A DNA stretch of 62,945 bases, filler included, from Candidatus Tectimicrobiota bacterium (GTDB taxonomy: Bacteria > JACPSX01): the NCBI GenBank assembly GCA_016193065.1. It is 6 parts of 6 records of this genome, joined end to end, with 100 filler letters (N's around TTAATTAATTAA, not from the genome) between each part and the next. Parts side by side here need not be neighbours in the genome. Positions count along the whole stretch, not along the records: positions 1 to 21,069 come from JACPSX010000001.1; positions 21,170 to 32,395 come from JACPSX010000002.1; positions 32,496 to 37,859 come from JACPSX010000141.1; 3 more parts are not named here. The stretch is one strand, 5' to 3'. The notes below the pieces were generated by a model, which saw only the letters and a list, made by a program, of their open reading frames with translations, ran no database searches and was not told where the DNA came from. Every line of letters begins with the position of its first letter. Within the stretch, counting starts at the first letter, position 1. The translations under genes and the position numbers were made by a program. Shown one piece after another: positions 1 to 62,945 of the stretch.

Positions 1-1
1 G

Positions 2-397
2 ACGCTGACTACATACATCGCCGACACCCACAGCCTGGTCTGGTACCTGGGATCCCCACCGCGCCTGGGACCCTTTGCTCGACATGCCTTCGCAGAGGCG
101 GTTGCCAGTCGGGCAAGAATCATCATCCCGGTAATCGTCCTCGCCGAGATTATTTTCGCCGTCGAACGCGGAAAGATAAGGGCTGACGTTCCACAGCTCA
201 TCCACAGCATTCGGTCCGCCTCCTACTTCCGGGTCGTCCCTCTTCGATTGGTGACCATCCTCCGGCTTCAGACACTAACCGAGATTCCCGAGATGCATGA
301 CCGGATCCTGGTAGCTGAGACCCTCGCGCGGAAAGCCAGCCTCATCACGAGAGATCAAGCCATTACCAACTCCAGAATAGTCGCCACCGTTTGGTAG
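2..397 (+). CDS. PIN-domain (VapC-like) toxin, start at or beyond window edge
   Basis: Frame 2 reads YIADTHSLVWYL...VIVLAEI...EMHDRILVA...LITRDQAI to TAG at 395-397; typical PIN acidic motifs; not in ORF track. Confidence 0.85.
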   Translation, partial: TLTTYIADTHSLVWYLGSPPRLGPFARHAFAEAVASRARIIIPVIVLAEIIFAVERGKIRADVPQLIHSIRSASYFRVVPLRLVTILRLQTLTEIPEMHDRILVAETLARKASLITRDQAITNSRIVATVW

Positions 398-667
398 GCA
401 GCGCCGCGCCGAAAGGCCCTGGATCAAGTTGCGCTTTTCCATTCCCTGTGATTGCCTCCGCCGCCGGCGCGCCCCGTAGCCTGGTCTTCCCTCCTCCACG
501 CGGAATCCGATCCGCCTCCGCGGCGCTGAGGACGGCGATTCCATCAACCGTCTGACGGCCGTGACCAGTGAGCGGACCGCCTCGTCGTGACTGGCTACCT
601 TCCGCTCCAGCTCACCCAGTTTCGTGGCCACTTCCTTGTTCGCAGCCGTTATCTCACGAGGTCGCAT
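275..667 (-). pseudogene. C-terminal remnant of an ORF6N/KilA-N-type DNA-binding protein
   Basis: ANKEVATKLGELERKVASHDEAV...RRRIGF resembles the coiled-coil tail of ORF6N proteins; N-terminal domain absent. Confidence 0.55.
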
Positions 668-783
668 CGATTGGGAGGAAGAAAGAACACCCGAAGGTGT
701 GGGAAATCTCTTGGCGTAGGATCAGGAAGAGTTTACTCGAAAGATCGAGCCAGATCAAAGGAAATGAGGAGCAATTCATCCCA

Positions 784-818
784 CCCTCACCCTTGTCCTC
801 TCCCTCCAGGGAGAGGGA
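784..818. repeat. REP-like palindrome family CCCTCACCC...CCTCTCCC-N3/4-GGGAGAGG
   Basis: Related copies at ~2620-2652, 13776-13810, 34456-34490, 35326-35361 and 36474-36507. Confidence 0.75.
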
Positions 819-853
819 ATTCTTATCACCCCCACCTTGATCCTCCCCCCTCA

Positions 854-983
854 GAGACTGTGTCGCAAGTCCGTTCATGGTTCGACAGGCTCACCACGAA
901 CGGACAAGCAGCCCCCAATTCAATCAATTAGCCGTTCGTCCTGAGCTTGTCAAAGGGCGAGCGGCGGATTGCGACACAGTCTC
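854..983. mobile_element. MITE-like element with 15-bp terminal inverted repeats
   Basis: GAGACTGTGTCGCAA (854-868) and TTGCGACACAGTCTC (969-983); flanked by TCA/TCA; near-identical copy at 18255-18382. Confidence 0.7.
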
Positions 984-1057
984 TCAAGGGGGAGGAGTGA
1001 TGATTCGGAAATTCGGGGAACACCATAGGGAATTCTCCGTCGTCGGCATTTGGCCGC

Positions 1058-1147
1058 TCATTTGGTGCCTTGGGTGCGCAGCCGCTTGCGCACCCCGTAG
1101 CCCGGCCCTGCCTCTTCCAGGCGGAATGCCAGGTCAACATGAGGCAT
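1058..1147 (-). pseudogene. 29-codon chimeric remnant (Cas6/Cmx6-like N-terminus plus ORF6N-like tail)
   Basis: GGAGG RBS, ATG, MPHVDLAFRLEEAGPGYGVRKRLRTQGTK*; directly downstream of the promoter motif at 1173-1205. Confidence 0.45.
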
Positions 1148-1172
1148 GGTTTCCTCCGATCTGATGAATGCC

Positions 1173-1205
1173 ACCTTAACACCCCCCTGTGACATCCGGG
1201 GTCAC
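1173..1205 (-). promoter_or_regulatory. Putative WYL-activated promoter, copy 1
   Basis: Minus strand GTGACC-CCGGA-TGTCAC-N10-TAAGGT. Confidence 0.65.
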
Positions 1206-1222
1206 TTTGGACAAAGAAACAT

Positions 1223-1251
1223 TTGACAGAATCCTGTACACAATTTAAGCT
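1223..1251 (+). promoter_or_regulatory. sigma70 promoter of TA operon with TGTACA operator core
   Basis: TTGACA-N17-TAAGCT with TGTACA in the spacer; same layout at 36689-36717. Confidence 0.7.
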
Positions 1252-1278
1252 AATCATACAAAACTTCTGGAGGATTCA

Positions 1279-1560
1279 ATGCCCCTTTCTTCCAAGGACA
1301 TCATTCCGCTCACGCGGGCCCGTGCGAAGCTTTCCGAGCTGTGCGAGGAAGTTCGCCGGGAGCACGGGGAGAAGATCCTCACCAAGAACGGCGAGAGCTG
1401 CGCAGCCCTCATTGACCCGGAACGCCTCGACCACTACCACCGGCTCGAACGGGAGCACGTCCATCTGATACTCCTTGAGGAGGCCATTCGCGGCCTCGAG
1501 GATCTGAAGACCGGGAAAACGGTCACTCTCCGCAAGCTGAAAACCCGGTATGGCCGCTAG
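1279..1560 (+). CDS. Phd/YefM family antitoxin
   Basis: IIPLTRARAKLSELCEEV...ILTKNGESCAALI; GGAGG RBS; overlaps toxin start. Confidence 0.85.
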   Translation: MPLSSKDIIPLTRARAKLSELCEEVRREHGEKILTKNGESCAALIDPERLDHYHRLEREHVHLILLEEAIRGLEDLKTGKTVTLRKLKTRYGR

Positions 1561-1924
1561 GGCGCGGAAGCCCGTCTTCACCGAAAATTTCGTAAACAAT
1601 CTGGAGTCGATCCTCCTCTTCCTCGAACCGGAAGGAGCAGATGCCTTTCAGCATCTCCTGGCCCGCATTTCCGATGACATTGTGCCCACTCTCTGCCGGT
1701 TTCCGCAGTCCGGGCGCTCCTTTCTCGCCCATCCAGTTCGCTCCCTTGAGGCGCAGGCTCTGATCAAGCAGCTGAAGCGTCTCTTGAGAAAGGGCGATGA
1801 TCTGCGGGAATTTGTCCTCGATGATTATCTGATTCTCTACCTGCTGCGAGGGAACCAGGTCATCTTCCTTTCGATCAAGCATCACCGGCAACTGTCCTTC
1901 GATTTCCGAAACATCTGGCCTTGA
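1550..1924 (+). CDS. RelE/ParE family toxin
   Basis: 124 aa coupled to antitoxin; FPQSGR...LREFVLDDYLILY...LSIKHHRQ. Confidence 0.8.
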   Translation: MAARARKPVFTENFVNNLESILLFLEPEGADAFQHLLARISDDIVPTLCRFPQSGRSFLAHPVRSLEAQALIKQLKRLLRKGDDLREFVLDDYLILYLLRGNQVIFLSIKHHRQLSFDFRNIWP

Positions 1925-1997
1925 CGGACCGCTTTTCATTAGTTGCCTTATGATGTGCAACACGTACACTTTTTCTAATCCTCATCAGGAAGCGACC

Positions 1998-2264
1998 ATG
2001 AAAATTACGATCAGCGAGGCCCGCAAACGACTGCCCGAGCTGGTCCGCCAGGTCAAAAAGGACCGGGGCACCACGGTGCAAATCACGGTGCGCGACGAAG
2101 TGGTGGCCGAGCTCCGGGCGGCGCTGCCCGAGCCCGAGCCCGGGGCGGCGGCCCGGAAGCTGCTGGAAGTGATGGGGAAGCTGCCGAAGGCTCGGGGGTC
2201 TAAGACGGATATCTCTTCGCGCGTCAAGGAGCACCTCTACGGAGGGAGCCGCGGGAGCCGGTAA
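1998..2264 (+). CDS. Phd/YefM family antitoxin
   Basis: MKITISEARKRLPELVRQV...VQITVRDEVVAEL. Confidence 0.75.
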   Translation: MKITISEARKRLPELVRQVKKDRGTTVQITVRDEVVAELRAALPEPEPGAAARKLLEVMGKLPKARGSKTDISSRVKEHLYGGSRGSR

Positions 2265-2414
2265 CTTTACTCCCTCTCCGCTATTTTCGGATGTATCCGC
2301 CTCTCCTTTTGTGATGCGATTTCCTTTGTGGTGGTCACCACGCTTCTGGATCACGTGCCCTGCCTTGCCTTCGATGAGGATTTTCGGGCGTTGGGGCTGA
2401 CGGTTGTTGTCTAA
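2265..2414 (+). pseudogene. C-terminal remnant of a VapC/PIN toxin
   Basis: RLSFCDAISFVVV...CLAFDEDFRALGLTVVV*; no start and N-terminal half missing. Confidence 0.7.
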
Positions 2415-2432
2415 CAGTGTATTGAAGAATCG

Positions 2433-2590
2433 TCCGTTCCCTCTTCACTGTTCGCCCTTCGACAAGCTCAGGACGAACGGTTAATGCGTTGTCCTTCGCT
2501 CTTCGAGTCTCAGGAAGCTCATGGGGCTCAGGGCGAACGGGAGTCGAAGGACTCAGGATGAGCGGCAGAGTCGAAGGGCTCACCACGAAC
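2433..2590. repeat. Cluster of REP-like units (GTTCGACAAGCTCAGG/ACGAACGG type)
   Basis: Same units occur inside the 854-983 element and at ~34397-34425 and ~45998-46035. Confidence 0.65.
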
Positions 2591-2720
2591 GATCCAGCAG
2601 CAGCGCTGCCGGGTGTTCACCCTCACCCTTGCTCTCTCCCACAAGGGAGAGGAAGCCACTGGCAGACGACGGCCCGGAAACCAGAGCTTCGCCCCGTGAT
2701 TCCCAGAACCACTGCAGACC

Positions 2721-2753
2721 AGCCTACCCGTCCCCTGTGACAGATCAGGTCAC
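2721..2753 (-). promoter_or_regulatory. Putative WYL-activated promoter, copy 2 (at the 3' end of the WYL gene)
   Basis: Minus strand GTGACC-TGATC-TGTCAC-N10-TAGGCT. Confidence 0.65.
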
Positions 2754-3730
2754 AGAGGGAAACTATTAGGGAGAGGGGTTCTTGTTGTCATGTATCCGCG
2801 GGCGATTTTCCGAGCCTCTTCCTGCACCCTCTTCCCCAGGCTTTCCGGCTTGAGGACCCGGACGCCGCTGCCGAAGCTCAAAATCCAGCCCAGGAGCTCC
2901 CGGGTATCCGCCACCTGAAGGGACATCTTGAGGCGGCCGTCTTTCAGGAGAGTGAGCCGCTGGCTGTCGTGCCAGATCCGATCCTGGACCCAGGGAGCGG
3001 TGGACTTTGCAAAGACAAGTTCCACATCGATCCGCCGGCCCCGCATGATCACCAGAGCATCCCGCAGGTACGCCTCCAGATCAAACCCCAAGGGCATCTG
3101 GTATGGGTGGCTCGTTACAGTAAGGGAGCGGATGCGATCCACGGCAAAAGTCCGCACGTCCCTGCGGGTGTGGCAGTAGGCGATCAGGTAGAGGGCTCCC
3201 GCCATGTACCAGAGACGGTAGGGGTCCACTTCCCGGCGGGTGGTTTTGTTCCTTGAGGCGGTGTAGTAGCGCATCTGAACCGTCCGGGTCCGGTCAATGG
3301 CATGGGCGAGGCGGTCGATGGTCTCCCGATGCTCCCGGTAGGTCTTGTGGGGGCCGATCCCCACGGCAAACAGGTCTTGCATTTGCCGGACGTAGGTTAA
3401 CCCCGAGGGCGGCAGGGCCGCAGTGGCCTTGTTCAGGGCCGAATCCAGGGAAGCTTTGATCTCGGTCCCCTCCAGGGGTTTCAGGAGGTTGCGGCTAAAG
3501 ACCAGGGCCATGAGTTCCGTGGGGGAAAAGGCCAGAGGAAGGGCGCGTCGGTCGTTGACGAGGGGGAAGCCCGCGGCTTCCAAGGCCTCGAGGTCCCGGC
3601 GCAGGGTGCGAAGGTGTTTGGGAAAGTCATCCGGGAGGCTGTGCGCCAACTCCTGTAGCGTCGAGCCGCGGGGAGATTCCAGCCTCTGGAGTAGAAGCCA
3701 CTGGCGGATCACCTGGTCATTGCGGGGCAT
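2750..3730 (-). CDS. HTH-WYL-WCX transcriptional regulator (PafB/PafC-like)
   Basis: HTH RTLRRDLEALEAAGFP; WYL core REVDPYRLWYMAGALYLIAYCH...RTFAVDRI; WCX WILSFGSGVRVLKP; ATG at 3730. Confidence 0.9.
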   Translation of the reverse strand: MPRNDQVIRQWLLLQRLESPRGSTLQELAHSLPDDFPKHLRTLRRDLEALEAAGFPLVNDRRALPLAFSPTELMALVFSRNLLKPLEGTEIKASLDSALNKATAALPPSGLTYVRQMQDLFAVGIGPHKTYREHRETIDRLAHAIDRTRTVQMRYYTASRNKTTRREVDPYRLWYMAGALYLIAYCHTRRDVRTFAVDRIRSLTVTSHPYQMPLGFDLEAYLRDALVIMRGRRIDVELVFAKSTAPWVQDRIWHDSQRLTLLKDGRLKMSLQVADTRELLGWILSFGSGVRVLKPESLGKRVQEEARKIARGYMTTRTPLPNSFPL

Positions 3731-3938
3731 GAAGTCTGCCTCCAGCGAAGCCAAAAGGAACAAGGACGGGAAAGGGAAGATGGGCTCCGGAAGTGCTGTT
3801 TGTCCTTGTGAGATATGCCCAATATACAACGATTTGAGGAGAGATCGCAAGAAAGGCGGGCTTTCGGAGCGGTTTTTCCAAATTGAATTCACCCCGGGAA
3901 CTGTGTAAGTTAGGGCCAAAGGTGAGCGGAGGACGACA

Positions 3939-4346
3939 ATGGGAGCCGAAAGTCTGGATCTTTTGCGGGAGAAGTTGCAGCAGGATCCTTTTGCCCGCGC
4001 TCTGGGAATCCGTCTCCTCCTGTTGGAGAAAGGGCTGGCCCGACTGGAGATGCCCCTCGGGGAGCACACCCGGAATTTCCTGGGGATGACTCACGGGGCA
4101 GCGATCTTTGCGTTGGCCGATCAGGCATTTGCCGCCGCCTGCAACTCCCACGGGGAGCGCTCGGTGGCCTTCAACGTGACGATCAGCTTTCTGGCCCCTC
4201 CCCGGGGAGATCGGCTCGTGGCGGAGGCCCGGGAGTTGAGCAGGAGCAAAAATGTGGGGGTCTACCACATCCAAGTCAATGACGCTGATGGTTCCGCCGT
4301 GGCCGAGGTCCAGGGGCTGGCGTATCGCCGGTCGGAGCGCACCTGA
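3939..4346 (+). CDS. PaaI family hotdog-fold thioesterase
   Basis: NFLGMTHGAAIFALADQAFAAACNS motif; RBS GGAGG. Confidence 0.85.
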   Translation: MGAESLDLLREKLQQDPFARALGIRLLLLEKGLARLEMPLGEHTRNFLGMTHGAAIFALADQAFAAACNSHGERSVAFNVTISFLAPPRGDRLVAEARELSRSKNVGVYHIQVNDADGSAVAEVQGLAYRRSERT

Positions 4347-4409
4347 TTCCCGCCTGGATCGCCATGGGCCTCCGCCGTGATGTGCCGAGAGGTCAGCGAG
4401 GGATTGACA

Positions 4410-4964
4410 ATGAGAAGACAAAACGGGTGGCTGGTTTGTGCGGCTCTGTTTCTTGCTCTGGCAGGGCAGGGATGGCTGGCGACTCCCGTTGCCTCCTTCA
4501 CGGCTCAGGAGATCGTGTCCCTGAAACGAGCGGGGATCTCCGAAGAGGTGATCGCCCTCATGGTGGAGAAGCGCTCCGATGTCATGGGTCTGCTAAGCGC
4601 TCAAGACGCCTTGACCCTGAGGGCCGGCGGGGTCGGCGATCCCGTTTTGCGAGCGCTGCTCTCCCCGACACGGCAAGGGGGTTCACTGCAGAAGTTCCTG
4701 CCTGTCGAGGGGATCGTGCGCCTCAAGGAAGCCGGAGTCGGCGATGATCTTCTGCGCTACATACTTGACCGGTACCTGGAGATGAGCCGGGAGGAAGAGG
4801 CAGGGGTCTCCCGGGTCATCGTGGACCAATCGGGCCGCCGGGTCATCGTTTACGGAGATCGTGAACCCTCGCCTCGCTTGAAGGAGTTGGAAGAAAAGCT
4901 CAAGGAGTCCAGGGCCTGGGAGCTTTTGAAGACCATGGGCCTCATTGTGGACAAGAGGCCCTGA
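4410..4964 (+). CDS. Hypothetical exported protein
   Basis: Signal-peptide-like N-terminus; three repeats of an 'IxxLKxAGV/I' helical motif. Confidence 0.65.
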   Translation: MRRQNGWLVCAALFLALAGQGWLATPVASFTAQEIVSLKRAGISEEVIALMVEKRSDVMGLLSAQDALTLRAGGVGDPVLRALLSPTRQGGSLQKFLPVEGIVRLKEAGVGDDLLRYILDRYLEMSREEEAGVSRVIVDQSGRRVIVYGDREPSPRLKELEEKLKESRAWELLKTMGLIVDKRP

Positions 4965-4975
4965 GGGGAGCGGGG

Positions 4976-5953
4976 TTGGGAAAAGGAGACCTCCGTTTCG
5001 GGCTCATCGGCTTGGGGCGGCACGGCAGCCGCTATGCGCGCCACCTGCTGCATGATGTGGCCGGAGCGGTGTTAGGAGCTGTGTGCCGGCGGGACCGCGC
5101 CGCCGGGGAAGAATTCGCCGCAGCGCACGGGGTGCCGTTTTTTGAAGATTGGCGGGAGCTGATCTGGTCCCCCGTTGTCGATGCCGTTGCCGTGGTCACC
5201 CCGCCCGCGCTGTACCTGCCGATTTCTCAGGAGACGGCCCGGGCTGGGAAGCCCTTGCTTTTGGAAAAGCCTCTGGGAACCAGCCCACAGGAAGCTCGGG
5301 CCATTGTGCAGGCGGCTGCCGAGGCCCGCATTCCCCTCATGGTGGCACAGACCATGAGATTCAGCGAGGTGGTCCAGACCCTCCTGGCCCACAAGCCGTC
5401 CATCGGACCCGTTCACATGCTGGTTCTAAGCCAGCGCCTGGAGCCCTCTCCTCTCGCCTGGCTGGATGATCCCGCGGCGGCTGGAGGCGGGACCATACTT
5501 CACACCGGCATCCATCTCTTCGATCTGGTTCGCTATCTGATGGAGGACGAGGTGGCCCAGGTCTCGTGCGTTGCGAGCCGGGTGTTTTCCCGACACCTGG
5601 AAGATTCTTTTGCCGCCCTGTTTACTCTGCGGTCGGGCTCCGTCCTTTGCCACCTCGATTCCTGCCGCTTTGCCGGTGGGCGGACGGGACGCATTGAGCT
5701 GGTGGGTGAAAAAGGACAGTTGATGGGGGATCACATTCACAACTTTGCCTGTCGCGTTGAAGGACGCCAGACCACCCCGCTTCCGGTTCCTCCTCCCGTA
5801 AATACGGTGTGCGCAGCCCTTGAGGCCTTTACCTCCTGCTTGCAGAAAGGGAAAGAGCCTCCGATCTCCGGCCAGGACGGGCTGCGGGCCGTGGAGATTG
5901 CCTGGGCCTGCCAGCGCTCTGCTCAACTTGGAGAGACGGTCCACTTGCCCTGA
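4976..5953 (+). CDS. Gfo/Idh/MocA family oxidoreductase
   Basis: GLIGLGRHG Rossmann motif, LLEKPL, GGGTILHTGIHLFD. Confidence 0.9.
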   Translation: MGKGDLRFGLIGLGRHGSRYARHLLHDVAGAVLGAVCRRDRAAGEEFAAAHGVPFFEDWRELIWSPVVDAVAVVTPPALYLPISQETARAGKPLLLEKPLGTSPQEARAIVQAAAEARIPLMVAQTMRFSEVVQTLLAHKPSIGPVHMLVLSQRLEPSPLAWLDDPAAAGGGTILHTGIHLFDLVRYLMEDEVAQVSCVASRVFSRHLEDSFAALFTLRSGSVLCHLDSCRFAGGRTGRIELVGEKGQLMGDHIHNFACRVEGRQTTPLPVPPPVNTVCAALEAFTSCLQKGKEPPISGQDGLRAVEIAWACQRSAQLGETVHLP

Positions 5954-6081
5954 GCCCGGCACCCTCCGGGCGGACCCCGGTTCAGCCTTGGCCAAATGGG
6001 GATTGTATTTCTTCGGGAACTCTGTAAACTAGTTATCTGTCAAAGTAATAGCACTCGATGAAATCCGAGGTCTAATTGTCC

Positions 6082-7347
6082 ATGAGGTCCAGGAAGTTAA
6101 AAATCGCAGGGATTTTTTTGCTCATCGCGCTGGGCGCATTTGCTGGATACCGCCTGCTGCCTGTCCCCGGAACGAAGGCCGAGGAGCCCCGCCGGAGCCG
6201 GACCCAGGTCTTCCCGGTCCGCATCCAAAAAGTGTCCCCGGGGGACATAGAATACCGGCTCACGGCGACGGGGGACATCCTGGCGCTCATGCAGGTGGAC
6301 CTCCATCCCCGCGTCTCGGGATACCTGCAGTCCGTTCCGGTGCAGATCGGGATGCGGGTTGCCCAGGGACAGGTGATTGCCGTTGTGGATCAGGCCGAGA
6401 TCACGCAGAAGGTCAGAGAGGCCGAGGCGGTCTTGGCCAAGGCCAGAGCCCAGATGGCGGAGGTGCGGGCCGGAGCCCGGCCCGAGGAGCTGGCCCAGGC
6501 GGAAGAGAGCTGGCGCCAGACGAAATCCCGCCTGGAAAATGCCCGCATCAACCTGGAAAGAGTCCGCAGCCTGGTCAGAAACGGCTACGTGGCCCGCCAG
6601 GAGCTGGATAATGCACAACTGGCCTACGAGCTGGCGGAGGCCCAGTCGGTGGCCGCAACCAACCAGCTTGAGCTGGTTCGCAAGGGAGCGCGCGCCGAAG
6701 TCCGGGAAGCCATGGAGGCTCAGGTCAAACAAGCCGAGGCCACTCTCAACCAGCAGCGCCTCCAGTTGGAAAATACCGTGGTGCGGGCCCCGTTTTCCGG
6801 CAACATTTCCCGCCGCTTCGTCGATCCCGGAGCCCTGGTTTCGACTTCCACCCCGCTGGTCACGGTGGTCCACTCGGATACGGTCAAGGTTCTCGTCAAC
6901 ATTCTGGAAAAGGATCTCCCCCTGATCAAAGTCGGAGCGGCGATCTTCGTGCGCACGGACGCCTACCCCGACAAGGTGTTCCAAGGGCAGGTGGTGCGTC
7001 TCAACTCGGCTTTCGAGACGGCCAGCCGGACCCTGGTGGCCGAAGCCCACATCCAGAACCCGGGCGGAGCCCTCAAGCCCGGGATGTTTGCCCGGGTCGA
7101 GGTGCTCCTGGCCAGGAAATCGGCGGTCCTGCGGGTTCCCACGGATGCTCTCCTGAGGGATGAGGAGCGCAAGGCTACATTTCTCTACGTGGTGAACGGC
7201 GATAAGGTGTCGCGCAGGCCGGTGACGACCGGTCTTAGCCAGGATTCCGCCACGGAAGTGGTCTCCGGGCTTAAGGAAGGGGAGGCCGTTGTCACCGTGG
7301 GCCACCAGCGCCTGCGTGACGGGGCTTCCGTTCAGGTCATTCAGTAA
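6082..7347 (+). CDS. RND efflux periplasmic adaptor (MFP)
   Basis: N-terminal TM, biotinyl-lipoyl halves, long coiled coil, VRAPFSG, LKPGMFARV. Confidence 0.9.
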   Translation: MRSRKLKIAGIFLLIALGAFAGYRLLPVPGTKAEEPRRSRTQVFPVRIQKVSPGDIEYRLTATGDILALMQVDLHPRVSGYLQSVPVQIGMRVAQGQVIAVVDQAEITQKVREAEAVLAKARAQMAEVRAGARPEELAQAEESWRQTKSRLENARINLERVRSLVRNGYVARQELDNAQLAYELAEAQSVAATNQLELVRKGARAEVREAMEAQVKQAEATLNQQRLQLENTVVRAPFSGNISRRFVDPGALVSTSTPLVTVVHSDTVKVLVNILEKDLPLIKVGAAIFVRTDAYPDKVFQGQVVRLNSAFETASRTLVAEAHIQNPGGALKPGMFARVEVLLARKSAVLRVPTDALLRDEERKATFLYVVNGDKVSRRPVTTGLSQDSATEVVSGLKEGEAVVTVGHQRLRDGASVQVIQ

Positions 7348-7360
7348 GTAAAGGAACAGC

Positions 7361-10300
7361 GTGGACCTCATCCGCGGCTCCCTGCAGAATCCCATCGGCC
7401 GGTTCATGTTCGCCATCGGCCTGATCCTGCTGGGGATCATCGCCTTCTCCAAGCTCGCCATCGATCTTTTCCCCGACATCACCTATCCGGTCGTCTCGGT
7501 GCTCACGGAATATGAGGGAGCGGCGCCGGAAGACGTGGAGGTGACCCTGACGCGCCCCGTGGAGAAGCGCCTGAGCCGCATTCAGAACGTCAAGAACATA
7601 TCTTCCCGGTCTCTGGAGGGCCTCTCCATCGTGACTGCCGAATTTTACTGGGGCACGAATCTGGATACGGCCACCGATGACATCCAGCAGGCCCTCAACC
7701 AGATCATCGATGATTTCCCCGACGACGCCAAGCGTCCCGTGATCTTCAAGTTCGACCCTTCCCAGATCTCGGTGATCACCTTCGCGGTCACCGGGACGAT
7801 GGACGAGTGGAAGCTGCGCGAGCTGGCTGAGGACACGATCGCCCCGCGCCTGGAAAGCATCCCGGGGGTCGCCGCAGCCAATGTTTTTGGAGGCAAGCGC
7901 CGGGAAATTCAGGTGCTGGTCGAACGCTCCCGTATGGAAGCTTCCGGCATCTCCATCCTCCAGGTCGTCGATGGAATCCGCCAGGCCAACACGGATGTTC
8001 CCGGGGGGAATCTCAAGGCGGGGAGCCGGGATTACAACGTCCGTACCCTGGGGCGCAGCACCCGGGTCGCTTTCCTGGAAGACCTGGTGGTCTCCAACCG
8101 AAACGGAGTTCCCGTTCGGGTCAAGGATATCGGACGAGTAGCGGACGGGTTCGAAGAGGAGGATACGGAGACCCGGGTGAACAGCGGAGCCGGTCTGGTC
8201 ATCGGCGTACAGAAGCAGATCGGGGGAAACACGGTCTCGGTCGTGGACACGATCTTGAAGGCCCTGCCCGCCATCCAGAGGGACCTCCCGAAGGGGACGG
8301 TCCTTGAGGTCATTAACGATCAGTCGCGCTACATCCGGAAATCCATCAAGAACCTCCAGCACGAGGCCATGATCGGCGCCCTTCTGGCTACGAGCATCGT
8401 GCTCATCTTCCTGCGCAACGTGAGCAGCACCTTGATCGTGGCCACCTCGATCCCGATCTCGATCCTTTCCACGTTTATCCTGCTCCACGTGAACCACCTG
8501 ACCCTGAACATCATGACCCTGGGCGGGCTCGCTCTGGGCGTCGGCCGTCTCCTGGATGACGCCATCGTGGTCCTGGAAAATATCAACCGCCACTTGGACA
8601 TGGGAGAGCCGCCGGAAGTGGCTTCCTACGAGGGGACCCGGGAGGTGAGCAAGCCGGTCATCGCCGCCACGATCACGAGCATCATCGTCTTTGTCCCGCT
8701 GGCGTTCGTGGAAGGGATCGCGACCGTTTTGTTCCTGCAGATGGCCTACACGGTGGCCTTCTCCTTGCTCGCGTCCCTGTTCGACTCCTTGACCCTGGTG
8801 CCCGTCCTGACTTCCAAGATCCTGGGCCGCCGCGAGCGTCCTGTCCGAGAGGAGTCCCTGGCGCGCAGGTTTTTTGTGAAAAGTCAGGATTTCTTTAATG
8901 GCGTTGATCAGCGCTACCAGAATCTCCTGTCCTGGGCCTTGAAACGCCGCCGCCTGGTTTTTACAGGGACTGGGGGAGTATTGGTCGCCAGCCTTCTGCT
9001 GGTACCCGCCATCGGCAGCGAGTTTTTCCCCAAGTCCGACGAGGGGAACGTGCGGATCAGCCTGCGGCTCCCCGTGGGAACGAGACTGGAAGAGACGCGC
9101 AAGGTGATCGAGCAGATCGAGGCCGTGGTGCGCTCCGAGGTTCCGGAAGTCGAGGCCATGTTTGCCCGGGCAGGCTCCGGGCGGGGCCGCTCGGTGATTT
9201 TCGGCGGCCGGTTCACCGGCCCGCACACGGGGTTCGTGTCGCTGACCCTTTCCGACAAATCCCGCCGCCGACGCTCCTCGGAGCAAATTGCCGCGGCCTT
9301 GCGTCCCAAGCTCTCCCGGATTCCCGGCGCCATTGTCACGGTGAACAGCGGCGGCCTGGTCTCGCGGGTCATCTCGTTCGGGTCGGAAGAGCCTCTGCGA
9401 GTCGAGATCATCGGGTACGACCTGGGGCTTTCCAGCCGCCTGGCCCGGGAAGTGGCCGAGTCCATGAGATCCGTGCCGGGCGTGACCGATATCCAGGTGA
9501 GCCGGGAAGAAGGCCAGCCCGAGTACAACGTGCGGATCCAGCACGACCGGGTCTCCAACATGGGTCTTACGGTGAGCCGGGTGGCCGACACGGTGAAATC
9601 CGCGCTGGGAGGCAAAGTCGCTTCCGTCTATATTGATCCAGCCACGGGCCGCGAGCATAACATCCGCGTGCGCCTCCAAGAGGCGGACCGGGGAGCTCCC
9701 CGGGACATTGAACGGATCACTCTTCCCATGGATAGCCGTGGTTCGATTTCCCTGGGCAACGTGGCTGAGCTGGTTGCGGCCACCTCCCCGACCCGGATCG
9801 AGCGCAAGTACCAGCAGCGGGCCGTCTTCGTCACCGCGGACAGCAGCGGCCGCGACTTTGGAAGTGTGGCTCGGGAAATTGAGAGCAATCTTGGCCGCCT
9901 GCAAGTTCCCGAGGGGTTCTCCATGAGGCTGAGAGGATCCCGAGAGGACCAGCAGCAAGCCTTCCGCTCCCTGGCTTTCGCCTTGCTGCTGGCCATTGTT
10001 CTCATCTATATGGTGCTCTCCGCCCAATTCGGTTCCCTGGTCCACCCCTTTCTCATTATGTTCTCGGTCCCCCTGGGATTCATCGGCGTCATCTGGGCCC
10101 TGTTCCTGACCGGAATCACCTTGAGCGTGATCTCCTTTATCGGCATCATCATGATGGTGGGGATCGTGGTCAGCAACGCGATCCTGCTGGTCGATTACAC
10201 GAACCTCTTGCGGGCGCGCGGGGTCGAGCTGGATCAGGCGGTGGTCCAGGCGGGCAGGACGCGGCTGCGTCCGATCCTGATGACGACGTTGACGACTCTT

Positions 10301-10468
10301 CTGGGGCTTTCCCCCATGGCCCTGGGAATCGGGGAAGGCGCGGAAGCAAACGCGCCTCTGGCGATTACCGTCATCGGCGGCCTTTCGGTCTCCACCTTCC
10401 TCACGCTCGTCTTTCTCCCCGCGCTTTATCATAGCGTCGAGCGCTATCGCCTGAAACGGCGAGCATAG
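7361..10468 (+). CDS. RND efflux transporter permease (AcrB/AcrD/AcrF family)
   Basis: 1035 aa; GRLLDDAIVVLENI and RLRPILMTT motifs. Confidence 0.95.
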   Translation: MDLIRGSLQNPIGRFMFAIGLILLGIIAFSKLAIDLFPDITYPVVSVLTEYEGAAPEDVEVTLTRPVEKRLSRIQNVKNISSRSLEGLSIVTAEFYWGTNLDTATDDIQQALNQIIDDFPDDAKRPVIFKFDPSQISVITFAVTGTMDEWKLRELAEDTIAPRLESIPGVAAANVFGGKRREIQVLVERSRMEASGISILQVVDGIRQANTDVPGGNLKAGSRDYNVRTLGRSTRVAFLEDLVVSNRNGVPVRVKDIGRVADGFEEEDTETRVNSGAGLVIGVQKQIGGNTVSVVDTILKALPAIQRDLPKGTVLEVINDQSRYIRKSIKNLQHEAMIGALLATSIVLIFLRNVSSTLIVATSIPISILSTFILLHVNHLTLNIMTLGGLALGVGRLLDDAIVVLENINRHLDMGEPPEVASYEGTREVSKPVIAATITSIIVFVPLAFVEGIATVLFLQMAYTVAFSLLASLFDSLTLVPVLTSKILGRRERPVREESLARRFFVKSQDFFNGVDQRYQNLLSWALKRRRLVFTGTGGVLVASLLLVPAIGSEFFPKSDEGNVRISLRLPVGTRLEETRKVIEQIEAVVRSEVPEVEAMFARAGSGRGRSVIFGGRFTGPHTGFVSLTLSDKSRRRRSSEQIAAALRPKLSRIPGAIVTVNSGGLVSRVISFGSEEPLRVEIIGYDLGLSSRLAREVAESMRSVPGVTDIQVSREEGQPEYNVRIQHDRVSNMGLTVSRVADTVKSALGGKVASVYIDPATGREHNIRVRLQEADRGAPRDIERITLPMDSRGSISLGNVAELVAATSPTRIERKYQQRAVFVTADSSGRDFGSVAREIESNLGRLQVPEGFSMRLRGSREDQQQAFRSLAFALLLAIVLIYMVLSAQFGSLVHPFLIMFSVPLGFIGVIWALFLTGITLSVISFIGIIMMVGIVVSNAILLVDYTNLLRARGVELDQAVVQAGRTRLRPILMTTLTTLLGLSPMALGIGEGAEANAPLAITVIGGLSVSTFLTLVFLPALYHSVERYRLKRRA

Positions 10469-10614
10469 CATTCAGCTCTTAGCTCTTGGCCCTTAGCTCT
10501 CGGCTATAAAAGCGAAACCTGGTAAAATGGCTTCGTGTTTTTTCGCTGCGGAGAACGCGGAGACCACAAAAAAGATCATGAACGGTTTCCCCTTGAAGAA
10601 GCGGGAGGGAGAAC

Positions 10615-11310
10615 GTGGCGGCAAAGGCGGTTTTTTTTGATGCGGGCGGCACTCTGATCTTCATCGATTACGATTACATTCTCGGGGTGCTTAGAGGTCA
10701 CGGAGTCACCCTGGACCGTCAAGACCTCATGAAAGGCGAGTATGCGGCCAAGTTCGAGGTGGACCACCGGATCCTGGTGGAAAAGCGCCGGGACGGCCTC
10801 TGGGATGACCTGTTCGGGATCATGCTGCGGGGCGCCGGAGTTCCCGAAGGGCTCCTGGACCGAGTAATTCCCGAGCTGGAGAGCGAAGTTCCCGCGGCGG
10901 CGCTGTGGCGTTGGGTCCGGCCTGAGACCCCAGACCTCTTACGTGGGCTGAAGACGGCGGGCTACACCCTCGGGGTGATTTCCAACTCCGACGGCCGGGT
11001 TGCCCAGCTTCTGGAGGAAGCCGGCCTTGCTCCGTATCTGGACGTCATTGTGGATTCCGGTGTCGTCGGAGTGGAGAAACCGGATCCCCGCATCTTCGAA
11101 CTGGCTCTCAAGCAAGTGGGGGTCTCTGCAGAAGAGGCTCTGTTCACGGGAGACATTTATTCGGTGGACGTTCTGGGGGCCCAGGCGGCGGAACTGAGAG
11201 GGATCCTGTTTGATCCCCTGCGGCTCTACGATCACGTGGACTGCCCCCGGATTCATGCCATCGACGAGATTGCGGTTTATGCCGGCCAATCTTCCCCCTC
11301 AGTACTTTGA
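10615..11310 (+). CDS. HAD-IA family hydrolase
   Basis: FFDAGGTL, ISNSDG, EKPDPRIF, GDIYSVDVLGA. Confidence 0.9.
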   Translation: MAAKAVFFDAGGTLIFIDYDYILGVLRGHGVTLDRQDLMKGEYAAKFEVDHRILVEKRRDGLWDDLFGIMLRGAGVPEGLLDRVIPELESEVPAAALWRWVRPETPDLLRGLKTAGYTLGVISNSDGRVAQLLEEAGLAPYLDVIVDSGVVGVEKPDPRIFELALKQVGVSAEEALFTGDIYSVDVLGAQAAELRGILFDPLRLYDHVDCPRIHAIDEIAVYAGQSSPSVL

Positions 11311-12256
11311 AGCGGAGCGGCTTTTCCGGGAAGCAAGATCTCCGCAGGACAAGCTGGCGGCCCTGGAGGAAATGCTCCGAATAATTCCCCACCACAAAGG
11401 GACCGACAAGCTGATCGGGGACCTGCGCCGCAAAATGGCCAAGCTCAAGGAGGAGGCGCAGAGGAGGCCCCAGACGGGGAAGAGAGGGGAGGCCTTTTCG
11501 ATCCGCCGGGAGGGAGCCGCCCAGGCAGTGCTGGTGGGTTTGCCCAATTCAGGGAAGTCCTCCTTGCTCGCGGCCCTTACCCATGCAACCCCGGTCGTGG
11601 CCGATTATCCGTTCACGACCCGCGGCGCCCAGCCGGGGATGATGGTCTTCGAGAACGTCCAGATCCAGCTCGTGGACACTCCGGCTCTGGGGGATGAGGC
11701 TGCCGATGCCTGGGTTCCGAACCTGCTGCGGGGCACGGATCTCATCGTCGTCGTCGTGGATCTGGAGGAAGATCCGCGCTCCCAGTTGGAGTTTATCCTG
11801 GGGGAGCTGGAAAAGTGGCGTGTCGGGATTCGGGAACTGCGCAGAGACCAGGAGGAGAAGGTCGGGTTTGTGGAAAAGCGCGGCTTCCTGGTCGGAACCA
11901 AGCTGGAGACAGCCGCGGCGCAGGATCGGCTGGCCTACTTGCAGGGTTTGGGAGTTCGGGCCCAGGGCATCTCGGTGGCCCGGGGGTGGGGTCTGGAAGA
12001 ATTTTCAAAATCCGTGTTTGAGGCTCTGGAGGTGATCCGGGTCTACAGCAAGCCGCCGGGAAAACCCGCCAGCTTGCAGGAGCCCATTATTCTGCCTCGC
12101 GGGAGTCAGGTGGCGGGTTTGGCCGCCAGCATTCACAAGGATCTGCTTCAGCAGATGAAGTTTGCCAGGGTCTGGAGCAATCAGGAAAAGATTGCGCGGA
12201 AGGTGGGAAGAGATCACATGCTTCAGGAAGGGGACGTGGTTGAGATCCACACCTGA
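11279..12256 (+). CDS. DRG-like (OBG superfamily) GTPase with C-terminal TGS domain
   Basis: MPANLPPQY, HKGTDKL, GLPNSGKSS, YPFTT, QLVDTP, LQEGDVVEIH. Confidence 0.85.
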   Translation: MPANLPPQYFEAERLFREARSPQDKLAALEEMLRIIPHHKGTDKLIGDLRRKMAKLKEEAQRRPQTGKRGEAFSIRREGAAQAVLVGLPNSGKSSLLAALTHATPVVADYPFTTRGAQPGMMVFENVQIQLVDTPALGDEAADAWVPNLLRGTDLIVVVVDLEEDPRSQLEFILGELEKWRVGIRELRRDQEEKVGFVEKRGFLVGTKLETAAAQDRLAYLQGLGVRAQGISVARGWGLEEFSKSVFEALEVIRVYSKPPGKPASLQEPIILPRGSQVAGLAASIHKDLLQQMKFARVWSNQEKIARKVGRDHMLQEGDVVEIHT

Positions 12257-12285
12257 CCGCGTGCGGAAGCAACATCGAGAGTAGC

Positions 12286-13704
12286 ATGAAGGACCGCAGA
12301 GCCATCTACCAATATATTGAGGATCACGAGGCGGAACACATCGCCCGGGTGCAGGAGTATTTGCGTCAGCCCAGCATCAGCGCTGACGGCACCGGGATGA
12401 GCGAATGCGCCCGGCTGCTTCAGGAATACTACCGGGCGCTGGGCTGCCGGGAGGTGGCGGAGGTGGACGTGGGGGGCTACCCGTTCGTGTGGGCTGTCTA
12501 CTCCTGCGGATCTCCCAAGACCATCATCAATTATTCCATGTACGATGTGCAGCCCGTGGAAGGTGAGGTCTGGAGTTCTCCGCCCTTTGAGGCTCACCTG
12601 CAGGAGCGTCCTCCCTTTGGCCGTGTGATCGTCGCCCGGGGAGCCCATAACAGTAAGGGGGGCTACCGGATGTGGCTCAATGCCCTGGAATCCATCATTG
12701 CGGTGGAGGGAAAGCTGCCGGTCAATATTTTCTTTACCGCCGAGGGAGAAGAGGAGTTGGGGAGTCCCCATCTACCGGCTTTCATCGACCGCTATCTCTC
12801 GCGCCTGCAAGAAGCGGATGGGGTGTTGAGCTGCATCCCCTGCCAGCAACACGATGGCGGAATCCGTTTGACTCTGGGAGTGAAGGGAATTTATGAGTTC
12901 CGGTTGGAATGCTCCGGAGAGCGCTGGGGGAGAGGGCCTGAAAAACATGATGTCCACAGCAGCATGAAAGCGATCGCGGACAGCCCCGTGTGGCGTCTTA
13001 TTCATGCCCTGTCCACTCTGACAACTCCCGATGGCAACCGCGTTCTCGTGGAGGGATTTTATGAGAACGCCGCCTCTCCAACCTCTGAGGATCTGGAACT
13101 GATCCGGGATCTTTCCTCTCAATTTGATCCTTCCCTGTGGCAACGAACCCATCGCATACGGAGTTGGGCCGACGATCTCTCGGGCCAGGATCTGCTGGTG
13201 CGGTTTATGTTTTCTCCCACCTTGAACATTCAAGGGATCTGGGGAGGGCACACAGGGGCCGGTTCCAAGACCGTCCTGCCCCACAAGGGGAGCTGCCAGA
13301 TCGACATTCGCCTCGTTCCCGGCATGACCGTGGAGGAAGTTCACGACAAGCTGCGCAGGCATCTGGACCGGCACGGCTATGAAGACATTGCGATCTTTCC
13401 TCTGGGCGGATATCCGCCGGCCCGCACGAGCCTGAGGACAAAGCTGGTTCAATCTGTCGTCCGCATGTACCGGGATCGTGGCATCACTCCGCAGATCTGG
13501 CCCCTTTCAGGGGGAAGCTGGCCCATGTATCTGTACTGCGAGGATCCCTTGCGGCTCCCCTATTGCGCGGGGGGGCTGGGTCACGGCGGCGGCGCTCACA
13601 GCCCCGACGAGTATTTGGTCATGCAGGGAAACGGCACCGTTGCCGGTCTCGTGGAAGCCGAGAAATCCTACGTGGACATCCTCTACAATTTCGTCGAAGC
13701 ATGA
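12286..13704 (+). CDS. M20/M25/M40 family metallopeptidase
   Basis: YDVQP, ARGAHNSKG, EGEEELGS, AHSPDE. Confidence 0.85.
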   Translation: MKDRRAIYQYIEDHEAEHIARVQEYLRQPSISADGTGMSECARLLQEYYRALGCREVAEVDVGGYPFVWAVYSCGSPKTIINYSMYDVQPVEGEVWSSPPFEAHLQERPPFGRVIVARGAHNSKGGYRMWLNALESIIAVEGKLPVNIFFTAEGEEELGSPHLPAFIDRYLSRLQEADGVLSCIPCQQHDGGIRLTLGVKGIYEFRLECSGERWGRGPEKHDVHSSMKAIADSPVWRLIHALSTLTTPDGNRVLVEGFYENAASPTSEDLELIRDLSSQFDPSLWQRTHRIRSWADDLSGQDLLVRFMFSPTLNIQGIWGGHTGAGSKTVLPHKGSCQIDIRLVPGMTVEEVHDKLRRHLDRHGYEDIAIFPLGGYPPARTSLRTKLVQSVVRMYRDRGITPQIWPLSGGSWPMYLYCEDPLRLPYCAGGLGHGGGAHSPDEYLVMQGNGTVAGLVEAEKSYVDILYNFVEA

Positions 13705-14089
13705 AACCTCATCGTGTTTCCGGCAAATTTGCGCCTCTTCTTTATGCCTGCCCTACTCAGAAAATGCCCTGTTCACCCCCTCCCTGCCCCTCCCCCCTCG
13801 AGGGGGAGGGTATGCCTGCCTGCCGCGCCCGCGGCGCAGGCAGGGGTGGGGGGGATGATGCACAGGTGAGCCCAAGGCTCATGACAACTGATCTGAAAAA
13901 GGATTGAGAATGCAAAAAGGGAAAATGTCATTTGTCTCTGGCACGGAAAAGTGCCGTGGAATCCCTGGATATACTTGCATGTTCAGAACGAGGCTTGCAA
14001 ACGGCGGGGGCATTGTTTATGGTGGAGTGGGAAAGGGCGTGATGGAATTCATTTCTGTTGATTTTGTTGATCCTGCGTAGAGGGGACCC

Positions 14090-15520
14090 ATGCTCGAAAA
14101 AATTACTCCGAGAACGGAAGATTTTTCCCGCTGGTACACTGATGTCATTGCTGCGGGGCAACTGGCCGACTACGCTCCGGTGAAAGGGTGCATGGTGATC
14201 CGGCCCAACGGCTTTGCCCTGTGGGAAAATTTCCAGCGGGCACTGGATGGAATGTTTAAGGAAACGGGGCACGAGAACGCCTACTTTCCCCTGTTCATCC
14301 CCGAGAGTTTCTTGAAGAAGGAAGCGGAGCACGTGGAGGGGTTTGCCCCCGAGTGCGCCGTCGTCACTCACGGCGGGGGCAAGGAGCTCGAGGAGCCTCT
14401 GGTTGTGCGCCCGACCTCCGAAACCATCATCTGGGCCATGTTTCGCAAATGGATCGAGTCCTACCGGGATTTGCCGCTGCTCATGAACCAGTGGTGCAAT
14501 GTCGTGCGCTGGGAAATGCGCACCCGCCTCTTCCTGCGGACTCTGGAGTTTCTCTGGCAAGAGGGGCATACCGCCCACGGCACCGCCGAGGAGGCCGAGG
14601 AGGAGACCCGGCGCATGCTGGAGGTCTACCGTCGTTTCGCGGAAGACTGGATGGCCATGCCGGTCATCTCCGGGATAAAGACCGAACGGGAGAAATTCGC
14701 GGGCGCCGTACGGACGTATTCCATCGAGGCCATGATGCAGGACCGTAAGGCCCTACAGTCTGGAACTTCGCATAACCTGGGGCAAAACTTTGCCCGGGCC
14801 TTTGACGTGACCTTTCAAAACGAGCGCGGGGAGAGAGAATTCGTTTGGGCTACGAGCTGGGGGGTCAGCACCCGCTTGATCGGCGCCTTGATTATGACGC
14901 ATGGAGATGACAAGGGGATCATCTTGCCGCCCAAGCTGGCCCCGACCCATTGCGTTTTGATCCCCATCTACAAGGGGGAAGATCAGCGCGCTCTGGTGCT
15001 CGAGCGTCTGGAGGCGATCGGCAACACGCTGAGCCCCGACTTTAAAGTGAAGGTGGACAAGAGAGAAGGCTACACCCCCGGCTGGAAATTCTATGATTGG
15101 GAGCAAAAGGGAGTTCCCCTGCGGGTGGAGATGGGACCACGGGATCTGGCGAAGAATCAGGTAGTCCTGGTGCGAAGGGACACAGGGGAGAAAATTCCTG
15201 TGGGTACAGAGGGCCTCGTGGATCGTGTCCGAGATGTACTTGATGCCATCCAGAGGTCTCTTTTCGAGAAGGCGCGCTCTTTAATGCTGCAAAATTCCGT
15301 GACTCTGGACGATTACCTGGACGTCGTGCGGTTCCTGGAAGGGCCGGGCGGGTTTGTTTACGGCCGCCTTTGTAATTCGTTCTCCTGTGAGGAGAAGATC
15401 CAGGAGGAGACCAAGGCCACGGTGCGCTGCATCCCGTTTGATCGCCCACCCGATCCGGGCCCTTGTCTGGTCTGCGGTAAGACGGTCGACGGGCGTGTCG
15501 TCATTGCCAAGGGGTATTGA
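14090..15520 (+). CDS. proS: Proline--tRNA ligase (archaeal/eukaryote-like type)
   Basis: VRPTSETII, VVRWEMRTRLFLRTLEFLWQEGHT, QSGTSHNLGQNF, SWGVSTR, C-terminal AKGY. Confidence 0.95.
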   Translation: MLEKITPRTEDFSRWYTDVIAAGQLADYAPVKGCMVIRPNGFALWENFQRALDGMFKETGHENAYFPLFIPESFLKKEAEHVEGFAPECAVVTHGGGKELEEPLVVRPTSETIIWAMFRKWIESYRDLPLLMNQWCNVVRWEMRTRLFLRTLEFLWQEGHTAHGTAEEAEEETRRMLEVYRRFAEDWMAMPVISGIKTEREKFAGAVRTYSIEAMMQDRKALQSGTSHNLGQNFARAFDVTFQNERGEREFVWATSWGVSTRLIGALIMTHGDDKGIILPPKLAPTHCVLIPIYKGEDQRALVLERLEAIGNTLSPDFKVKVDKREGYTPGWKFYDWEQKGVPLRVEMGPRDLAKNQVVLVRRDTGEKIPVGTEGLVDRVRDVLDAIQRSLFEKARSLMLQNSVTLDDYLDVVRFLEGPGGFVYGRLCNSFSCEEKIQEETKATVRCIPFDRPPDPGPCLVCGKTVDGRVVIAKGY

Positions 15521-15533
15521 GGGGGTTGTTTTC

Positions 15534-15839
15534 ATGGAAGAGAAGTTTGAAGAGATCGATCCTCAGGAGTTAAAAGACAGGCTGGAAGCCGCTGAGAACC
15601 GGATCGGCGATCTGGAGGAAACGGTGGAGTCCTTGACCCGGTTCGCCGGGATCGGCATGGCAGCCATTGAGATGTTGGTGCAAAAGAAGATCCTGAACCG
15701 CAAGAAACTCAACAAGATGGTGGCTCAATTTGAGGAGAACTTGAGCAAGTATTACGAAGAGGAGTTTGAAAACCTCCTGGCCAAGGAGGAGCGGAACATG
15801 CTTGCGGAACTGGACGAAGAGGAGATGCACAAGGCCTGA
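15534..15839 (+). CDS. Hypothetical acidic coiled-coil protein
   Basis: 101-aa ORF with RBS directly after proS; Glu/Leu-rich helical composition. Confidence 0.7.
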   Translation: MEEKFEEIDPQELKDRLEAAENRIGDLEETVESLTRFAGIGMAAIEMLVQKKILNRKKLNKMVAQFEENLSKYYEEEFENLLAKEERNMLAELDEEEMHKA

Positions 15840-15971
15840 ATTCACGGTTAAATTTCCGGTTGACAATCTTGATCGAAATAGTGTAGTATTGAGCTTGCCT
15901 ATTTTCATTACCTTATTCATTGCTTGGGCTTGGAAGTGACAAGCTCCAGCCATCGGGATGGAGGAATCAGC

Positions 15972-17147
15972 ATGGCAAAGTCGATTCGGGATCTGCTGGC
16001 GGAAGCCAAGCGGCAGGTGTGTGAAGTTTCCGCGCAGGATGTAAAGCGGATGCTCGAGAATCGGGAAGATGTGGTCCTCGTTGATGTGCGCGAAAAGGAC
16101 GAATACGGCAACGGCTACATTGACGGGGCCATTTACATTGGCCGGGGGATGCTCGAGTTCAGCGTAGAGAACCATGTTCCGGATAAACAAAAGAAGGTGG
16201 TCCTCTATTGCGCCCGGGGCAACCGCTCCGCTCTAGCCGGGCAAACCCTCCAGGCCTTGGGGTACACGAACGTCTATTCCATGGCGGGGGGGTTCCTGGG
16301 CTGGAAGGACAACGGTTTGCCCTTCGTGCAGGATAAGCAGTGGTCTCAAGAGCAGTTCTCCCGTTACAGCCGCCACTTCGCCCTGCGCGAGATTGGGGAG
16401 AAGGGACAGCGCAAGCTCCTGGAGTCTAAAGTGCTCCTGGTAGGCGCGGGTGGTTTGGGTTCGCCCTCGGCTATTTACCTGGCCGCCGCCGGGGTAGGAA
16501 CCCTGGGGATTATTGACTCCGACGTGGTGGATGTGAGCAATTTGCAGCGGCAGATCATCCATACGACGGCCAATGTGGGTAAGCCCAAAGCCGAGTCGGC
16601 CCGGGAAACAATTGCTGCATTGAACCCTGACGTGCGGGTGATTCCCTACAACTCCCGTCTTACGGCCGAGAACATCCTGGAGATTATCCGGGAATATGAC
16701 GTGGTCATGGATGGCAGCGACAACTTCGTAACCAAATACATGGTTAACGACGCCGCCTACTTGGCGGGCAAGCCCAACGTGTTCGGGAGCATCTTCCAGT
16801 TTGACGGGCAAGTAAGTGTTTTTCACCCGGATCGCGGCCCTTGCTACCGCTGCCTGTTTCCGGTCCCGCCGCCTCCGGGCCTCGTGCCCAGCTGAAGCGA
16901 GGCCGGTGTGCTGGGGGTCCTGCCCGGCATAGTTGGTCTGATCCAGGCAACCGAGGTGATCAAGCTGATCGTCGGAATCGGAGAGCCTCTGATCGGCAGA
17001 CTGATCGCTTACGATGCACTGGCCATGGAGTTCCGGGAGCTCAAAGTGAAGAGGGATGAGAATTGCCCTCTGTGCGGCACGGAACGGACAATCACGGAGC
17101 TGGCGAACTACGAGGAATTTTGCGGGGTGGCGGCACCCGCTGTCTAG
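15972..17147 (+). CDS. moeB: Rhodanese-MoeB/ThiF adenylyltransferase, probable selenoprotein (UGA 16893-16895, residue 308)
   Basis: Rhodanese YCARGNRS; RYSRH, GAGGLG, SNLQRQ, CYRC; reads PPPGLVPS-UGA-SEAGVLGVLPG in frame to CPLC; joins ORFs 15924-16895 and 16908-17147. Confidence 0.85.
16901..16938 (+). promoter_or_regulatory. SECIS-like hairpin of moeB
   Basis: GGCCGGTGTGCTGGG-ggtcctg-CCCGGCATAGTTGGTC; loop starts 21 nt after UGA with GG. Confidence 0.65.
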
Positions 17148-18235
17148 CGCCCCAGACAGATCCCCACCGCCTCCGCGGTGTCCACTAGTTCTCCGTCCGT
17201 GGGAACGGTTTTGAGTGACTCCACGGCATCCCGGATGGGGACGGAGGACATGCGGGTCCGGTAAATCGTCACCATTTCTCCGAACTTTTCGCGGGCCACG
17301 AGCTCCACGGCCCAGAAGCCGAACCGGGTTGCGAGGATCCGGTCGAAGGCTGTCGGAGATCCTCCTCTTTGGACGTGTCCCAGCACGGTGACCCGAGCTT
17401 CCACGTCGAGCGCTTTCGTCAGTGTTTCTGCAACCAGTTGGCCGATTCCTCCCAGACGAGCCGTCCCGCCTGGATCCCCGGGACTGTAGTACATTTCCTG
17501 CCCCCCGAGAGGTTTCGCTCCTTCTCCTGCCACCAGGATGCTGAACTTGGCGGGGCTGTTCTGGCGCTCGCGTACTTTTTGAATGATCGTCTCCCACTTG
17601 AAAGGAATCTCGGGAATCAGGATCACATCGGCTCCTCCAGCCATGCCCGCGCACAGGGCGATCCAACCCGCATGGCGTCCCATGACTTCCACCACGATGA
17701 CTCGGTGATGGCTCTCGGCCGTGGAGTGGAGCTTGTCCAGAGCGTCCATGGCCGTGTTGACCGCCGTATCGAATCCGAAGGTGAGCTCGATGCGACGCAG
17801 GTCATTGTCGATGGTCTTGGGGACTCCGACCACGGGGACCCCCATCTCGAAGAACTTCTGAGCGATCTTCAGAGAGCCCTCCCCGCCAATGACGATCAGG
17901 GCATCGATCCCGAGCTTGTGGAGATTTTGAATGACCTGGCCTGACACGTCCCTGGGGCCGTTTTGGATCGGAGCCACGTAGGCGAAGGGATTTCCCCGGT
18001 TCGTGGTACCCAGGATCGTGCCGCCGCGCTGCAAAATCCCCCGGATGTTCCAGGGGGTCATCTCGCGGCAGCGCACAGGCTCTACGATCAACCCTTCGAA
18101 ACCGTCTTCGATGCCGATCACTTTCCAGTTGTACTTGTTCGCTGCGGTTTTCACGATGGCCCGCAGCACGGCGTTTAGGCCCGGACAGTCGCCTCCTCCG
18201 GTGAGTACACCAATGGTTTTTTGCGTATCACCCAT
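17144..18235 (-). CDS. pfkA: 6-phosphofructokinase
   Basis: TGGGDCPGLN, GGTILGT, GGEGS, PKTIDND, EVMGRHAG, LGHVQRGG. Confidence 0.92.
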   Translation of the reverse strand: MGDTQKTIGVLTGGGDCPGLNAVLRAIVKTAANKYNWKVIGIEDGFEGLIVEPVRCREMTPWNIRGILQRGGTILGTTNRGNPFAYVAPIQNGPRDVSGQVIQNLHKLGIDALIVIGGEGSLKIAQKFFEMGVPVVGVPKTIDNDLRRIELTFGFDTAVNTAMDALDKLHSTAESHHRVIVVEVMGRHAGWIALCAGMAGGADVILIPEIPFKWETIIQKVRERQNSPAKFSILVAGEGAKPLGGQEMYYSPGDPGGTARLGGIGQLVAETLTKALDVEARVTVLGHVQRGGSPTAFDRILATRFGFWAVELVAREKFGEMVTIYRTRMSSVPIRDAVESLKTVPTDGELVDTAEAVGICLGR

Positions 18236-18254
18236 GCTCCATCCTCCTTGTGGC

Positions 18255-18382
18255 GACTGTGTCATAAGTCCGTTCATGGTTCGACAGGCTCACCACGAAC
18301 GGATGACGACACACGGAAATCCAACCACTTAGCCGTTCGTCCTGAGCTTGTCGAAGGGCGAACGGCGGATTGCGACATAGTC
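18255..18382. mobile_element. Second copy of the MITE-like element
   Basis: GACTGTGTCATAA...TTGCGACATAGTC, flanked by direct repeat TTGTGGC (18248-18254 and 18383-18389). Confidence 0.7.
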
Positions 18383-18426
18383 TTGTGGCCGGTGGGGTCA
18401 TCATAGCACGGGTACTTTGTCGGCAA

Positions 18427-19602
18427 TTAACTGAAAAGCCTGTAGAGGAGACTAACAGCTCCCCCGCCCAGCACCAGCCAGGCGGAGTTCACCTTGAACC
18501 GAAACACACCGACCGTAGCAAGGATGAGGAGCGCTGCAGTGAACCAGTCGATTACAGACGCTCGCCCCAACTGCCAGGTGACGGTGGCCATCAGCGCCAG
18601 CGAGGCGACGTTGGCCCCGTCGAGAAACCCGCCGGCCCAAGGGGAATTTCGCAAACGCGGGATCAGGGGGCTGGAGGCGGCGACCAGAACAAAGGACGGG
18701 AAAAAGATGCCGACAGTCGCCAGAATCGCGCCCGGCCAGCCGGCGATCAGGTAGCCGATAAATGTGGCTGTGGTAAAGACGGGACCGGGAGTGAACTGTC
18801 CAACGGCTATCGCATCGATGAGCTGCTGGTCGGTGAGCCAGTGCCAGCGCTCCACCAGGTCAGCCCTCAGAAAGGCCAAGAGCACGTAGCCGCTGCCGAA
18901 CAGAATTGATCCGATTTTGAGGAAAAAACCGGTCAGCTTGAGCAGACTTATGGAGGCGCCGGCTGCAGCTCCTGTCGCCGCTTGAGCACCCGTGGCCGCC
19001 AGCAGCACCGGCCCGGCCATCACCCCCGCAGCGGCTTGTCGTGCCCGGCCCCGGCGCAAATTCGACAGGGCCATCACCAGGAAGGCGCTGGCAAACAGAA
19101 GGAAGACCTCGTTGATTCCGAGGAACGAGAGGATGGTCACGGCGATTCCAACGGCCCCCGTGAGCGACCCCTTCACCGCTTTCGTGCCAAGACTCCAGAG
19201 GGCCTGAAGGACAATGGCAATGATGACAGGCTTCACCCCGTAGAGGATCCAGACCGCTTGGGGGGCGGTGCCGTAGCGGGTGTAGGCCCAGGCTATGGCC
19301 AGCACGATTACCACGGCGGGAAGGATGAAGCAGGATCCAGCCGCAATGAGACCGCGCCAGCCGGCTCGGGTCAGGCCGATGTGGATGGCCATTTCCGTTG
19401 AGTTGGGGCCGGGGATGAGATTCGTTGCCCCGAGCAGGTCCAGAAATCGCTGCCGGGAGAGCCAGCCCCGGCGCCGCACCACCTCGTCCTCCATCATGGC
19501 GATGTGGGCGGCGGGTCCGCCGAAACCGATGGTCCCCAGCTTGAGAAACAGCCGGGCAATTTCTCCCAATCGGCCGGTGCCGTCGATGGGGTTCTGCCGC
19601 AA
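18427..19602 (-). CDS. chrA: Chromate efflux transporter
   Basis: FLKLGTIGFGGPAAHIAMM, IPGPNSTEMA, GQFTPGPV; TTG start after GAGGAGGT. Confidence 0.9.
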   Translation of the reverse strand: MRQNPIDGTGRLGEIARLFLKLGTIGFGGPAAHIAMMEDEVVRRRGWLSRQRFLDLLGATNLIPGPNSTEMAIHIGLTRAGWRGLIAAGSCFILPAVVIVLAIAWAYTRYGTAPQAVWILYGVKPVIIAIVLQALWSLGTKAVKGSLTGAVGIAVTILSFLGINEVFLLFASAFLVMALSNLRRGRARQAAAGVMAGPVLLAATGAQAATGAAAGASISLLKLTGFFLKIGSILFGSGYVLLAFLRADLVERWHWLTDQQLIDAIAVGQFTPGPVFTTATFIGYLIAGWPGAILATVGIFFPSFVLVAASSPLIPRLRNSPWAGGFLDGANVASLALMATVTWQLGRASVIDWFTAALLILATVGVFRFKVNSAWLVLGGGAVSLLYRLFS

Positions 19603-19669
19603 GTCAATTACCTCCTCTCGATCCAGGGCTGGCCGCTGATTGCTGACCGTATGCTTTCTCTGGTGAGTC

Positions 19670-20242
19670 TTACACCCACCCGTAGGGAATTCGGCTGCGG
19701 TACACTCTCCAGGCAAACAGGGCGGCTAGCACGATCAGAATAACTGTCAGCGAGGCTGCGAAACGTGAAACAACCTGAAGTCCCAACAGCACGGTGGTGA
19801 TCACCAGGAAGAGGCAGGTGGCTGCCAGCCGCTTCCGCCTGAGCCGCAGCGGGCCAATCTGGGCAGCGATTGCTTGGGGGAGAGCATCCCCTTCGGCCTT
19901 TGCCAGGAGCCCATCGATCTGGGGCTGGAGAGAGAAGTGGACCAACGAGAGGGTGAGGACCAGCAGGAGGAGAAACTTGACCAGGAGGATCCAGTTCGTA
20001 AACAGGGGGGTCAAAGACCCTTGCAGGCTGATGAGCAGAAGGCCCGTTGCCAGCGCAGTCAGCTGGAAAATGTAGCATCGGATTGAATTTCCCCGGATGA
20101 GGTTCTCAAAATACTGGTCCACCTGGAGGTGGGCCTTTCCGAACCGGGCCCTCTCGTTGACCACGACGAGATTGTAGAGAGGAGCCGCCATGAACACAAC
20201 CGTCAGGATGTGGAGAAACTTAAAAAAGTCATAGAGACTCAT
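19670..20242 (-). CDS. Hypothetical integral membrane protein
   Basis: About 5 hydrophobic segments; MSLYDFFKFLHIL start resembles DUF2269-type proteins. Confidence 0.7.
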   Translation of the reverse strand: MSLYDFFKFLHILTVVFMAAPLYNLVVVNERARFGKAHLQVDQYFENLIRGNSIRCYIFQLTALATGLLLISLQGSLTPLFTNWILLVKFLLLLVLTLSLVHFSLQPQIDGLLAKAEGDALPQAIAAQIGPLRLRRKRLAATCLFLVITTVLLGLQVVSRFAASLTVILIVLAALFAWRVYRSRIPYGWV

Positions 20243-20401
20243 CTGTCCCGCCCTCCCATCGGTTTCTCCTGTGGTCCTCGGAAAGAGTTCCACCGGAAGA
20301 CACTCTGATCTCCCTAAAAAGAGGAAAGAGGAGATTGCTAGAGGTCTTGACTTTTGCCCAGTTTAAGTGTCGACTGGTCAATCCTCAATGAGCCAAACTG
20401 C

Positions 20402-20608
20402 TCATTTTTCAGCCTTGTCCTTCACGCCTGCGGCCCGCAGGATCACCATGGACGGTCAGAAGTTCGTGAAGGCCGACTGGACCAAATTGATCCCCATCAG
20501 ACCGGTCAGCCAGAGCCACGCGGCATTGTGAAAGACCGCGAGGAGGACACTGGCTAGAACAACGATTCCTCCAAGCAGTCGAAGCCACTGTTCCATGTAA
20601 AGCTTCAT
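20402..20608 (-). CDS. DUF2892/YgaP-like small membrane protein, probable selenoprotein (UGA 20456-20458, residue 51)
   Basis: SD AAGGAGGTGA; MKLYMEQWLRLLGGIVVLASVLLAVFHNAAWLWLTGLMGINLVQSAFTNF-UGA-PSMVILRAAGVKDKAEK*; UGA at the family's C-P motif; absent from ORF track. Confidence 0.8.
20417..20453 (-). promoter_or_regulatory. SECIS-like hairpin of DUF2892 gene
   Basis: Minus strand GTCCATG..CCTGC-gggcc-GCAGG-CGT..GGAC; loop starts 20 nt after UGA with GG. Confidence 0.6.
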
Positions 20609-20658
20609 CTTCCCTCACCTCCTTTCTTCGATCCCCTGCCTACTGGGTCAGGCATGCC

Positions 20659-21069
20659 TTAGAAGGCGTAGCGGGTGACCACGTAGAGGTTCGCGTTCCC
20701 CTTAAACTGGCCAAACTCGGTGCGGCGCGGCCCGCCGAAGAGATTTACCCCGAAGGTGCCCGACAAGGCATCCGTGATGTTGTATCTAACCTCAGGGTTT
20801 ACATAGTAGTCCCCTTCGTTGGGGCTCGCCAGGGCAAAGAGGCCAAGCCTGAGCGTCTGGTGAAGGAAGAGCTGGGTCAGCCTGACAGTGAGGACGTGTC
20901 GGGCGGCCGGCCGCTCAGGCATCCCCGGGGCCCGCGTGCTTAGGTACTCCCGATGGTCCTCCATTACCTGGACATAGTACTGGGTAGAAAGTGTCAGGTC
21001 CGGCACGATCTCTCGCTGGTATCCAGCGAGGAACCTGACAGAGGAGTTCTTAACGGAAGGATTCCGGCC
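20659..21069 (-). CDS. Outer-membrane beta-barrel-like protein, C-terminal part (truncated by contig end)
   Basis: Frame open to the gap; alternating aromatic strands ending YVVTRYAF. Confidence 0.65.
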   Translation of the reverse strand, partial: GRNPSVKNSSVRFLAGYQREIVPDLTLSTQYYVQVMEDHREYLSTRAPGMPERPAARHVLTVRLTQLFLHQTLRLGLFALASPNEGDYYVNPEVRYNITDALSGTFGVNLFGGPRRTEFGQFKGNANLYVVTRYAF

Positions 21070-21169
21070 NNNNNNNNNNNNNNNNNNNNNNNNNNNNNNN
21101 NNNNNNNNNNNNNTTAATTAATTAANNNNNNNNNNNNNNNNNNNNNNNNNNNNNNNNNNNNNNNNNNNN
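21070..21169. other. Artificial contig linker
   Basis: N-run, TTAATTAATTAA, N-run; identical linkers at 32396, 37860, 48762 and 58141. Confidence 0.97.
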
Positions 21170-22018
21170 CGCCTGCTGAGCCGCCGCTGCCCCCGCAGTA
21201 TCCCGCATCGTTACCGCTTCACTTTGCGCCTCCCGCGCCGCCTGCAAGGACGCCTGGGCCTGCACCCCCGCCGCCTGCGCCGTCTGCTGCGCCGCCGCCA
21301 CCTGCTGCGTGGGCGCCTGGGCCGCCGCCTGCTGCGTCGCCTGCGCCGCCTGCTGCGTCGCCTGCACCGCCTGCTGCGCCGCCGCCACCGCCTGCGCCGC
21401 CGCCTGCTGCACCGGGGCCTGCCTAGCCTGCGCCGGCAGTACCACCGGGAGCGTGGGAGAAATCGGCGCTGATGGCACCCAGTTCCCTTGAGTCAGCCCC
21501 CCCCCGGTCTGCCCCTGCAATCCAACCCCCAGGTTGCCTGCCGTCCCCCTTAGGGCCGCCACCACCGTGGGCGTCTCCAACGAATGCTCCTTTTCCCCTT
21601 CTTTGCTGGTTAAATTAAAGGCAATCTGTCCCAGCAACACCCGGACCTTACGGACCACCACCAAGCGGCGCACAAAAAACCCCCGGCTCTCTTTCTTCTC
21701 CGTAATCCGCACGTTGGAGTCCGGAGATACATCCACCACCCCCCCATCGGACCACACCACCCGGGCCCGCCCCTCCTGGGTCACCACCTTGTCCCCGCTG
21801 ACCAGATCCACAGGCACCCGCTCCACCACCGTCCAGTTCTCCTGGCTCTTCACCCACACCACCCCCTGAAACTGGTCGATCCGCGCTATGGACTCAGTCT
21901 GGGCAAACACAGGCGGGGCAATCAGAACGGACCCAACGGTAAAAAGAAACAGCAGGACCACACACTGCGCCAGAGCACGGCTTGAGAAGGAGAAACCTTT
22001 CAAGTAGAAGCGCCGCAT
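21170..22018 (-). CDS. Exported FecR-domain protein with Ala/Gln low-complexity tract (3' truncated)
   Basis: Signal peptide; GDKVVTQEGRA, LETPTVVAALRGT; AQQA repeats. Confidence 0.75.
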
Positions 22019-22172
22019 CTTGCACCTCCTAAAAAAGCCGAAGACCGGGGTTGTTAGTGTCCTTAGCTTTGTCTTGAAAATCAGGCCGGGCTTACCTCCC
22101 GGACTCCCAGAGAGGGAATAGACCTAATTATAGGAACGAGCCAGGGGAAAAGCAATAAATTTATCCTCCTAC

Positions 22173-22188
22173 AGTGACAACCGTCACA
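22173..22188 (-). promoter_or_regulatory. CRP-like box upstream of FecR-domain gene
   Basis: Minus strand aaaaTGTGA-CGGTTG-TCACT, one mismatch to TGTGA-N6-TCACA. Confidence 0.45.
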
Positions 22189-22325
22189 TTTTGAGCCGAC
22201 CAGGAGACCGAGAGGCCGGAGTCTATGGACCTCCGGAAGAATGCCGGACATCAGGAGCTTAATCTCCCGAGAAACCCGAAGAGAATCAGCACTTTTGCAT
22301 GTACCAGGGCGTGACAGCAAGGAGG

Positions 22326-24581
22326 CTATTTCGTCTTCATTTCAAAGACCCCATCCCAGTCCACGGGAGGTGGTTCCACGATCAAGTCCTGGCACCGCTC
22401 GACGTACAACTTGCAGACTCCATCAGCGGGATAGATCCCAAGCGCTTTCGTGAACGAATCGATGGCCCGCTCCCACTGCCGATCCTTGTAGCACCCCATC
22501 CCCTCCGTATAGATCCGCAGGAACTCTCCCTCCTCGGGGCTGTAGGCGTCAGACTTTCCCCGCAACTCGTAGATCCGTACGGGAAGTTTCTTCCCCATGA
22601 CCCTCACGGAATCCAGCTCCCTGACGCGAAAGGCCCCTTTGACCGCATTTTGGGTGAACTCGCTGATAATCACGTTCGTGTGGTACTGCTTGTTGGCACC
22701 TTCGAGCCGGGATCCGAGGTTCACGCTGTCACCCATGACGGTATAATCGAACCTCTTGCTCGACCCCATGTTCCCCACTACCATGGAACCCGTATTGACG
22801 CCAACGCCAATGTCGAGGACAGGAATGTTTTGCTCATTCCACCGCGTCTGCAGACGTTTGAGCTCCGCAAGCATCTCAAGGGCCACTGTGCACGCTCTGT
22901 GCGCGTGATCGGGCTGCGGGATCGGAGCACCAAACACCGCCATGATCGCATCTCCCATGTACTTGTCCAGGAGGCCGTCTTTGGCCAGGATCAGGTCCGT
23001 CATGGCCGTGAGGTACTCGTTCAGCAGGTGCACGAGTGCTTCCGGCTCCAATTTCTCCGAGACGCTCGTGAACCCGCGGATGTCGGAGAAGAGGACGGTT
23101 AGCTCCTTTTTATCTCCTCCCAGCTTGAGCATCTGGGGGTTCTTTAGAACCTCGTTTACCACAGAGGGATTCAGGTACTGCTGGAATGCCCCTTTGACCT
23201 TCCTCTTCTCCCGCTCTTCCGTCATGAACCGGTAGGATATGACGCCCACGAAGCAGAGAACGATCGAAAGGGAAGGATAAATGAGGTTCAACCATATCCG
23301 GTAGCCGGCAAACATGGCGTACGCAAAATAAAAATACCCTCCCAGAAGGGCCAGAGAAAACACGGGTCCCCAGAACTTGGGCAATCGGGAAAGCACCACT
23401 CCGGACCCAAGTCCAAACAGAAGGACGAAAAACAGATCAAGAAACGTCATCCAATTGGCTCTTTCGAGAAAGCTTCCGTGGATGATGTTCTCGACCACAT
23501 TGGCGTGTTTTTCCACTCCCGGGAGCGCCTTGGACAAGGGAGTCACCTTCTGATCGTGCAGCCCCGTAGCAGTAGCCCCAACAAGGACGGCTTTTCCCTG
23601 AAAGGTCTGCGGAGGCACCCGTCCCTCCAGGACATCCACAAAGGAGTAACGGGGAAACGTGTTCGCGTACCCGTTGTAATTGATCAGCATGCGCATGCGC
23701 TCATCGGTCGGAACAAACACATTGGTCAGGTCTATCCCTTCTCCGAAGTTTGCGATCATCTCCTCTGGAGACAGCCCCAGGTAAGTTCGCGCCACCTGAA
23801 GGGCAAAAGAAGGGTAATAGCTTCCCGGGTACTGAACCAGCAGAATTTCCCAGCGCGCGACTCCGTCGATATCCGGCTTCATGTTCGCGTGACCGACAGC
23901 TTGCGCACTCCTACCCAGCACCTCGAGGGGAGCGGTGATATTGGTGGCTGAAATTGGGGGGATGAGACGTGTTACCTGTTTGTTCTTTACGAGCTTGAAC
24001 TCCGATTTTCTCAAGTAAAGCGGAGCGGGCTTCCCGGTCCGGGACACGCCGTTCGCAGGCGCATCGACCCCGTCAAAAAACATCGCCAATACAACAGAGC
24101 CCGAACCTCTGACGGCCTCGCCGAGGAGGTAGTCGTTGTCTTCTTTCTTCTCGAGTGCTTCCAGGAGCTTGGAAAACCTTCGCCCCTGGTCGTTCTGCCG
24201 CTCAAGCCCAAGGGAGCTGTAATTTTCCCGGAGCATTCGGAACTGTTTGAGATCCGCGCTGACCTCCGGCTCGCTGAAGATAATATCGAAGCCGACGGCA
24301 CGCGGTTTCCCCGCCGAAATTTTGTTGATTAGATCCGCGATCCGGGAACGAGGCCAGGGCCACCGGCCAATCCGTTCAATACTCTTGTCATCGAGGGCCA
24401 CGATCACAATCTCGGACCCGACCTTCTTTTGCCCCCGTATCTTGAAGCGCAGATCGAGAGTCTTTAATTCCAGAGACTCGAACAAGGCCAGGTCAGAACC
24501 GATAAAAAGGAGGATTGCCACAAATATGGAGATGAGAACGCTCAGCCAGAACCCCGACATTTTTAAACGAGGAAACCTCAT
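22326..24581 (-). CDS. CHASE2-domain class III adenylate cyclase
   Basis: GRWPWPRS CHASE2, 3 TM, LFSDIRGFT, DKYMGDA, RFDYTVMGDSVNLGSRLEG. Confidence 0.92.
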   Translation of the reverse strand: MRFPRLKMSGFWLSVLISIFVAILLFIGSDLALFESLELKTLDLRFKIRGQKKVGSEIVIVALDDKSIERIGRWPWPRSRIADLINKISAGKPRAVGFDIIFSEPEVSADLKQFRMLRENYSSLGLERQNDQGRRFSKLLEALEKKEDNDYLLGEAVRGSGSVVLAMFFDGVDAPANGVSRTGKPAPLYLRKSEFKLVKNKQVTRLIPPISATNITAPLEVLGRSAQAVGHANMKPDIDGVARWEILLVQYPGSYYPSFALQVARTYLGLSPEEMIANFGEGIDLTNVFVPTDERMRMLINYNGYANTFPRYSFVDVLEGRVPPQTFQGKAVLVGATATGLHDQKVTPLSKALPGVEKHANVVENIIHGSFLERANWMTFLDLFFVLLFGLGSGVVLSRLPKFWGPVFSLALLGGYFYFAYAMFAGYRIWLNLIYPSLSIVLCFVGVISYRFMTEEREKRKVKGAFQQYLNPSVVNEVLKNPQMLKLGGDKKELTVLFSDIRGFTSVSEKLEPEALVHLLNEYLTAMTDLILAKDGLLDKYMGDAIMAVFGAPIPQPDHAHRACTVALEMLAELKRLQTRWNEQNIPVLDIGVGVNTGSMVVGNMGSSKRFDYTVMGDSVNLGSRLEGANKQYHTNVIISEFTQNAVKGAFRVRELDSVRVMGKKLPVRIYELRGKSDAYSPEEGEFLRIYTEGMGCYKDRQWERAIDSFTKALGIYPADGVCKLYVERCQDLIVEPPPVDWDGVFEMKTK

Positions 24582-24647
24582 AGACACACCCTTCTCCGTG
24601 GAGATCCGCGGGAAAAATGGCCTTCCACCGGACCATGCCTCATTAAG

Positions 24648-25823
24648 CTATCCTCCCGCTGCCCTCTTCTTTAACCTTTCGATGGCCCATCGGGCTCGCC
24701 TTCCCACCTCGCCTTCCTTTTCTGTTTGCTCGAGGAACATGAGGGGCCCCAGGGCTTCCGGACGACCCGCCGAAAAAGCCTTAAGGTTCGAATCGCCTCC
24801 GGAAAGGCCAGCCACGAGCTTGCCGCTTATCTTCTTCTCGCCGATGAACCCGAGAGAGAAAGCAGCGGACTGGCGCACTTCTCCGTTGGAATCGGACAAC
24901 AATTCGGCCACAGGGCCAGCCGAGTTCTTTCCCCCAATAAATCCGAGGGCACTTGCCGCGTACCTCCGGACGGCGGGCGCCTGATCCTTGAGACGCCTCA
25001 CAAGAGCCCGCTCGGCACGCTCATCGTACACGGCGTTAAACGCCAGCGCGGAAAATGTCCGATGGAGAGCATTTTTGCTGGTCAGTTCCTGGATCAGAAA
25101 AGAGTTCGGGCTTCTTACCTGTGCAACCCGGCGAATGAAATCAATCGCATTGCGGGCGAATACCTGCTGCTGCTGGTTCTGCCCGTCCTTGGCCTGAGTG
25201 AGAAATTGCAGGATGTTCTGGTTCCTTGGGTGCACGATTCCCGCCGCTGCAAAATCCGGAAGGTCCGCTTTGTTCTCTTGCATTACATTAAGCAGGGCAT
25301 CGATCACGCGCTCATCCCGGGTCGCCATGAGCGCATGAGCGGCAAACCTCCGCACCCACTCGCTTTCGTCCCTCAAGTGGTCAACAAGAGCACCGACCCC
25401 CTCCTCGTTGTCGGAAAATTTAAAAAAAGCAAGGGACCGTGCCGCGAAAAGCCGCACCTCGTCGTCCGGATCCTCAAGCGCTTTCAGGAGTGGCGCCACC
25501 GCCCTCCGTTCCCTTAAGTATCCGAGTTCCCTGGCCGCTTCAGCTCTTTGCTCCGGCTTGCCGGTTTTCAGAACGGTAATCCACCTGTCTCTGGATTGCC
25601 GCGTCGAGGGCGCGGTCTTCTTCGGCCCGGCTGCCGGAGCCGGTTCCACCATCCAGCCCAGAAGACATACGAGACACAGAACGAGGGACAGAATTGCCCT
25701 CCCCCGCTTCGCAACCAACCGGAAGCCTCCCCTCAACTCCACAGGCACTCCTGCACTCCGTTCCGGCATCGGGCTTGAGTCGCCTCCCGGGTTATCAAAT
25801 TCTTTCTGCATGGATACCTTCAT
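24648..25823 (-). CDS. HEAT-repeat exported/membrane-anchored protein
   Basis: Hydrophobic N-terminal segment; repeated VRxxAAxALG units. Confidence 0.8.
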   Translation of the reverse strand: MKVSMQKEFDNPGGDSSPMPERSAGVPVELRGGFRLVAKRGRAILSLVLCLVCLLGWMVEPAPAAGPKKTAPSTRQSRDRWITVLKTGKPEQRAEAARELGYLRERRAVAPLLKALEDPDDEVRLFAARSLAFFKFSDNEEGVGALVDHLRDESEWVRRFAAHALMATRDERVIDALLNVMQENKADLPDFAAAGIVHPRNQNILQFLTQAKDGQNQQQQVFARNAIDFIRRVAQVRSPNSFLIQELTSKNALHRTFSALAFNAVYDERAERALVRRLKDQAPAVRRYAASALGFIGGKNSAGPVAELLSDSNGEVRQSAAFSLGFIGEKKISGKLVAGLSGGDSNLKAFSAGRPEALGPLMFLEQTEKEGEVGRRARWAIERLKKRAAGG

Positions 25824-26842
25824 CTTGCCGGCGAAGGCCACCTCGACAGAAGCGCATCAATCGCCGTAGCCAGCAGCTCCATCCCCGGGTAGTAAAACGA
25901 TACGGGCGTGGGATGGTAGTCCGAGAGCCCGGTGGCGTTGACCCCGATAATGACGATCGCCCCCCGAAAGAGGGAAAGAAAATCCTCTCCGTCGAGCACT
26001 CGCGCCGCCGAGACGTGCGAAAAACGGGTGCCCGGAGCCGAAAAAGCAAGGGGAATGTCCCCCGCGGAATCGATCCGAATGTTCACTTCCCCCATCTCGA
26101 TCCGGTCCCCCAGCCTCAGGACCACATTGGACGGTGTCCGGTTCCGGAGCCACATCGCCACGGCCAGCGGCAGGGAAGGGTACACTTTCCCTTCATATGA
26201 CACCGCCAGGGTGGCTTTTCTTACCAGCCCTGGACCGCCCTCGCGGGATTCAGGAAACACGTTGACGAACCCGAGCCCCGCCGCCTTGCGAGCAAACTGT
26301 GGAAGCGGGAACAGCACACTGCTGGCCTCTCGCAGGACGTCATCCCATTCCCTTCCCCTGGCCAGAGCGTGGTTCCGGAGAAGCGCCGTGCGTTCGGGCT
26401 CCGGAGCCGCTCCCGGTATGCCGAACTGAAACGCAAAGGCCAGGAACACGTTCCCTCCCGATCCGATCACCTCCGCCAGATCCCGGTCCTTCTCGGGAAA
26501 TTGCGCATCCTCTTCGCTGAACAGGAGATCGAGGACGACCGCCCTGGGCGAGAACTTTTGAGTACCGCGGAGGAGCCGAGCCTGGAGATCGCGCGGCCAC
26601 GGCCACCGTCCAAACTTTCCCAGGCTGGCATCATCAATGTCAACGATGACGAGGGGAGGAGCATCGGCTGAAAAACTGGCCGCGGGGGTGCAGAAGAGAG
26701 CCAGACACACAAACGCGAAAATCACCCGCAGGCGAAAAATCAGCCCTGCATAAAACGGGCCCGTGGAGTCCCGATCAGAGCAGACCGGAGGACCCGCCGT
26801 CGGCGCCCGCAGATCGAACCGCCGGCCCATGGCAAACCCCAA
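25820..26842 (-). CDS. Stand-alone CHASE2 domain protein
   Basis: VIVDIDDASLGKFGRWPWPR...IIGVNATGLSDYHPTP...PGMELLA, then stop; no output domain; start uncertain. Confidence 0.8.
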   Translation of the reverse strand: MGFAMGRRFDLRAPTAGPPVCSDRDSTGPFYAGLIFRLRVIFAFVCLALFCTPAASFSADAPPLVIVDIDDASLGKFGRWPWPRDLQARLLRGTQKFSPRAVVLDLLFSEEDAQFPEKDRDLAEVIGSGGNVFLAFAFQFGIPGAAPEPERTALLRNHALARGREWDDVLREASSVLFPLPQFARKAAGLGFVNVFPESREGGPGLVRKATLAVSYEGKVYPSLPLAVAMWLRNRTPSNVVLRLGDRIEMGEVNIRIDSAGDIPLAFSAPGTRFSHVSAARVLDGEDFLSLFRGAIVIIGVNATGLSDYHPTPVSFYYPGMELLATAIDALLSRWPSPAR

Positions 26843-27019
26843 AATGAGCGCGCCAGCGAAAAGGACAAACCATAGGGGAAAGCCCCCTTACATCCCGGCT
26901 TTACCTCTTTATAGGATCGAATCGAATGAAAAGCAACGAGTTTTCAAATTGAGAACGGACAGAACGAACGTTACGCTTTCAGATGGCCCGGGGACCGCGA
27001 GGTTGGGATAAGATAAAGT

Positions 27020-27709
27020 TTAACGCCGGGGACGAGGCGACTGCTGAGGCCCCAGGAGCCTCTGCACGATTTCGTTTTCCCGGCGCGCCTTGTCTCCCTG
27101 TCCCAGCCGGGAATAAATCTGAGCCAGGCCGCTGTGGGCAGCCACCAAGTTCGGATTGATCTCCAAGGCCTTCTCGAGAGCCTGGATAGCCTCCTTCCAT
27201 TGCTGCTGCCTCATGAGAGCCGAGCCCAGGTTGAGCTGGGCCTCGGCGTAGCGCGGGTTGAGGCGCAGGGCCTGCCGGTACTCGCTAATCGCTCCCTTGA
27301 ACTGGGCCTTAGCCCCGTAAGCGGCGCCCAGGTTGTTATGAGCTTCAGCGTTCGAGGGATCGAGTCGCAGAGCCTGCTTATTGGCCTCGATGGCCTCGTC
27401 GTACATCCCCCTCATGGCATAAACGACCCCCAGATTGTAGTGAGCCCGGCTGTTCTTGGGGTCAACGGCGATGATCTCTTGGAGCTCCCGGACCGCCTCG
27501 TCCAAAAACCCGGCCTGGCCGTAGCCGATGGCCAAGCGCAGCCGTCTCTCCAGATAATTGGGGTCCGTTTGCAGGACCTGGGGACGGTTTGGAGACCCGC
27601 CGCTGACCAGGACGACCGGAGCGCCGCTGGTAAATGCACGGATCACCAACAGCCACAGGGCCAGGGCAATGGCTCCCAAGAGAATCTTTCCGGTAAGATC
27701 AAAGGTCAT
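27020..27709 (-). CDS. Tetratricopeptide repeat protein
   Basis: N-terminal TM; AHYNLG/AHNNLG/AQLNLG TPR units. Confidence 0.85.
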   Translation of the reverse strand: MTFDLTGKILLGAIALALWLLVIRAFTSGAPVVLVSGGSPNRPQVLQTDPNYLERRLRLAIGYGQAGFLDEAVRELQEIIAVDPKNSRAHYNLGVVYAMRGMYDEAIEANKQALRLDPSNAEAHNNLGAAYGAKAQFKGAISEYRQALRLNPRYAEAQLNLGSALMRQQQWKEAIQALEKALEINPNLVAAHSGLAQIYSRLGQGDKARRENEIVQRLLGPQQSPRPRR

Positions 27710-27967
27710 GACCCGGAGATGGTGAGAAGATTCTCCTCCTCTGAACCTTTCTTTTGCTTTCTGCAACTGAATCAAAACGGAATGAACCAGCGGAGCCATT
27801 TTCACGACCTTTTTCCCTTGGAAGCAATTCAACTGAATCGAATTGCGGCCTTATCGTGCGTAGCGGCGGCGGAATTGTCAAGCGGAAAACCCCGCCGCCG
27901 CACCCCCTTACCCCGGTTGGAAGCAAACGGGCCACGTAAGGATCCCCAGGGCGAGGAACCATTCCTC

Positions 27968-27996
27968 TTGACATCGCCGGTTGCAGCCCGTACATT
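27968..27996 (+). promoter_or_regulatory. sigma70 promoter of dksA-like gene
   Basis: TTGACA-N17-TACATT. Confidence 0.6.
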
Positions 27997-28050
27997 ATGT
28001 TTCATTTTAGAGGGGCTTGCAGCTTGCATTCTGCGCTGCAAGTGACAACG

Positions 28051-28407
28051 ATGGACGAAACAACAATCACCTTCTTCCGCGACCTCCTGCTGAAAAAGAA
28101 GCAGGGTCTGCAAAACGGTTCCCTCCAGGAGGGAATTCAAGTCGTCAAAGAGGACCTCCCCGATACGGTCGACCGCTCGGCTCTCGAGAGCGATCGCAAT
28201 TTCGTCCTCCGTCTCAAGGACCGCGAGCGCAAGCTTCTCAAGAAGATCGACGAGGCCCTCGAGCGCATCGAGAGCGGTGAGTTCGGAACCTGCGATGCCT
28301 GCGGAGAGGAGATCGGGGTCGAGCGACTCAAGGTCCGTCCGGAAGCCACGCTCTGTATTGCCTGCAAGGAAGAGCAGGAGAGACGCGAAAAACTCCAACC
28401 GAGTTAG
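28051..28407 (+). CDS. dksA: DksA/TraR family zinc-finger protein
   Basis: PDTVDRS coiled-coil tip, DRERKLLKKIDEAL, CDAC...CIAC. Confidence 0.85.
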   Translation: MDETTITFFRDLLLKKKQGLQNGSLQEGIQVVKEDLPDTVDRSALESDRNFVLRLKDRERKLLKKIDEALERIESGEFGTCDACGEEIGVERLKVRPEATLCIACKEEQERREKLQPS

Positions 28408-29159
28408 TTCCCCGGCAAGCCGAGAGCCCCCAGGATCTCCTTCTGGAGCGCAATCAGCCTGGGATCATCAATCTGCCGCACCCGAGGGATATCTACCGGG
28501 ACTGTCTTCATAATCGTGGCCGGCCTGGTGCCGAACAGGTGCACGCGATCCGCCAAGTACACGGCCTCCAAAGCATTATGAGTCACAAAGAGAACCGTCC
28601 TGCGGTCTTCACGCCAGATGCGCAGAAGCTCCTGGCGCATCGTGCGGGCTGTGAGTTCGTCCAGATGGCTGAAAGGCTCATCCATCAGGAGAATATCCGG
28701 ATCGATGACCAGAGCCCGGGCAATGGCAACCCGCTGCTGCATCCCTCCTGACAGGGACAGAGGGTATTCTTCCACGAACTGCTCAAGCCCCACCAGCCTC
28801 ACGTAACGGTTCACCCGGTCGGCCCACTGCGAGCGCGGGATTTGCCTGGCCTCCATGGCGAAGTGGAGGTTTTCCCGCACGGTACGCCAGTTGAGAAGCC
28901 GGCTCTTTTGAAAAACATAGCCTGTCCTCACAGGCGAGACCTCCAGGCTCTTCCCCCCCACGGTGACCTTGCCCCCATCGGTCGTCATCAATCCCGCCAG
29001 GATGTTCAAGACCGTGGATTTTCCGCACCCCGACGGCCCCAGGAGGCAGCAAAACTCCCTCTCTTCCACGGAGAAGCTGACTCCCCCCAGGACGGGAAGC
29101 GGCGTGCCGTTCTGCAGCCGGAAGGTCTTGTGAAGATCCTCAATCACCAAAAAGGACAT
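28404..29159 (-). CDS. NitT/TauT family ABC transporter ATP-binding protein
   Basis: GPSGCGKS, LSGGMQQR, LMDEPF. Confidence 0.92.
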   Translation of the reverse strand: MSFLVIEDLHKTFRLQNGTPLPVLGGVSFSVEEREFCCLLGPSGCGKSTVLNILAGLMTTDGGKVTVGGKSLEVSPVRTGYVFQKSRLLNWRTVRENLHFAMEARQIPRSQWADRVNRYVRLVGLEQFVEEYPLSLSGGMQQRVAIARALVIDPDILLMDEPFSHLDELTARTMRQELLRIWREDRRTVLFVTHNALEAVYLADRVHLFGTRPATIMKTVPVDIPRVRQIDDPRLIALQKEILGALGLPGN

Positions 29160-29180
29160 CGCCTGCTTTTCCCCGAGGGA

Positions 29181-29945
29181 TCACATGAGGGTTACTGCGG
29201 GCCGCCATTTGGTAGCCCGCTTTTCAATGAGCTTTACGATGCCGAACTCCAGAAGAATCATCACCAGAGTGAAGGACAGCGTCCAGGCCAGCACCCCTTC
29301 CATGTCAAAGAGGCCAAAGGAATGATTGATCATGAAGCCCACTCCGTTGCTCAGGCCCAGCATTTCCGCCACCACGACCACTTTCCAGGCCAGGGCAAAG
29401 CCGAAGCGGGTCGCTGCAAAAAGGTAGGGGACCAATTGGGGAATGACCACGTGGCGAATGACCATCTTCCGGCTGGCCTTGAAAGCATGTCCCATCTCGA
29501 TGAGCTCTCTGTCCAGGGCCTTGGTCCCCTCCCACATGTTCACGGCAATCATGGGCAGGATGATGATGAAGATGGAGAAGATGGCCGAGAAATCGCGAAT
29601 CCCAAACCACATGAGGGAGATGATGGCCCAGGCCAGGCCGGGGATGGTCAGTCCCACAAGAACTTCGACCTCAAAGAAGTGTTCCGCCAGCCGGCTAAAT
29701 CCCATAACCATGCCAATCAGGCTTCCAATCACGAAAGCCCACAAAAACCCCAGGATGACCCGCAGGAGGGTTTTGTACATGTGAAACAGAAACTCGCCGG
29801 TAAAGAGCAGAGCAGCCACTTTCTTCAGGACAATTTCCGGCCCCGGGATAAAGCTCGGGGGGAAAAACAGGGAAATAATCCACCAGACCACAAGAATCGC
29901 CAGGAGAGAGAGGCCCCGGATCAGGTTTGCTGACGATCTGTTCAT
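29181..29945 (-). CDS. NitT/TauT family ABC transporter permease
   Basis: 6 TM; WKVVVVAEMLG...GVG. Confidence 0.9.
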   Translation of the reverse strand: MNRSSANLIRGLSLLAILVVWWIISLFFPPSFIPGPEIVLKKVAALLFTGEFLFHMYKTLLRVILGFLWAFVIGSLIGMVMGFSRLAEHFFEVEVLVGLTIPGLAWAIISLMWFGIRDFSAIFSIFIIILPMIAVNMWEGTKALDRELIEMGHAFKASRKMVIRHVVIPQLVPYLFAATRFGFALAWKVVVVAEMLGLSNGVGFMINHSFGLFDMEGVLAWTLSFTLVMILLEFGIVKLIEKRATKWRPAVTLM

Positions 29946-30038
29946 CAGTTTCTTGCGGCCTCCGGGCGCCGAAATCCCACGGGCCCCCGCCCGCGCCGAA
30001 GCGGAGTGCCGGGGGCCCGCCGTATACAGGCGCTCAGC

Positions 30039-31010
30039 CTAATCCACACTGCGCAAAAATTCATCCTTGGGCATTTGTTCCAGGATCTTCATCTCCACAT
30101 TCTTCTGGATTAACAACTTCGTGTTCTCCAGAAGCTTTGGAGCCCAGCCCTCTATAAAGATCCCCGGCATACGGGAAGTGACCAGTTTCATTTCCTCAGG
30201 CGTTTTGACTCCCAGGAAATCGTTTTGCTCCTCTATGATTTTAGCAGGGTTTGTCTTGAGCATGCGCACCCCCTCGGTAAATGCCCGCCCCAATCCCCTA
30301 GCGGCTTCCAGGTTTTTATCAATCCATCCCTTGTGTGCGGCGATACCGATAATCAGCAAGGGCTGCCCCGTTTCGCTGCGCCAGAGGTCGTTAAAGGTGG
30401 CGGTTTCCCGGGCCTGGTTGGCGGCGATCAGCTTGGAGGTGTTCGCATCAAACTGGCCGATGGCATCCACGTCCTTGCGAAGGAGAAACGCGTTCAAGGC
30501 CTGAGGTGTGCCAAAGGTCAGCTTATAATCTTTCTCCACGTCGCCTCCCCGCATCTTCACAATCGTGGCAAAGGAGGTGTACATGGCCGAGACCCGGGCC
30601 AGCAAGCCCAGCTTCTTCCCCTTCAGGTCATCCACGGTTCGCAGCGGCGATTCGGGGGGGACGAGAATTGAAAAGTGGCTCAGCATGATCGGGTGGAAAA
30701 TTTGGACCTTTTGCCCTTTCAGATTGGCCCGGGCTGCCGAAACGGGGGCAAAAATCCCCGCATCGACCGTTTTAAAGAAGACGGCCTCCTCTCCCTTGGC
30801 CGGATCGAAGTACTTGAAGTCGATGGCAAGCCCGTGCTTCTTGTCGAGCCCGCGACCGTCGATGATCTTGCTGATGAGCCCCGCCGCTGCCCCAGCGCTA
30901 GTGGTCGAAACCGTCACCTTCTTTAAGTCCTGGGCCCAAGTGCTTCCAGCAAAAAGCACAAAGGCAACCAAGGTGCAAAAGGCCCCTGCGATCCTGCGAT
31001 CTCGATCCAT
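30039..31010 (-). CDS. NitT/TauT family ABC substrate-binding protein
   Basis: Signal peptide; DDLKGKKLG; operon position. Confidence 0.85.
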   Translation of the reverse strand: MDRDRRIAGAFCTLVAFVLFAGSTWAQDLKKVTVSTTSAGAAAGLISKIIDGRGLDKKHGLAIDFKYFDPAKGEEAVFFKTVDAGIFAPVSAARANLKGQKVQIFHPIMLSHFSILVPPESPLRTVDDLKGKKLGLLARVSAMYTSFATIVKMRGGDVEKDYKLTFGTPQALNAFLLRKDVDAIGQFDANTSKLIAANQARETATFNDLWRSETGQPLLIIGIAAHKGWIDKNLEAARGLGRAFTEGVRMLKTNPAKIIEEQNDFLGVKTPEEMKLVTSRMPGIFIEGWAPKLLENTKLLIQKNVEMKILEQMPKDEFLRSVD

Positions 31011-31414
31011 GGTTGCTCCCCCTTGTCGCGATGATTTCCCGGGAAATAAGAGTTTCAAAAATCTACCAAAACCCCTCCCATCTGTCAATTCCTCCTCGGC
31101 TTCTTGAAGCTGGCGCGACAGAGGGCACCCACCTGCCTGCCGCGGCGCAGGCAGGCGCAGGGGTGCCCCTACGCGGTAGTCTTCAGTCCGAGGGGGTAGC
31201 TCCCGTAGGCGATCTAAGCGGTTGCGAGGAAGAGAACTCTCAATCCGGCCGACACAACTCACGTCGCAAGCGCTTCGTGAGCCCAAGGGAGCTCCCCCGA
31301 GGAACTGATGAGGGAGGGCAGCAATTCCTCGCTAGAAAAAGGGGATGGGCAAGCGGCAGAGTCCCTTGTAATTCTCCAGCACCCGTGGTAAACAGGGGCA
31401 GGAGGATTTGGGTC

Positions 31415-31723
31415 ATGGGAAAACATCAAGCCACAACGATCGAGGTGATCTGCCCTTGCTGCCAGGCGAAGCTGACCATCGATCCCTCACTGAAGGCTGT
31501 CCTCAGCCATGAGCCGCCTCCCAAAGCCAGCGCCGTTACCGACCTAACCGAGGCGGTGCAAGCCCTCAAGGGGAAAGCGAGCGAGCGCGAAGCCCGCTTC
31601 CTGCAATCCGTCGAAGCGGAAAAGGGAAAGGGGAAAGTCTTGGAGCGCAAGTTCCAGGAAGCCTTCAAGAAGGCCAAGGATGAGCCCATTACCCGCACCC
31701 CCAGGCCCTTCGACCTTGACTGA
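31415..31723 (+). CDS. Hypothetical protein with CPCC Zn-ribbon-like motif
   Basis: RBS AGGAGG; IEVICPCCQAKLTID followed by a charged helix, ends PFDLD. Confidence 0.75.
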   Translation: MGKHQATTIEVICPCCQAKLTIDPSLKAVLSHEPPPKASAVTDLTEAVQALKGKASEREARFLQSVEAEKGKGKVLERKFQEAFKKAKDEPITRTPRPFDLD

Positions 31724-31777
31724 TCCGGCGCGTGGCCCCGCGGCGGGCGCGGCCGCAATCCTCTAGCCTCGCTGTCC

Positions 31778-32395
31778 GTGTCTGATCCTCTGCTGGGACC
31801 TCTTCTCAAAGGGGTGAGCCGGTCATTTTTCCTGACCCTGTGGGTTCTCCCGCCAGATCTAAAAGAACCCATGGGGCTCGCTTACCTGCTGGCCCGGGCC
31901 GCTGACACTCTCGCAGACCTGCCCTCTGTGAACCTCCCGGATCGCCTGCTGGCCCTGGACTATTTTCGCAGACGGCTGCGGGAGAAGGACAGCCCTCTGT
32001 TCAAGTACATTGCGGACGCTTGCCGGGCAGGAGATGCCGGATCCAGCGAGATCATTCTCCTGCGCCGGCTCAGCGACTGCTTGCAACGCTACGATGGTCT
32101 GGAGAACGGCGACCGGGAAAAGGTGAGCCGCCTCTTAATGACCCTCACTCAAGGGATGATGACCGATCTTACCGTCTTCCACGGAGAGAACCCGAGGCCC
32201 GTTGTGGCTTTGAAAACGCGCCGGGACCTCGAGAGCTACACCTATTCCGTGGCCGGCTGCGTGGGGAAGTTTTGGACCGAGATGGTCATGGCCCACCGTC
32301 CCTCCTGTTCTCACTGGGACCCGGAAGCCATGCCCCAAATGGGAATCCGCTTCGGCCAGGGACTCCAGATGACGAACATCCTGCGGGATCTCCCC
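31778..32395 (+). CDS. Squalene/phytoene synthase family protein (3' truncated)
   Basis: VSRSF, YLLARAADTLAD, YSVAGCVG, GLQMTNILRD. Confidence 0.88.
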
Positions 32396-32495
32396 NNNNN
32401 NNNNNNNNNNNNNNNNNNNNNNNNNNNNNNNNNNNNNNNTTAATTAATTAANNNNNNNNNNNNNNNNNNNNNNNNNNNNNNNNNNNNNNNNNNNN

Positions 32496-33002
32496 AAAGC
32501 TGACGCCGGAGGTCATGAAAAAGCCGCCCGCGTCGAGAAGCCGAGTCGCGAGGAGTGCTCCGGCAATACCGGTCTCGGACAGGCCAAAGTCGACCAGCTC
32601 CAAGGGCGGCCCTGGGGCGCCGGCCTGAATTTCCGCCAAACAATCGGAAAGCACGGCATGACTGCCGCGATGGACGCACTCAACCCGGAAGAGAGAGAAG
32701 CGCCCAGTCCTCATGACACGGAGGCGGCGGCGTTCATCGTCTGTCAGTGCGGAGTCACCGATCTGTCCCTCAAAGTGATCGAGTGTATTCTTCCCCGCCC
32801 ATCTCTTGTCGTAGATGATCCGCTCCATGAGAACGTCCGTGTCGCCCTCCTCCCCGACGAGCACCCCCTTCTTCCAAAGACGCAGCTCCCGGGCAGTCGC
32901 AATCAGAACGCTCTTGGGAATTACCTCGAGGATTCTCACATATAATTTCTTCCCGGCCTCGCGAAGGGACCGGTACGTTCGGATTTCGCTGGTGCCGATC
33001 AT
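32496..33002 (-). CDS. Hypothetical protein (3' truncated)
   Basis: RBS, open to contig end, co-directional with SEC-C gene. Confidence 0.6.
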
Positions 33003-33069
33003 CGGTGTCTCGTTCTCCTTCCATCAGATTCGATCGCGTCGAAGAGGGGTTGTCTGGATCGGACGATTT

Positions 33070-34341
33070 TCATGGCCGCTCCGCATCTCGCTTCAGGCAG
33101 CAGCGCTTGTACTTCCGGCCGGAGCCGCAGGGGCAGGGGTCGTTGCGCCCCACCTTCGGGCCGCGTGCGGCGGGCCGGCGGGCCGGCGTGAGAAGCCCAT
33201 CCGGGTCGCCGAAGCGGTCGGCCAGCCGCGCCGCCTCTGCCAGCAGGCGGGCTCTGGCCGGTCCCACTGCCTCGACACCCTGCTCGATGAGCCACTCGCA
33301 GGTCCGGCGGCACATGTGAAGCTCGTCCAGTTCCTCCTGCCAACGCGCCCGGGCGGTCGGAGTCAGCGGTTCGCCCTTCTCCCATTGCTCCCACTCCCGG
33401 TCATCCAGCTCCTCGAACAGGTCAAAGAGATCCTCCAGGCCGTCTTCCCGGGCGCCTTTCAGGAAGCTGAGCTGATACATGGTGATGCCGAGCGCGGTCT
33501 CCGGGCAGACCGGAAGACCGCTGGGACTCTCGATGGGCGCGCCGCACTCCTCGCAGGTCTCGGAAGATTCATCGGGCTCGGGCTGCTCCTTGACGATCTC
33601 TTCCAGGGACCGGGGCGGGAAGGTAGCCCGCTCGGGCATCGGTTCCTCGGTCCCCCGAATCGCGGCGCAAATTCCAACCCACCCCAGCGCGAAATCGCCC
33701 AAGCTGGGCAGAATACGGTAGCGCAGCCGCCAGTCCCGGGTCCAGATCGGAGTCTCAGACCGGCCCCAGTGAAGCTCCCGGAGGACGTCCTCGAACTCGA
33801 TCCGCTGCCAGGGCTCGCAGGCTCGATACGCCTCGTAGAGGCATGGGATCGCTTCGGGCCGTCCCTGATCGCTCAGGGCCAGGGCCAAGACCTCTCCCAG
33901 ATCGCGGTCGCGGCCAAGGGCATCGAGCAGAGCGGCGTAGGCCCGGTCGTCCCGGATCCAGCCCAGGCCACCGTAGGCGTAGAGGCGGAGAAGCGGATCG
34001 GGCGCAGTGGCGACCTCGATCAGAGCGGGGACCGCCGGGGCGCCGATCTTGGCCAAAGCTTCGGTCGCCGCCAAGGCCAGGGAGTCGAGATCGGTCCGGC
34101 GCATCTGGGCAATCAGCGGGGCTACGGCGGACGGATGCCTGAGTTCTCCCAGGAGGACAGCAGGCCAGAGGAGATCGCGCTCCTGATCGTCCTGGAAGCG
34201 CGCCAGCGCCTCGATCAGGGCGGGGACCGCGGGCTCCCCCATAGCCAGCACCTGCTCCATGGCGCGGACCGGCATCCCGACCGGCCAGGTGGTGATCTCT
34301 TCAATCAGGTCATCGAGGGAACGTGCCAGGGGCTCCGTCAT
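33070..34341 (-). CDS. HEAT-repeat protein with C-terminal SEC-C motif
   Basis: AVPALIEAL repeats; KVGRNDPCPCGSGRKYKRCC. Confidence 0.85.
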   Translation of the reverse strand: MTEPLARSLDDLIEEITTWPVGMPVRAMEQVLAMGEPAVPALIEALARFQDDQERDLLWPAVLLGELRHPSAVAPLIAQMRRTDLDSLALAATEALAKIGAPAVPALIEVATAPDPLLRLYAYGGLGWIRDDRAYAALLDALGRDRDLGEVLALALSDQGRPEAIPCLYEAYRACEPWQRIEFEDVLRELHWGRSETPIWTRDWRLRYRILPSLGDFALGWVGICAAIRGTEEPMPERATFPPRSLEEIVKEQPEPDESSETCEECGAPIESPSGLPVCPETALGITMYQLSFLKGAREDGLEDLFDLFEELDDREWEQWEKGEPLTPTARARWQEELDELHMCRRTCEWLIEQGVEAVGPARARLLAEAARLADRFGDPDGLLTPARRPAARGPKVGRNDPCPCGSGRKYKRCCLKRDAERP

Positions 34342-34615
34342 GATGCCTCCGAATTCAGCGGGCGTTTATTTTCTAACAGGATGCTAAAAAAGTCCTTTTC
34401 GTGGTTCGACAAGCTCACCATGAACGATCAAGCACCAGCGCTGACGGGTGGTTCACCCTCACCCTTCCCCTCTCCCTCAAGGGAGAGGGGGTTCCTGTTT
34501 CCTGTTGACGGATGCGGGAAAGGCTTGCCAGCGGCCTGTTGGTTCCGTGGATAGCGCAGTGGCATTGCAGATTTTCCTTGAAATTCCGCAAAGGCAATGC
34601 CAGATTTCGAGCAGC

Positions 34616-34801
34616 ATGAGGCTGCATCCCCGCCGACTTCTCCCGCTGCTTCAGGCGCGTCTGGCCCGCTGGCCGGTCGTGGTGCTGACCGGGGCACGCC
34701 AGACGGGAAAGACCACGCTCGTCCGCAACCTGCTTTCTACTTCGGAAGCACCCCCGTCCGTATACTTCTCCCTGCACGACCCCGACGAACGCTCGTGGTA
34801 G
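34616..34801 (+). pseudogene. AAA_14-type ATPase N-terminal fragment
   Basis: VVVLTGARQTGKTTLV Walker A, then premature stop. Confidence 0.7.
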
Positions 34802-34859
34802 TGATTCGTCCATGCCTCTCCTTACAGGGTCAGGATGTAGTTCAGTTCTTCCGTGACAC

Positions 34860-34993
34860 CAAGTCGCTCGCGGTCTTCCCCAGACGGCCAGGGCCCAGGC
34901 ACCAATCAGCACATAGGGCACCCGCTCGCGTCGGAAACAGTCCACCGAAAGCTTCAGGAGCGCAAGGAGACTAGCGCCGGAAAGAGCGGGCAC
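34860..34993 (-). pseudogene. Nucleotidyltransferase N-terminal fragment
   Basis: VPYVLIGAWALAVWGRPRAT, broken where the DxD motif should follow. Confidence 0.6.
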
Positions 34994-35264
34994 ATTCCTT
35001 CCTCCACGCGGATATCCATCGGGCTTCAGCGCGAGACAGGCCGGCCAGCAAGCGGCGTGTTTCCACCTCCACTCGCTTCTCATCCCCTCCCGCCCCGGTC
35101 TTCCTTCTTATTTCCTCCCGGAGCAAGCGGACCCCAACGGCTGAAAGGGCCGCACACTGTCTCAGCCCTTCCTCGGAAGTGCGCGGGAACTCCGCCCATT
35201 TCAATTCCTCTTTCACCTGACTGAGTCGCAGAAGCCACCGGGGGCCTCGATTCGGCCGTTTCAT
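34971..35264 (-). CDS. Hypothetical protein upstream of nucleotidyltransferase remnant
   Basis: 97-aa ORF with RBS overlapping the next start. Confidence 0.5.
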   Translation of the reverse strand: MKRPNRGPRWLLRLSQVKEELKWAEFPRTSEEGLRQCAALSAVGVRLLREEIRRKTGAGGDEKRVEVETRRLLAGLSRAEARWISAWRKECARSFRR

Positions 35265-35314
35265 GAGTTCTCCATTCCCTCCCTGCGCATTGCATCTTTC
35301 ACAAGACGCTCGCT

Positions 35315-36341
35315 TCATCCTGCCCCCCCACCCATCCCTTCCCCGCAACGGGGGGAGGGGAAGAAATTGAGGATCTCATACCATCCATTTCCCCACACGG
35401 CGTACTTCCCCACGTGCACGTGTTGCCCCAGGGTCAATAGAGGTAGAAACTCATCCAGGGTCCCTTCGTAGGTTCCCTCCNNNNNNNNNNNNNNNNNNNN
35501 NNNCGACAAACCCGGAAAGCTCATGCTCCAGATTCTGCTTGCGGGAGTAGCGGCTCCTCTCCTCCCAGTGAAAATCGGCCTGAGTGGAAATCACCTGCTC
35601 GGCCTTTTGACCAAATGCTTTGTGATCCATCTCCAGGGTTTCATCGCAATAGAAGTAGGCGAGGGAGTTCACCCGGTCGCGCAGGCGTTTGATGATCTGA
35701 TGGAACTCCGGCCGCTGGATGATTTGGCCATCGGCCTTGAGCACAGTAGGGGTCAAGAAACGGAGGGTGATTCGGGCGGGAGTTGACGAGGGAATCGAGG
35801 AGATAACCTCCTTATAACAAAACGAGGACGGCAGGTTCCGGACAAGCGCATCGCTCTCCCGGTAGATAATCCCGGCGGTCTGTTCCGAAAGATCCAGGCC
35901 GGAGATTTCCTGGAGGTCGAATCTTCCCTGCTTCGCCCCGATCCCAATGTTCCCCAGTTCACGGAAGGTCACGATGAAGTACGGGAGGTACTCGATGGCC
36001 TTTCCGATGAGGATGAGGTCGAAAGAAAAGGGGTGCTCCGGATCATATCGTGTCGCAGTTTCCAGAGGAGGTCGGATGATAAAAGGCCGGGGGATGTCCG
36101 CATTTTTCGAGAGGCGTTCGGCACCTTCCGGGGGAGCCGGTTCAAAAATCTGGCCGTAAGGGCAGCGGTCCTTGAGTCGGCAGGCCATCCCGCAGGCCCG
36201 AGGATCGACGCAGCTAAGACGCTTGAATACCGACCCGAAGGCGCCGCGCAGCGTGTTTCCCTTATTGTAAGCAGGCAGGAAGATCGGTTCCCTGGGAAGG
36301 AGATGAAAGCGGTACTGCGCCAGCCGAAAGCCTTTCAGCAT
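35315..36341 (-). CDS. cas6: CRISPR-associated RAMP endoribonuclease Cas6 (interrupted by N-gap 35481-35503)
   Basis: GNTLRGAFG, C..C....CPY, PRPFII, LRFLTP, and G-rich loop HVGKYAVWGNGWY after the gap. Confidence 0.85.
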
Positions 36342-36639
36342 GGGCCAGACCTCATACTGGTCGTCTGAGGAATGGAACCCCAAGGGTGCCGGGAGTCTCT
36401 TGCGCGAAGGATCAGCAAGAGTTTATTCGAAGCATCGAAAAAGATCAACCGAAACGTGCGGCAACTCATCCCACCCTCACCCTTGCCCTCTCCCTCAAGG
36501 GAGAGGGTACATAGGCTTTTGCCCTCTCCCTCCAGAAAGAGGGGAAAGAAAGGAGCCTTCTCCCGCCAGGAGAAGAGGAGCGTAAGATACAAGAGAAATT
36601 AGGGACCGGCCTTCTTTCTATTGGAAACCCGTGCTTGCG

Positions 36640-36672
36640 ACGTTAACAGACTGCTGTGACACCAGAGGTCAC
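36640..36672 (-). promoter_or_regulatory. Putative WYL-activated promoter, copy 3 (facing cas6)
   Basis: Minus strand GTGACC-TCTGG-TGTCAC-N10-TAACGT. Confidence 0.65.
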
Positions 36673-36688
36673 CGGGAAAAAGAAATAT

Positions 36689-36717
36689 TTGACAGAATTC
36701 TGTACACTATCTATGAT
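36689..36717 (+). promoter_or_regulatory. sigma70 promoter of second TA copy
   Basis: TTGACA-N17-TATGAT with TGTACA in the spacer. Confidence 0.7.
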
Positions 36718-36744
36718 TACTTTGAACATTGTATGGAGGTGCAT

Positions 36745-37026
36745 ATGCCCCTTTCTTCGAAGGATATCATTCCTCTCACTCGAGCCCGTGCTCAACTCAC
36801 CGAGCTGTGCGAGGAAGTTCGGCGGGACCACCGGGAGAAGATCATCACCAAGAACGGCGAGAGCTGTGCGGCTCTCATCGACCCGGAGCGGCTGGATCAT
36901 TATCATCGTCTCGAACGGGAGCACATCCACCTGATGCTCCTTGAGGAGGTCATTCACGGCCTCGAGGATCTGAAGGCCGGGAAAACGGTCTCTCTCCGAA
37001 AGCTGAAAGCACGGTATGCCCGCTAA
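36745..37026 (+). CDS. Phd/YefM family antitoxin (paralog of 1279-1560)
   Basis: Near-identical 93-aa protein. Confidence 0.85.
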   Translation: MPLSSKDIIPLTRARAQLTELCEEVRRDHREKIITKNGESCAALIDPERLDHYHRLEREHIHLMLLEEVIHGLEDLKAGKTVSLRKLKARYAR

Positions 37027-37390
37027 GTCGCGGCAAGCCGTCTTTTCCGAAAATGTTGCAAATAATCTGGAGCAGGTTAGGCTCTTCCTCGAGCCAGAAG
37101 GGAAGAATGCCTTCACACGTCTCTTAGCCCGCTTTTTCGATGACATCGTGTCCACTGTCTGCCAGTTTCCGCAGTCAGGACGCCCTTTGCTTGCCCATTC
37201 TATTTGTTCCGTCGAAGCACAGGCCATGATCAAACAGATAGAAGCCCTGTTGAAAAAGGGCGACGGCCTGCGCGAATTTGTGGTGGAGGACTACCTGATT
37301 CTCTACCTCTTCCGAGCGAATCAAGTCATCTTTCTTGCGATCAAGCATCACCGTCAATTGTCCTTCGATTTTTCGCTTCTCTGGCCATAA
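37016..37390 (+). CDS. RelE/ParE family toxin (paralog of 1550-1924)
   Basis: Same length and motifs, more diverged than the antitoxin. Confidence 0.8.
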   Translation: MPAKSRQAVFSENVANNLEQVRLFLEPEGKNAFTRLLARFFDDIVSTVCQFPQSGRPLLAHSICSVEAQAMIKQIEALLKKGDGLREFVVEDYLILYLFRANQVIFLAIKHHRQLSFDFSLLWP

Positions 37391-37480
37391 CAGGGCGGCC
37401 GTGGCCTTGTTGAGAGCCGAATCCAGAGATTCCTTGATCCGGGTTCCCTCCAGGGGCTTGAGCAGATTTGTTCTGGTGAA
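37391..37480 (-). pseudogene. Internal fragment of a WYL regulator gene
   Basis: NLLKPLEGTRIKESLDSALNKATAAL versus NLLKPLEGTEIKASLDSALNKATAAL in 2750-3730. Confidence 0.8.
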
Positions 37481-37668
37481 GCGCGTACAAGTATACAACG
37501 ACTCCGGAAAGGAAGGCAAGCTTGCTGGGCACGAGTAACGATGCGATGGGAAAGGGACCCCTTTTCTTATACAATGAGCCGTCGCGCAGGTGAGGCGCAC
37601 ATGGAATCTTTCATGCAAAGAGTCGAATACTCGGCGACGGGTCATCTTCGGTGAAAAAGGAATAAGAA

Positions 37669-37859
37669 ATGGAAACCATCTATACCGCCTTCCAGTCTTT
37701 TTCTCCCGTGACGCAAGCTCTGCTGGCCACCTGCTTCACCTGGTTTGTGACCGCTCTGGGAGCGGCCGGGGTGTTCTTCACCCGGAACGTGAGCCGGAAG
37801 ATCCTGGACCTGATGCTCGGTTTTGCCGGGGGCGTGATGATCGCCGCCAGCTACTGGTC
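37669..37859 (+). CDS. ZIP (GufA-like) metal transporter, N-terminus (truncated)
   Basis: FTWFVTALGAA...LGFAGGVMIAASYW. Confidence 0.85.
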
Positions 37860-37959
37860 NNNNNNNNNNNNNNNNNNNNNNNNNNNNNNNNNNNNNNNNN
37901 NNNTTAATTAATTAANNNNNNNNNNNNNNNNNNNNNNNNNNNNNNNNNNNNNNNNNNNN

Positions 37960-39156
37960 CTCTTGAGCCTGCCGGGAGGCTGCCATGAGCGGGTCTTTTA
38001 CTGTGAGAGCAAAGGTCGCTGCTGCGGCAGCCATTAAGATCGAGATGATCAGAAAGCCGTTTGAGTAACTCAGCGAAGCGATCAGGAAGCCGGCCAGGAT
38101 CGGACCAGCGGCCTCGCCGCTGTCCCAGATTGTCCCGAAGACCCCCATGGCCGAACCCATCCTCCCCGCCTTGGCGAGATCGGCCACCAGCGCCGTCGTC
38201 GAGGGAGTGACGATCGCGACACCCAAACCAAGAAGGCACGAGAGGGCCAGAAGGGTAAAGAACCTCTGACCCATGACGATCAGAGGGAGGCTCGAGGCGC
38301 AGAGAACGAGACCCAGGAGGATCATCGGTTTTCTGCCGATCCGGTCCGAGAGCCAGCCGCCGGCAGGCTTGCCCATCATCGTGGTGGCAAGCTGGCCCCC
38401 CATGATGAGTCCAATCGCAGCATCGTTGTAACCGATTCCCCTGGCATAGAGGGGGAAAAAGCCCAGGAAGGCCCCGTAGCCGACGTACATTGCCGCTTCC
38501 AGGGCCGAGGCGATGATAACAGCTCTGTTCAATACGACCTCGTGGATGCCCGTTTTGAACTGCGCCCATCGTCCAGGATTGGCCGTTGCCGGGGCCGGTG
38601 TTCTCTCCTCAGCCGGCAGGCGCAGAACGATGAGGAGAGGCAAGAGACCCAGTCCGCCCACGACCAGATAGGTGACCGGGTAACTGGCCGTGGAAAAGAG
38701 GATGAAGCCGCCCACTGCAGGACCCAGCGTTGCTCCCACGTCATTCGCCGAAGCGAACCACCCCAGTTTCTCCCCTCGGCCCTTCTGAAAGATGTCCGCC
38801 ACGAAGGCGGAGGCCACCGGTGAGAAGATCGCTGTGGCAAAGCCGTGGAAAAACCGTAAGACGAGCAGGCTTATAGGATCTTTGACCAGCGGATACAGAA
38901 AAGGAGGGGCGGCGAAAAAAAAGGCCCCGAGGAGCAACATGCGCCTGCGTCCGAGAATGTCGGAGAGGGCTCCGGCAGGGAGCTTGATGAAGATGCCGGT
39001 GATCGTGGAGGCGGCGACGATAAGGCCAATGAGCTCCGGTGAAGATCCCAGATCCTGGGCAAAGCGCGGTAGAACCGGGCTGCGCGCCATCTGGTAGCTG
39101 AAGCGCGAGAGCATGCCTGCAATGACAAGGGTCAAGAACGGATTGGCCGCTTTCAT
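37960..39156 (-). CDS. MFS transporter (3' end at contig edge)
   Basis: GALSDILGRR and GWLSDRIGRK motif A, 12 TM. Confidence 0.9.
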
Positions 39157-39183
39157 GCTCCCCCTCCGGAACTCTTTCCGTTC

Positions 39184-40287
39184 TCACGGAGAGCTTTGCT
39201 GATCTACGGATCCTGCCAGGCGTGTCTTTGTCGTCCCTTGGGGTCTCTTCGGTCGCTTCCCCGGCTCTTTAAAAAATGAGTAAAGGCCATCGAAGATGGG
39301 CAGGCTTTTCTGCAAATGCTCGTGATCGTTCCTGGAGAGCCTGCCCAGCCCCGACAGGATCCGGTCCAGCCCGGGCCCTTCCTCCCGGAAGAACTTGCCG
39401 TCCTTGAGGTCCACGTCGTGAACGATCTCGGCGATCTCCGTCAGGGCCCGGTCCTTGAATCCCAGCCTCCACAGTAAAGTTTCAAACGTGCACAGATCGC
39501 CGGTATGGCCGAACTCGGCCTCAAACATGTCAAACCGGATGCTTCCCGGGGGAATTTTTTCCGCCTGAGGATCAATGAAAGTAAACGGGGCATTGGGATC
39601 AATGAAGCGCAGGACCAGCCAGGCAGTGGCAAGACGATCGATGTGAATGTTTGCCCGGGTCACCCAGGGTTTCCCCTTGAGGGACGGGATCGAAAGCGGG
39701 GCGAGTTTTCCCTGCTCCGACGGTGTGCGGCCTGTGGGCCGAGACTCGGTCGCCGAGAGGCGTCCCCGCAGGCTGCGGATCTGTTTCTCTATGACCGAGC
39801 CCTGAGGGGCACCGAAGAAGTCAATCTTCTTAATTTCCTGATACTGTTTTTGAAGTCGTTCAAGCTGCTCCGCAAGCCCCGAGGCCGCCGCGGGGTTCAA
39901 TTGCTTTTCTCTGAGCAGGCGGGCGGCCCGGGCTTGAAGTCTTCCCAGTTCCTCGCCCAGTTGAAGTCTTCCCAGTTCCTCGCCCAGGGTCTTGTAGTCT
40001 TGCGAACGAGCCTCCAGGAAGAGTCCCCGGATCTCCTCGTCCTTCATCCCCTGGACCGCGTTCGCGGTAAAAATCTGGGCTGTGCCTCGCGCCGACAGGA
40101 CTTCCTCTTTGAGCCACTGGAAATCCTCAATGGTTTCCTGGGAGAAGGGCAGAACGTAGGCCGAGTTCTTCAACCCGATCGCACCGATCTTCTGCAGACG
40201 GCGCCACAGACTCACCCTCGCCTTGGAGGGCTGGGCGGGGAGCTGAAAGATAAAGAGTAGCCATCTCAGCGATTTGTCTCTTTTCAT
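39184..40287 (-). CDS. chrB: Chromate resistance regulator ChrB
   Basis: RVSLWRRLQKIGA N-domain; WVTRANIHIDRLATAWLVLRFID, HTGDLCTFE C-domain. Confidence 0.88.
   Translation of the reverse strand: MKRDKSLRWLLFIFQLPAQPSKARVSLWRRLQKIGAIGLKNSAYVLPFSQETIEDFQWLKEEVLSARGTAQIFTANAVQGMKDEEIRGLFLEARSQDYKTLGEELGRLQLGEELGRLQARAARLLREKQLNPAAASGLAEQLERLQKQYQEIKKIDFFGAPQGSVIEKQIRSLRGRLSATESRPTGRTPSEQGKLAPLSIPSLKGKPWVTRANIHIDRLATAWLVLRFIDPNAPFTFIDPQAEKIPPGSIRFDMFEAEFGHTGDLCTFETLLWRLGFKDRALTEIAEIVHDVDLKDGKFFREEGPGLDRILSGLGRLSRNDHEHLQKSLPIFDGLYSFFKEPGKRPKRPQGTTKTRLAGSVDQQSSP
39934..39987. repeat. Perfect 27-bp tandem duplication within chrB
   Basis: TTGAAGTCTTCCCAGTTCCTCGCCCAG twice (LGEELGRLQ twice). Confidence 0.9.
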
Positions 40288-40308
40288 TGAGAAACACCTA
40301 TTAATTGA

Positions 40309-40345
40309 TGTAATAGATATTACAATTCAGTGGGTCAAGAGTCAA
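40309..40345 (-). promoter_or_regulatory. chrB promoter with overlapping palindromic operator
   Basis: Minus strand TTGACT-N17-TAATAT; inverted repeat TGTAATA-GA-TATTACA at 40309-40324. Confidence 0.65.
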
Positions 40346-40621
40346 CAGAAAATCTGCAGCGATAAAAGTCCGGCGCTGGCCGGGCTCCTTGGGGGACGTC
40401 CCGGATAAAAAATGTCCGGAGTGTAGGGAAAAATTGCGGCGTATCCCCGCAGAAGATTTATGAAGGGCGGCATGAGAGGGAAAAACGACAAAGATTCTGT
40501 AACTTACCGGAATACGGGAAGCTTGTCTCCTGTGGGTGGCCTCCCCTGGGGATTCCGCTATAATGTTCAGAGTAAGGGCTTCAGAATTCACGGCACAGGA
40601 TCGAGGAGAGGGGGAACGGCG

Positions 40622-42142
40622 GTGCCCGTGTCCGAACATCTCACCGGTGAGCAGACCCGTCCAACCCGCTTTCACCCTGGATCGTTGCAGGACCCCGGCG
40701 CGATTCTCCTCATTTCCTGCTACGAGCTGGGGCGCCAGCCCCTGGGTGTCGCGTTCCCCCTGAGCTTCCTGCAGCAGTCCGGCTACGAACCCGAGGTTCT
40801 GGACATCTCCATCCAGGAGCTGGATGAAAAGAAAATCGCGCGCGCCCGTTTTGTCGGGATTTCCGTCCCCATGCACACGGCCCTGCGCTTGGGAGTGCAA
40901 GTGGCCGAACGGGTGCGGGAAATCAATCTGGCCTGTCACATCTGCTTCTACGGCCTCTATGCCACCCTGAACGCGGATTATCTGTTGGAGCACTGGGCCG
41001 ATTCGGTGATCGGCGGGGAAATCGAGGCTCCTCTGGTTCAGCTTATTGGGGTCCTGGAGAGGGGGGACAGGGCTCCAATTCCGGGAATCGCCCGGCGTCA
41101 GCAGAACGCCGGGCCATTCCTGGAAAAACTTTCCTTTCCGGTTCCCAGCCGCCATTCTCTCCCGGACCTTACCAAATACGCCCGCCTGGAGCAGGGCGGA
41201 GAGCAGAGGCTAGTGGGTACCGTGGAGGCCAGCCGCGGTTGCAAGTACATGTGCCTCCACTGTCCCATCCCGCCGGTGTACGGCGGGCGCTTCTTCGTGG
41301 TGCCCTCCGAGGTGGTCTTGAAGGACATCCGGAACCTGGTGGGGGCAGGGGCCTCGCACATCACCTTCGGGGATCCTGATTTCCTGAACGGCCCTGCCCA
41401 TTCCCTGCGAATCGTCCGGGCCATGCACAGGGAATTCCCGGAAGTTACCTTCGACTTCACGGCCAAGATCGAGCACATCGTCAAGCACCGGGCAATCTTC
41501 CCTGAATTGTCGGCTCTGGGATGCTTGTTTGTCGTGTCCGCCGTAGAGTCCCTGAGCGACGTGGTCCTGGGGCATCTCGAGAAGGGCCACACGTGCGCCG
41601 ATGTGGTGACCTCCCTGGAGATCCTGCGAGAGGCGGGAATCACGCTCCGTCTCTCCCTGGTCTCTTTCACTCCTTGGACCACTTTGGACGACTACATCGA
41701 GGTCCTGGAGTTTGTGGAAAACCATGGCCTCATTGATCAAGTGGACTCGGTGCAGTACTCGATCCGGCTTCTGGTGCCTCCGGGCTCTGCGCTTCTCAAG
41801 CGGCCCGCGATCCGGCCGTTTTTGGGGGAGCTCGACCAGGCTTCCTTCCTTTACCCCTGGGTCCACCCGGACCCCCGCGTGGATTTGCTCTACCATGAGG
41901 TCAGCGCGGTTGTGGAGGAGGCGGCCTGCTCGGGGGAGGAGCCAGTGAAGACGTTTCAACGGGTGCGGGAGCTTGCTTACCGGATGCGAGGCGACCCGGT
42001 ACCGGCGGGGGTTCCGGCCGGGCTCGATTCCGTGAAGAGACGAGCGCCCCGTCTTACCGAATCCTGGTTTTGCTGAGCGGAGCCCACCGAGGGCCAGTTG
42101 GGCCCTCTGAGAGCTCAAACTCCTGACAGATCGGCAATTTGA
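40622..42142 (+). CDS. CUAEP-tail radical SAM protein, probable selenoprotein (UGA 42074-42076)
   Basis: CKYMCLHC CxxxCxxC; C-terminus RLTESWFC-UGA-AEPTEGQLGPL to stop 42140-42142; start uncertain. Confidence 0.85.
42080..42116 (+). promoter_or_regulatory. SECIS-like hairpin of radical SAM gene
   Basis: GAGGGCC-agttg-GGCCCTC (42089-42107) with outer GAGC/GCTC; loop starts 20 nt after UGA. Confidence 0.7.
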
Positions 42143-42174
42143 TCGCGTAACCCGAAAGGAAAGGGGAACAGACA

Positions 42175-42474
42175 ATGGAAGGTATGGAAGGCATGACGGA
42201 TCTCGGAGAAAAGGTGCAGTACATCCTCGATACGGCCGTCAACCCCGCCATAGCAGCCCACGGAGGCTACATCGAGCTCATCGAGGTGAAGGACAAGACC
42301 GTCTACGTTCGCATGGGCGGAGGTTGCGCGGGATGCGGGGCTGCCGACATCACTCTGAAGGCCGGTGTGGAGGCGATGCTCAAGGAAGAGATCCCGGAGA
42401 TTGAAGAGGTTCTTGACACCACCGACCACGCCGCGGGTACGAACCCGTATTACAGCCCGGGCAAGGGGTTTTAG
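42175..42474 (+). CDS. NifU/NfuA-like Fe-S carrier
   Basis: VNPAIAAHGG...GGGCAGC...TDHAAGTNPYY. Confidence 0.88.
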   Translation: MEGMEGMTDLGEKVQYILDTAVNPAIAAHGGYIELIEVKDKTVYVRMGGGCAGCGAADITLKAGVEAMLKEEIPEIEEVLDTTDHAAGTNPYYSPGKGF

Positions 42475-42480
42475 CGCTTC

Positions 42481-43734
42481 ATGCCCCGGCTCTTGCTGCT
42501 TCTGCCCACCACGACCTACCGCACGGAGGCTTTCCTGGAAGCCGCCTCGCGGCTCGGTGTGGAAATCACCGTGGGCTGCGATCGAACCCAGGCGCTGGCG
42601 GCCAGGCAGCCCAGCCATAATGTCACTCTCGACTTTCTCCATCCCAAGGAAGCGGCCCGAGTTGCAGCCCTGTTTGCCCGGAAGTACCCCATTGACGCCG
42701 TCGTGGGGGTCGATGACGACACGGCGGTCGTGGCCGCGGCTATTTCCGAGGCCCTGGAGCTCCCCCACAACTCCGTGGAATCCACTTTGGCCGCGAAAAA
42801 CAAGCACCTCATGAGGGAGATGCTGAGACGCTGCGGAGTCCCGGTTCCTCGCTTCGCCGTTTTTTCCCTGGAAGACGATCCCGGCGATCTGGCCGGCCGG
42901 ATGACCTACCCGTGCGTCTTGAAGCCTTTGATCCTGGCGGCCAGCCGGGGCGTCATCCGGGCTGACGGCGATCGCGAGTTTGTCGCCGCTTTCCGCCGGA
43001 TCGAAGCGATGCTGCGCCAGCCGGAGGTGGCGGAGCGCGGAGAGCCCGCCCGCCGGATCCTGGTGGAGAATTTCATTCCCGGGCAGGAGGTGGCCCTGGA
43101 GGGGTTGTTGACGGATGGGAAACTTCAGGTGCTGGCTCTCTTTGATAAGCCGGATCCTCTGGACGGACCGTTCTTTGAAGAGACGATCTACGTGACCCCA
43201 TCGCGTCATCCCGCTGCTGTGCAGGACGAGATCGTCTCCTGCGCGGCCCGCGCTGCGGCCGCCCTGGGGCTCCGGGAAGGGCCTGTACACGCCGAACTGC
43301 GCTTCAACTCCCAGGGCATATGGATGATCGAGATGGCGGCTCGCTCCATCGGCGGTTTGTGCTCCCGAATCCTGCGTTTCGGTGCCGGACTGTCCCTGGA
43401 AGACTTGCTCCTGCGCCATGCCCTGGGAATGGAGATTGAGTCCATGGAGCGCGAGCGCCAGCCCGCCGGGGTCATGATGCTGCCGATCCCCCAGGCCGGA
43501 GTCCTGCGGCAGGTGAGCGGAAAAGAGGAAGCGGAAGCCGTGCCGGGGATTGTTGAGGTTGCCATTACATCGCACCTGGGACAGGAACTCGTGCCTCTGC
43601 CCGAGGGGGCGAGGTATTTAGGCTTCGTGTTTGCGCGTGCCGAGACCCCCGATCGGGTGGAGGCTGCCCTGCGGGAGGCTCAGCCCCGGCTGCACTTCAC
43701 GATTGAACCCTCACCTGTAGAGTCGACGGTATGA
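42481..43734 (+). CDS. ATP-grasp domain ligase
   Basis: PCVLKPLILAASRGVIRAD, VENFIPGQEVALEG, VHAELR, EMAARSIGG. Confidence 0.9.
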   Translation: MPRLLLLLPTTTYRTEAFLEAASRLGVEITVGCDRTQALAARQPSHNVTLDFLHPKEAARVAALFARKYPIDAVVGVDDDTAVVAAAISEALELPHNSVESTLAAKNKHLMREMLRRCGVPVPRFAVFSLEDDPGDLAGRMTYPCVLKPLILAASRGVIRADGDREFVAAFRRIEAMLRQPEVAERGEPARRILVENFIPGQEVALEGLLTDGKLQVLALFDKPDPLDGPFFEETIYVTPSRHPAAVQDEIVSCAARAAAALGLREGPVHAELRFNSQGIWMIEMAARSIGGLCSRILRFGAGLSLEDLLLRHALGMEIESMERERQPAGVMMLPIPQAGVLRQVSGKEEAEAVPGIVEVAITSHLGQELVPLPEGARYLGFVFARAETPDRVEAALREAQPRLHFTIEPSPVESTV

Positions 43735-44930
43735 ACCCCGCCCGTGCCACCCGCCCAAGTGAGGTGCGGATCGGTCTCTCCATATCGCTCAGTGGAATGT
43801 TCTCCCGCCAGGGCCGCCAGGGGCTTCATGGGCTCGAGCTCTGGGTCCGGGATACAAACCATGCCGGCGGCCTGCTGGTTCCATCGTGGGGGCAACGGGT
43901 CCCTCTCCATCTGATCGTTTACGATGATCTGAGCCGGGCGGAGTCGGCGAAGCGAAACGTGCAGCAGTTAATCGCGGCGGATCGTGTGGACATTCTCTTC
44001 GGCCCTTACTCCAGCGGCCTCACGATGATCGTGGCCCCGCTGGCCGCGGCGGCCGGCAAGCTGCTCTGGAACCACGGAGGCACCAGCGACGCTCTGTTCC
44101 GGCAGGGCTGGCAACACCTGATCAGCATCGCCAGCCCCGCCGGCGACTACTTTCGCGCCTTGCCGGCTCTCCTTGAGTCCCACCACCCCGGCCTGCGCGG
44201 GTTGAGCCTTCTCCACGACCGGCGCGGAACGTTTGCGGCCAACGTGGTGAGCGGCCTGGTCGAATCCTGCACTGAAGCGGGGATCCTCCTGTCTCCTTTT
44301 CCCTTTGAGTCCCCGCTTCGTCTGGCTTCTGATCTGGTGGCGGAAGCGCTGGCGCGGGAGCCCGGGGGGCTGGTGGTGGTCGGGCGGTATCAGGACGATG
44401 TGGAGGTGGTCGCGGCCTGCGCGGATTCTTTGCAACCTCCGAAGTTTGTGGCCGCCGTGGCGGCGGGACTCAATGCCTTCGGCACGGAGCTCGGTTCCCT
44501 GTCCGAAGGGGTGGTCGGTTCAAGCCAGTGGGAACCTGGACGGACCGCGGATCCCGTGACGGGTCCTGCGCCCGGGGAATTTGTTGCGGCGTTCCGGAAA
44601 GCCTACGGGGAAATGCCCGAGTACCCGGCCGCGCAGGCTTACGCTCTGGGGATCATCCTGGAGAAGTGCGTGGAGAAGGCCGAAGACCTGGACGATGCCC
44701 ATCTCCGCGCCGCCGCCTTGGGCCTGGACGTGACGACGTTGTTCGGCTGCTTCCGCCTCGATCCGGTTACGGGCCGCCAGATCGGCCATCAGGGGCTCCT
44801 GGTCCAGTGGGTCGCGGGGCAAAAGGTGGTGCTGTGGCCTCCGTCGGCTGGCGGGGCCTCTCTCAAGGAGTTCACTCCTTCTAAACAAGATCGGGGCGAT
44901 GAGCTGGATTCCGGACTTACTATTGCCTGA
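43731..44930 (+). CDS. Branched-chain amino acid-type ABC substrate-binding protein
   Basis: IGLSISLSG, YDDLS, LFGPYSSGLT; no obvious signal peptide. Confidence 0.85.
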   Translation: MNPARATRPSEVRIGLSISLSGMFSRQGRQGLHGLELWVRDTNHAGGLLVPSWGQRVPLHLIVYDDLSRAESAKRNVQQLIAADRVDILFGPYSSGLTMIVAPLAAAAGKLLWNHGGTSDALFRQGWQHLISIASPAGDYFRALPALLESHHPGLRGLSLLHDRRGTFAANVVSGLVESCTEAGILLSPFPFESPLRLASDLVAEALAREPGGLVVVGRYQDDVEVVAACADSLQPPKFVAAVAAGLNAFGTELGSLSEGVVGSSQWEPGRTADPVTGPAPGEFVAAFRKAYGEMPEYPAAQAYALGIILEKCVEKAEDLDDAHLRAAALGLDVTTLFGCFRLDPVTGRQIGHQGLLVQWVAGQKVVLWPPSAGGASLKEFTPSKQDRGDELDSGLTIA

Positions 44931-44949
44931 AATCAGGAGGGTTCCTCCC

Positions 44950-45963
44950 ATGTCTTCAAAGTCGAAAATTATCGCCGCGGCGGTGCAGGCAGCCCCGGTC
45001 TACCTGAACAAGGAAGCTTCCCTTGAAAAAGCCTGCGGGTTGATTGCGCAGGCCGCCGAAAGGGGGGCCGACTTGATTGCGCTGCCGGAGGCTTTTCTTT
45101 CCGGTTACCCCTACTGGATCTGGTTTCAGCCCATCGGGGAGGGGATCCCCTATGCCGTGCGGCTGTTTGAAACATCCGTAAAGGTACCGGGACCGGAGAC
45201 GGAAGCTCTGGGGGCTGCAGCTCGCAAGGCCGGAGCCTATGTCGTGATTGGCGTGAACGAGCTGGAGAACAAGGCCCTCTACAACACGCAGCTCTTCTTC
45301 GACCGCGAAGGGAAGCTGATCGGCAAGCACCGGAAGTTCAAGCCCACCTATGCGGAGAAGGTCATCTGGGCCGACGGGGACGGCAGCACCCACCGCGTTT
45401 ACGAAACGGATTTCGGCGGCCTTGGTGGTTTGATTTGCGCAGAACATGCCATGGCCCTGCCCGGTTTCACGCTGGCTTCCATGGGAGAGAGGGTGCACGT
45501 CGCGATCTGGGTGGGGTTTGCAAGCTGTCTCGGGGAAGCCCGCCGGGAGGGCTTCCGGAATCTCACCCAGGCGGCTGCTGTCTACCATGCCGTCGCCTTC
45601 CAGAGTTTTGTCGTCAACTCTCAATCCATCGTAGATGACTCCGCCCTGGAGGTTTTAGGCCATCCCAAAGAGATGGAGAAGGGCGGAGGATGGACGGCGA
45701 TTATCGCCGCCGGTTCGGGCCGGATTCTTGGCGGACCGCTGGTGGATGATGAAGGGATCGTTTCCGCGGAAATCAACCTTTCCGACGCGATCCCGTTCTA
45801 CTTCAACCGCGACGTGACCGGCCAGTACTGGTCCCCGTTTTTCACCGTGCAGTTCGATCCCAGGCCGCACTCCTCCGTCCAAATCGCCACGGAGCCTGGG
45901 GCTCCGAGGTACCAGTCGACGGAACCCGATGAACAGGATGCGGGCCCAGAGATCGGCCCGTAG
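44950..45963 (+). CDS. Nitrilase (carbon-nitrogen hydrolase family)
   Basis: E-K-C triad: LPEAF, HRKFKPT, GLICAEH. Confidence 0.9.
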   Translation: MSSKSKIIAAAVQAAPVYLNKEASLEKACGLIAQAAERGADLIALPEAFLSGYPYWIWFQPIGEGIPYAVRLFETSVKVPGPETEALGAAARKAGAYVVIGVNELENKALYNTQLFFDREGKLIGKHRKFKPTYAEKVIWADGDGSTHRVYETDFGGLGGLICAEHAMALPGFTLASMGERVHVAIWVGFASCLGEARREGFRNLTQAAAVYHAVAFQSFVVNSQSIVDDSALEVLGHPKEMEKGGGWTAIIAAGSGRILGGPLVDDEGIVSAEINLSDAIPFYFNRDVTGQYWSPFFTVQFDPRPHSSVQIATEPGAPRYQSTEPDEQDAGPEIGP

Positions 45964-46107
45964 CGTCCTGACTTCCTGGGAGGCCGCTGAGAAACCCTCC
46001 GTTCACCCTTCGACTATGCTCAGGGCGAACGGAGGAAGTCCTGAAATTGCTGATGATTTTCCAAAGACTTTTCGCATCCTGCCGACAGAGCCTGGCGAGA
46101 GAGCGAT

Positions 46108-46485
46108 TTATCGGCGGTAGAATTTGCGCCGGAGCTTGGTTCCATAGAAGCTTACGGTCTGCAAGTTGAACGAGCGGCGTTTGAGAAGGTCGAGGCGGAT
46201 TCTCTTGAACTGGATCTGCTTCAGCACTGTTCTGCGATCTTCCCTGTCGTAGACGTGTTGCAGGAGATCTTCGAGGCTGTGAATCTCTTTCAGCAACTGC
46301 GCCTCGGGTGGTAAGACGTTGGCGTTTTTCAGCAGAATGTAAGCTGTCCTTAATTCCTCCGGAACGCAGCTCAGGTCTTCCAGGTTCAGCGGCTTGCCTT
46401 CACCGGGCAGGTTCTCGAAGGCCCCGGCCTTCTGGGCCTCCAGGATTCTCTGTTCGACGACCCTGTGCAGATAGGACAGCGCCAC
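46108..46485 (-). CDS. DUF1992 domain protein
   Basis: GAFENLPGEGKPL...PEELR.AY.LLKNA..LPPE. Confidence 0.85.
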   Translation of the reverse strand: MALSYLHRVVEQRILEAQKAGAFENLPGEGKPLNLEDLSCVPEELRTAYILLKNANVLPPEAQLLKEIHSLEDLLQHVYDREDRRTVLKQIQFKRIRLDLLKRRSFNLQTVSFYGTKLRRKFYRR

Positions 46486-46869
46486 TTGATCCTCCGCGAA
46501 TCCGCTTGCCCGTCTTCTGAATTCTATTGCATCCGTGAGCCGGGTTCAACGGGCACGCCCGCGGGGACTATCCAGAAACCGCCCTCTGCGGCGATTTACA
46601 CCCATATATTCAATTGGAAAGGTAAGGGGCAGACCCTCGCCGATGAAATCTCATCAGGTCTGAAGTCGGGTTATACAGACAATCGCCGCAGTGTTTGCCC
46701 AGTCAGACCACCCCCTACAATCCCTTATAAGTCATGGATAAAACAGAATTGTCGGCGTTGCTGGAGGGTGTCCACCGGTGATATGATGGTAAAAACACGG
46801 AATTATGCCGGTCAGCATAATCAATCATCGGGCTCGCTGTTCACTATCCACCGTGAACAGGATTTGTAA

Positions 46870-47589
46870 TTGATGAAAGCAATTATCGTTGGTGCCTCTT
46901 CGGGTATCGGTGCGGCTTTGGCGCATGTCCTCATCCAGCACGGTTATCGTGTGGGTCTCGTTGCCAGGCGATTACCCCTCCTGCTCGAGTTGCAGAAGAA
47001 ACTCGGACCCACCTCGTTTGTCAAACAGGCTGATATCGCGGACACGGCTGCCGGAAGAGAGCGACTCTACGAGCTGATCAGAGAGATCGGCGGTGTCGAT
47101 CTGGTTGTGATCAGCGCAGGCACGGGATTTATCAATCCTTCTCTCGATTGGGATTTGGAAGAACAAACGATCGCCGTGAATGTGTCCGGGTTTACTGCGG
47201 TTGCGGATGTGGCGATGCACTGGTTTCTGAAGCAGTCGTCGGGTCATCTGGTGAGCATTTCCTCAATTGCGGCTTTACGCGGAAGCGGTGAGGCCCCTGC
47301 CTATAACGCTTCGAAGGCGTTCGTGTCCAATTATATGGATGGGCTGCGTCAGAAGGTTACAAAGTTAGGGGTGCCGATCATCATCACAGACATTCAAGCA
47401 GGATTTGTTGATACAGCGATGGCAAGGGGTGAGGGCTTGTTCTGGGTGGCTTCGCCGGAAAAGGCCGCAGTCCAGATCTACCAGGCCATCCGAAAGAAGA
47501 GAAAGCATGCGTATGTTACAAAACGCTGGCGGCTCATTGGCTGGTTCCTTAAGTTTGCACCCAATAACTTATACGATCGATTGGTTTAA
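46870..47589 (+). CDS. SDR family oxidoreductase
   Basis: GASSGIG, YNASK. Confidence 0.9.
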   Translation: MMKAIIVGASSGIGAALAHVLIQHGYRVGLVARRLPLLLELQKKLGPTSFVKQADIADTAAGRERLYELIREIGGVDLVVISAGTGFINPSLDWDLEEQTIAVNVSGFTAVADVAMHWFLKQSSGHLVSISSIAALRGSGEAPAYNASKAFVSNYMDGLRQKVTKLGVPIIITDIQAGFVDTAMARGEGLFWVASPEKAAVQIYQAIRKKRKHAYVTKRWRLIGWFLKFAPNNLYDRLV

Positions 47590-47680
47590 TCCATGGACTG
47601 CCAAAGTGTGGCTGCTATTGCGACCGTTCTGAAACCATTCATAAACCCGCCGTTCTCAGTAAGGTTCAAAGGAGGAGATC

Positions 47681-47749
47681 ATGGCAGTGAAACGGGTCTG
47701 TGCCATCGACATCCATTAGGGGAATGCCAAGCGGTTGTTGAAGATGTAA
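47681..47749 (+). pseudogene. Collapsed amidohydrolase-family gene remnant
   Basis: AGGAGG RBS, MAVKRVCAIDIH*GNAKRLLKM*. Confidence 0.5.
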
Positions 47750-47858
47750 AATGCCCAGGTATTGTTCTTCGCGAACGATCTTTACCTGTGAGTTCACGTG
47801 ATCTTTGAGGGTAAAGCAGTATGGTTTAGGGAGCGGTAGCGGTTAGGGAGGGGGAAAA

Positions 47859-48761
47859 ATGACAGCGGGAATCGTTGCTGGCTTATTTGCCGCCGCGCTC
47901 GCTTCGCCCGCCTGGGCCGATGTGGGACACGGGCATGCCTCCGAGGTGAAAATAGCCGGGCCGCTGTGGGTTTGGGCCGCGGGACTCGGCGGTTTGACCC
48001 TCATCGTGTTCATCCTGATCCGGCTGGCCCGCCGGGGAAGCTTCACCGCCGAGCGATTCCGGGGCTTCAGCCGCAACGCCCGCCTGCTGATCCTGCGCAG
48101 CCCGTTCAGCGGCCTGTCCGCGAGCCTGGTGCGTCTCCTCTTCAACCTCTATCTCCTGGCCGTGGGCTTCGACACGCTGTTTGTGGCCAAGTTCGCGGCC
48201 GTCAACTGGATCTTCCACGGCCTCTCCGTCATCCCGTCCGGAATCCTGTCGGACCTCTTTGGCCGTCGTCGTGTCTTCCTTATTGGCTACACCGGCAACC
48301 TCCTGGCCACGGCCGCGATCCTCTTCGTCACGGATCCCACCTGGCTCCTCGTCCTGGCGGCGATCATCGGTCTTTTCGAGGGCGGTCACGCCATTGTGGG
48401 TCCCCCCTTCATGGTCGAGCAGAGCCGGCCGGAGGAGCGCGTACACCTCTTCAGCCTGAACGGGGGAATCCAGGTGGGCGCCGCCAGCCTGGGAAACCTG
48501 GCGGCCGGTGTGCTTCCGTTTGTCTTCGCTGCTCTGCTGGGAATCGGGCCGGAAAGCGCCTGGGCCCGGCGAGGCGCCCTGATCTGCGCCCTGCCCATCA
48601 TGCTTTTCTCCATGATCCCCATCTATCTGATCCGGGAGGAGTGGAAACCGATCGATATCCGGCGCTGGGTGAAGGGCATCGAGAGCTACGGGCGGATCGG
48701 GATGCTGGCATTGACGGAGGGATTGGTCGGACTCGCCCTGGGATTCTCCGCTCCCTTCTTC
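47859..48761 (+). CDS. MFS transporter (3' truncated)
   Basis: GILSDLFGRRR, multiple TM. Confidence 0.85.
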
Positions 48762-48861
48762 NNNNNNNNNNNNNNNNNNNNNNNNNNNNNNNNNNNNNNN
48801 NNNNNTTAATTAATTAANNNNNNNNNNNNNNNNNNNNNNNNNNNNNNNNNNNNNNNNNNNN

Positions 48862-50431
48862 CTCCTTCGGGCTTCGGGTTCGTCACGGTCACCGGAAAGG
48901 TCCCCACCCGCCGCAAAAGTCGGGCGGGGATAATGGCCCTAAGCTCTGTGGGGCTGAGGAATTCCGTGTGCAGGCCCACCCCATCAAGCCGCGCCACAGA
49001 TTCCCTCTGGAAGGAAGTCCCCCTCAGGGTAATCTCCGTCTCTGGATCCTCCTCGGTAGCAATGACCGGAGAGAGCTTCTCGATTTGAGGGAGGGGATTC
49101 CCGTAAAACTCCTCGTGGCTGGGCCGCGGGATCGGATTGGTAAATTCCCGGTGAAATCCGTGATCGAGAACGCGCCCGCCCTGAATCACCCGGTCGATTT
49201 TCTGGGTGTTGGAAATGCTCTCCAGGGGGTTCAAGCCAAGCACCACCAGGTCCGCCAGTTTTCCGGGCGCAATGCTCCCGAGATCTTTTTCCTTCTGGAG
49301 AAATTCCGCCGCCACCGTGGTGGCCGATTGCAGAGCTTGCATGGGGGTCATGCCCGCCTCGACCAAAAGTTCCAGCTCCCGATGGAGCCCGATTCCGGGA
49401 ACGACGGCCCCTGTATCGGACTCGGCCACGACCTTTCCTCCGGCCCTGGCCAACTGGCCAATGAAATCCCGGTGCTGGATGAAACCCTGGCGCAGATCCT
49501 CAAAGCTGTACTTGGCCGTGGCCCCGTATACCGCGTTGTAGTTGTCCAACCAGTAACGCCGGCGGTCCTCGGGAATGTAGTCGAGCCCCGGCTGCCTGAG
49601 CAGATGAAAATCCTCGTATTCGTGCTGCCGGCGATGCTCGACGACGGCACCCCACAGGGTAATCAGATTCGGCCCTACATAAGTCCCGCGCTCGACGAAA
49701 ATCTGGATGAGCTCATCAAAGTAGCGGGGCTCCATGAGATGACCCGGGCCGATGAACTTTTCAATGAGAGTGGAAAACTGGGCGAGCTTTTGGACACGGA
49801 GGGGATCGCGGATCGTGGCCCGATCGATTCCCGTGGCGTGCTCCACACCGTCAAGACCCGCCAGTACCGCGTCCCGGGCGCTCAGGTCAATGTGCCCCGT
49901 GACCCGCAGGCCAGCCCGGTGCGCCTCTTCGGCCACAGCACGGATCATGTCGGCCGTCACCCCCAGGTGAACCTTGATCACGTCCACGCCGCACTCGATC
50001 AGTTTTTTTGTCTCCCGGCGGGCCTCCTCCGGGGAACTGACCGGGATGTGGTGGCTGCGTGCACCCCGGGCAATGAGAAGGCTGCCCGAAGCAAAAATGC
50101 GGGGGCCGACGATCTTTCCCCGAGTCACCCCTTCCCTCTGGGCCAAAATCCACTCGGTCGGATTCCCCAGGTCCTTGACCGAGGTGACCCCGAAGGCCAG
50201 AAAAAGCTCGGGCATCCAGTCCCGGTAGTGCACGTGGCTGTCAATAAGGCCAGGAATGATCCATTTCCCCGGAGCTTCGATCACTTCCGCCCCCGGGGGA
50301 ACCGACACCATTTGCCCTTGCCCGATCTGGTGGAAACGATCCCCCTCGATAACGATGACGGAATTCTGCAGGGATTTTCCCCCACTGACGTCGATCAGCG
50401 TGCCTCCCCGGATGACCAGTGTTTGACTCAC
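48862..50431 (-). CDS. Amidohydrolase family protein with C-terminal IPT/TIG-like domain (3' truncated)
   Basis: PGLIDSHVH, GSIAPGKLADLVVL; beta-rich tail ending VTVTNP. Confidence 0.85.
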
Positions 50432-50446
50432 GATCTCCTCCGACGG

Positions 50447-51436
50447 TTACCGGCCAAACACGCGCTTTTGGGCCTCCCGCAAATAGCTCATGTCGATGAA
50501 CTTGGTTGCCGGAGGATAGGGCTTTTTTAAGTCCCCCATCTCTCCCAGGCTCTCGATGACTCTTTCCACCCCCCGTTCCGGGACGGTTCCGTCCAGGGGC
50601 TGCACCTTATTGGCGATATAGTACTCGTAGGCCCGATCCGCGTAATCCACGGGAACACCGGTCTCCTTGGCGGCAATCTCGACGGCCTCTTTGCGGTTGG
50701 CGTGAATCCAGCGGTTAGACTTCAAAATGCCTTCCAGAAAATCGACCACCTTACCCGGATTTTCTTTCGCCCACTTCCCTCCCACGTTGATGTCCGTGAA
50801 CTGGAACTCCTTCACGTACTGGGAGAGATTGCTTACTTCCGGATACCCCTTGTCGATGGCCACGTAGTTCGTGGGGATCATGAGCATCACTGCCGAGATA
50901 TTGCCTGCCTCCAGAGCCATCATGCGCTCCTGCGTGGAACCTACCTGAACCATCTTGTAGTCCCGTGGGAACTCCATCCCGTTGGTCCGTAAGATCTCCT
51001 GCATGAGGACGGTCGTCCCGCTCTTGAGCCCCGAGACCCCCAGGGTCGTTCCCTTCAGATCCTTCAGAGTCTTGTACTCCTTGCGGGCCACCAGACTGAA
51101 ACCGGGCACGTTATTCAGGGAGGCGATGATCTTCATGTCCTGGCCTTTTTCAACCAGCCGGATCACCCCCTCGGCGGCACTGGTAGAAAACTGGATGGAA
51201 CCGGCCAGTAGAGCCTGAGCTTCCACGTCCAGGCGCGGCACAACCGAATAGCCCACATCCATCCCCTTTTCCTTGAAAAAACCCTTTTGCTGTCCGACCC
51301 AAACGGGAAGGTAAGCTTGATTCTTCCCTACCATCCCCACGGTGATCTTCTCCGCCGCCGGAGCCGGAGAGACCGCCAGAGCGACCATCAAAATCCCCGC
51401 CGGTATCCAGAACCGACTTCTGTTCGCAAACCGCAT
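50447..51436 (-). CDS. NitT/TauT family ABC substrate-binding protein
   Basis: Signal peptide; KGFFKEKG, KDLKGTTLGV. Confidence 0.85.
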   Translation of the reverse strand: MRFANRSRFWIPAGILMVALAVSPAPAAEKITVGMVGKNQAYLPVWVGQQKGFFKEKGMDVGYSVVPRLDVEAQALLAGSIQFSTSAAEGVIRLVEKGQDMKIIASLNNVPGFSLVARKEYKTLKDLKGTTLGVSGLKSGTTVLMQEILRTNGMEFPRDYKMVQVGSTQERMMALEAGNISAVMLMIPTNYVAIDKGYPEVSNLSQYVKEFQFTDINVGGKWAKENPGKVVDFLEGILKSNRWIHANRKEAVEIAAKETGVPVDYADRAYEYYIANKVQPLDGTVPERGVERVIESLGEMGDLKKPYPPATKFIDMSYLREAQKRVFGR

Positions 51437-51489
51437 GGACTTTCCCTCCTTCTCCCAATTCCTCTCTCTGCCGCCCGGACTTGGGGCAC

Positions 51490-51626
51490 TGCAAAGCGCT
51501 CGTAATGGCGTTGTATCCCGCCCGCATTTTCTCCAGCTTCCGAGCCACAACCCGGCTCTCTGGAGTCAGCACAAACCCAAGTACCAGGAAAACAACGAAC
51601 ACCGCGGCACCCGCCCTTTTGGACAT
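51490..51626 (-). pseudogene. N-terminal remnant of another substrate-binding protein
   Basis: AAGGAG RBS, signal peptide, EKMRAGYNAIT, then loses protein-like character. Confidence 0.4.
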
Positions 51627-51790
51627 GGATCACTCCTTAGTTGACATTTCTCCGATCCAGAAGTGTTGGCTGGGAATTGCCTTTACAGGATGAAATTTTG
51701 GAATATTCTAAACCAGATCCGGAAAACGGGCAACGGGATTCTGTGCCGCTCTTTCGCTAATTCTGCCGGGTTCTTAGCGGAGAGGGGATC

Positions 51791-52375
51791 ATGAAAAATC
51801 TCATCCGATTCTTGCCCCTGATCTTTGTCGTCGGCCTGCTCAGTACCATCCAGATCATCCCACCGGGATGGCAATCCGAAGCATTTCAAGCGCAGTCCGA
51901 GCCCCCCGTGCTGGCTCCCTTTGAGCCGACGCCCATGGAGGTCGTCATCCCCATGCTGATCCTGGCCGACATCCGCGCCGGGGACGTGCTTTACGATTTG
52001 GGCTCGGGAGACGGGCGGATCGTCATTGCCGCCGCCAAGAGGTACGGTATCCGCGGGGTCGGCGTTGAGATCGACCCCGAGCTTGTCCGGGAATCCCGAG
52101 AAAAGGCGCGCAAGGAGAGAGTCGAACACCTGGTCGAGTTCCGCCTGCAAGATGCTCTGACCGTCGATCTCTCCGCAGCCACGATCGTCACATTGTACCT
52201 CTATCCGGATGCGAACTTGCTGCTGCGGCCCATATTACGGAAGCAATTGCGGGCAGGAGCACGGGTTGTCTCCCACGATTTCGACATGGGAGACTGGAAA
52301 CCGGATAAATCCGAGAAACTGAAGGATAACCAGGGCGAGAATCACACCATCTACCTCTGGCGCATCAAAAAGTAA
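51791..52375 (+). CDS. Class I SAM-dependent methyltransferase with signal-like N-terminus
   Basis: YDLGSGDGRIVI, GVEIDP, RVVSHDF. Confidence 0.9.
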   Translation: MKNLIRFLPLIFVVGLLSTIQIIPPGWQSEAFQAQSEPPVLAPFEPTPMEVVIPMLILADIRAGDVLYDLGSGDGRIVIAAAKRYGIRGVGVEIDPELVRESREKARKERVEHLVEFRLQDALTVDLSAATIVTLYLYPDANLLLRPILRKQLRAGARVVSHDFDMGDWKPDKSEKLKDNQGENHTIYLWRIKK

Positions 52376-52836
52376 GCGCCCCGCAGCCCCGGCAGAGCTC
52401 GTAATGACTCGGGGACTGCCTCCCGCCCTTCGATGCTCTCCCTCCGAGGGAGTAACCCCCGCAGGCGACCTACAGGGTTGCTGGAAGAGACCGGGTGTGC
52501 CCCGTAGGGCGACTTACCTGTCTGCGTGTCCGCACAGGCAGGAAGTTTTGCAGGCGCCGCAGCCGGAAGACTTGAATCTCCTCGTATGCGAAAACCAACC
52601 GTCCCTAAATCGCCCTCCCGCGCAAAAGTTTACCGGGTACCCGCAGGGCGGGTGCCCAAGGGGCACCCCGGTCTCTCATTACCTTTTCCTCTTGCCGCAA
52701 GCTGTTCGGGAGCTCAAGGATACTCCCGAGGACATCGCATACGCAAAGGGAGGAAAACCGTTGACAGAGGAAATAGGCATGAGGTAGAAGACGGAGAACG
52801 CTTCATCCCCCTTCGTGCTTTCAGCGAGGAAACTTA

Positions 52837-54078
52837 GTGATCCTGGAGCCTGGAGACGGCTTTGGCCGCTCCCTCAGAGACCTGCCCCGCTATCTCAACG
52901 GCGCCACCATCAGTCACGGCTTCATTGCCTGGCTCTTTGCCGTCACCGGCCCTCTCCTCGTCCTTCTCAATGCCGCCCAGCAAGGCAAGCTCCCCCAGGA
53001 GATTGTGAGCTCCTGGATCTTTGCGGGCTACGGCATGGGCGGTGTGCTCAGCATCTTCCTCTCCCTCTACTACCGCCAGCCCATCGCCTCCGCCTGGACC
53101 ATCCCGGGCGCGATCCTGGTGGGGAATTTCCTGACCCACTTCTCGTTTGAACAGGCCGTAGGGGCCTACATCGTCACCGGACTCCTGATCACCTTCCTGG
53201 GGGTCTCCGGCGTCATCAAAAAGCTCATGGAATGGATCCCCATGCCGATCATTCTGGGCATGGTTTCCGGCGTTCTCCTACCCTTCGGCATCAATATCAT
53301 TAAGGCGCTGGGCCAGACTCCTTTCCTCACAAGTGCCACCGTCGCCATTTTTCTCGCCAGCACCTTCCTGGGCACCCTGACCAGGCGCTTCCCTCCCATC
53401 CTGTGGGCCATCCTGGGGGGGTTGATCGTTGCCACCGTGCAGGGGGAGGTGCATTGGGAGTTTTTTTCCCTGAATTTCATTTCTCCCCAGTTTTTCACCC
53501 CAAAGTTCAGCCTCTCGGCCGCCGCCGAACTCGTGATCCCGCTGGCTCTCACGGTAATCGCGGTGCAAAACGGTCAAGGCTTTGCGATCCTCAAAAACGC
53601 CAACTACAATCCCCCCATTAACGCCTTCACAATTTACACGGGGGTGGGTTCCCTGGTCAGCGGGGTCTTCGGCTGCCACTCAGCCTGCATCACGGGGCCC
53701 ATGAACGCCATCATCTCTTCGCCCACGGCGGGAGCCCAGGAGGGGCGCTATGCGGGCGGTGTGGTGGCAGGATTTCTGTTCCTGCCCTTTGCGGCCCTGG
53801 CTCCGGTAGCTGCCGCTATCACCCGCCTTTTTCCTGCTGCCCTCATTAACGTCCTGGGGGGACTTGCGCTGATCTACGTCCTGGCGGCTTCCTTCGGGCA
53901 ATCCTTTTCGGGCTCCTTTCGCCTGGGCGCCCTGTTTTCTTTCATGATCACCCTGTCGAACTTCACCCTGTTCAACATCGGATCCCCCTTCTGGGGGCTG
54001 GTGGGCGGTGTCCTCATTTCCCTGGTCCTGGAGCGCCGGGACTTCGAAACTCTGCGTCAATCCGCGCCGGCAAAATAA
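52837..54078 (+). CDS. BenE family benzoate/H+ symporter-like transporter
   Basis: YRQPIASAWTIPGA, QNGQGFAIL, NIGSPFWGLV. Confidence 0.85.
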   Translation: MILEPGDGFGRSLRDLPRYLNGATISHGFIAWLFAVTGPLLVLLNAAQQGKLPQEIVSSWIFAGYGMGGVLSIFLSLYYRQPIASAWTIPGAILVGNFLTHFSFEQAVGAYIVTGLLITFLGVSGVIKKLMEWIPMPIILGMVSGVLLPFGINIIKALGQTPFLTSATVAIFLASTFLGTLTRRFPPILWAILGGLIVATVQGEVHWEFFSLNFISPQFFTPKFSLSAAAELVIPLALTVIAVQNGQGFAILKNANYNPPINAFTIYTGVGSLVSGVFGCHSACITGPMNAIISSPTAGAQEGRYAGGVVAGFLFLPFAALAPVAAAITRLFPAALINVLGGLALIYVLAASFGQSFSGSFRLGALFSFMITLSNFTLFNIGSPFWGLVGGVLISLVLERRDFETLRQSAPAK

Positions 54079-54080
54079 AA

Positions 54081-54104
54081 GGCGCCCGGGAAACCCCGGG
54101 CGCC
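54081..54104 (-). terminator. Rho-independent terminator between convergent benE-like and fumarase genes
   Basis: GGCGCCCGGG-aaac-CCCGGGCGCC followed on the minus strand by TTTTATTTT. Confidence 0.75.
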
Positions 54105-54122
54105 TCCGAGAGATCCTGAACA

Positions 54123-54698
54123 CTACTTGTGGGAAGAGACAATCTCCTGGTACTTGCCCTGAGAGATCTGTAAGATGTCCCGGTGCAGGCTGTTGCCGTG
54201 GCTGTCCATTGTGACCACGGCCGGGAAGCTGCGCACGGAGAATTCCCAGATCGCCTCGGGGCTGCCGAACTTCTCCATCAAGTGCACCCCGCGCACCTCG
54301 GTGACGCATTCGGCCAGCACCTGGGCCGCCCCGCCGATGGCGTGGAGGTAAACGCAACCGAACCGCTCGCAGGCCTTCAGCGTTTTATCTCCCATTCCCC
54401 CTTTGCCGATGATTCCACGGATCCGGAACTTCTCGATAATTCCCGCCTGGTAGGGTTCTTCCCGGATGGAGGTCGTGGGACCCGCGGCCACCACCGTCCA
54501 GCGTCCGTTCCTCTGGATGACCACCGGCCCGCAGTGGTAGATGATCGCGTCTTTCAGCGAGACCGGAGGGACTCCGCCCTCGTGCAGAAATTTGTGAACC
54601 GCATCGCGGCCGGTAAATATGATTCCGGAGATTTCCACCAAGTTGCCCACCTTCAGGGGCCGAACCTTTTTTTCCGTAAACGGAGCCTCTAGCAACAT
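54123..54698 (-). CDS. Class I fumarate hydratase, beta subunit
   Basis: GRDAVH, YHCGP, GPTTSIR, IGKGG. Confidence 0.9.
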   Translation of the reverse strand: MLLEAPFTEKKVRPLKVGNLVEISGIIFTGRDAVHKFLHEGGVPPVSLKDAIIYHCGPVVIQRNGRWTVVAAGPTTSIREEPYQAGIIEKFRIRGIIGKGGMGDKTLKACERFGCVYLHAIGGAAQVLAECVTEVRGVHLMEKFGSPEAIWEFSVRSFPAVVTMDSHGNSLHRDILQISQGKYQEIVSSHK

Positions 54699-54728
54699 GG
54701 CATCCCGCTCCTCTGCAGAGCGCCGGCC

Positions 54729-55607
54729 TCAGTACAGCCAGCGCGCGATATCTCCTCCGTTACTCAGGACAAACCCCTGGCGCCGGAAGGCCCAGCACAT
54801 ATAAGAGACGCTGACGAAGTAGCTGGCGGGGAGCCGGTTCAGGACCCCGATCTTCACCCCCAGCACGGTCGTCTTGCCGCCAAAGCCCATAGGCCCGATC
54901 CCCAGGTCATTCCCCTTCTCCACCATCTCTTCCTCGAGCTGCGCCAGCACCGGATCCGGGTTCCTGTCGTCCAGGGCGCGCAGGAGCTGCTCTTTGGAAT
55001 GCGCGTAGCCCGTGGCCCGGTCGCCTCCAACCCCCACGCCCAGGATCCCCGGTCCGCACCCCTTTCCCTGGGCCTGCAAGACCGCATCGAGAATGCATTT
55101 GCGAACCCCGTCCAGATCCCGATCCGCCTGGATGCGCCCGTCAGGGAGCGAGTACTGGACTCCCATGTTCTCGCACCCCCCTCCTTTCAAGATCAGGCGC
55201 ACGTCTGCTTCGGGGTTTTTCCTCTGCTCGAAGTGGAACGCGGGGGAGCCCGGACCCAGGTTGTTGCCCGTGTTGGCCCCAGTGATGGAATCCACGGAGT
55301 TCTGGCGCAAATACCCCTGGGCCGTGGATTCCGCCACGGCCTCGCGGGCCGCTTCCTCGAAGGCCAACTGATCAAACCCGGCCGGGACTTTCACATAGAA
55401 GAGGATCGAGCCCGTGTCCTGGCACAGGGGCTGGGATTTCTCCATGGCCAGAACAATGTTCTTCTGGATCACGTCCAGGGCATAGCGGGCATTGGTCCCG
55501 CTCTCTTCTTTCTCGACACCCTCTCGGAGCGCGTTCACCACGTCCCGGGGGAGTTCCGCCGAAGTGCGTCGAATCAGCTCGATGAGGTTTTCCTTGAGAT
55601 TCTTCAT
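54729..55607 (-). CDS. Class I fumarate hydratase, alpha subunit
   Basis: CQDTG, KGGGCEN, GIGPMGFGG, CWAFRR. Confidence 0.9.
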   Translation of the reverse strand: MKNLKENLIELIRRTSAELPRDVVNALREGVEKEESGTNARYALDVIQKNIVLAMEKSQPLCQDTGSILFYVKVPAGFDQLAFEEAAREAVAESTAQGYLRQNSVDSITGANTGNNLGPGSPAFHFEQRKNPEADVRLILKGGGCENMGVQYSLPDGRIQADRDLDGVRKCILDAVLQAQGKGCGPGILGVGVGGDRATGYAHSKEQLLRALDDRNPDPVLAQLEEEMVEKGNDLGIGPMGFGGKTTVLGVKIGVLNRLPASYFVSVSYMCWAFRRQGFVLSNGGDIARWLY

Positions 55608-55702
55608 GGCTGGGCTCCCTTTCCTAGCACTCCGGCCATTTTAAGGAGGTTCTGCCCGACAGGTCAATGAGTTATTCGCACAGGGGACACCAGTTTATTC
55701 GT

Positions 55703-56737
55703 CTATAAGACGCGAGCCTCCCCTTCCTCCCCCGCCTTGCCCGAAACCGAGATCTCCCGGGGGAGGAACCGCCCCACCACCCAGGCTCCGGTCAGGAGGT
55801 GATTCGTGACCCGGTGGGTCGTGAAGGCGGACGGCCCGGGGGCTAGGGCCAGGAAAGGGAGGATCTGGTCCGCCAGATGCTCGTCCAAGGCCCCCTTGCC
55901 GGCCCGAAAATCGACCCACTGTTCAAAGGCTTCCCGAGCTACCTCCTCCGACGGCTTGCCCCGGGCCCCTAGACTGCCGAACCCGGCCCGCACCTGCTCA
56001 AACTCAGCCACCAGAAAAACAAAGGTTCCTTTTCCCGGGGAGGGGGCTTCCACAATGGAAATCTCCGCGTCCTCCCCCGCTTCTCGAAGCAGCCTGCGGA
56101 GCTCCGCGGCCTGGCGGTCGGCAATGGAGCGGGGGAGATTAGAGACGGCGGAGATTCCCCGCAGCTTCCGGAGGGCTCCACGATCCTGCAGGTTGAGGGG
56201 GTTCCATCCACGGGCACGGCGCAGGGTCACCTCTACCTCTCCCCCTCCAGCCGGGTACCAGCCCCAACGGATCAGATCCACTCGGGCTTCACCACCCAGC
56301 TTTGCGATCATCGGGAGGAACACCTCCTGGACGTAGTGCACGGGCGGACTCCAGGGGACGTGGGTCCCTCCTTTCACCCTGAGGCGGGAAGGCACATCGG
56401 CCAGGCACAAAGGGAGAAAAACCGCCTGGAGTACCAGGGATACGGATCCCGCGCTCCCCTTCCGCTCCGCCACATCCCAATCATAGGTACCGCCCAGCAG
56501 GGGGCCGGGACGGAACTCGATTTCCCGGGAGCCCAGTTCATCACCCAGGACCCGGGCCGAGCAGATGTCCCGGGCAGCCAGCACGGAGGCGAGATGCTGG
56601 GGTTGAAGTCCCGGGTTCCTGCGTCCCGCCCGGATGTTCGTCAAGCGGAACGGCGTCCCCGTAACGCAAGACAGGGCCAGAGCCGTGCGCAGGATCTGGC
56701 CTCCGCCCTCGCCAGTCGAGCCATCCAATGTCAGCAC
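55703..56737 (-). CDS. rtcA: RNA 3'-terminal phosphate cyclase
   Basis: GEGGGQILR, PGLQPQH, GGTHV, GWYPAGGG, LDEHLADQ, HLLT. Confidence 0.92.
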   Translation of the reverse strand: MLTLDGSTGEGGGQILRTALALSCVTGTPFRLTNIRAGRRNPGLQPQHLASVLAARDICSARVLGDELGSREIEFRPGPLLGGTYDWDVAERKGSAGSVSLVLQAVFLPLCLADVPSRLRVKGGTHVPWSPPVHYVQEVFLPMIAKLGGEARVDLIRWGWYPAGGGEVEVTLRRARGWNPLNLQDRGALRKLRGISAVSNLPRSIADRQAAELRRLLREAGEDAEISIVEAPSPGKGTFVFLVAEFEQVRAGFGSLGARGKPSEEVAREAFEQWVDFRAGKGALDEHLADQILPFLALAPGPSAFTTHRVTNHLLTGAWVVGRFLPREISVSGKAGEEGEARVL

Positions 56738-56872
56738 AGGACCCTCCCGTTGCTATGACTGGTTTTCCTGCCGAATCTTGCCCCTTTCGATACTATAGAA
56801 GATGATCCCGAAGCCGTCACCTAGTCTTCCCGCCCCGGGGTTGAAATCCGGAGACCCTGCGAGGGAGGAGAG

Positions 56873-57763
56873 ATGGACAACCTGGATGTCCCAGACTCCT
56901 GGCATGAACTTGCAAACGTATTGGTTCGCGATCCGGGAGCGGTCCTCTTTCTTGGTGAACCGGATGCCGGCAAGAGCACCTGCGCCTTTTTCCTTGCCCA
57001 AGAACTTGCGGCCCGCAGTCTTTCCGTTGCGTTCGTTGATGGGGACATCGGACAGGCGCATCTGGGTCCCCCGGCAACCCAGGGGCTTGCCCTGGTCAAC
57101 TCCCAAGTACTTCAACTGCAGCACCTCTACTTCGTCGGCGCCATCACCCCCGCAGGCCATCTCTTGCAAGCGGCCGGAGGAATCAAGAAGCTTACAGATC
57201 GCGCCCGGGAACTAAAAGCAGAGATCATCCTGGTGAACACCACGGGCTTCATTAGCGGACAGGCGGCTACGGCTCTCAAGCTCCACAAGGTGGAGCTCCT
57301 GTCCCCGCGCCACATCGTGGCCCTCGAGCGCGGGGATGAACTGGCGGGAATTCTCACAGCCCTGGCCTCACCACCGGGAATTACCATCCACCGGCTGGCG
57401 GTCTCGCGTCGCGTGCTTCCTCGGACCCCGGAGCAGAGGCGAGCCTATCGCCGCCAGCGCTACCAGGACTATTTCTCGAACTCCGGACGGCTGGAGATCC
57501 CTCAGCACGGACCCATCGGAATTGAGTACGCTGGAAACGCCCCGCTTCTGGCCAAAAATCCTCCGGCCATGTTGGGTCTCCTGGTAGGTCTCAACGATCC
57601 AGAGGACTTCGCCCTGGGCGTGGGGATCATCCGGGAGCTTTGCGAAGATCCAGCGACGATGGCCGTGGAGTCCCCGCTTCAGGACCTGTCCGGGGTCGTC
57701 CGCTGCCGCTTCGGCACCGTCGCCGTGGGCCCCGACTGGGAGGACCGCCCGCTCGTTTCCTGA
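56873..57763 (+). CDS. Clp1/Grc3-like polynucleotide 5'-hydroxyl kinase
   Basis: GEPDAGKST Walker A, DGDIGQ Walker B, NTTGF, lid RTPEQRRAYR. Confidence 0.85.
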   Translation: MDNLDVPDSWHELANVLVRDPGAVLFLGEPDAGKSTCAFFLAQELAARSLSVAFVDGDIGQAHLGPPATQGLALVNSQVLQLQHLYFVGAITPAGHLLQAAGGIKKLTDRARELKAEIILVNTTGFISGQAATALKLHKVELLSPRHIVALERGDELAGILTALASPPGITIHRLAVSRRVLPRTPEQRRAYRRQRYQDYFSNSGRLEIPQHGPIGIEYAGNAPLLAKNPPAMLGLLVGLNDPEDFALGVGIIRELCEDPATMAVESPLQDLSGVVRCRFGTVAVGPDWEDRPLVS

Positions 57764-57827
57764 TGTGTGGTAAAATTTCAACTCAGCAGCAAGCTGAGAA
57801 GCCCGGTCCGGGACAGGGGAAAAAGCC

Positions 57828-58140
57828 ATGGAAATTGAAGTCCAACAGGGGAGCATTTTGGAAGCCCGGGCAGATGCAATCGTCAACGCCGCCAACAGCC
57901 AGGGGGTCATGGGGGGCGGCGTGGCCGGCGTGATCCGGCGGGCCGCGGGTAAAGAAGTAGAAGAGGAAGCCGTTGCCCAGGCTCCAATCCCCGTCGGTTC
58001 CGCGGCTCTGACGGGAGGCGGCAAGACGCGATTTCGGGGCATCATCCATGCTCCCACCATGCCCCAGCCGGCCCAGCGTATTCCCGCGGAAAACGTCTAC
58101 AAGGCCACCGCGGCGGCCCTGCGGCTCGCCGAGGAAAAAG
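57828..58140 (+). CDS. Macro domain protein (3' truncated)
   Basis: DAIVNAANS...GGGVAGVI, IIHAPT. Confidence 0.9.
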
Positions 58141-58431
58141 NNNNNNNNNNNNNNNNNNNNNNNNNNNNNNNNNNNNNNNNNNNNTTAATTAATTAANNNN
58201 NNNNNNNNNNNNNNNNNNNNNNNNNNNNNNNNNNNNNNNNCACCACGCCCCGACCTCGCGTGGGTGTATCCCCGACCACATGAATATCGCGGCGAGGCTT
58301 CCCCCGAACAAAAGCAGGTAGCGAGGCACGACCGACTTCGATCTTTCCGCAATTACACCCCCACCAAGGGCCTACGCCTTGTCACCAAAGCCGCTGCGCG
58401 CCAACCGCGCTGCAAGGCAACATGTAGAGTC

Positions 58432-58701
58432 TCACCGCCGGCCTTCAATGACCGCTTGAGCCACCGAGGGCCCCTTGACCCGCGCTGGGCGAGGAGACCC
58501 ACGGGGCTTACCTCCGCCCCAGCATGCCAGACCCTCCCGAAGCATGGCTTCCACCCGCTGATCCGTGGCGTTCCCGGCGCTTGGCGAGAGAACAGCAACA
58601 GATTTGCCCCTCTCCGTGATCACCAGGCGCTCCCCAGCCTTGACACGCCGGAGATAGTGGCTGAGGCGATCTCTCAACTGCCGGATGCCTACAGTGATCA
58701 T
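58432..58701 (-). CDS. Phd/YefM family antitoxin
   Basis: VGIRQLRDRLSHYLRRVKAGE.LVITERG. Confidence 0.85.
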   Translation of the reverse strand: MITVGIRQLRDRLSHYLRRVKAGERLVITERGKSVAVLSPSAGNATDQRVEAMLREGLACWGGGKPRGSPRPARVKGPSVAQAVIEGRR

Positions 58702-58824
58702 GGTCTTGCCCGTCCCTTCGGGACAGCACTCTGTGTCATTGACCCCGCATTGTCAAGCCGCCGGTCTACAGGGATTCGGCCTAGCAGAACTGGAGGAGGG
58801 AGACAGCGAGCGAAAGGACGGGCT

Positions 58825-59190
58825 CTAGCGGTAGCCGCCGAGACGTACCGCATAGGGTCGGGATGGGGAGAGTCGCTTTCTCTTCGGATCAACGACCAGG
58901 CCCAACGCCTTCAAGGCCTCCACACCCAGGATGGGCTCATCAATTTTTCCGACGCGGATTATTGCGGGTGACTCGCGCCCGTCAACCCGGACAATGGCTA
59001 TATCGTCGCCCAAGTGAATGCTCCTACCGTCCGCAAGACGAACCTTCACGAACCGCCGAGGTCGTTTGATGCCCAGAATCCTCGCCAGGCCTGGAGGAAT
59101 TACCGAGAAGATCGCGCCCGTGTCCACCAGCATCCGAATGGTGGTTGCCTTGTCTGCTCGGAGGCGAACCTTCTGGTAAATGTGGCCCAT
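58825..59190 (-). CDS. Clan AA (retropepsin-like) aspartic protease
   Basis: LVDTGA, ILGVEAL. Confidence 0.82.
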   Translation of the reverse strand: MGHIYQKVRLRADKATTIRMLVDTGAIFSVIPPGLARILGIKRPRRFVKVRLADGRSIHLGDDIAIVRVDGRESPAIIRVGKIDEPILGVEALKALGLVVDPKRKRLSPSRPYAVRLGGYR

Positions 59191-59299
59191 CGTGCGATCC
59201 CCACGGCCATGCTTACTTAAGAAGTTACCAGTTCGGGAAACCTCAATCAACTCGAATTATTCCCCCTTTCCACACAGAATGCGAATCCATGTGAGCTAG

Positions 59300-60178
59300 T
59301 CAACCTGCTGTTGTCCTTGCTGAGTAACCGAGGGGCTCTCCCGTTGCTTCCATTTTCCGAAGCCCGGCTAGCGCAGGCGAGTCAGCATGCCATTCGGCTC
59401 GAATCAGGTGTTTCAAGATTGGATCGGTGTAGGTGTAAGGAAAGCGCAGGTCATAAGTTTGATAGAGCGCAGCGAAGCATGCATTCAGGGTTAATGGGCT
59501 TTCAGGCGTGGGAAACACCGCGAGCAAAGGATTCTCTCTTTTCCCTGTCTTCGTCTTAACGAGGGCCAAACCGACCCCCTCGTATCGCGCATAGTCATTC
59601 CGAACCAGCCTCCTGCCAGCTAGCCCCTCCAGGATCTTCGCATAAGCTTTAATGGCCGGAACGGCATCGCCATTCGGATCAACAGATTTGTCATTCGGTT
59701 TCAACTCTCGATCGTTCGGATCGGTGGCCTTCAGAAAGTGAACGAAACCATAAACGAGGCCCGGATACATAATGTGGATGTTGGCGCAATCACCGATCGC
59801 CTCTTCTGTTCGGTTGACCAAGTTCCGGAATGCCCTGATCGTGCCCTTGACCGAGACAGCCAGCACGGGCCCGATGCCCTCTTTGCTCACAACCAAATCT
59901 ATTCTCTTGCTCTTGAGAGCACCAAGAACTATCTGCTCCCGTTCGTCCTCGACATCGGGTTCAAACGATAAATACCAGTTTCCATCCCGAAAATTGGCCA
60001 TGAGAGGTGGCCTCGGCCTGATATCGGTTGGATGAAAACCTCCCTCGATCACAAACCGCATTGCCAGGTAGCGGTGAAACGGCTTGATGTGTTCGGCGCT
60101 TTCTGTTGAGATCGCCTGAGAGAATGCTCGGGCAGCATTGCCGAGGAGGACGTCTGCAGGAACCTTCAGCTCAGGCAT
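59300..60178 (-). CDS. Putative type II restriction endonuclease (PD-(D/E)xK fold, XhoI/PaeR7I-like)
   Basis: KRIDLVV...AVSVKG...NRTEEAIGD; overlaps the stop of the methylase. Confidence 0.7.
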   Translation of the reverse strand: MPELKVPADVLLGNAARAFSQAISTESAEHIKPFHRYLAMRFVIEGGFHPTDIRPRPPLMANFRDGNWYLSFEPDVEDEREQIVLGALKSKRIDLVVSKEGIGPVLAVSVKGTIRAFRNLVNRTEEAIGDCANIHIMYPGLVYGFVHFLKATDPNDRELKPNDKSVDPNGDAVPAIKAYAKILEGLAGRRLVRNDYARYEGVGLALVKTKTGKRENPLLAVFPTPESPLTLNACFAALYQTYDLRFPYTYTDPILKHLIRAEWHADSPALAGLRKMEATGEPLGYSARTTAG

Positions 60179-61634
60179 AGTGCCTCCAGCGTCGCATGTC
60201 GTCGATGCCGTCCCTCAATGCCGTGGCTTCAGAAGATTTGAGCCTAAGGTTCCCTAATGGCAGACGGACGTTGGCCGCCTCCCGCGGCTCGAGTTTGAGT
60301 AAGCCGCCCCCCAACGGGTGGCCTTCGAGTTCGCAGCTCAGGTCAACCAGCGGATTCGACCAGGCCCGCTGTAATCTAGTAATGCTGCATCCTAGTTTCA
60401 GAGTTACGGCATGAACCGAATTGGTACATACACAACCTGCATCATTGCGCACCAACGCAGGTCGAACGCCGCTCATGTAGGATAAGAAGGCATCCGGGAC
60501 TCGAACGTCGGGAACGGCGTACCAAGGGTCACGGTTGCGGCACTTATAACCCTTTCGAACTTCGCGCCCGGCGGGGCCGTCCAAGTACCTCTTGATGCCG
60601 GGCGTGAGCTCATTGACACCTTTCAGGTCAATTAGCAAGACAGGCTCGTCTCGGCGAAGCCATTTGCGAACAACATTGCCGTCCACCCTGACAGATGGTA
60701 GCTGTTCCCCCTTTCTGATGGTCACCCGCAAAACCTCATCTGGAAAGCCAAGAGACTTTGCTTCAGATGGCCGCAGGTGGAAGAAATCGTTGGCCCCACT
60801 AACATAGCCTATGCCGACGCTGGCTACGTCTGCGAAACGGACGACCTCGCGGCGGGTACTTAAGTCCTGATAGGTCGAAAGCGAATCGGCAGAAAGCAGG
60901 AACTTCCGAAGCCGGTAGCCCGCCTCACGCCATGCGCCCAGCGTGACACGCTTTGTGCGCCGGGGTGGCTGGCCAATCGGGACAAAACGCCCAACGACTG
61001 AAAGCTCAATCGAGTTGGTGTTGCCGCCGAAGCCGCGTGCGTAAAGTAGCCACGCATCTTCTGAAAGCTCGGGGAAAAGCTTCTCTCGAACGGCGATGAC
61101 CTGCACCTCGTCAAAGTGGTCGCACAGAGCTGTGAGCGTGGGGATGGCGTAGGGTGCATGTCCGATCTCCGCAGGCACAACAAACGCCATCCTCCCTCCG
61201 GGCTTAAGCAGCCCCGCCGTCACAACGAGAAACGGCGCCCATGAAGACGCAAGTCCATTGAACCTTGCCCCAAGCCTTGCTGCTGCTTTCAGGGCGCGCT
61301 CGCGGACTACTCCATTAAAGTGCTGATATCGAATGAACGGCGGGTTGCCGGCAGCAGCTTCGAATCGCTCGCGCGTTTCCGAGGCCCAAGCAAAGAATTC
61401 TGCCTCATGGATTAGCGCCCACGGGGCCCTGGTTCTTGCAACTGCCGCAGCATCTTTATGAACTTCCACACCAACCGACGCGCGATGGCAGGCAACGAAA
61501 CGTCCATCGCCGCATGATGGATCGAGAAGGCGGTCGTTCTCCCGCCTGACTACCCAGCCGACCAATCCCCGCGCTACGATCTCCGGAGTCAAGACCTGAC
61601 CGAGGCGCTTTCGGTTTTCGAGAGAGCTCGTCAT
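60171..61634 (-). CDS. N6-adenine DNA methyltransferase (gamma class)
   Basis: LDPSCGDG motif I before GNPPF motif IV; C-terminal GGGLLKLEP. Confidence 0.9.
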   Translation of the reverse strand: MTSSLENRKRLGQVLTPEIVARGLVGWVVRRENDRLLDPSCGDGRFVACHRASVGVEVHKDAAAVARTRAPWALIHEAEFFAWASETRERFEAAAGNPPFIRYQHFNGVVRERALKAAARLGARFNGLASSWAPFLVVTAGLLKPGGRMAFVVPAEIGHAPYAIPTLTALCDHFDEVQVIAVREKLFPELSEDAWLLYARGFGGNTNSIELSVVGRFVPIGQPPRRTKRVTLGAWREAGYRLRKFLLSADSLSTYQDLSTRREVVRFADVASVGIGYVSGANDFFHLRPSEAKSLGFPDEVLRVTIRKGEQLPSVRVDGNVVRKWLRRDEPVLLIDLKGVNELTPGIKRYLDGPAGREVRKGYKCRNRDPWYAVPDVRVPDAFLSYMSGVRPALVRNDAGCVCTNSVHAVTLKLGCSITRLQRAWSNPLVDLSCELEGHPLGGGLLKLEPREAANVRLPLGNLRLKSSEATALRDGIDDMRRWRHYA

Positions 61635-61847
61635 CTCGCCCTTACCCCTCAAATCAGGCCCAGCATCTGCCTCCTGTTCCCGCGCAGCTTGCGTAAAAGC
61701 CCACGGGCTCCCCTGGTGCTGCCACTATCGCTATCATTCCTCTCGACCTGAAAGGGGAAACCGAGGAGGTAGATGGGCGAATTGTACTTTTGGCCGATTG
61801 AGAAAGACAAGGGCTTTTTTCGGGGGATGAGAGCGTGGGGCGTGGAT

Positions 61848-62353
61848 CTATTCTCCCGGGGACACCTCCTCCCGGGAATAATAGAATCCCCCCAGTATGG
61901 ACACTCCAAGGCTACCACCCCTACCAAATAGATCAGGTTCCCCACCGCCTGGTCCCAGTTGAGGAGATTAAGGCGTCCCAGGAGGTAGTTCCAGTCGTGG
62001 AGGGGGTCTTCGCCTCCGAACAGCGGTAGCCGCCGCGTCCGGGCGTCCTTGGCGTACACGGAGACGTCGAAGAGGCTCTGGGCGACCCAGAAGAGCGTCA
62101 CCGCGGCCGAATATTCCTGCCGGTGCACCACGAAGTACACCACGATCCCGGCGGGGATCAGGACCTGTGTGAGGCTGCCGCCCAGGATCCCGATGAACTC
62201 GCCGAAGAGCCCGAAGATCACGTGCCCGGCTTCGTGGAAGACCAGGTCCACCCGATCGAGAAAGCGGAAGGTGCCGGGAGTGGCGGCAGAGACGACCCCG
62301 TAGATGCCGACGAGCGAGATGAACCAGGCCTTGATGGGATTGAGGCGCCTCAC
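61848..62353 (-). CDS. Membrane protein with HExxH motif, probable 1-bp frameshift near 61906
   Basis: FHEAGH, HDWNYLL; hydrophobic tail VSILGGFYYSR continues in another frame to TAG at 61848. Confidence 0.65.
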
Positions 62354-62478
62354 GGCACACCTCTTGTCGTCGGGCACACCTAAGGATCGCAGGGGCTGGA
62401 ATCTGTGGGGACTGCGCGGGGGCACTCCCAATCCCCAGGCGGTGCCCCCGCTCTTCGCATGTGGCCGGACTGACGCTC

Positions 62479-62945
62479 CTATGCCCTGTTGGCCGACCCC
62501 AGCACGGAGGTGTTCTTGTGCTTGATCATCTCGATCAGTTCCTTCCGGGCAGGGCCCAGGTACTTCCGCGGATCGAACTCCTTCGGGTTCTCCATGAGCA
62601 CCTTGCGGACGATCGCCGTCACCACCATCCGGCCGTCGGTGTCAATGTTGACCTTGCAGACCGCCGATTTGGCAGCCTCGCGCAACTGCTCCTCCGGCAC
62701 GCCGGCCGCGCCCTCGATTTTCCCCCCGTACTCGTTGATCATGGCCACGTACTTGGGAAGGACCGAGGAGGCCCCATGCAGGACGATCGGGAAGCCGGGC
62801 AGCCGCCCCTCGATCTCGTGCAGGATGTCGAAGCGCAGGGGTGGCATGCTCTCCCCCGGCTTGGGCCTGAACTTGTACGCGCCGTGGGACGTGCCGATGG
62901 AGATGGCCAGGCTGTCCACGCCCGTCCGGCCGACGAAGTCCTGGA
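62479..62945 (-). CDS. fba: Class II fructose-bisphosphate aldolase (5' truncated)
   Basis: GTSHGAYK, VLHGASS, KVNIDTD, FDPRKYL. Confidence 0.93.
   Translation of the reverse strand, partial: QDFVGRTGVDSLAISIGTSHGAYKFRPKPGESMPPLRFDILHEIEGRLPGFPIVLHGASSVLPKYVAMINEYGGKIEGAAGVPEEQLREAAKSAVCKVNIDTDGRMVVTAIVRKVLMENPKEFDPRKYLGPARKELIEMIKHKNTSVLGSANRA

What the first reader, a model, noticed from the sequence alone, without database searches (positions are those of the whole stretch)
1173..36672. Three-copy GTGACC-N5-TGTCAC-N10-TAnnnT promoter: candidate PafBC-style WYL regulon driving cas6
Seen: the same architecture occurs on the minus strand at 1173-1205 (-10 TAAGGT), 2721-2753 (TAGGCT) and 36640-36672 (TAACGT). 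Half-sites and both spacings are identical while the spacer sequences differ. One copy overlaps the WYL gene stop codon, one faces cas6 and lies about 700 bp from a WYL gene fragment, and one sits just above an RBS-ATG. Known: mycobacterial PafBC (HTH-WYL-WCX) activates promoters of the form TGTCGG-N10-TANNNT by sigma adaptation. Inference: a single WYL protein here uses the same geometry with a palindromic site to induce CRISPR/defence genes on sensing nucleic acid, in a lineage that looks non-actinobacterial.
Basis: partly seen in the sequence, partly recalled or inferred. Interest (0 to 1): 0.8.

Follow-up and report, generated by a model that had tools for sequence, protein, structure and literature searches.

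The report
WYL-regulator promoter of decayed CRISPR loci
The repeated 33-base motif is a real, widely conserved promoter that lacks a -35 box and carries a binding site for the neighbouring WYL-type regulator; in related bacteria it switches on CRISPR-Cas operons, but in this window the regulator and its target operons are largely decayed.

Summary
GTGACC-N5-TGTCAC-N10-TAnnnT occurs three times on the minus strand, against 0 expected.

It is not peculiar to this window. The same oriented motif lies just downstream of the WYL gene in 16 of 21 loci with a close WYL homologue (51-75% identity; several phyla by record title). There it precedes type I-G, I-E, I-MYXAN and I-B cas genes.

Among 23 relatives' sites chosen by half-sites alone, 13 have TAnnnT at exactly N10; the background rate is 0.5%. 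No site has a -35 box. In 201 genomes the pattern matched 33 times and its reversed control 0 times.

The geometry matches the PafBC -26 element and the DriD GAC-N7-GTC site. The protein is closest to PafBC and DriD.

Corrections:
- Sites 1 and 3 are paralogous edges of an 80%-identical phd-parE cassette.
- The window is several contigs joined by artificial linkers.
- Site 1 now drives only a 29-codon Cmx6 remnant, and site 2 drives nothing recognisable.
- The local WYL protein lacks its 14-residue DNA-binding wing.

Activation rather than repression, and the ligand, are inferred. Verdict: new variant of a known kind; interest 0.6.

The parts
1173..1205 (-). Site 1: GTGACC (1205-1200), N5, TGTCAC (1194-1189), N10 ending in TGt, then -10 TAAGGT (1178-1173).
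   Evidence: It lies at the left edge of the duplicated TA cassette. A strain variant in run X2 changes 1205 C>T, which gives ATGACC, the alternative seen in relatives; it also changes two spacer bases and leaves the rest of the half-sites intact.
1061..1147 (-). 29-codon ORF with an RBS, starting 25 nt after the -10 of site 1. It is a remnant of a type I-MYXAN cas6/cmx6 gene.
   Evidence: Translation. The first 13 residues are 10/13 identical to residues 1-13 of the L017 Cmx6. That L017 protein matches TIGR02807 at E 4.6e-65, and its ATG lies 26 nt after its own -10.
2721..2753 (-). Site 2: the same motif with -10 TAGGCT. The WYL stop codon TGA (2752-2750) is embedded in the GTGACC half-site. 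This is the ancestral position of the promoter.
   Evidence: The motif lies within -17 to +19 nt of the end of the WYL match in L005, L007, L010, L012, L013, L017, L018 and L020. A diverged strain contig in X4 carries 6 listed changes at 2700-2716 and none listed within 2721-2753.
2750..3730 (-). HTH-WYL-WCX regulator gene (326 aa) with an in-frame 14-residue deletion of the wHTH wing.
   Evidence: PF13280 at E 4.1e-23 and PF25583 at E 1.3e-18. Start at ATG 3730. The deletion is seen against 10 of 10 relatives. Logan contigs of X2 and X4 span the place without a gap. The nearest solved relatives are PafBC, PafC and DriD.
3821..3850 (-). Ordinary sigma-70-like promoter of the WYL gene itself (TTGCGA-18-TATATT). 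No copy of the motif lies upstream of the gene.
   Evidence: The window holds no further palindrome at up to 1 mismatch.
1223..1924 (+). phd/yefM (1279-1560) and parE (1550-1924) toxin-antitoxin cassette 1, with its own promoter TTGACA-17-TAAGCT (1223-1251) divergent from site 1.
   Evidence: Pfam. The promoter was read from the sequence. It falls below the scan threshold.
1950..2408 (+). Second antitoxin gene (1950-2264) and a remnant of its PIN toxin (2298-2408). The same TA pair sits between the WYL gene and the motif in relatives.
   Evidence: 74% identical to the L001 antitoxin; only residues 101-137 of the PIN toxin remain. The antitoxin is found in L001, L002, L003, L008 and L019.
36640..36672 (-). 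Site 3: the same motif with -10 TAACGT, facing the cas6 gene.
   Evidence: An orthologous contig, L029 (Cas6 94% identical), keeps GTGACC-N5-TGTCAC-N10-TAAGGT about 170 nt upstream of the start of the Cas6 match.
36556..36576 (-). Terminator-like hairpin (9-bp stem, pyrimidine-rich tail) between site 3 and cas6. It is flanked by repeat elements at 36404-36548.
   Evidence: This segment is missing from the printed upstream sequence of the ortholog L029.
35451..36383 (-). cas6 (RAMP Cas6 family). It is the only intact cas gene in the window and holds a 23-N gap at 35481-35503.
   Evidence: PF10040 is borderline, at 25.9 bits against a cut-off of 25. 453 homologues reach E <= 0.001; the listed ones carry PF27225 and, all but one, PF10040, and several are named Cas6 by their source. 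In L032 a homologue sits in a type I-B locus.
36689..37390 (+). phd (36745-37026) and parE (37016-37390) cassette 2, with promoter TTGACA-17-TATGAT (36689-36717) divergent from site 3.
37391..37507 (-). Fragment of a second WYL gene (about residues 84-120 of the L001 protein), abutting the parE2 stop codon.
440..658 (-). C-terminal fragment of an ORF6N-type gene downstream of site 1. Genes like it follow the motif in relatives.
   Evidence: 51% and 45% identical to the genes of L009 and L028. Similar genes lie downstream of the motif in L028, L039, L043, L044, L045 and L047. The name ORF6N is recalled from the sequence pattern; no family scan confirmed it (NCBIfam found nothing for the L009 protein).

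Best explanation
The 33-bp element is a complete regulator-dependent promoter. Its consensus across 26 sites is RTGACC-yCGga-TGTCAC-N7-TGn-TAnnnT.

The two half-sites form a pseudo-palindrome with a GAC-N7-GTC core. They are most likely bound by a dimer of the neighbouring HTH-WYL-WCX protein through a conserved pair of arginines in the recognition helix. With the -10 hexamer placed at -12 to -7, the promoter-proximal half-site falls at about -28 to -23 and the distal one at about -39 to -34. A weak -10, often of the extended TGn type, follows 10 bp later. There is no -35 box.

RNA polymerase with the housekeeping sigma factor would therefore start here efficiently only when the WYL dimer is bound. 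This is the arrangement described for DriD and, as 'sigma adaptation', for PafBC. By analogy with those two proteins, the WYL domain would sense single-stranded DNA made during phage attack or DNA damage.

In relatives the promoter sits at the stop codon of the WYL gene, or just beyond a toxin-antitoxin pair nested in between. There it drives type I cas operons and a few other genes.

In this window the module is present twice and is decaying:
- Copy A is the WYL gene (wing deleted), site 2, a TA block, site 1 and a Cmx6 remnant.
- Copy B is a WYL fragment, a TA pair, site 3 and cas6.

Shown: the motif, its conservation, its orientation, its link to WYL genes and its downstream genes. Inferred: binding by the WYL protein, activation, the ligand and the transcription start.
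For: (1) Excess over chance. The window has 3 sites against 0 expected. In 201 genomes of one phylum the pattern has 33 matches in 27 genomes, and the reversed control has 0. Leaving out the two unpublished genomes G034 and G105, that is 29 matches in 25 of 199 genomes.

(2) Link to the regulator. In 16 of 21 loci with a WYL homologue of 51-75% identity, a site with at most 2 mismatches in the 12 core positions lies on the same strand, from -17 to +998 nt of the end of the WYL match. L015 and L016 have sites elsewhere. L008 is cut off by its contig end. L014 and L021 have none. The two distant homologues L022 and L023 also have none. Of 31 loci picked by the motif alone, 15 hold a WYL homologue within +/-1.5 kb.

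(3) Promoter features. Of 23 relatives' sites chosen by half-sites only (at most 1 mismatch), 13 have TAnnnT at exactly N10 and 4 more have TA there. The background rates are 0.53% and 2.4%. Over all 26 sites, A at the second -10 position is found in 25 and TGn in 14. The best -35 match at 16-18 bp spacing is at most 3 of 6 in all 26. The generic sigma-70 scan finds no promoter at the three window sites.

(4) Downstream genes are co-directional:
- cas6/cmx6 followed by cas3 in L017;
- cas3g and cas7g in L012;
- cas7g in L007;
- cas3 in L013;
- cas8b1 in L032;
- cas3-like matches in L054, L058 and L063.

(5) Likeness to activators. A profile of the family hits PafBC at E 6.6e-23, PafC at 3.2e-17 and DriD over its full length at about 1e-15. 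BrxR reaches only 1.7e-3, and no chain named CapW is listed. R41 and R45 align with DriD R37 and R41, which read the two G's of the half-site (PMC10853764 passages), and they are invariant in 11 of 11 sequences.

(6) Geometry. PafB reads a GTC triplet in the -28 to -23 element, and PafBC promoters have no -35 (PMC8635444 passages). The DriD site is ATACGAC-N7-GTCGTAT, lies at a fixed distance from the -10, and has no recognisable -35 (PMC13004042 passages).

(7) Strain variants in X2 and X4 change the spacer and flanks and keep the consensus.
Against: - No transcript data exist: no RNA run holds the stretch. Neither a start site nor the sign of regulation is shown.
- About half of the sites carry an extended -10 (TGn). 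Such a -10 could give activity without a regulator and so fit a repressor model. Other defence-linked WYL proteins are repressors: BrxR and Sll7009 (PMC9122601 passages) and CapW (abstract of PMC11662680).
- The sites counted are not phylogenetically independent. L005 and L007, and L012 and L013, are close pairs, and L046 is the same contig as L011. The binomial P values are therefore overstated.
- Six of the 23 core-selected sites have neither TAnnnT nor TA at N10.
- Sixteen of the 31 motif-selected loci show no WYL gene within 1.5 kb, and L031 and L032 show none within their flanks. Action in trans or another binder is possible.
- The spacer here is GC-rich (CCGGA), unlike the AT-rich centre reported for DriD sites.
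- Locally, the WYL protein lacks the wing. In DriD the wing mutant T61A-K62A weakens DNA binding from 1.6 nM to 1.2 uM. The three window sites may therefore be unoccupied relics.
Confidence: 0.65

Rival explanations
1. The element and the binding protein are the same, but the WYL dimer is a repressor. It would sit on the -39 to -23 region of a weak extended -10 promoter and leave on sensing ssDNA, as CapW and BrxR do at defence operons and Sll7009 does at a type I-D CRISPR locus.
For: TGn precedes the -10 in 14 of 26 sites. Defence-associated WYL regulators that have been studied are repressors (PMC9122601 passages; abstract of PMC11662680). The WYL gene has its own ordinary promoter.
Against: The half-site to -10 spacing is exactly N10 across phyla. 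A steric repressor does not need this, whereas DriD and PafBC show it. The BrxR operator lies downstream of the -10. The family is far closer in sequence to PafBC and DriD than to BrxR, and no CapW chain was listed. The -10 hexamers are poor (TAAGGT, TAGGCT, TAACGT) and no -35 exists.
Confidence: 0.2
2. The motif is a conserved promoter with an operator, but its binder is another factor encoded elsewhere. On this reading the WYL gene is only a frequent neighbour within cas and defence islands.
For: Sixteen of the 31 motif-selected loci have no WYL gene within 1.5 kb. L031 and L032 have the motif before cas8b-like genes with no WYL in the flanks fetched.
Against: The WYL stop codon is embedded in the half-site in many loci. 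A second WYL clade (34-36% identity) again sits next to the same half-sites. The GAC-N7-GTC core and the conserved arginine pair fit what is known of DriD and PafB DNA reading.
Confidence: 0.08
3. The palindrome is the operator of the adjacent antitoxin (Phd/YefM type), or an upstream element of the divergent toxin-antitoxin promoter. The TAnnnT would then be incidental.
For: Sites 1 and 3 lie 74 bp upstream of the phd start codons, about 17 bp upstream of the TTGACA -35 boxes of the TA promoters, and inside the duplicated cassette. TA pairs also flank the motif in L001, L002, L003, L019, L029, L031 and L032.
Against: Site 2, and the sites of L005, L007, L009, L010, L012, L013, L017, L018 and L020, have no TA pair beside them. 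The neighbouring TA pairs belong to unrelated families (Phd-ParE, antitoxin-PIN, RelE-like, nucleotidyltransferase-HEPN), so no single antitoxin is shared. The motif's asymmetry and the -10 always point away from the TA genes.
Confidence: 0.03
4. The motif is a repeat with no regulatory role: a piece of a mobile cassette, a recombination site, or an RNA hairpin that ends the WYL transcript.
For: The motif flanks the TA block as a direct repeat (sites 2 and 1) and marks the edge of the duplicated cassette. The region is rich in repeat elements.
Against: Sequence, not pairing, is conserved: the half-sites are invariant with no compensatory changes, and the stem would be only 5 bp with no T run. 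The oriented -10 is conserved at a fixed distance, and co-directional genes follow. The motif occurs without any cassette in most relatives.
Confidence: 0.04

Closest known systems
DriD of Caulobacter crescentus (a wHTH-WYL-WCX homodimer and ssDNA-activated transcription activator)
   Same: - Encoded by a single gene, with full-length alignment at E about 1e-11 to 1e-15.
- Pseudo-palindromic site with the same GAC-N7-GTC core (ATACGAC-N7-GTCGTAT).
- The base-reading arginines R37 and R41 align with R41 and R45 here.
- Target promoters lack a recognisable -35, and the site lies at a fixed distance from the -10.
   Different: - The outer half-site bases differ: T/A here where DriD has C/G. The residue that contacts that base, E40 in DriD, is R44 here, and W in the second clade.
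- The centre of the site is GC-rich here and AT-rich in DriD.
- The targets are cas operons rather than DNA-damage genes.
- By my own reading of the didA oligonucleotide printed in the paper, the GTC to -10 distance is 11 nt in DriD and 12 nt here. The -10 assignment in that oligonucleotide is mine, not the authors'.
PafBC of mycobacteria (sigma adaptation at promoters with a -26 element and a -10)
   Same: - It is the best-scoring solved relative, at E 6.6e-23.
- A promoter-proximal TGTCxx element falls at -28 to -23 when the -10 is placed at -12 to -7, read through a GTC triplet.
- The -10 is canonical and there is no -35.
- TGTCAC-N10-TAnnnT here has the same spacing.
   Different: - PafBC is a heterodimer of two WYL paralogues in which only PafB reads DNA. 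Here each locus shows one WYL gene, and a second, symmetric half-site is conserved.
- PafBC controls around 150 genes (abstract). Here there are 0-3 sites per genome.
- The record titles of the relatives name no actinobacteria.
SiwR of Mycobacterium smegmatis (a homodimeric WYL activator of adjacent dinB-like genes)
   Same: A homodimeric WYL regulator that acts locally on the neighbouring operon through an imperfect palindrome just upstream of the -10.
   Different: Its site is a 19-bp palindrome whose sequence I did not see. The targets are DinB-superfamily genes, and the protein is actinobacterial. No sequence comparison was made here.
Defence-linked WYL repressors (BrxR, CapW, Sll7009)
   Same: HTH-WYL regulators encoded next to defence or CRISPR loci that bind inverted repeats. 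Sll7009 regulates a type I-D CRISPR locus.
   Different: They are repressors. The BrxR operator is an 11-bp inverted repeat with a 5-bp spacer downstream of the -10. Sequence similarity to BrxR is marginal, at E 1.7e-3, and no CapW chain was listed.

Membership tests
HTH-WYL-WCX transcription factors | WYL domain (PF13280) followed by a WCX domain (PF25583) | tested here: met
   E 4.1e-23 and 1.3e-18, both above the curated cut-offs.
HTH-WYL-WCX transcription factors | [quoted passage not shown] | tested here: not met
   The helices and the recognition-helix motif RT-RRD are present. The 14-residue wing segment found in 10 of 10 relatives is deleted in the window's protein. The relatives do meet this feature.
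HTH-WYL-WCX transcription factors | Dimer that binds an inverted repeat; nucleic-acid ligand bound in the WYL domain | not testable with these tools
   The structure prediction was too poor to use (mean pLDDT 56.6). No complex job was run.
PafBC-type sigma-adaptation promoter | A regulator element with a GTC triplet at -28 to -23, a canonical -10 ten bp downstream, and no -35 | tested here: met
   All three window sites, and 13 of 23 core-selected sites in relatives, have TAnnnT at N10. The best -35 match is at most 3 of 6. The definition comes from PMC8635444 passages.
PafBC-type sigma-adaptation promoter | A regulator that is a PafB/PafC heterodimer, with PafC contacting sigma domain 4 | tested here: not met
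   One WYL gene was seen per locus. The contact with sigma cannot be tested here.
DriD-type activator site | Pseudo-palindrome with a GAC-N7-GTC core at a fixed distance from the -10, and arginines that read both G's | tested here: met
   for the site; for R41 and R45.
DriD-type activator site | AT-rich centre of the palindrome | tested here: not met
   The centre consensus is y-C-G-g-a.
Type I CRISPR-Cas locus (in this window) | An effector and cas3 operon together with a CRISPR array | tested here: not met
   Only cas6 and a 13-residue Cmx6 remnant were found. tblastn with ten Cas proteins of the I-MYXAN and I-G loci gave nothing else below E 0.1. There is no array. The rest of the genome is not held.
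BrxR/CapW-type repressor operator | An operator that overlaps or follows the -10 of an otherwise complete promoter | tested here: not met
   The site ends 10 bp upstream of the -10, and there is no -35.

The most novel reading that the evidence does not exclude
A portable switch of one gene plus one promoter. A homodimeric WYL protein would perform PafBC/DriD-like recruitment of the housekeeping RNA polymerase to a promoter without a -35, outside Actinobacteria and Alphaproteobacteria. It would thereby turn on type I CRISPR-Cas operons of at least four subtypes (I-B, I-E, I-G, I-MYXAN), and some other genes, only when ssDNA from infection or damage appears. The module moves between phyla as a unit, with the stop codon of the regulator built into its own target site. 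Toxin-antitoxin pairs repeatedly nest between regulator and promoter.
Probability: 0.5. Interest if true: 0.75.

Novelty: new variant of a known kind. Interest (0 to 1): 0.6.

Why it matters
How type I CRISPR-Cas systems are switched on is known for few organisms. WYL genes next to cas loci have been called regulators since 2014 (Makarova et al.; seen here only as a search listing and as a citation). In my four searches (listings and abstracts only) I saw no paper that defines their DNA site or promoter architecture.

This work gives a precise, testable cis-element with fixed geometry, a candidate binder and a list of target operons across several phyla. It links CRISPR induction to the ssDNA-sensing activator mechanism solved for DriD and PafBC. 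The motif can also be used to annotate inducible cas operons in metagenomes.

For this window the message is more modest. It holds the wreck of two such modules, so the local copies may no longer work.

Tried and rejected
- RNA evidence: no RNA holder was listed for 600-4000. Only DNA contigs could be laid.
- Structure: AlphaFold2 on the 11-sequence alignment gave mean pLDDT 56.6 and pTM 0.34. This was too poor, so no fold search was made.
- Rfam found nothing in the window at gathering thresholds. No CRISPR array was found.
- The three-way DNA alignment of the regions downstream of the sites was dominated by repeat elements and was uninformative.
- In one search the first protein (928-1146) was given one base out of frame, so its 'no family' result is void. 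The correct ORF (1061-1147) was read.
- In one search the L048 row was in the wrong frame and is ignored.
- NCBIfam found nothing for the window's Cas6 or for the 222-aa ORF at 34415-35083. The Cas6 assignment rests.
- The literature search for 'WYL' with 'TGTCAC' matched inside words and was useless.
- Earlier notes of this scan gave nothing.
- Complex prediction, the protein atlas and the representative-protein search were not used.
- Supplementary files of the DriD, PafBC and BrxR papers, which hold site lists and alignments, were not opened. They may hold sites that bear on the comparison of spacing.

Full report
**1. The observation**

GTGACC-N5-TGTCAC occurs three times in the window, all on the minus strand, at 1189-1205, 2737-2753 and 36656-36672. 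None of 100 dinucleotide-preserving shuffles has any match. Relaxing to GTGAC-N7-GTCAC with one mismatch adds no further site.

Each copy continues with AG, and exactly 10 nt after TGTCAC comes TAAGGT, TAGGCT or TAACGT. The asymmetric positions are the same in all three copies: a C after GTGAC, a T before GTCAC, and AG after the second half-site. The element therefore has a direction.

**2. What surrounds the three copies**

The gene at 2750-3730 (minus strand) encodes a 326-residue protein with WYL and WCX domains. It starts at the ATG at 3730 and has an ordinary sigma-70-like promoter of its own. Its TGA stop codon lies inside the GTGACC half-site of site 2.

Sites 1 and 3 each form the left end of a 740-bp duplication, 1169-1905 against 36636-37371 at 80% identity. 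The duplication carries a phd/yefM-parE toxin-antitoxin pair on the plus strand, with its own promoter pointing away from the motif. Within the duplicated motif the half-sites are identical. Only 2 of 5 spacer bases and 6 of 10 bases of the N10 agree.

Below site 1, an RBS and ATG open a 29-codon ORF. Its first 13 residues are 10/13 identical to the N-terminus of a type I-MYXAN Cas6/Cmx6. Further down lies the C-terminal fragment of an ORF6N-type gene.

Between site 2 and site 1 lie repeat elements, a remnant of a PIN toxin gene, its antitoxin, and the phd-parE pair. All of these point against the WYL gene.

Site 3 faces a real cas6 gene. About 260 nt separate them, holding two repeat elements and a terminator-like hairpin. 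On its other side, directly after parE2, is a short fragment of a second WYL gene.

The rest of the window is housekeeping: RND efflux, proS, an MFS transporter and others. There is no CRISPR array.

**3. The window is a composite**

Five blocks of 44 N, TTAATTAATTAA and 44 N look like the artificial six-frame-stop spacers used to string the contigs of a draft assembly together. That reading is from recall. Sites 1 and 2 (1-21069) and site 3 (32496-37859) would then lie on different contigs. 'Three copies in one genome' depends on binning.

**4. Relatives**

A scan of one genome per species found 23 loci that encode relatives of the WYL protein. Twenty-one are 51-75% identical. Their record titles name Rokubacteria, NC10/Methylomirabilis, Nitrospira, Acidobacteriota, Terriglobia, Deltaproteobacteria, Gammaproteobacteria and others.

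In 16 of these 21, a site with at most 2 mismatches in the 12 half-site positions lies on the WYL strand just downstream of the gene. In many it starts within 20 nt of the stop codon. In L001, L002, L003 and L019 it lies 750-1000 bp further on, beyond an inverted antitoxin-PIN pair. The remaining five are as follows:
- L015 and L016 have sites elsewhere.
- L008 ends before the expected place.
- L014 has none.
- L021 has only a 3-mismatch relic.

The two distant homologues, L022 and L023 (25-28% identity), have none.

**5. It is a promoter**

I selected sites by the half-sites alone, allowing at most one mismatch. Of 23 such sites in relatives, 13 have TAnnnT exactly 10 nt downstream and 4 more have TA there. 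The background frequencies in the same DNA are 0.53% and 2.4%.

Over all 26 sites, the A of the -10 is present in 25 and the final T in 20. TG of an extended -10 is present in 14, against a background of 6%. No site has more than 3 of 6 matches to TTGACA at 16-18 bp spacing. The binomial P values are overstated because several loci are close relatives.

Genes follow in the same direction:
- cas6/cmx6 and cas3 in L017 (ATG 26 nt after the -10);
- cas3g and cas7g in L012;
- cas7g in L007;
- cas3 of a type I-E-like locus in L013 (the subtype is my reading of the gene order);
- a vWA gene in L015;
- an SDH-family Clp-fold protease gene in L016.

Starting from the window's Cas6, a contig with a 94% identical Cas6 (L029) keeps the motif and the inverted antitoxin upstream of cas6. 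In L031 and L032, where Cas6 is 46-50% identical, the motif lies after an inverted RelE-like pair. In L032 it lies just before a gene that matches cas8b1 of type I-B.

**6. Genome scale**

In five relatives' genomes the full pattern occurs 0, 1, 3, 1 and 0 times. In 201 genomes of the phylum of the genome behind L016, it occurs 33 times in 27 genomes, and the reversed control pattern occurs nowhere. Four of the 33 matches are in the unpublished genomes G034 and G105. Without them there are 29 matches in 25 of 199 genomes.

I examined 31 loci chosen by the motif alone. Two pairs of them overlap, one is the same contig as L011, and L050 and L061 come from the unpublished genomes. Fifteen hold a WYL homologue within 1.5 kb. 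Seven of these have the close clade immediately upstream on the same strand. Seven have a second clade of 34-36% identity (L061 matched only a 62-residue fragment), associated with spacers such as TTCCC. One has a 30%-identical homologue.

The second clade keeps both arginines of the recognition helix. ORF6N-type genes follow the motif in six loci and cas3-like genes in three. The element is thus a local switch, not a large regulon.

**7. Comparison with solved WYL regulators**

A profile of the family is closest to PafBC, PafC and DriD. BrxR is marginal and no CapW chain is listed.

The alignment to DriD puts R41 and R45 of the window's protein on DriD R37 and R41. In DriD these make bidentate contacts to the two guanines of the half-site, and their loss abolishes binding. 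R44 takes the place of DriD E40, which touches the outer base, and that base differs between the two sites.

The DriD site is ATACGAC-N7-GTCGTAT. It lies at a fixed distance from the -10 in promoters without a recognisable -35. PafB reads a GTC triplet in an element at -28 to -23 of promoters that have a -10 and no -35. TGTCAC-N10-TAnnnT reproduces that geometry. The conserved second half-site and the single gene per locus fit the DriD homodimer better than the PafB/PafC heterodimer.

**8. State of the local copies**

The window's WYL protein lacks 14 residues that are present in 10 of 10 relatives. They align with the DriD wing, including T61 and K62. Mutating those two residues weakens DriD binding from 1.6 nM to 1.2 uM.

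The deletion is not a quirk of this assembly. Contigs of two other runs span the place without a gap, although those runs belong to the same study and may include the source.

The second WYL copy is only a fragment, the Cmx6 gene is a stub, and the PIN gene is a remnant. The picture is of two decaying regulator-promoter-cas modules. Only site 3 still faces an intact gene.

**9. Mechanism, rivals and verdict**

I consider it most likely (0.65) that this is a WYL-dependent, activator-type promoter. The main rival (0.2) is that the same protein represses a weak extended -10 promoter, as BrxR, CapW and Sll7009 do. The exact phasing to the -10, the missing -35 and the kinship to PafBC and DriD speak against that rival, but nothing here measures transcription.

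An antitoxin operator, an unrelated binder, and a non-regulatory repeat are each unlikely, for the reasons given under the rivals.

The kind of system is known. The defined cis-element for CRISPR-linked WYL regulators, and its spread across phyla and type I subtypes, appear to be new in the searches I made (listings and abstracts only).

Noticed in passing
window 21070-21169, 32396-32495, 37860-37959, 48762-48861, 58141-58240: Five identical blocks of 44 N, TTAATTAATTAA and 44 N. They are most likely artificial six-frame-stop spacers between separate contigs, so the window is a concatenation of at least six contigs.
   Followed up: partly
window 782-822, 856-982, 2448-2658, 18255-18383, 34380-34494, 36404-36548: Families of short palindromic repeat elements crowd the decayed regions. 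In the laid groundwater runs the bins that hold them reach word depths of about 1,100 to 26,000, against about 5-80 for most other bins. They are therefore extremely abundant in that community.
   Followed up: partly
L001, L002, L003, L008, L019, L045, L047, L063; window 1950-2408: The same antitoxin-PIN pair is nested, inverted, between the WYL gene and its target promoter in many loci. Other TA families take the same place elsewhere: Phd-ParE in the window, a RelE-like pair in L031 and L032, and a nucleotidyltransferase-HEPN pair in L015 and L027. The TA promoters and the WYL-type promoter are always back to back.
   Followed up: partly
L004, L009, L028, L039, L043, L044, L045, L047; window 440-658: Genes of the ORF6N type (a name recalled from the sequence pattern, not confirmed by a family scan) are a recurrent first gene downstream of the motif, sometimes in tandem pairs.
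   Followed up: partly
L048/L065, L049, L052, L057, L062 (and L061, from an unpublished genome): A second WYL clade, 34-36% identical, sits beside sites with the same half-sites and spacing but with a different, C-rich spacer such as TTCCC or CTCCC. In L052, L057 and L062 the motif lies upstream of the WYL gene itself. Its recognition helix has W where the first clade has R44.
   Followed up: partly
window 1195-1209 (run X2) and 2700-2716 (run X4): Strain variants in the laid contigs change the spacer of site 1 and turn GTGACC into ATGACC, the alternative seen in relatives. Next to site 2 there are six listed changes just downstream of the -10 and none listed inside the motif.
   Followed up: no
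window 39934-39987: A perfect 27-bp tandem duplication inside the ChrB-like gene at 39184-40287 (minus strand).
   Followed up: no
window 21226-21435: GC-rich nested tandem repeats (units of 9, 21 and 87 nt, CGCCGCCTG-like) inside the ORF at 21122-22123.
   Followed up: no
window 34415-35348: Two overlapping ORFs downstream of cas6 resemble ORFs that lie between the WYL gene and the motif in L004 (45-63% identity). Their family is unknown to Pfam and NCBIfam.
   Followed up: no

Follow-up and report, generated by a model that had tools for sequence, protein, structure and literature searches.

A probable 68-residue DUF2892/YgaP-like membrane selenoprotein with UGA at the conserved cysteine position

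The locus and its read-through frame

The window, that is, the whole stretch of DNA analysed here, comprises 62,945 nucleotides from a Candidatus Tectimicrobiota bacterium (assembly GCA_016193065.1). It consists of contigs joined by spacers of the form N44-TTAATTAATTAA-N44 (21070-21169, 32396-32495, 37860-37959, 48762-48861 and 58141-58240), with an extra N23 at 35481-35503, and a gene neighbourhood is not readable across the joins. The gene under study lies close to the end of the first contig, together with the genes listed in Table 1. The beta-barrel-like gene upstream of it lacks its 5' end, because the contig ends at 21069. FecR-like and CHASE2-cyclase genes are found beyond 21170, but these belong to another contig and are ruled out as neighbours.

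Table 1. Features of the locus; positions count along the window
Feature	Position	Strand	Basis
Probable selenoprotein gene, DUF2892/YgaP-like two-helix membrane protein	20402..20608	-	translation, PF11127 match, orthologues
Shine-Dalgarno sequence AAGGAGGTGA	20624..20615	-	read directly
In-frame UGA, codon 51, motif F-U-P, aligned with the family Cys-Pro	20458..20456	-	translation, homologue alignment
Candidate SECIS, upper stem-loop CCUGCG-GGC-CGCAGG	20441..20427	-	folding, conserved in 24 distinct sequences
Possible extended SECIS, in which a lower stem (GUCC/GGAC) encloses the upper hairpin	20417..20455	-	folding
Upstream beta-barrel-like gene, 3' part, ends ...YAF	20659..21069	-	homologues upstream in related loci
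DUF2269-like integral membrane protein gene	19670..20293	-	Pfam PF10027 3.1e-05, under gathering score
ChrA-type chromate transporter gene	18427..19716	-	PF02417 6.1e-85

The gene has 68 codons (20608..20405, minus strand), which begin with an ATG at 20608 and are followed by a final TGA stop at 20404..20402. The GGAGG core of its Shine-Dalgarno sequence ends 9 nt ahead of the ATG. The frame consists of 50 sense codons, a TGA, 17 further sense codons and the final TGA; around the recoding site it reads ...QSAFTNF, TGA, then PSMVILRAAGVKDKAEK, and then the final TGA. The read-through product, ...QSAFTNF-U-PSMVILRAAGVK..., has 68 residues with a basic tail, and its hydrophobic stretches, at about residues 9-26 and 31-49, represent two membrane segments. 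An earlier reading of this DNA, made from the sequence only, had described the frame, the Shine-Dalgarno sequence, the two transmembrane helices and the QSAFTNF-UGA junction, and all of these were found; the strand, which that reading did not name, is minus. It had also described the gene as uncalled, which is right for the full 68-aa frame and wrong for its first part, as a shortened product of 50 aa is present in the protein collection (P0005). A window-wide scan for other TGA read-through frames returned 234 raw candidates, which amount to noise.

When the read-through frame is compared with Pfam, it scores 45.9 bits with PF11127 (YgaP-like_TM, DUF2892), for which the cut-off is 25.3 (E 6.1e-12). 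Since the match aligns residues 6-58 of the frame with model positions 9-59 of 66, and the TGA is codon 51, the match crosses the TGA. The profile search thus bears out the proposed DUF2892/YgaP-like assignment, and both the match and the downstream peptide show the family-like sequence to extend beyond the UGA, as had been suggested. In the NCBIfam collection, which includes selenoprotein models among others, no meaningful match to the read-through protein (P0001) was found at E up to 1; the only two matches, to HdeD and a MATE transporter, are at chance level.

One solved structure of this family is that of the transmembrane domain of E. coli YgaP. The family profile finds it in the PDB (2mpn_A) at E 2e-4 over 58 residues, and a single-sequence PDB search gave nothing meaningful. 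In both, two transmembrane helices precede a small conserved motif and a short segment at the C-terminus. In YgaP, a rhodanese domain is fused to the transmembrane domain; in contrast, the protein described here stands alone at 68 aa, with no N-terminal rhodanese domain of the E. coli type and no second Pfam domain of any kind in the 68-codon frame; the gene upstream of the frame encodes an unrelated barrel protein. Furthermore, the residue of the 2mpn chain that aligns with Sec-51 is Ser, at a position where native YgaP presumably has Cys, and the gene belongs to a cluster of RND, LolA-like and barrel genes, which sets it apart from YgaP.

An AlphaFold2 model of a natural Cys homologue (P0004) has helices at residues 3-24, 27-45 and 50-57, with a mean pLDDT of 69. 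In this model, Cys49 is located in a four-residue linker, and the conserved Pro opens the short helix 50-57. On the basis of this model and of the hydrophobic stretches in the selenoprotein itself, the protein is predicted to be a hairpin of two transmembrane helices of the PF11127 type. A Foldseek search of the P0004 model against the PDB gave no match at E 0.001 or better, and a homodimer prediction on the alignment of natural Cys forms returned 'no answer', with scores of 0.00.

Exchange of UGA and Cys codons, candidate SECIS and Sec machinery

To compare the residue at the UGA among relatives, two sets of data were used: a protein search that gave 52 relatives, 29 of which were fetched, and the best 80 genome loci and best 80 metagenome loci at the DNA level. 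Among the fetched database proteins, 12 of 29 stop exactly at ...QSAFTNF (48-50 aa); these include the window's own called product and one that its label assigns to DUF2892 and to an NC10 bacterium. Relatives of full length have Cys at the column following ...QSAFTNF, apart from two close ones with Ser (P0002) and Arg (P0003). The best 80 genome loci have TGA at this column in six cases and TGC/TGT in 74. All six TGA loci (L001-L005 and L007) come from MAGs labelled Methylomirabilota or Rokubacteria. The best 80 metagenome loci comprise 23 with TGA, 54 with Cys codons, one with GGA and two from which the motif is deleted. In both sets together, TGA is found in 29 loci and TGC/TGT in 128 of 160, and the Pro after the column is nearly invariant.

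The conserved C-P motif that the sequence-only reading had named for this site is therefore present in most of the fetched loci, and the two results that it had named as fatal, a TGA unique to this assembly and homologues without Cys at the column, were not obtained: besides the 29 other loci with TGA, the contigs of four groundwater runs (two studies) show a variant neither at 20456..20458 nor in the hairpin described below, and contain many differences elsewhere. That UGA-51 occupies the conserved Cys of the [F/W]-C-P motif is well supported by these alignments.

The exchange can also be seen within a narrow group. A second clade, for which a Syntrophobacterales MAG is typical, contains TGA forms (L105-L109 and L112) together with TGC forms (L006, L103 and L104), and the flanking protein sequence is almost identical between the two. 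In the phylum of the sister genome G001, a relative is found in 33 of 251 species genomes, and the in-frame TGA is present in seven full copies and one partial copy of high identity.

Even so, the TGA might be a true stop, in which case the product would be a 50-residue two-helix stump and the downstream part would be conserved but untranslated, for example as a regulatory hairpin, or else the gene would be decaying. Gene callers do give 50-aa products, and deletion and frameshift variants do occur: a short deletion removes ...IQSAFTNF-U in L115:3001-3132 and L116:248-379 (protein P0023), P0019 is frameshifted, and in L007:6001-6205 the N-terminal part is out of frame relative to its relatives, with the TGA and the downstream part intact, which is a frameshift or an assembly error. 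In addition, the column codon of L110 is GGA (Gly). Ser, Arg and Gly thus occur at the Sec column in close relatives, and the motif is deleted in two loci; the residue may be dispensable, or these variant copies may be decaying.

Against a true stop, however, stands the sequence past the TGA. The 29 TGA loci represent 23 distinct sequences, which together with the window form a 24-sequence alignment (A2). Throughout these 24 sequences, the peptide that follows the TGA, P-S-M-x-x-L-R-A-A-G-V-K, is conserved and free of indels, and codons for Pro, Ser, Lys and Glu differ synonymously. The peptide lines up with the C-terminal region of the Cys homologues, and this includes the Pro that follows the Cys. 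All 24 sequences have TGA as the internal stop, although the terminal stops vary among TAA, TAG and TGA. With the PF11127 match spanning the site and the Sec machinery in sister genomes (see below), we regard termination at this codon as very improbable.

Past the UGA, there is a candidate SECIS consisting of a G+C-rich stem of 6 bp and a 3-nt GGC loop. Because the 6-bp stem begins at 14 nt past the UGA, the loop starts with GG at 20 nt from it, exactly as had been proposed from the sequence. The 15-mer hairpin has a folding energy of -7.9 kcal/mol, and 4 of 200 shuffles fold equally well. [quoted passage not shown] The candidate lies within all four constraints of this permissive model (GGC, 6 bp, 20 nt and -7.9 kcal/mol). 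The hairpin may be extended by a lower stem to an element of 39 nt, which has -12.9 kcal/mol and a z of -0.31, not unusual when compared with shuffles; the lower stem is not kept in every relative.

The upper hairpin is conserved at the level of its pairs: five of the six core pairs of the stem are standard in 24 of 24 sequences, four being invariant, and the loop-closing pair is found in 19 of 24. In Methylomirabilota-type sequences, third codon positions are invariant inside the stem and variable in the flanks. A covariation test on the 24 sequences found no pairs changed on both sides (0), and its values were no better than those of shuffles. Close Cys forms (L006) keep an almost identical hairpin, and the hairpin encodes the conserved L-R-A-A-G, so that its conservation may be partly at the protein level. 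Stems of at least 5 bp are found in 99 of 117 Cys forms, so that Sec and Cys forms are not told apart by a crude test for the presence of a hairpin. Over the 48 nt past the codon, the MFE averages -17.5 in TGA forms (n=23) versus -10.5 in Cys forms (n=117), a difference to which G+C content may contribute. Between the candidate and the SECIS of the Sec-type selD genes of sister genomes, there is no obvious common motif.

Contig depth summed over runs X1, X3 and X4 is several-fold higher over 20422-20481 (from ...AFTNF to the hairpin) than over the rest of the gene, and in this interval contigs of many diverged strains still match at >=85%. This peak fits nucleotide-level constraint, contig depth being a weak measure of it. 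Altogether, we count the hairpin as SECIS-compatible and conserved; lying at the canonical distance, it can serve as a putative SECIS for SelB.

Neither a tRNA scan nor an Rfam scan of the window itself gave a match; the Sec machinery was examined in five sister genomes with the TGA form of the gene. In these five genomes, selB is above cut-off in three, selA is above cut-off in three, beside selB and tRNA-Sec, and tRNA-Sec is found in four, with the anticodon TCA as determined by ARAGORN. In four of the five, selD is above cut-off, in each case with one in-frame TGA at the active-site position. These selD loci (L166-L169, in genomes G003, G004, G001 and G005) are Sec-type, with ...AG-U-A[SC]K.... 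The two sister genomes with gaps in the Sec gene set are small, incomplete MAGs. Taken from these sister genomes, the presence of Sec machinery in the lineage of the selenoprotein is well supported.

Decoding of the UGA by a near-cognate tRNA (Cys or Trp) in place of Sec-tRNA would agree with a SECIS that has no covariation support, but we give it hardly any credence in view of the codon that is strictly TGA at a Cys column, the hairpin at SECIS distance, and the Sec machinery with Sec-type selD in sister genomes. The DUF2892 gene with its in-frame UGA is thus very probably a genuine selenoprotein gene.

Gene neighbourhood in the window and in related loci

The window's own contig provides only the barrel fragment, the DUF2269 gene and the ChrA gene as context. 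A beta-barrel gene upstream and a membrane protein gene and chrA downstream, as the sequence-only reading had it, are indeed present. The related loci support this context in part. In 22 loci, the gene immediately upstream of the small gene is a homologue of the barrel fragment (62-77% identical), and more distant homologues are present in five others; a full-length homologue has ~430 aa, ends in ...YAF, gives only a weak DUF1302 match, and is taken to be a beta-barrel. DUF2269 homologues adjoin the small gene in L003, L104, L105, L107-L110 and L112. ChrA, however, was not found beside the small gene in related loci and is not a conserved neighbour; it is a context seen in the window's contig only.

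Across the related loci, a recurring set of genes consists of an MMPL/HAE3-type RND transporter, a LolA_like (DUF1329-like) protein and the barrel, followed by the DUF2892 gene. In the deltaproteobacterial-type clade, the order is redoxin, DUF2269, DUF2892, RND, LolA-like and barrel; that is, the same genes are rearranged. Table 2 gives the number of loci in which each type of neighbour was found.

Table 2. Neighbours of the small gene in loci of the Sec and Cys forms; all counts are lower bounds because many loci have short flanks
Neighbour	Sec loci	Cys loci
Barrel	23/29	3/128
LolA-like	14/29	5/128
RND	13/29	8/128
SQR-like	7/29	1/128
DUF2269	6/29	1/128
Redoxin	4/29	2/128

The stand-alone Cys-type DUF2892 proteins (annotated 'YgaP family membrane protein', e.g. 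P0004, P0024 and P0049) are 45-67% identical to the selenoprotein, equal in length, and have the [F/W]-C-P motif at the same position. They differ in having Cys instead of Sec, and 120 of 128 of their loci are without RND, LolA-like or barrel neighbours. P0004 and L006, although Cys-type, share clade, hairpin sequence and RND cluster with the Sec forms.

Other genes beside the small gene contain in-frame TGA codons of their own. An SQR-like flavoprotein (Pyr_redox_2 + FCSD_central) is encoded directly downstream of it in L007:6882-8030 and L005:6202-7524, and the L007 gene has an in-frame TGA inside the aligned region, ...GDGY-U-ILEMGHG.... Among NCBIfam models, that of the type III SQR selenoprotein subtype fits the neighbour in L005 and L007 best; the score of 248 bits is under the cut-off of 525 bits, so that the neighbour is not a certified member of the model. 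This flavoprotein is a neighbour of the DUF2892 protein and no homologue of it, and the window's contig contains no counterpart. Its own in-frame TGA suggests a shared Se-dependent sulfide module.

Similarly, a ResA-like thioredoxin-fold protein in L006:5142-5585, with no obvious signal peptide, contains a U-x-x-C motif (FWKSL-U-GRC) in which the U is an in-frame TGA. Its gene immediately precedes the DUF2892 gene, be this of Cys or Sec type, and homologues are found in L103, L105 and L107-L109. In L003, an ArsR/SmtB regulator gene comes right after the small gene, and in L007 a DsrE-like protein is encoded upstream of the RND gene. The sulfur-handling neighbours that had been expected of this family are therefore seen in relatives, in the form of the SQR-like flavoprotein, the DsrE-like protein, the ResA-like redoxin and the ArsR/SmtB regulator.

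Proposed role and significance

We propose that the protein forms a helical hairpin with both termini in the cytoplasm. This topology follows the positive-inside rule and would be expected because both ends carry basic residues and the loop between the helices is neutral. In such an arrangement, Sec-51 would lie in the short linker after helix 2, at the cytoplasmic surface of the membrane, just before the Pro that opens the C-terminal helix (N-cap). A linker or N-cap at the membrane surface is a typical setting of a reactive chalcogen. The single Sec, which is Cys in relatives, would be the active residue of a membrane-anchored carrier for redox equivalents or sulfane sulfur (persulfide/selenosulfide). 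For the Sec subfamily, the partners would be the HAE3-type RND transporter, the LolA-like periplasmic protein and the beta-barrel of the cluster, and in many loci they may further include the DUF2269 protein, the TGA-containing SQR-like flavoprotein, or the ResA-like redoxin with U-x-x-C.

As a whole, this explanation, namely a 68-residue inner-membrane DUF2892 selenoprotein with the proposed anatomy and a redox or sulfane-sulfur role, appears likely to us. The relay of redox equivalents or sulfane sulfur as the specific function, to which the position of the residue, the Sec/Cys exchange and the gene context point, is a tentative assignment, with rather less than an even chance of being right.

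The same neighbourhood can be read in another way, in which the selenoprotein is a small accessory or redox-sensing subunit of the neighbouring HAE3-type RND exporter and Sec tunes export to the redox state. Other RND pumps have small membrane partners, such as AcrZ and MmpS. No neighbours are more constant than the RND, LolA-like and barrel genes, which occur in two gene orders, and the SQR-like gene is present in only seven of the 29 Sec loci. The link to the RND cluster is specific to the subfamily, since most of the distant Cys forms are without the cluster. However, the SQR-like count is itself a lower bound, as many loci are short-flanked, and the single chalcogen is conserved in a broad family that is often tied to sulfur genes, as in the rhodanese fusion of YgaP and in Azospira suillum, where the available text of PMC5358917 gives a DUF2892 gene as ~10-fold up under H2S. 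We consider the subunit role unlikely, but still worth keeping in mind.

Alternatively, the selenoprotein could bind soft metals or metalloids at the membrane face (Hg, As, Cu, Se or chromate-related ones), much as Cys/Sec sites do in selenoproteins for mercuric transport or Cu/Zn efflux. The ChrA gene two genes downstream in the window and the ArsR/SmtB-family regulator after the gene in L003 are in favour of this, and membrane metal-transport selenoproteins are listed in a 2026 inventory, as far as its available text goes (PMC13188914). On the other hand, each chain has a single chalcogen residue, ChrA is no conserved neighbour of the gene, and the ArsR neighbour occurs in one locus, which makes metal binding improbable.

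Returning to the redox or sulfane-sulfur carrier, a more detailed scheme can be drawn, although we rate it as a long shot. In this scheme, the Sec-DUF2892 protein would be the acceptor, at the membrane face, of zero-valent S (or Se) from the Sec-type SQR-like flavoprotein, and would pass it on as a selenosulfide/persulfide to the HAE3 RND, LolA-like and barrel proteins. The cluster would then provide a dedicated route across the envelope for the export of hydrophobic elemental sulfur, with the ResA-like (U-x-x-C) and DsrE-like proteins recycling the carrier. If true, Methylomirabilota and related deltaproteobacteria would have a module for sulfur export that depends on selenium.

Membrane selenoproteins of bacteria are known from other families. 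Those described in the available text of PMC13188914, i.e. the YeeE/YedE family, a putative mercuric transport protein, the SO_0444-family efflux transporter and the SaoP permease, are likewise integral to the membrane, have one Sec in the place of a Cys, and are predicted by Sec/Cys pairing, but they belong to unrelated families and are far larger than the 68-aa DUF2892 protein. Table 1 of this 2026 inventory gives 119 prokaryotic selenoprotein families and subfamilies with domain identifiers, and has no entry for PF11127, DUF2892 or YgaP among the 119 (PMC13188914). Similarly, the main texts of deep-Sep (PMC12013277) and BSepDB (PMC13326102) make no mention of PF11127, DUF2892 or YgaP. The sequence-only reading knew of no description of a Sec form, and in agreement with this, neither the full-text literature search nor the inventory table yielded a Sec form of DUF2892/YgaP; it may be listed, unvalidated, in candidate sets from groundwater MAGs. 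Such sets exist: as summarised in the available text of PMC13188914, Deng et al. 2026 predicted many candidate selenoproteins in groundwater MAGs, with 63 in one Methylomirabilota MAG, and very large selenoproteomes have recently been reported for Methylomirabilota.

Sec-type DUF2892 thus appears to be a family added to the prokaryotic selenoproteome, found by the classical signature of Sec/Cys pairs. It is very small, embedded in the membrane, and systematically shortened to 50 residues in public annotation. Replacement by Sec is a recognised pointer to catalytic or redox residues; for this reason, the Sec form offers a testable handle on the function of DUF2892, marking the conserved Cys of this widespread, uncharacterised DUF2892/YgaP-like domain as a probable catalytic or redox residue. 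One more selenoprotein family is in itself no great surprise. What the clustering with the TGA-containing SQR-like and ResA-like genes and with the RND, LolA-like and barrel set brings to light is more than that, since it points to a selenium-dependent membrane module that would contain multiple selenoproteins.
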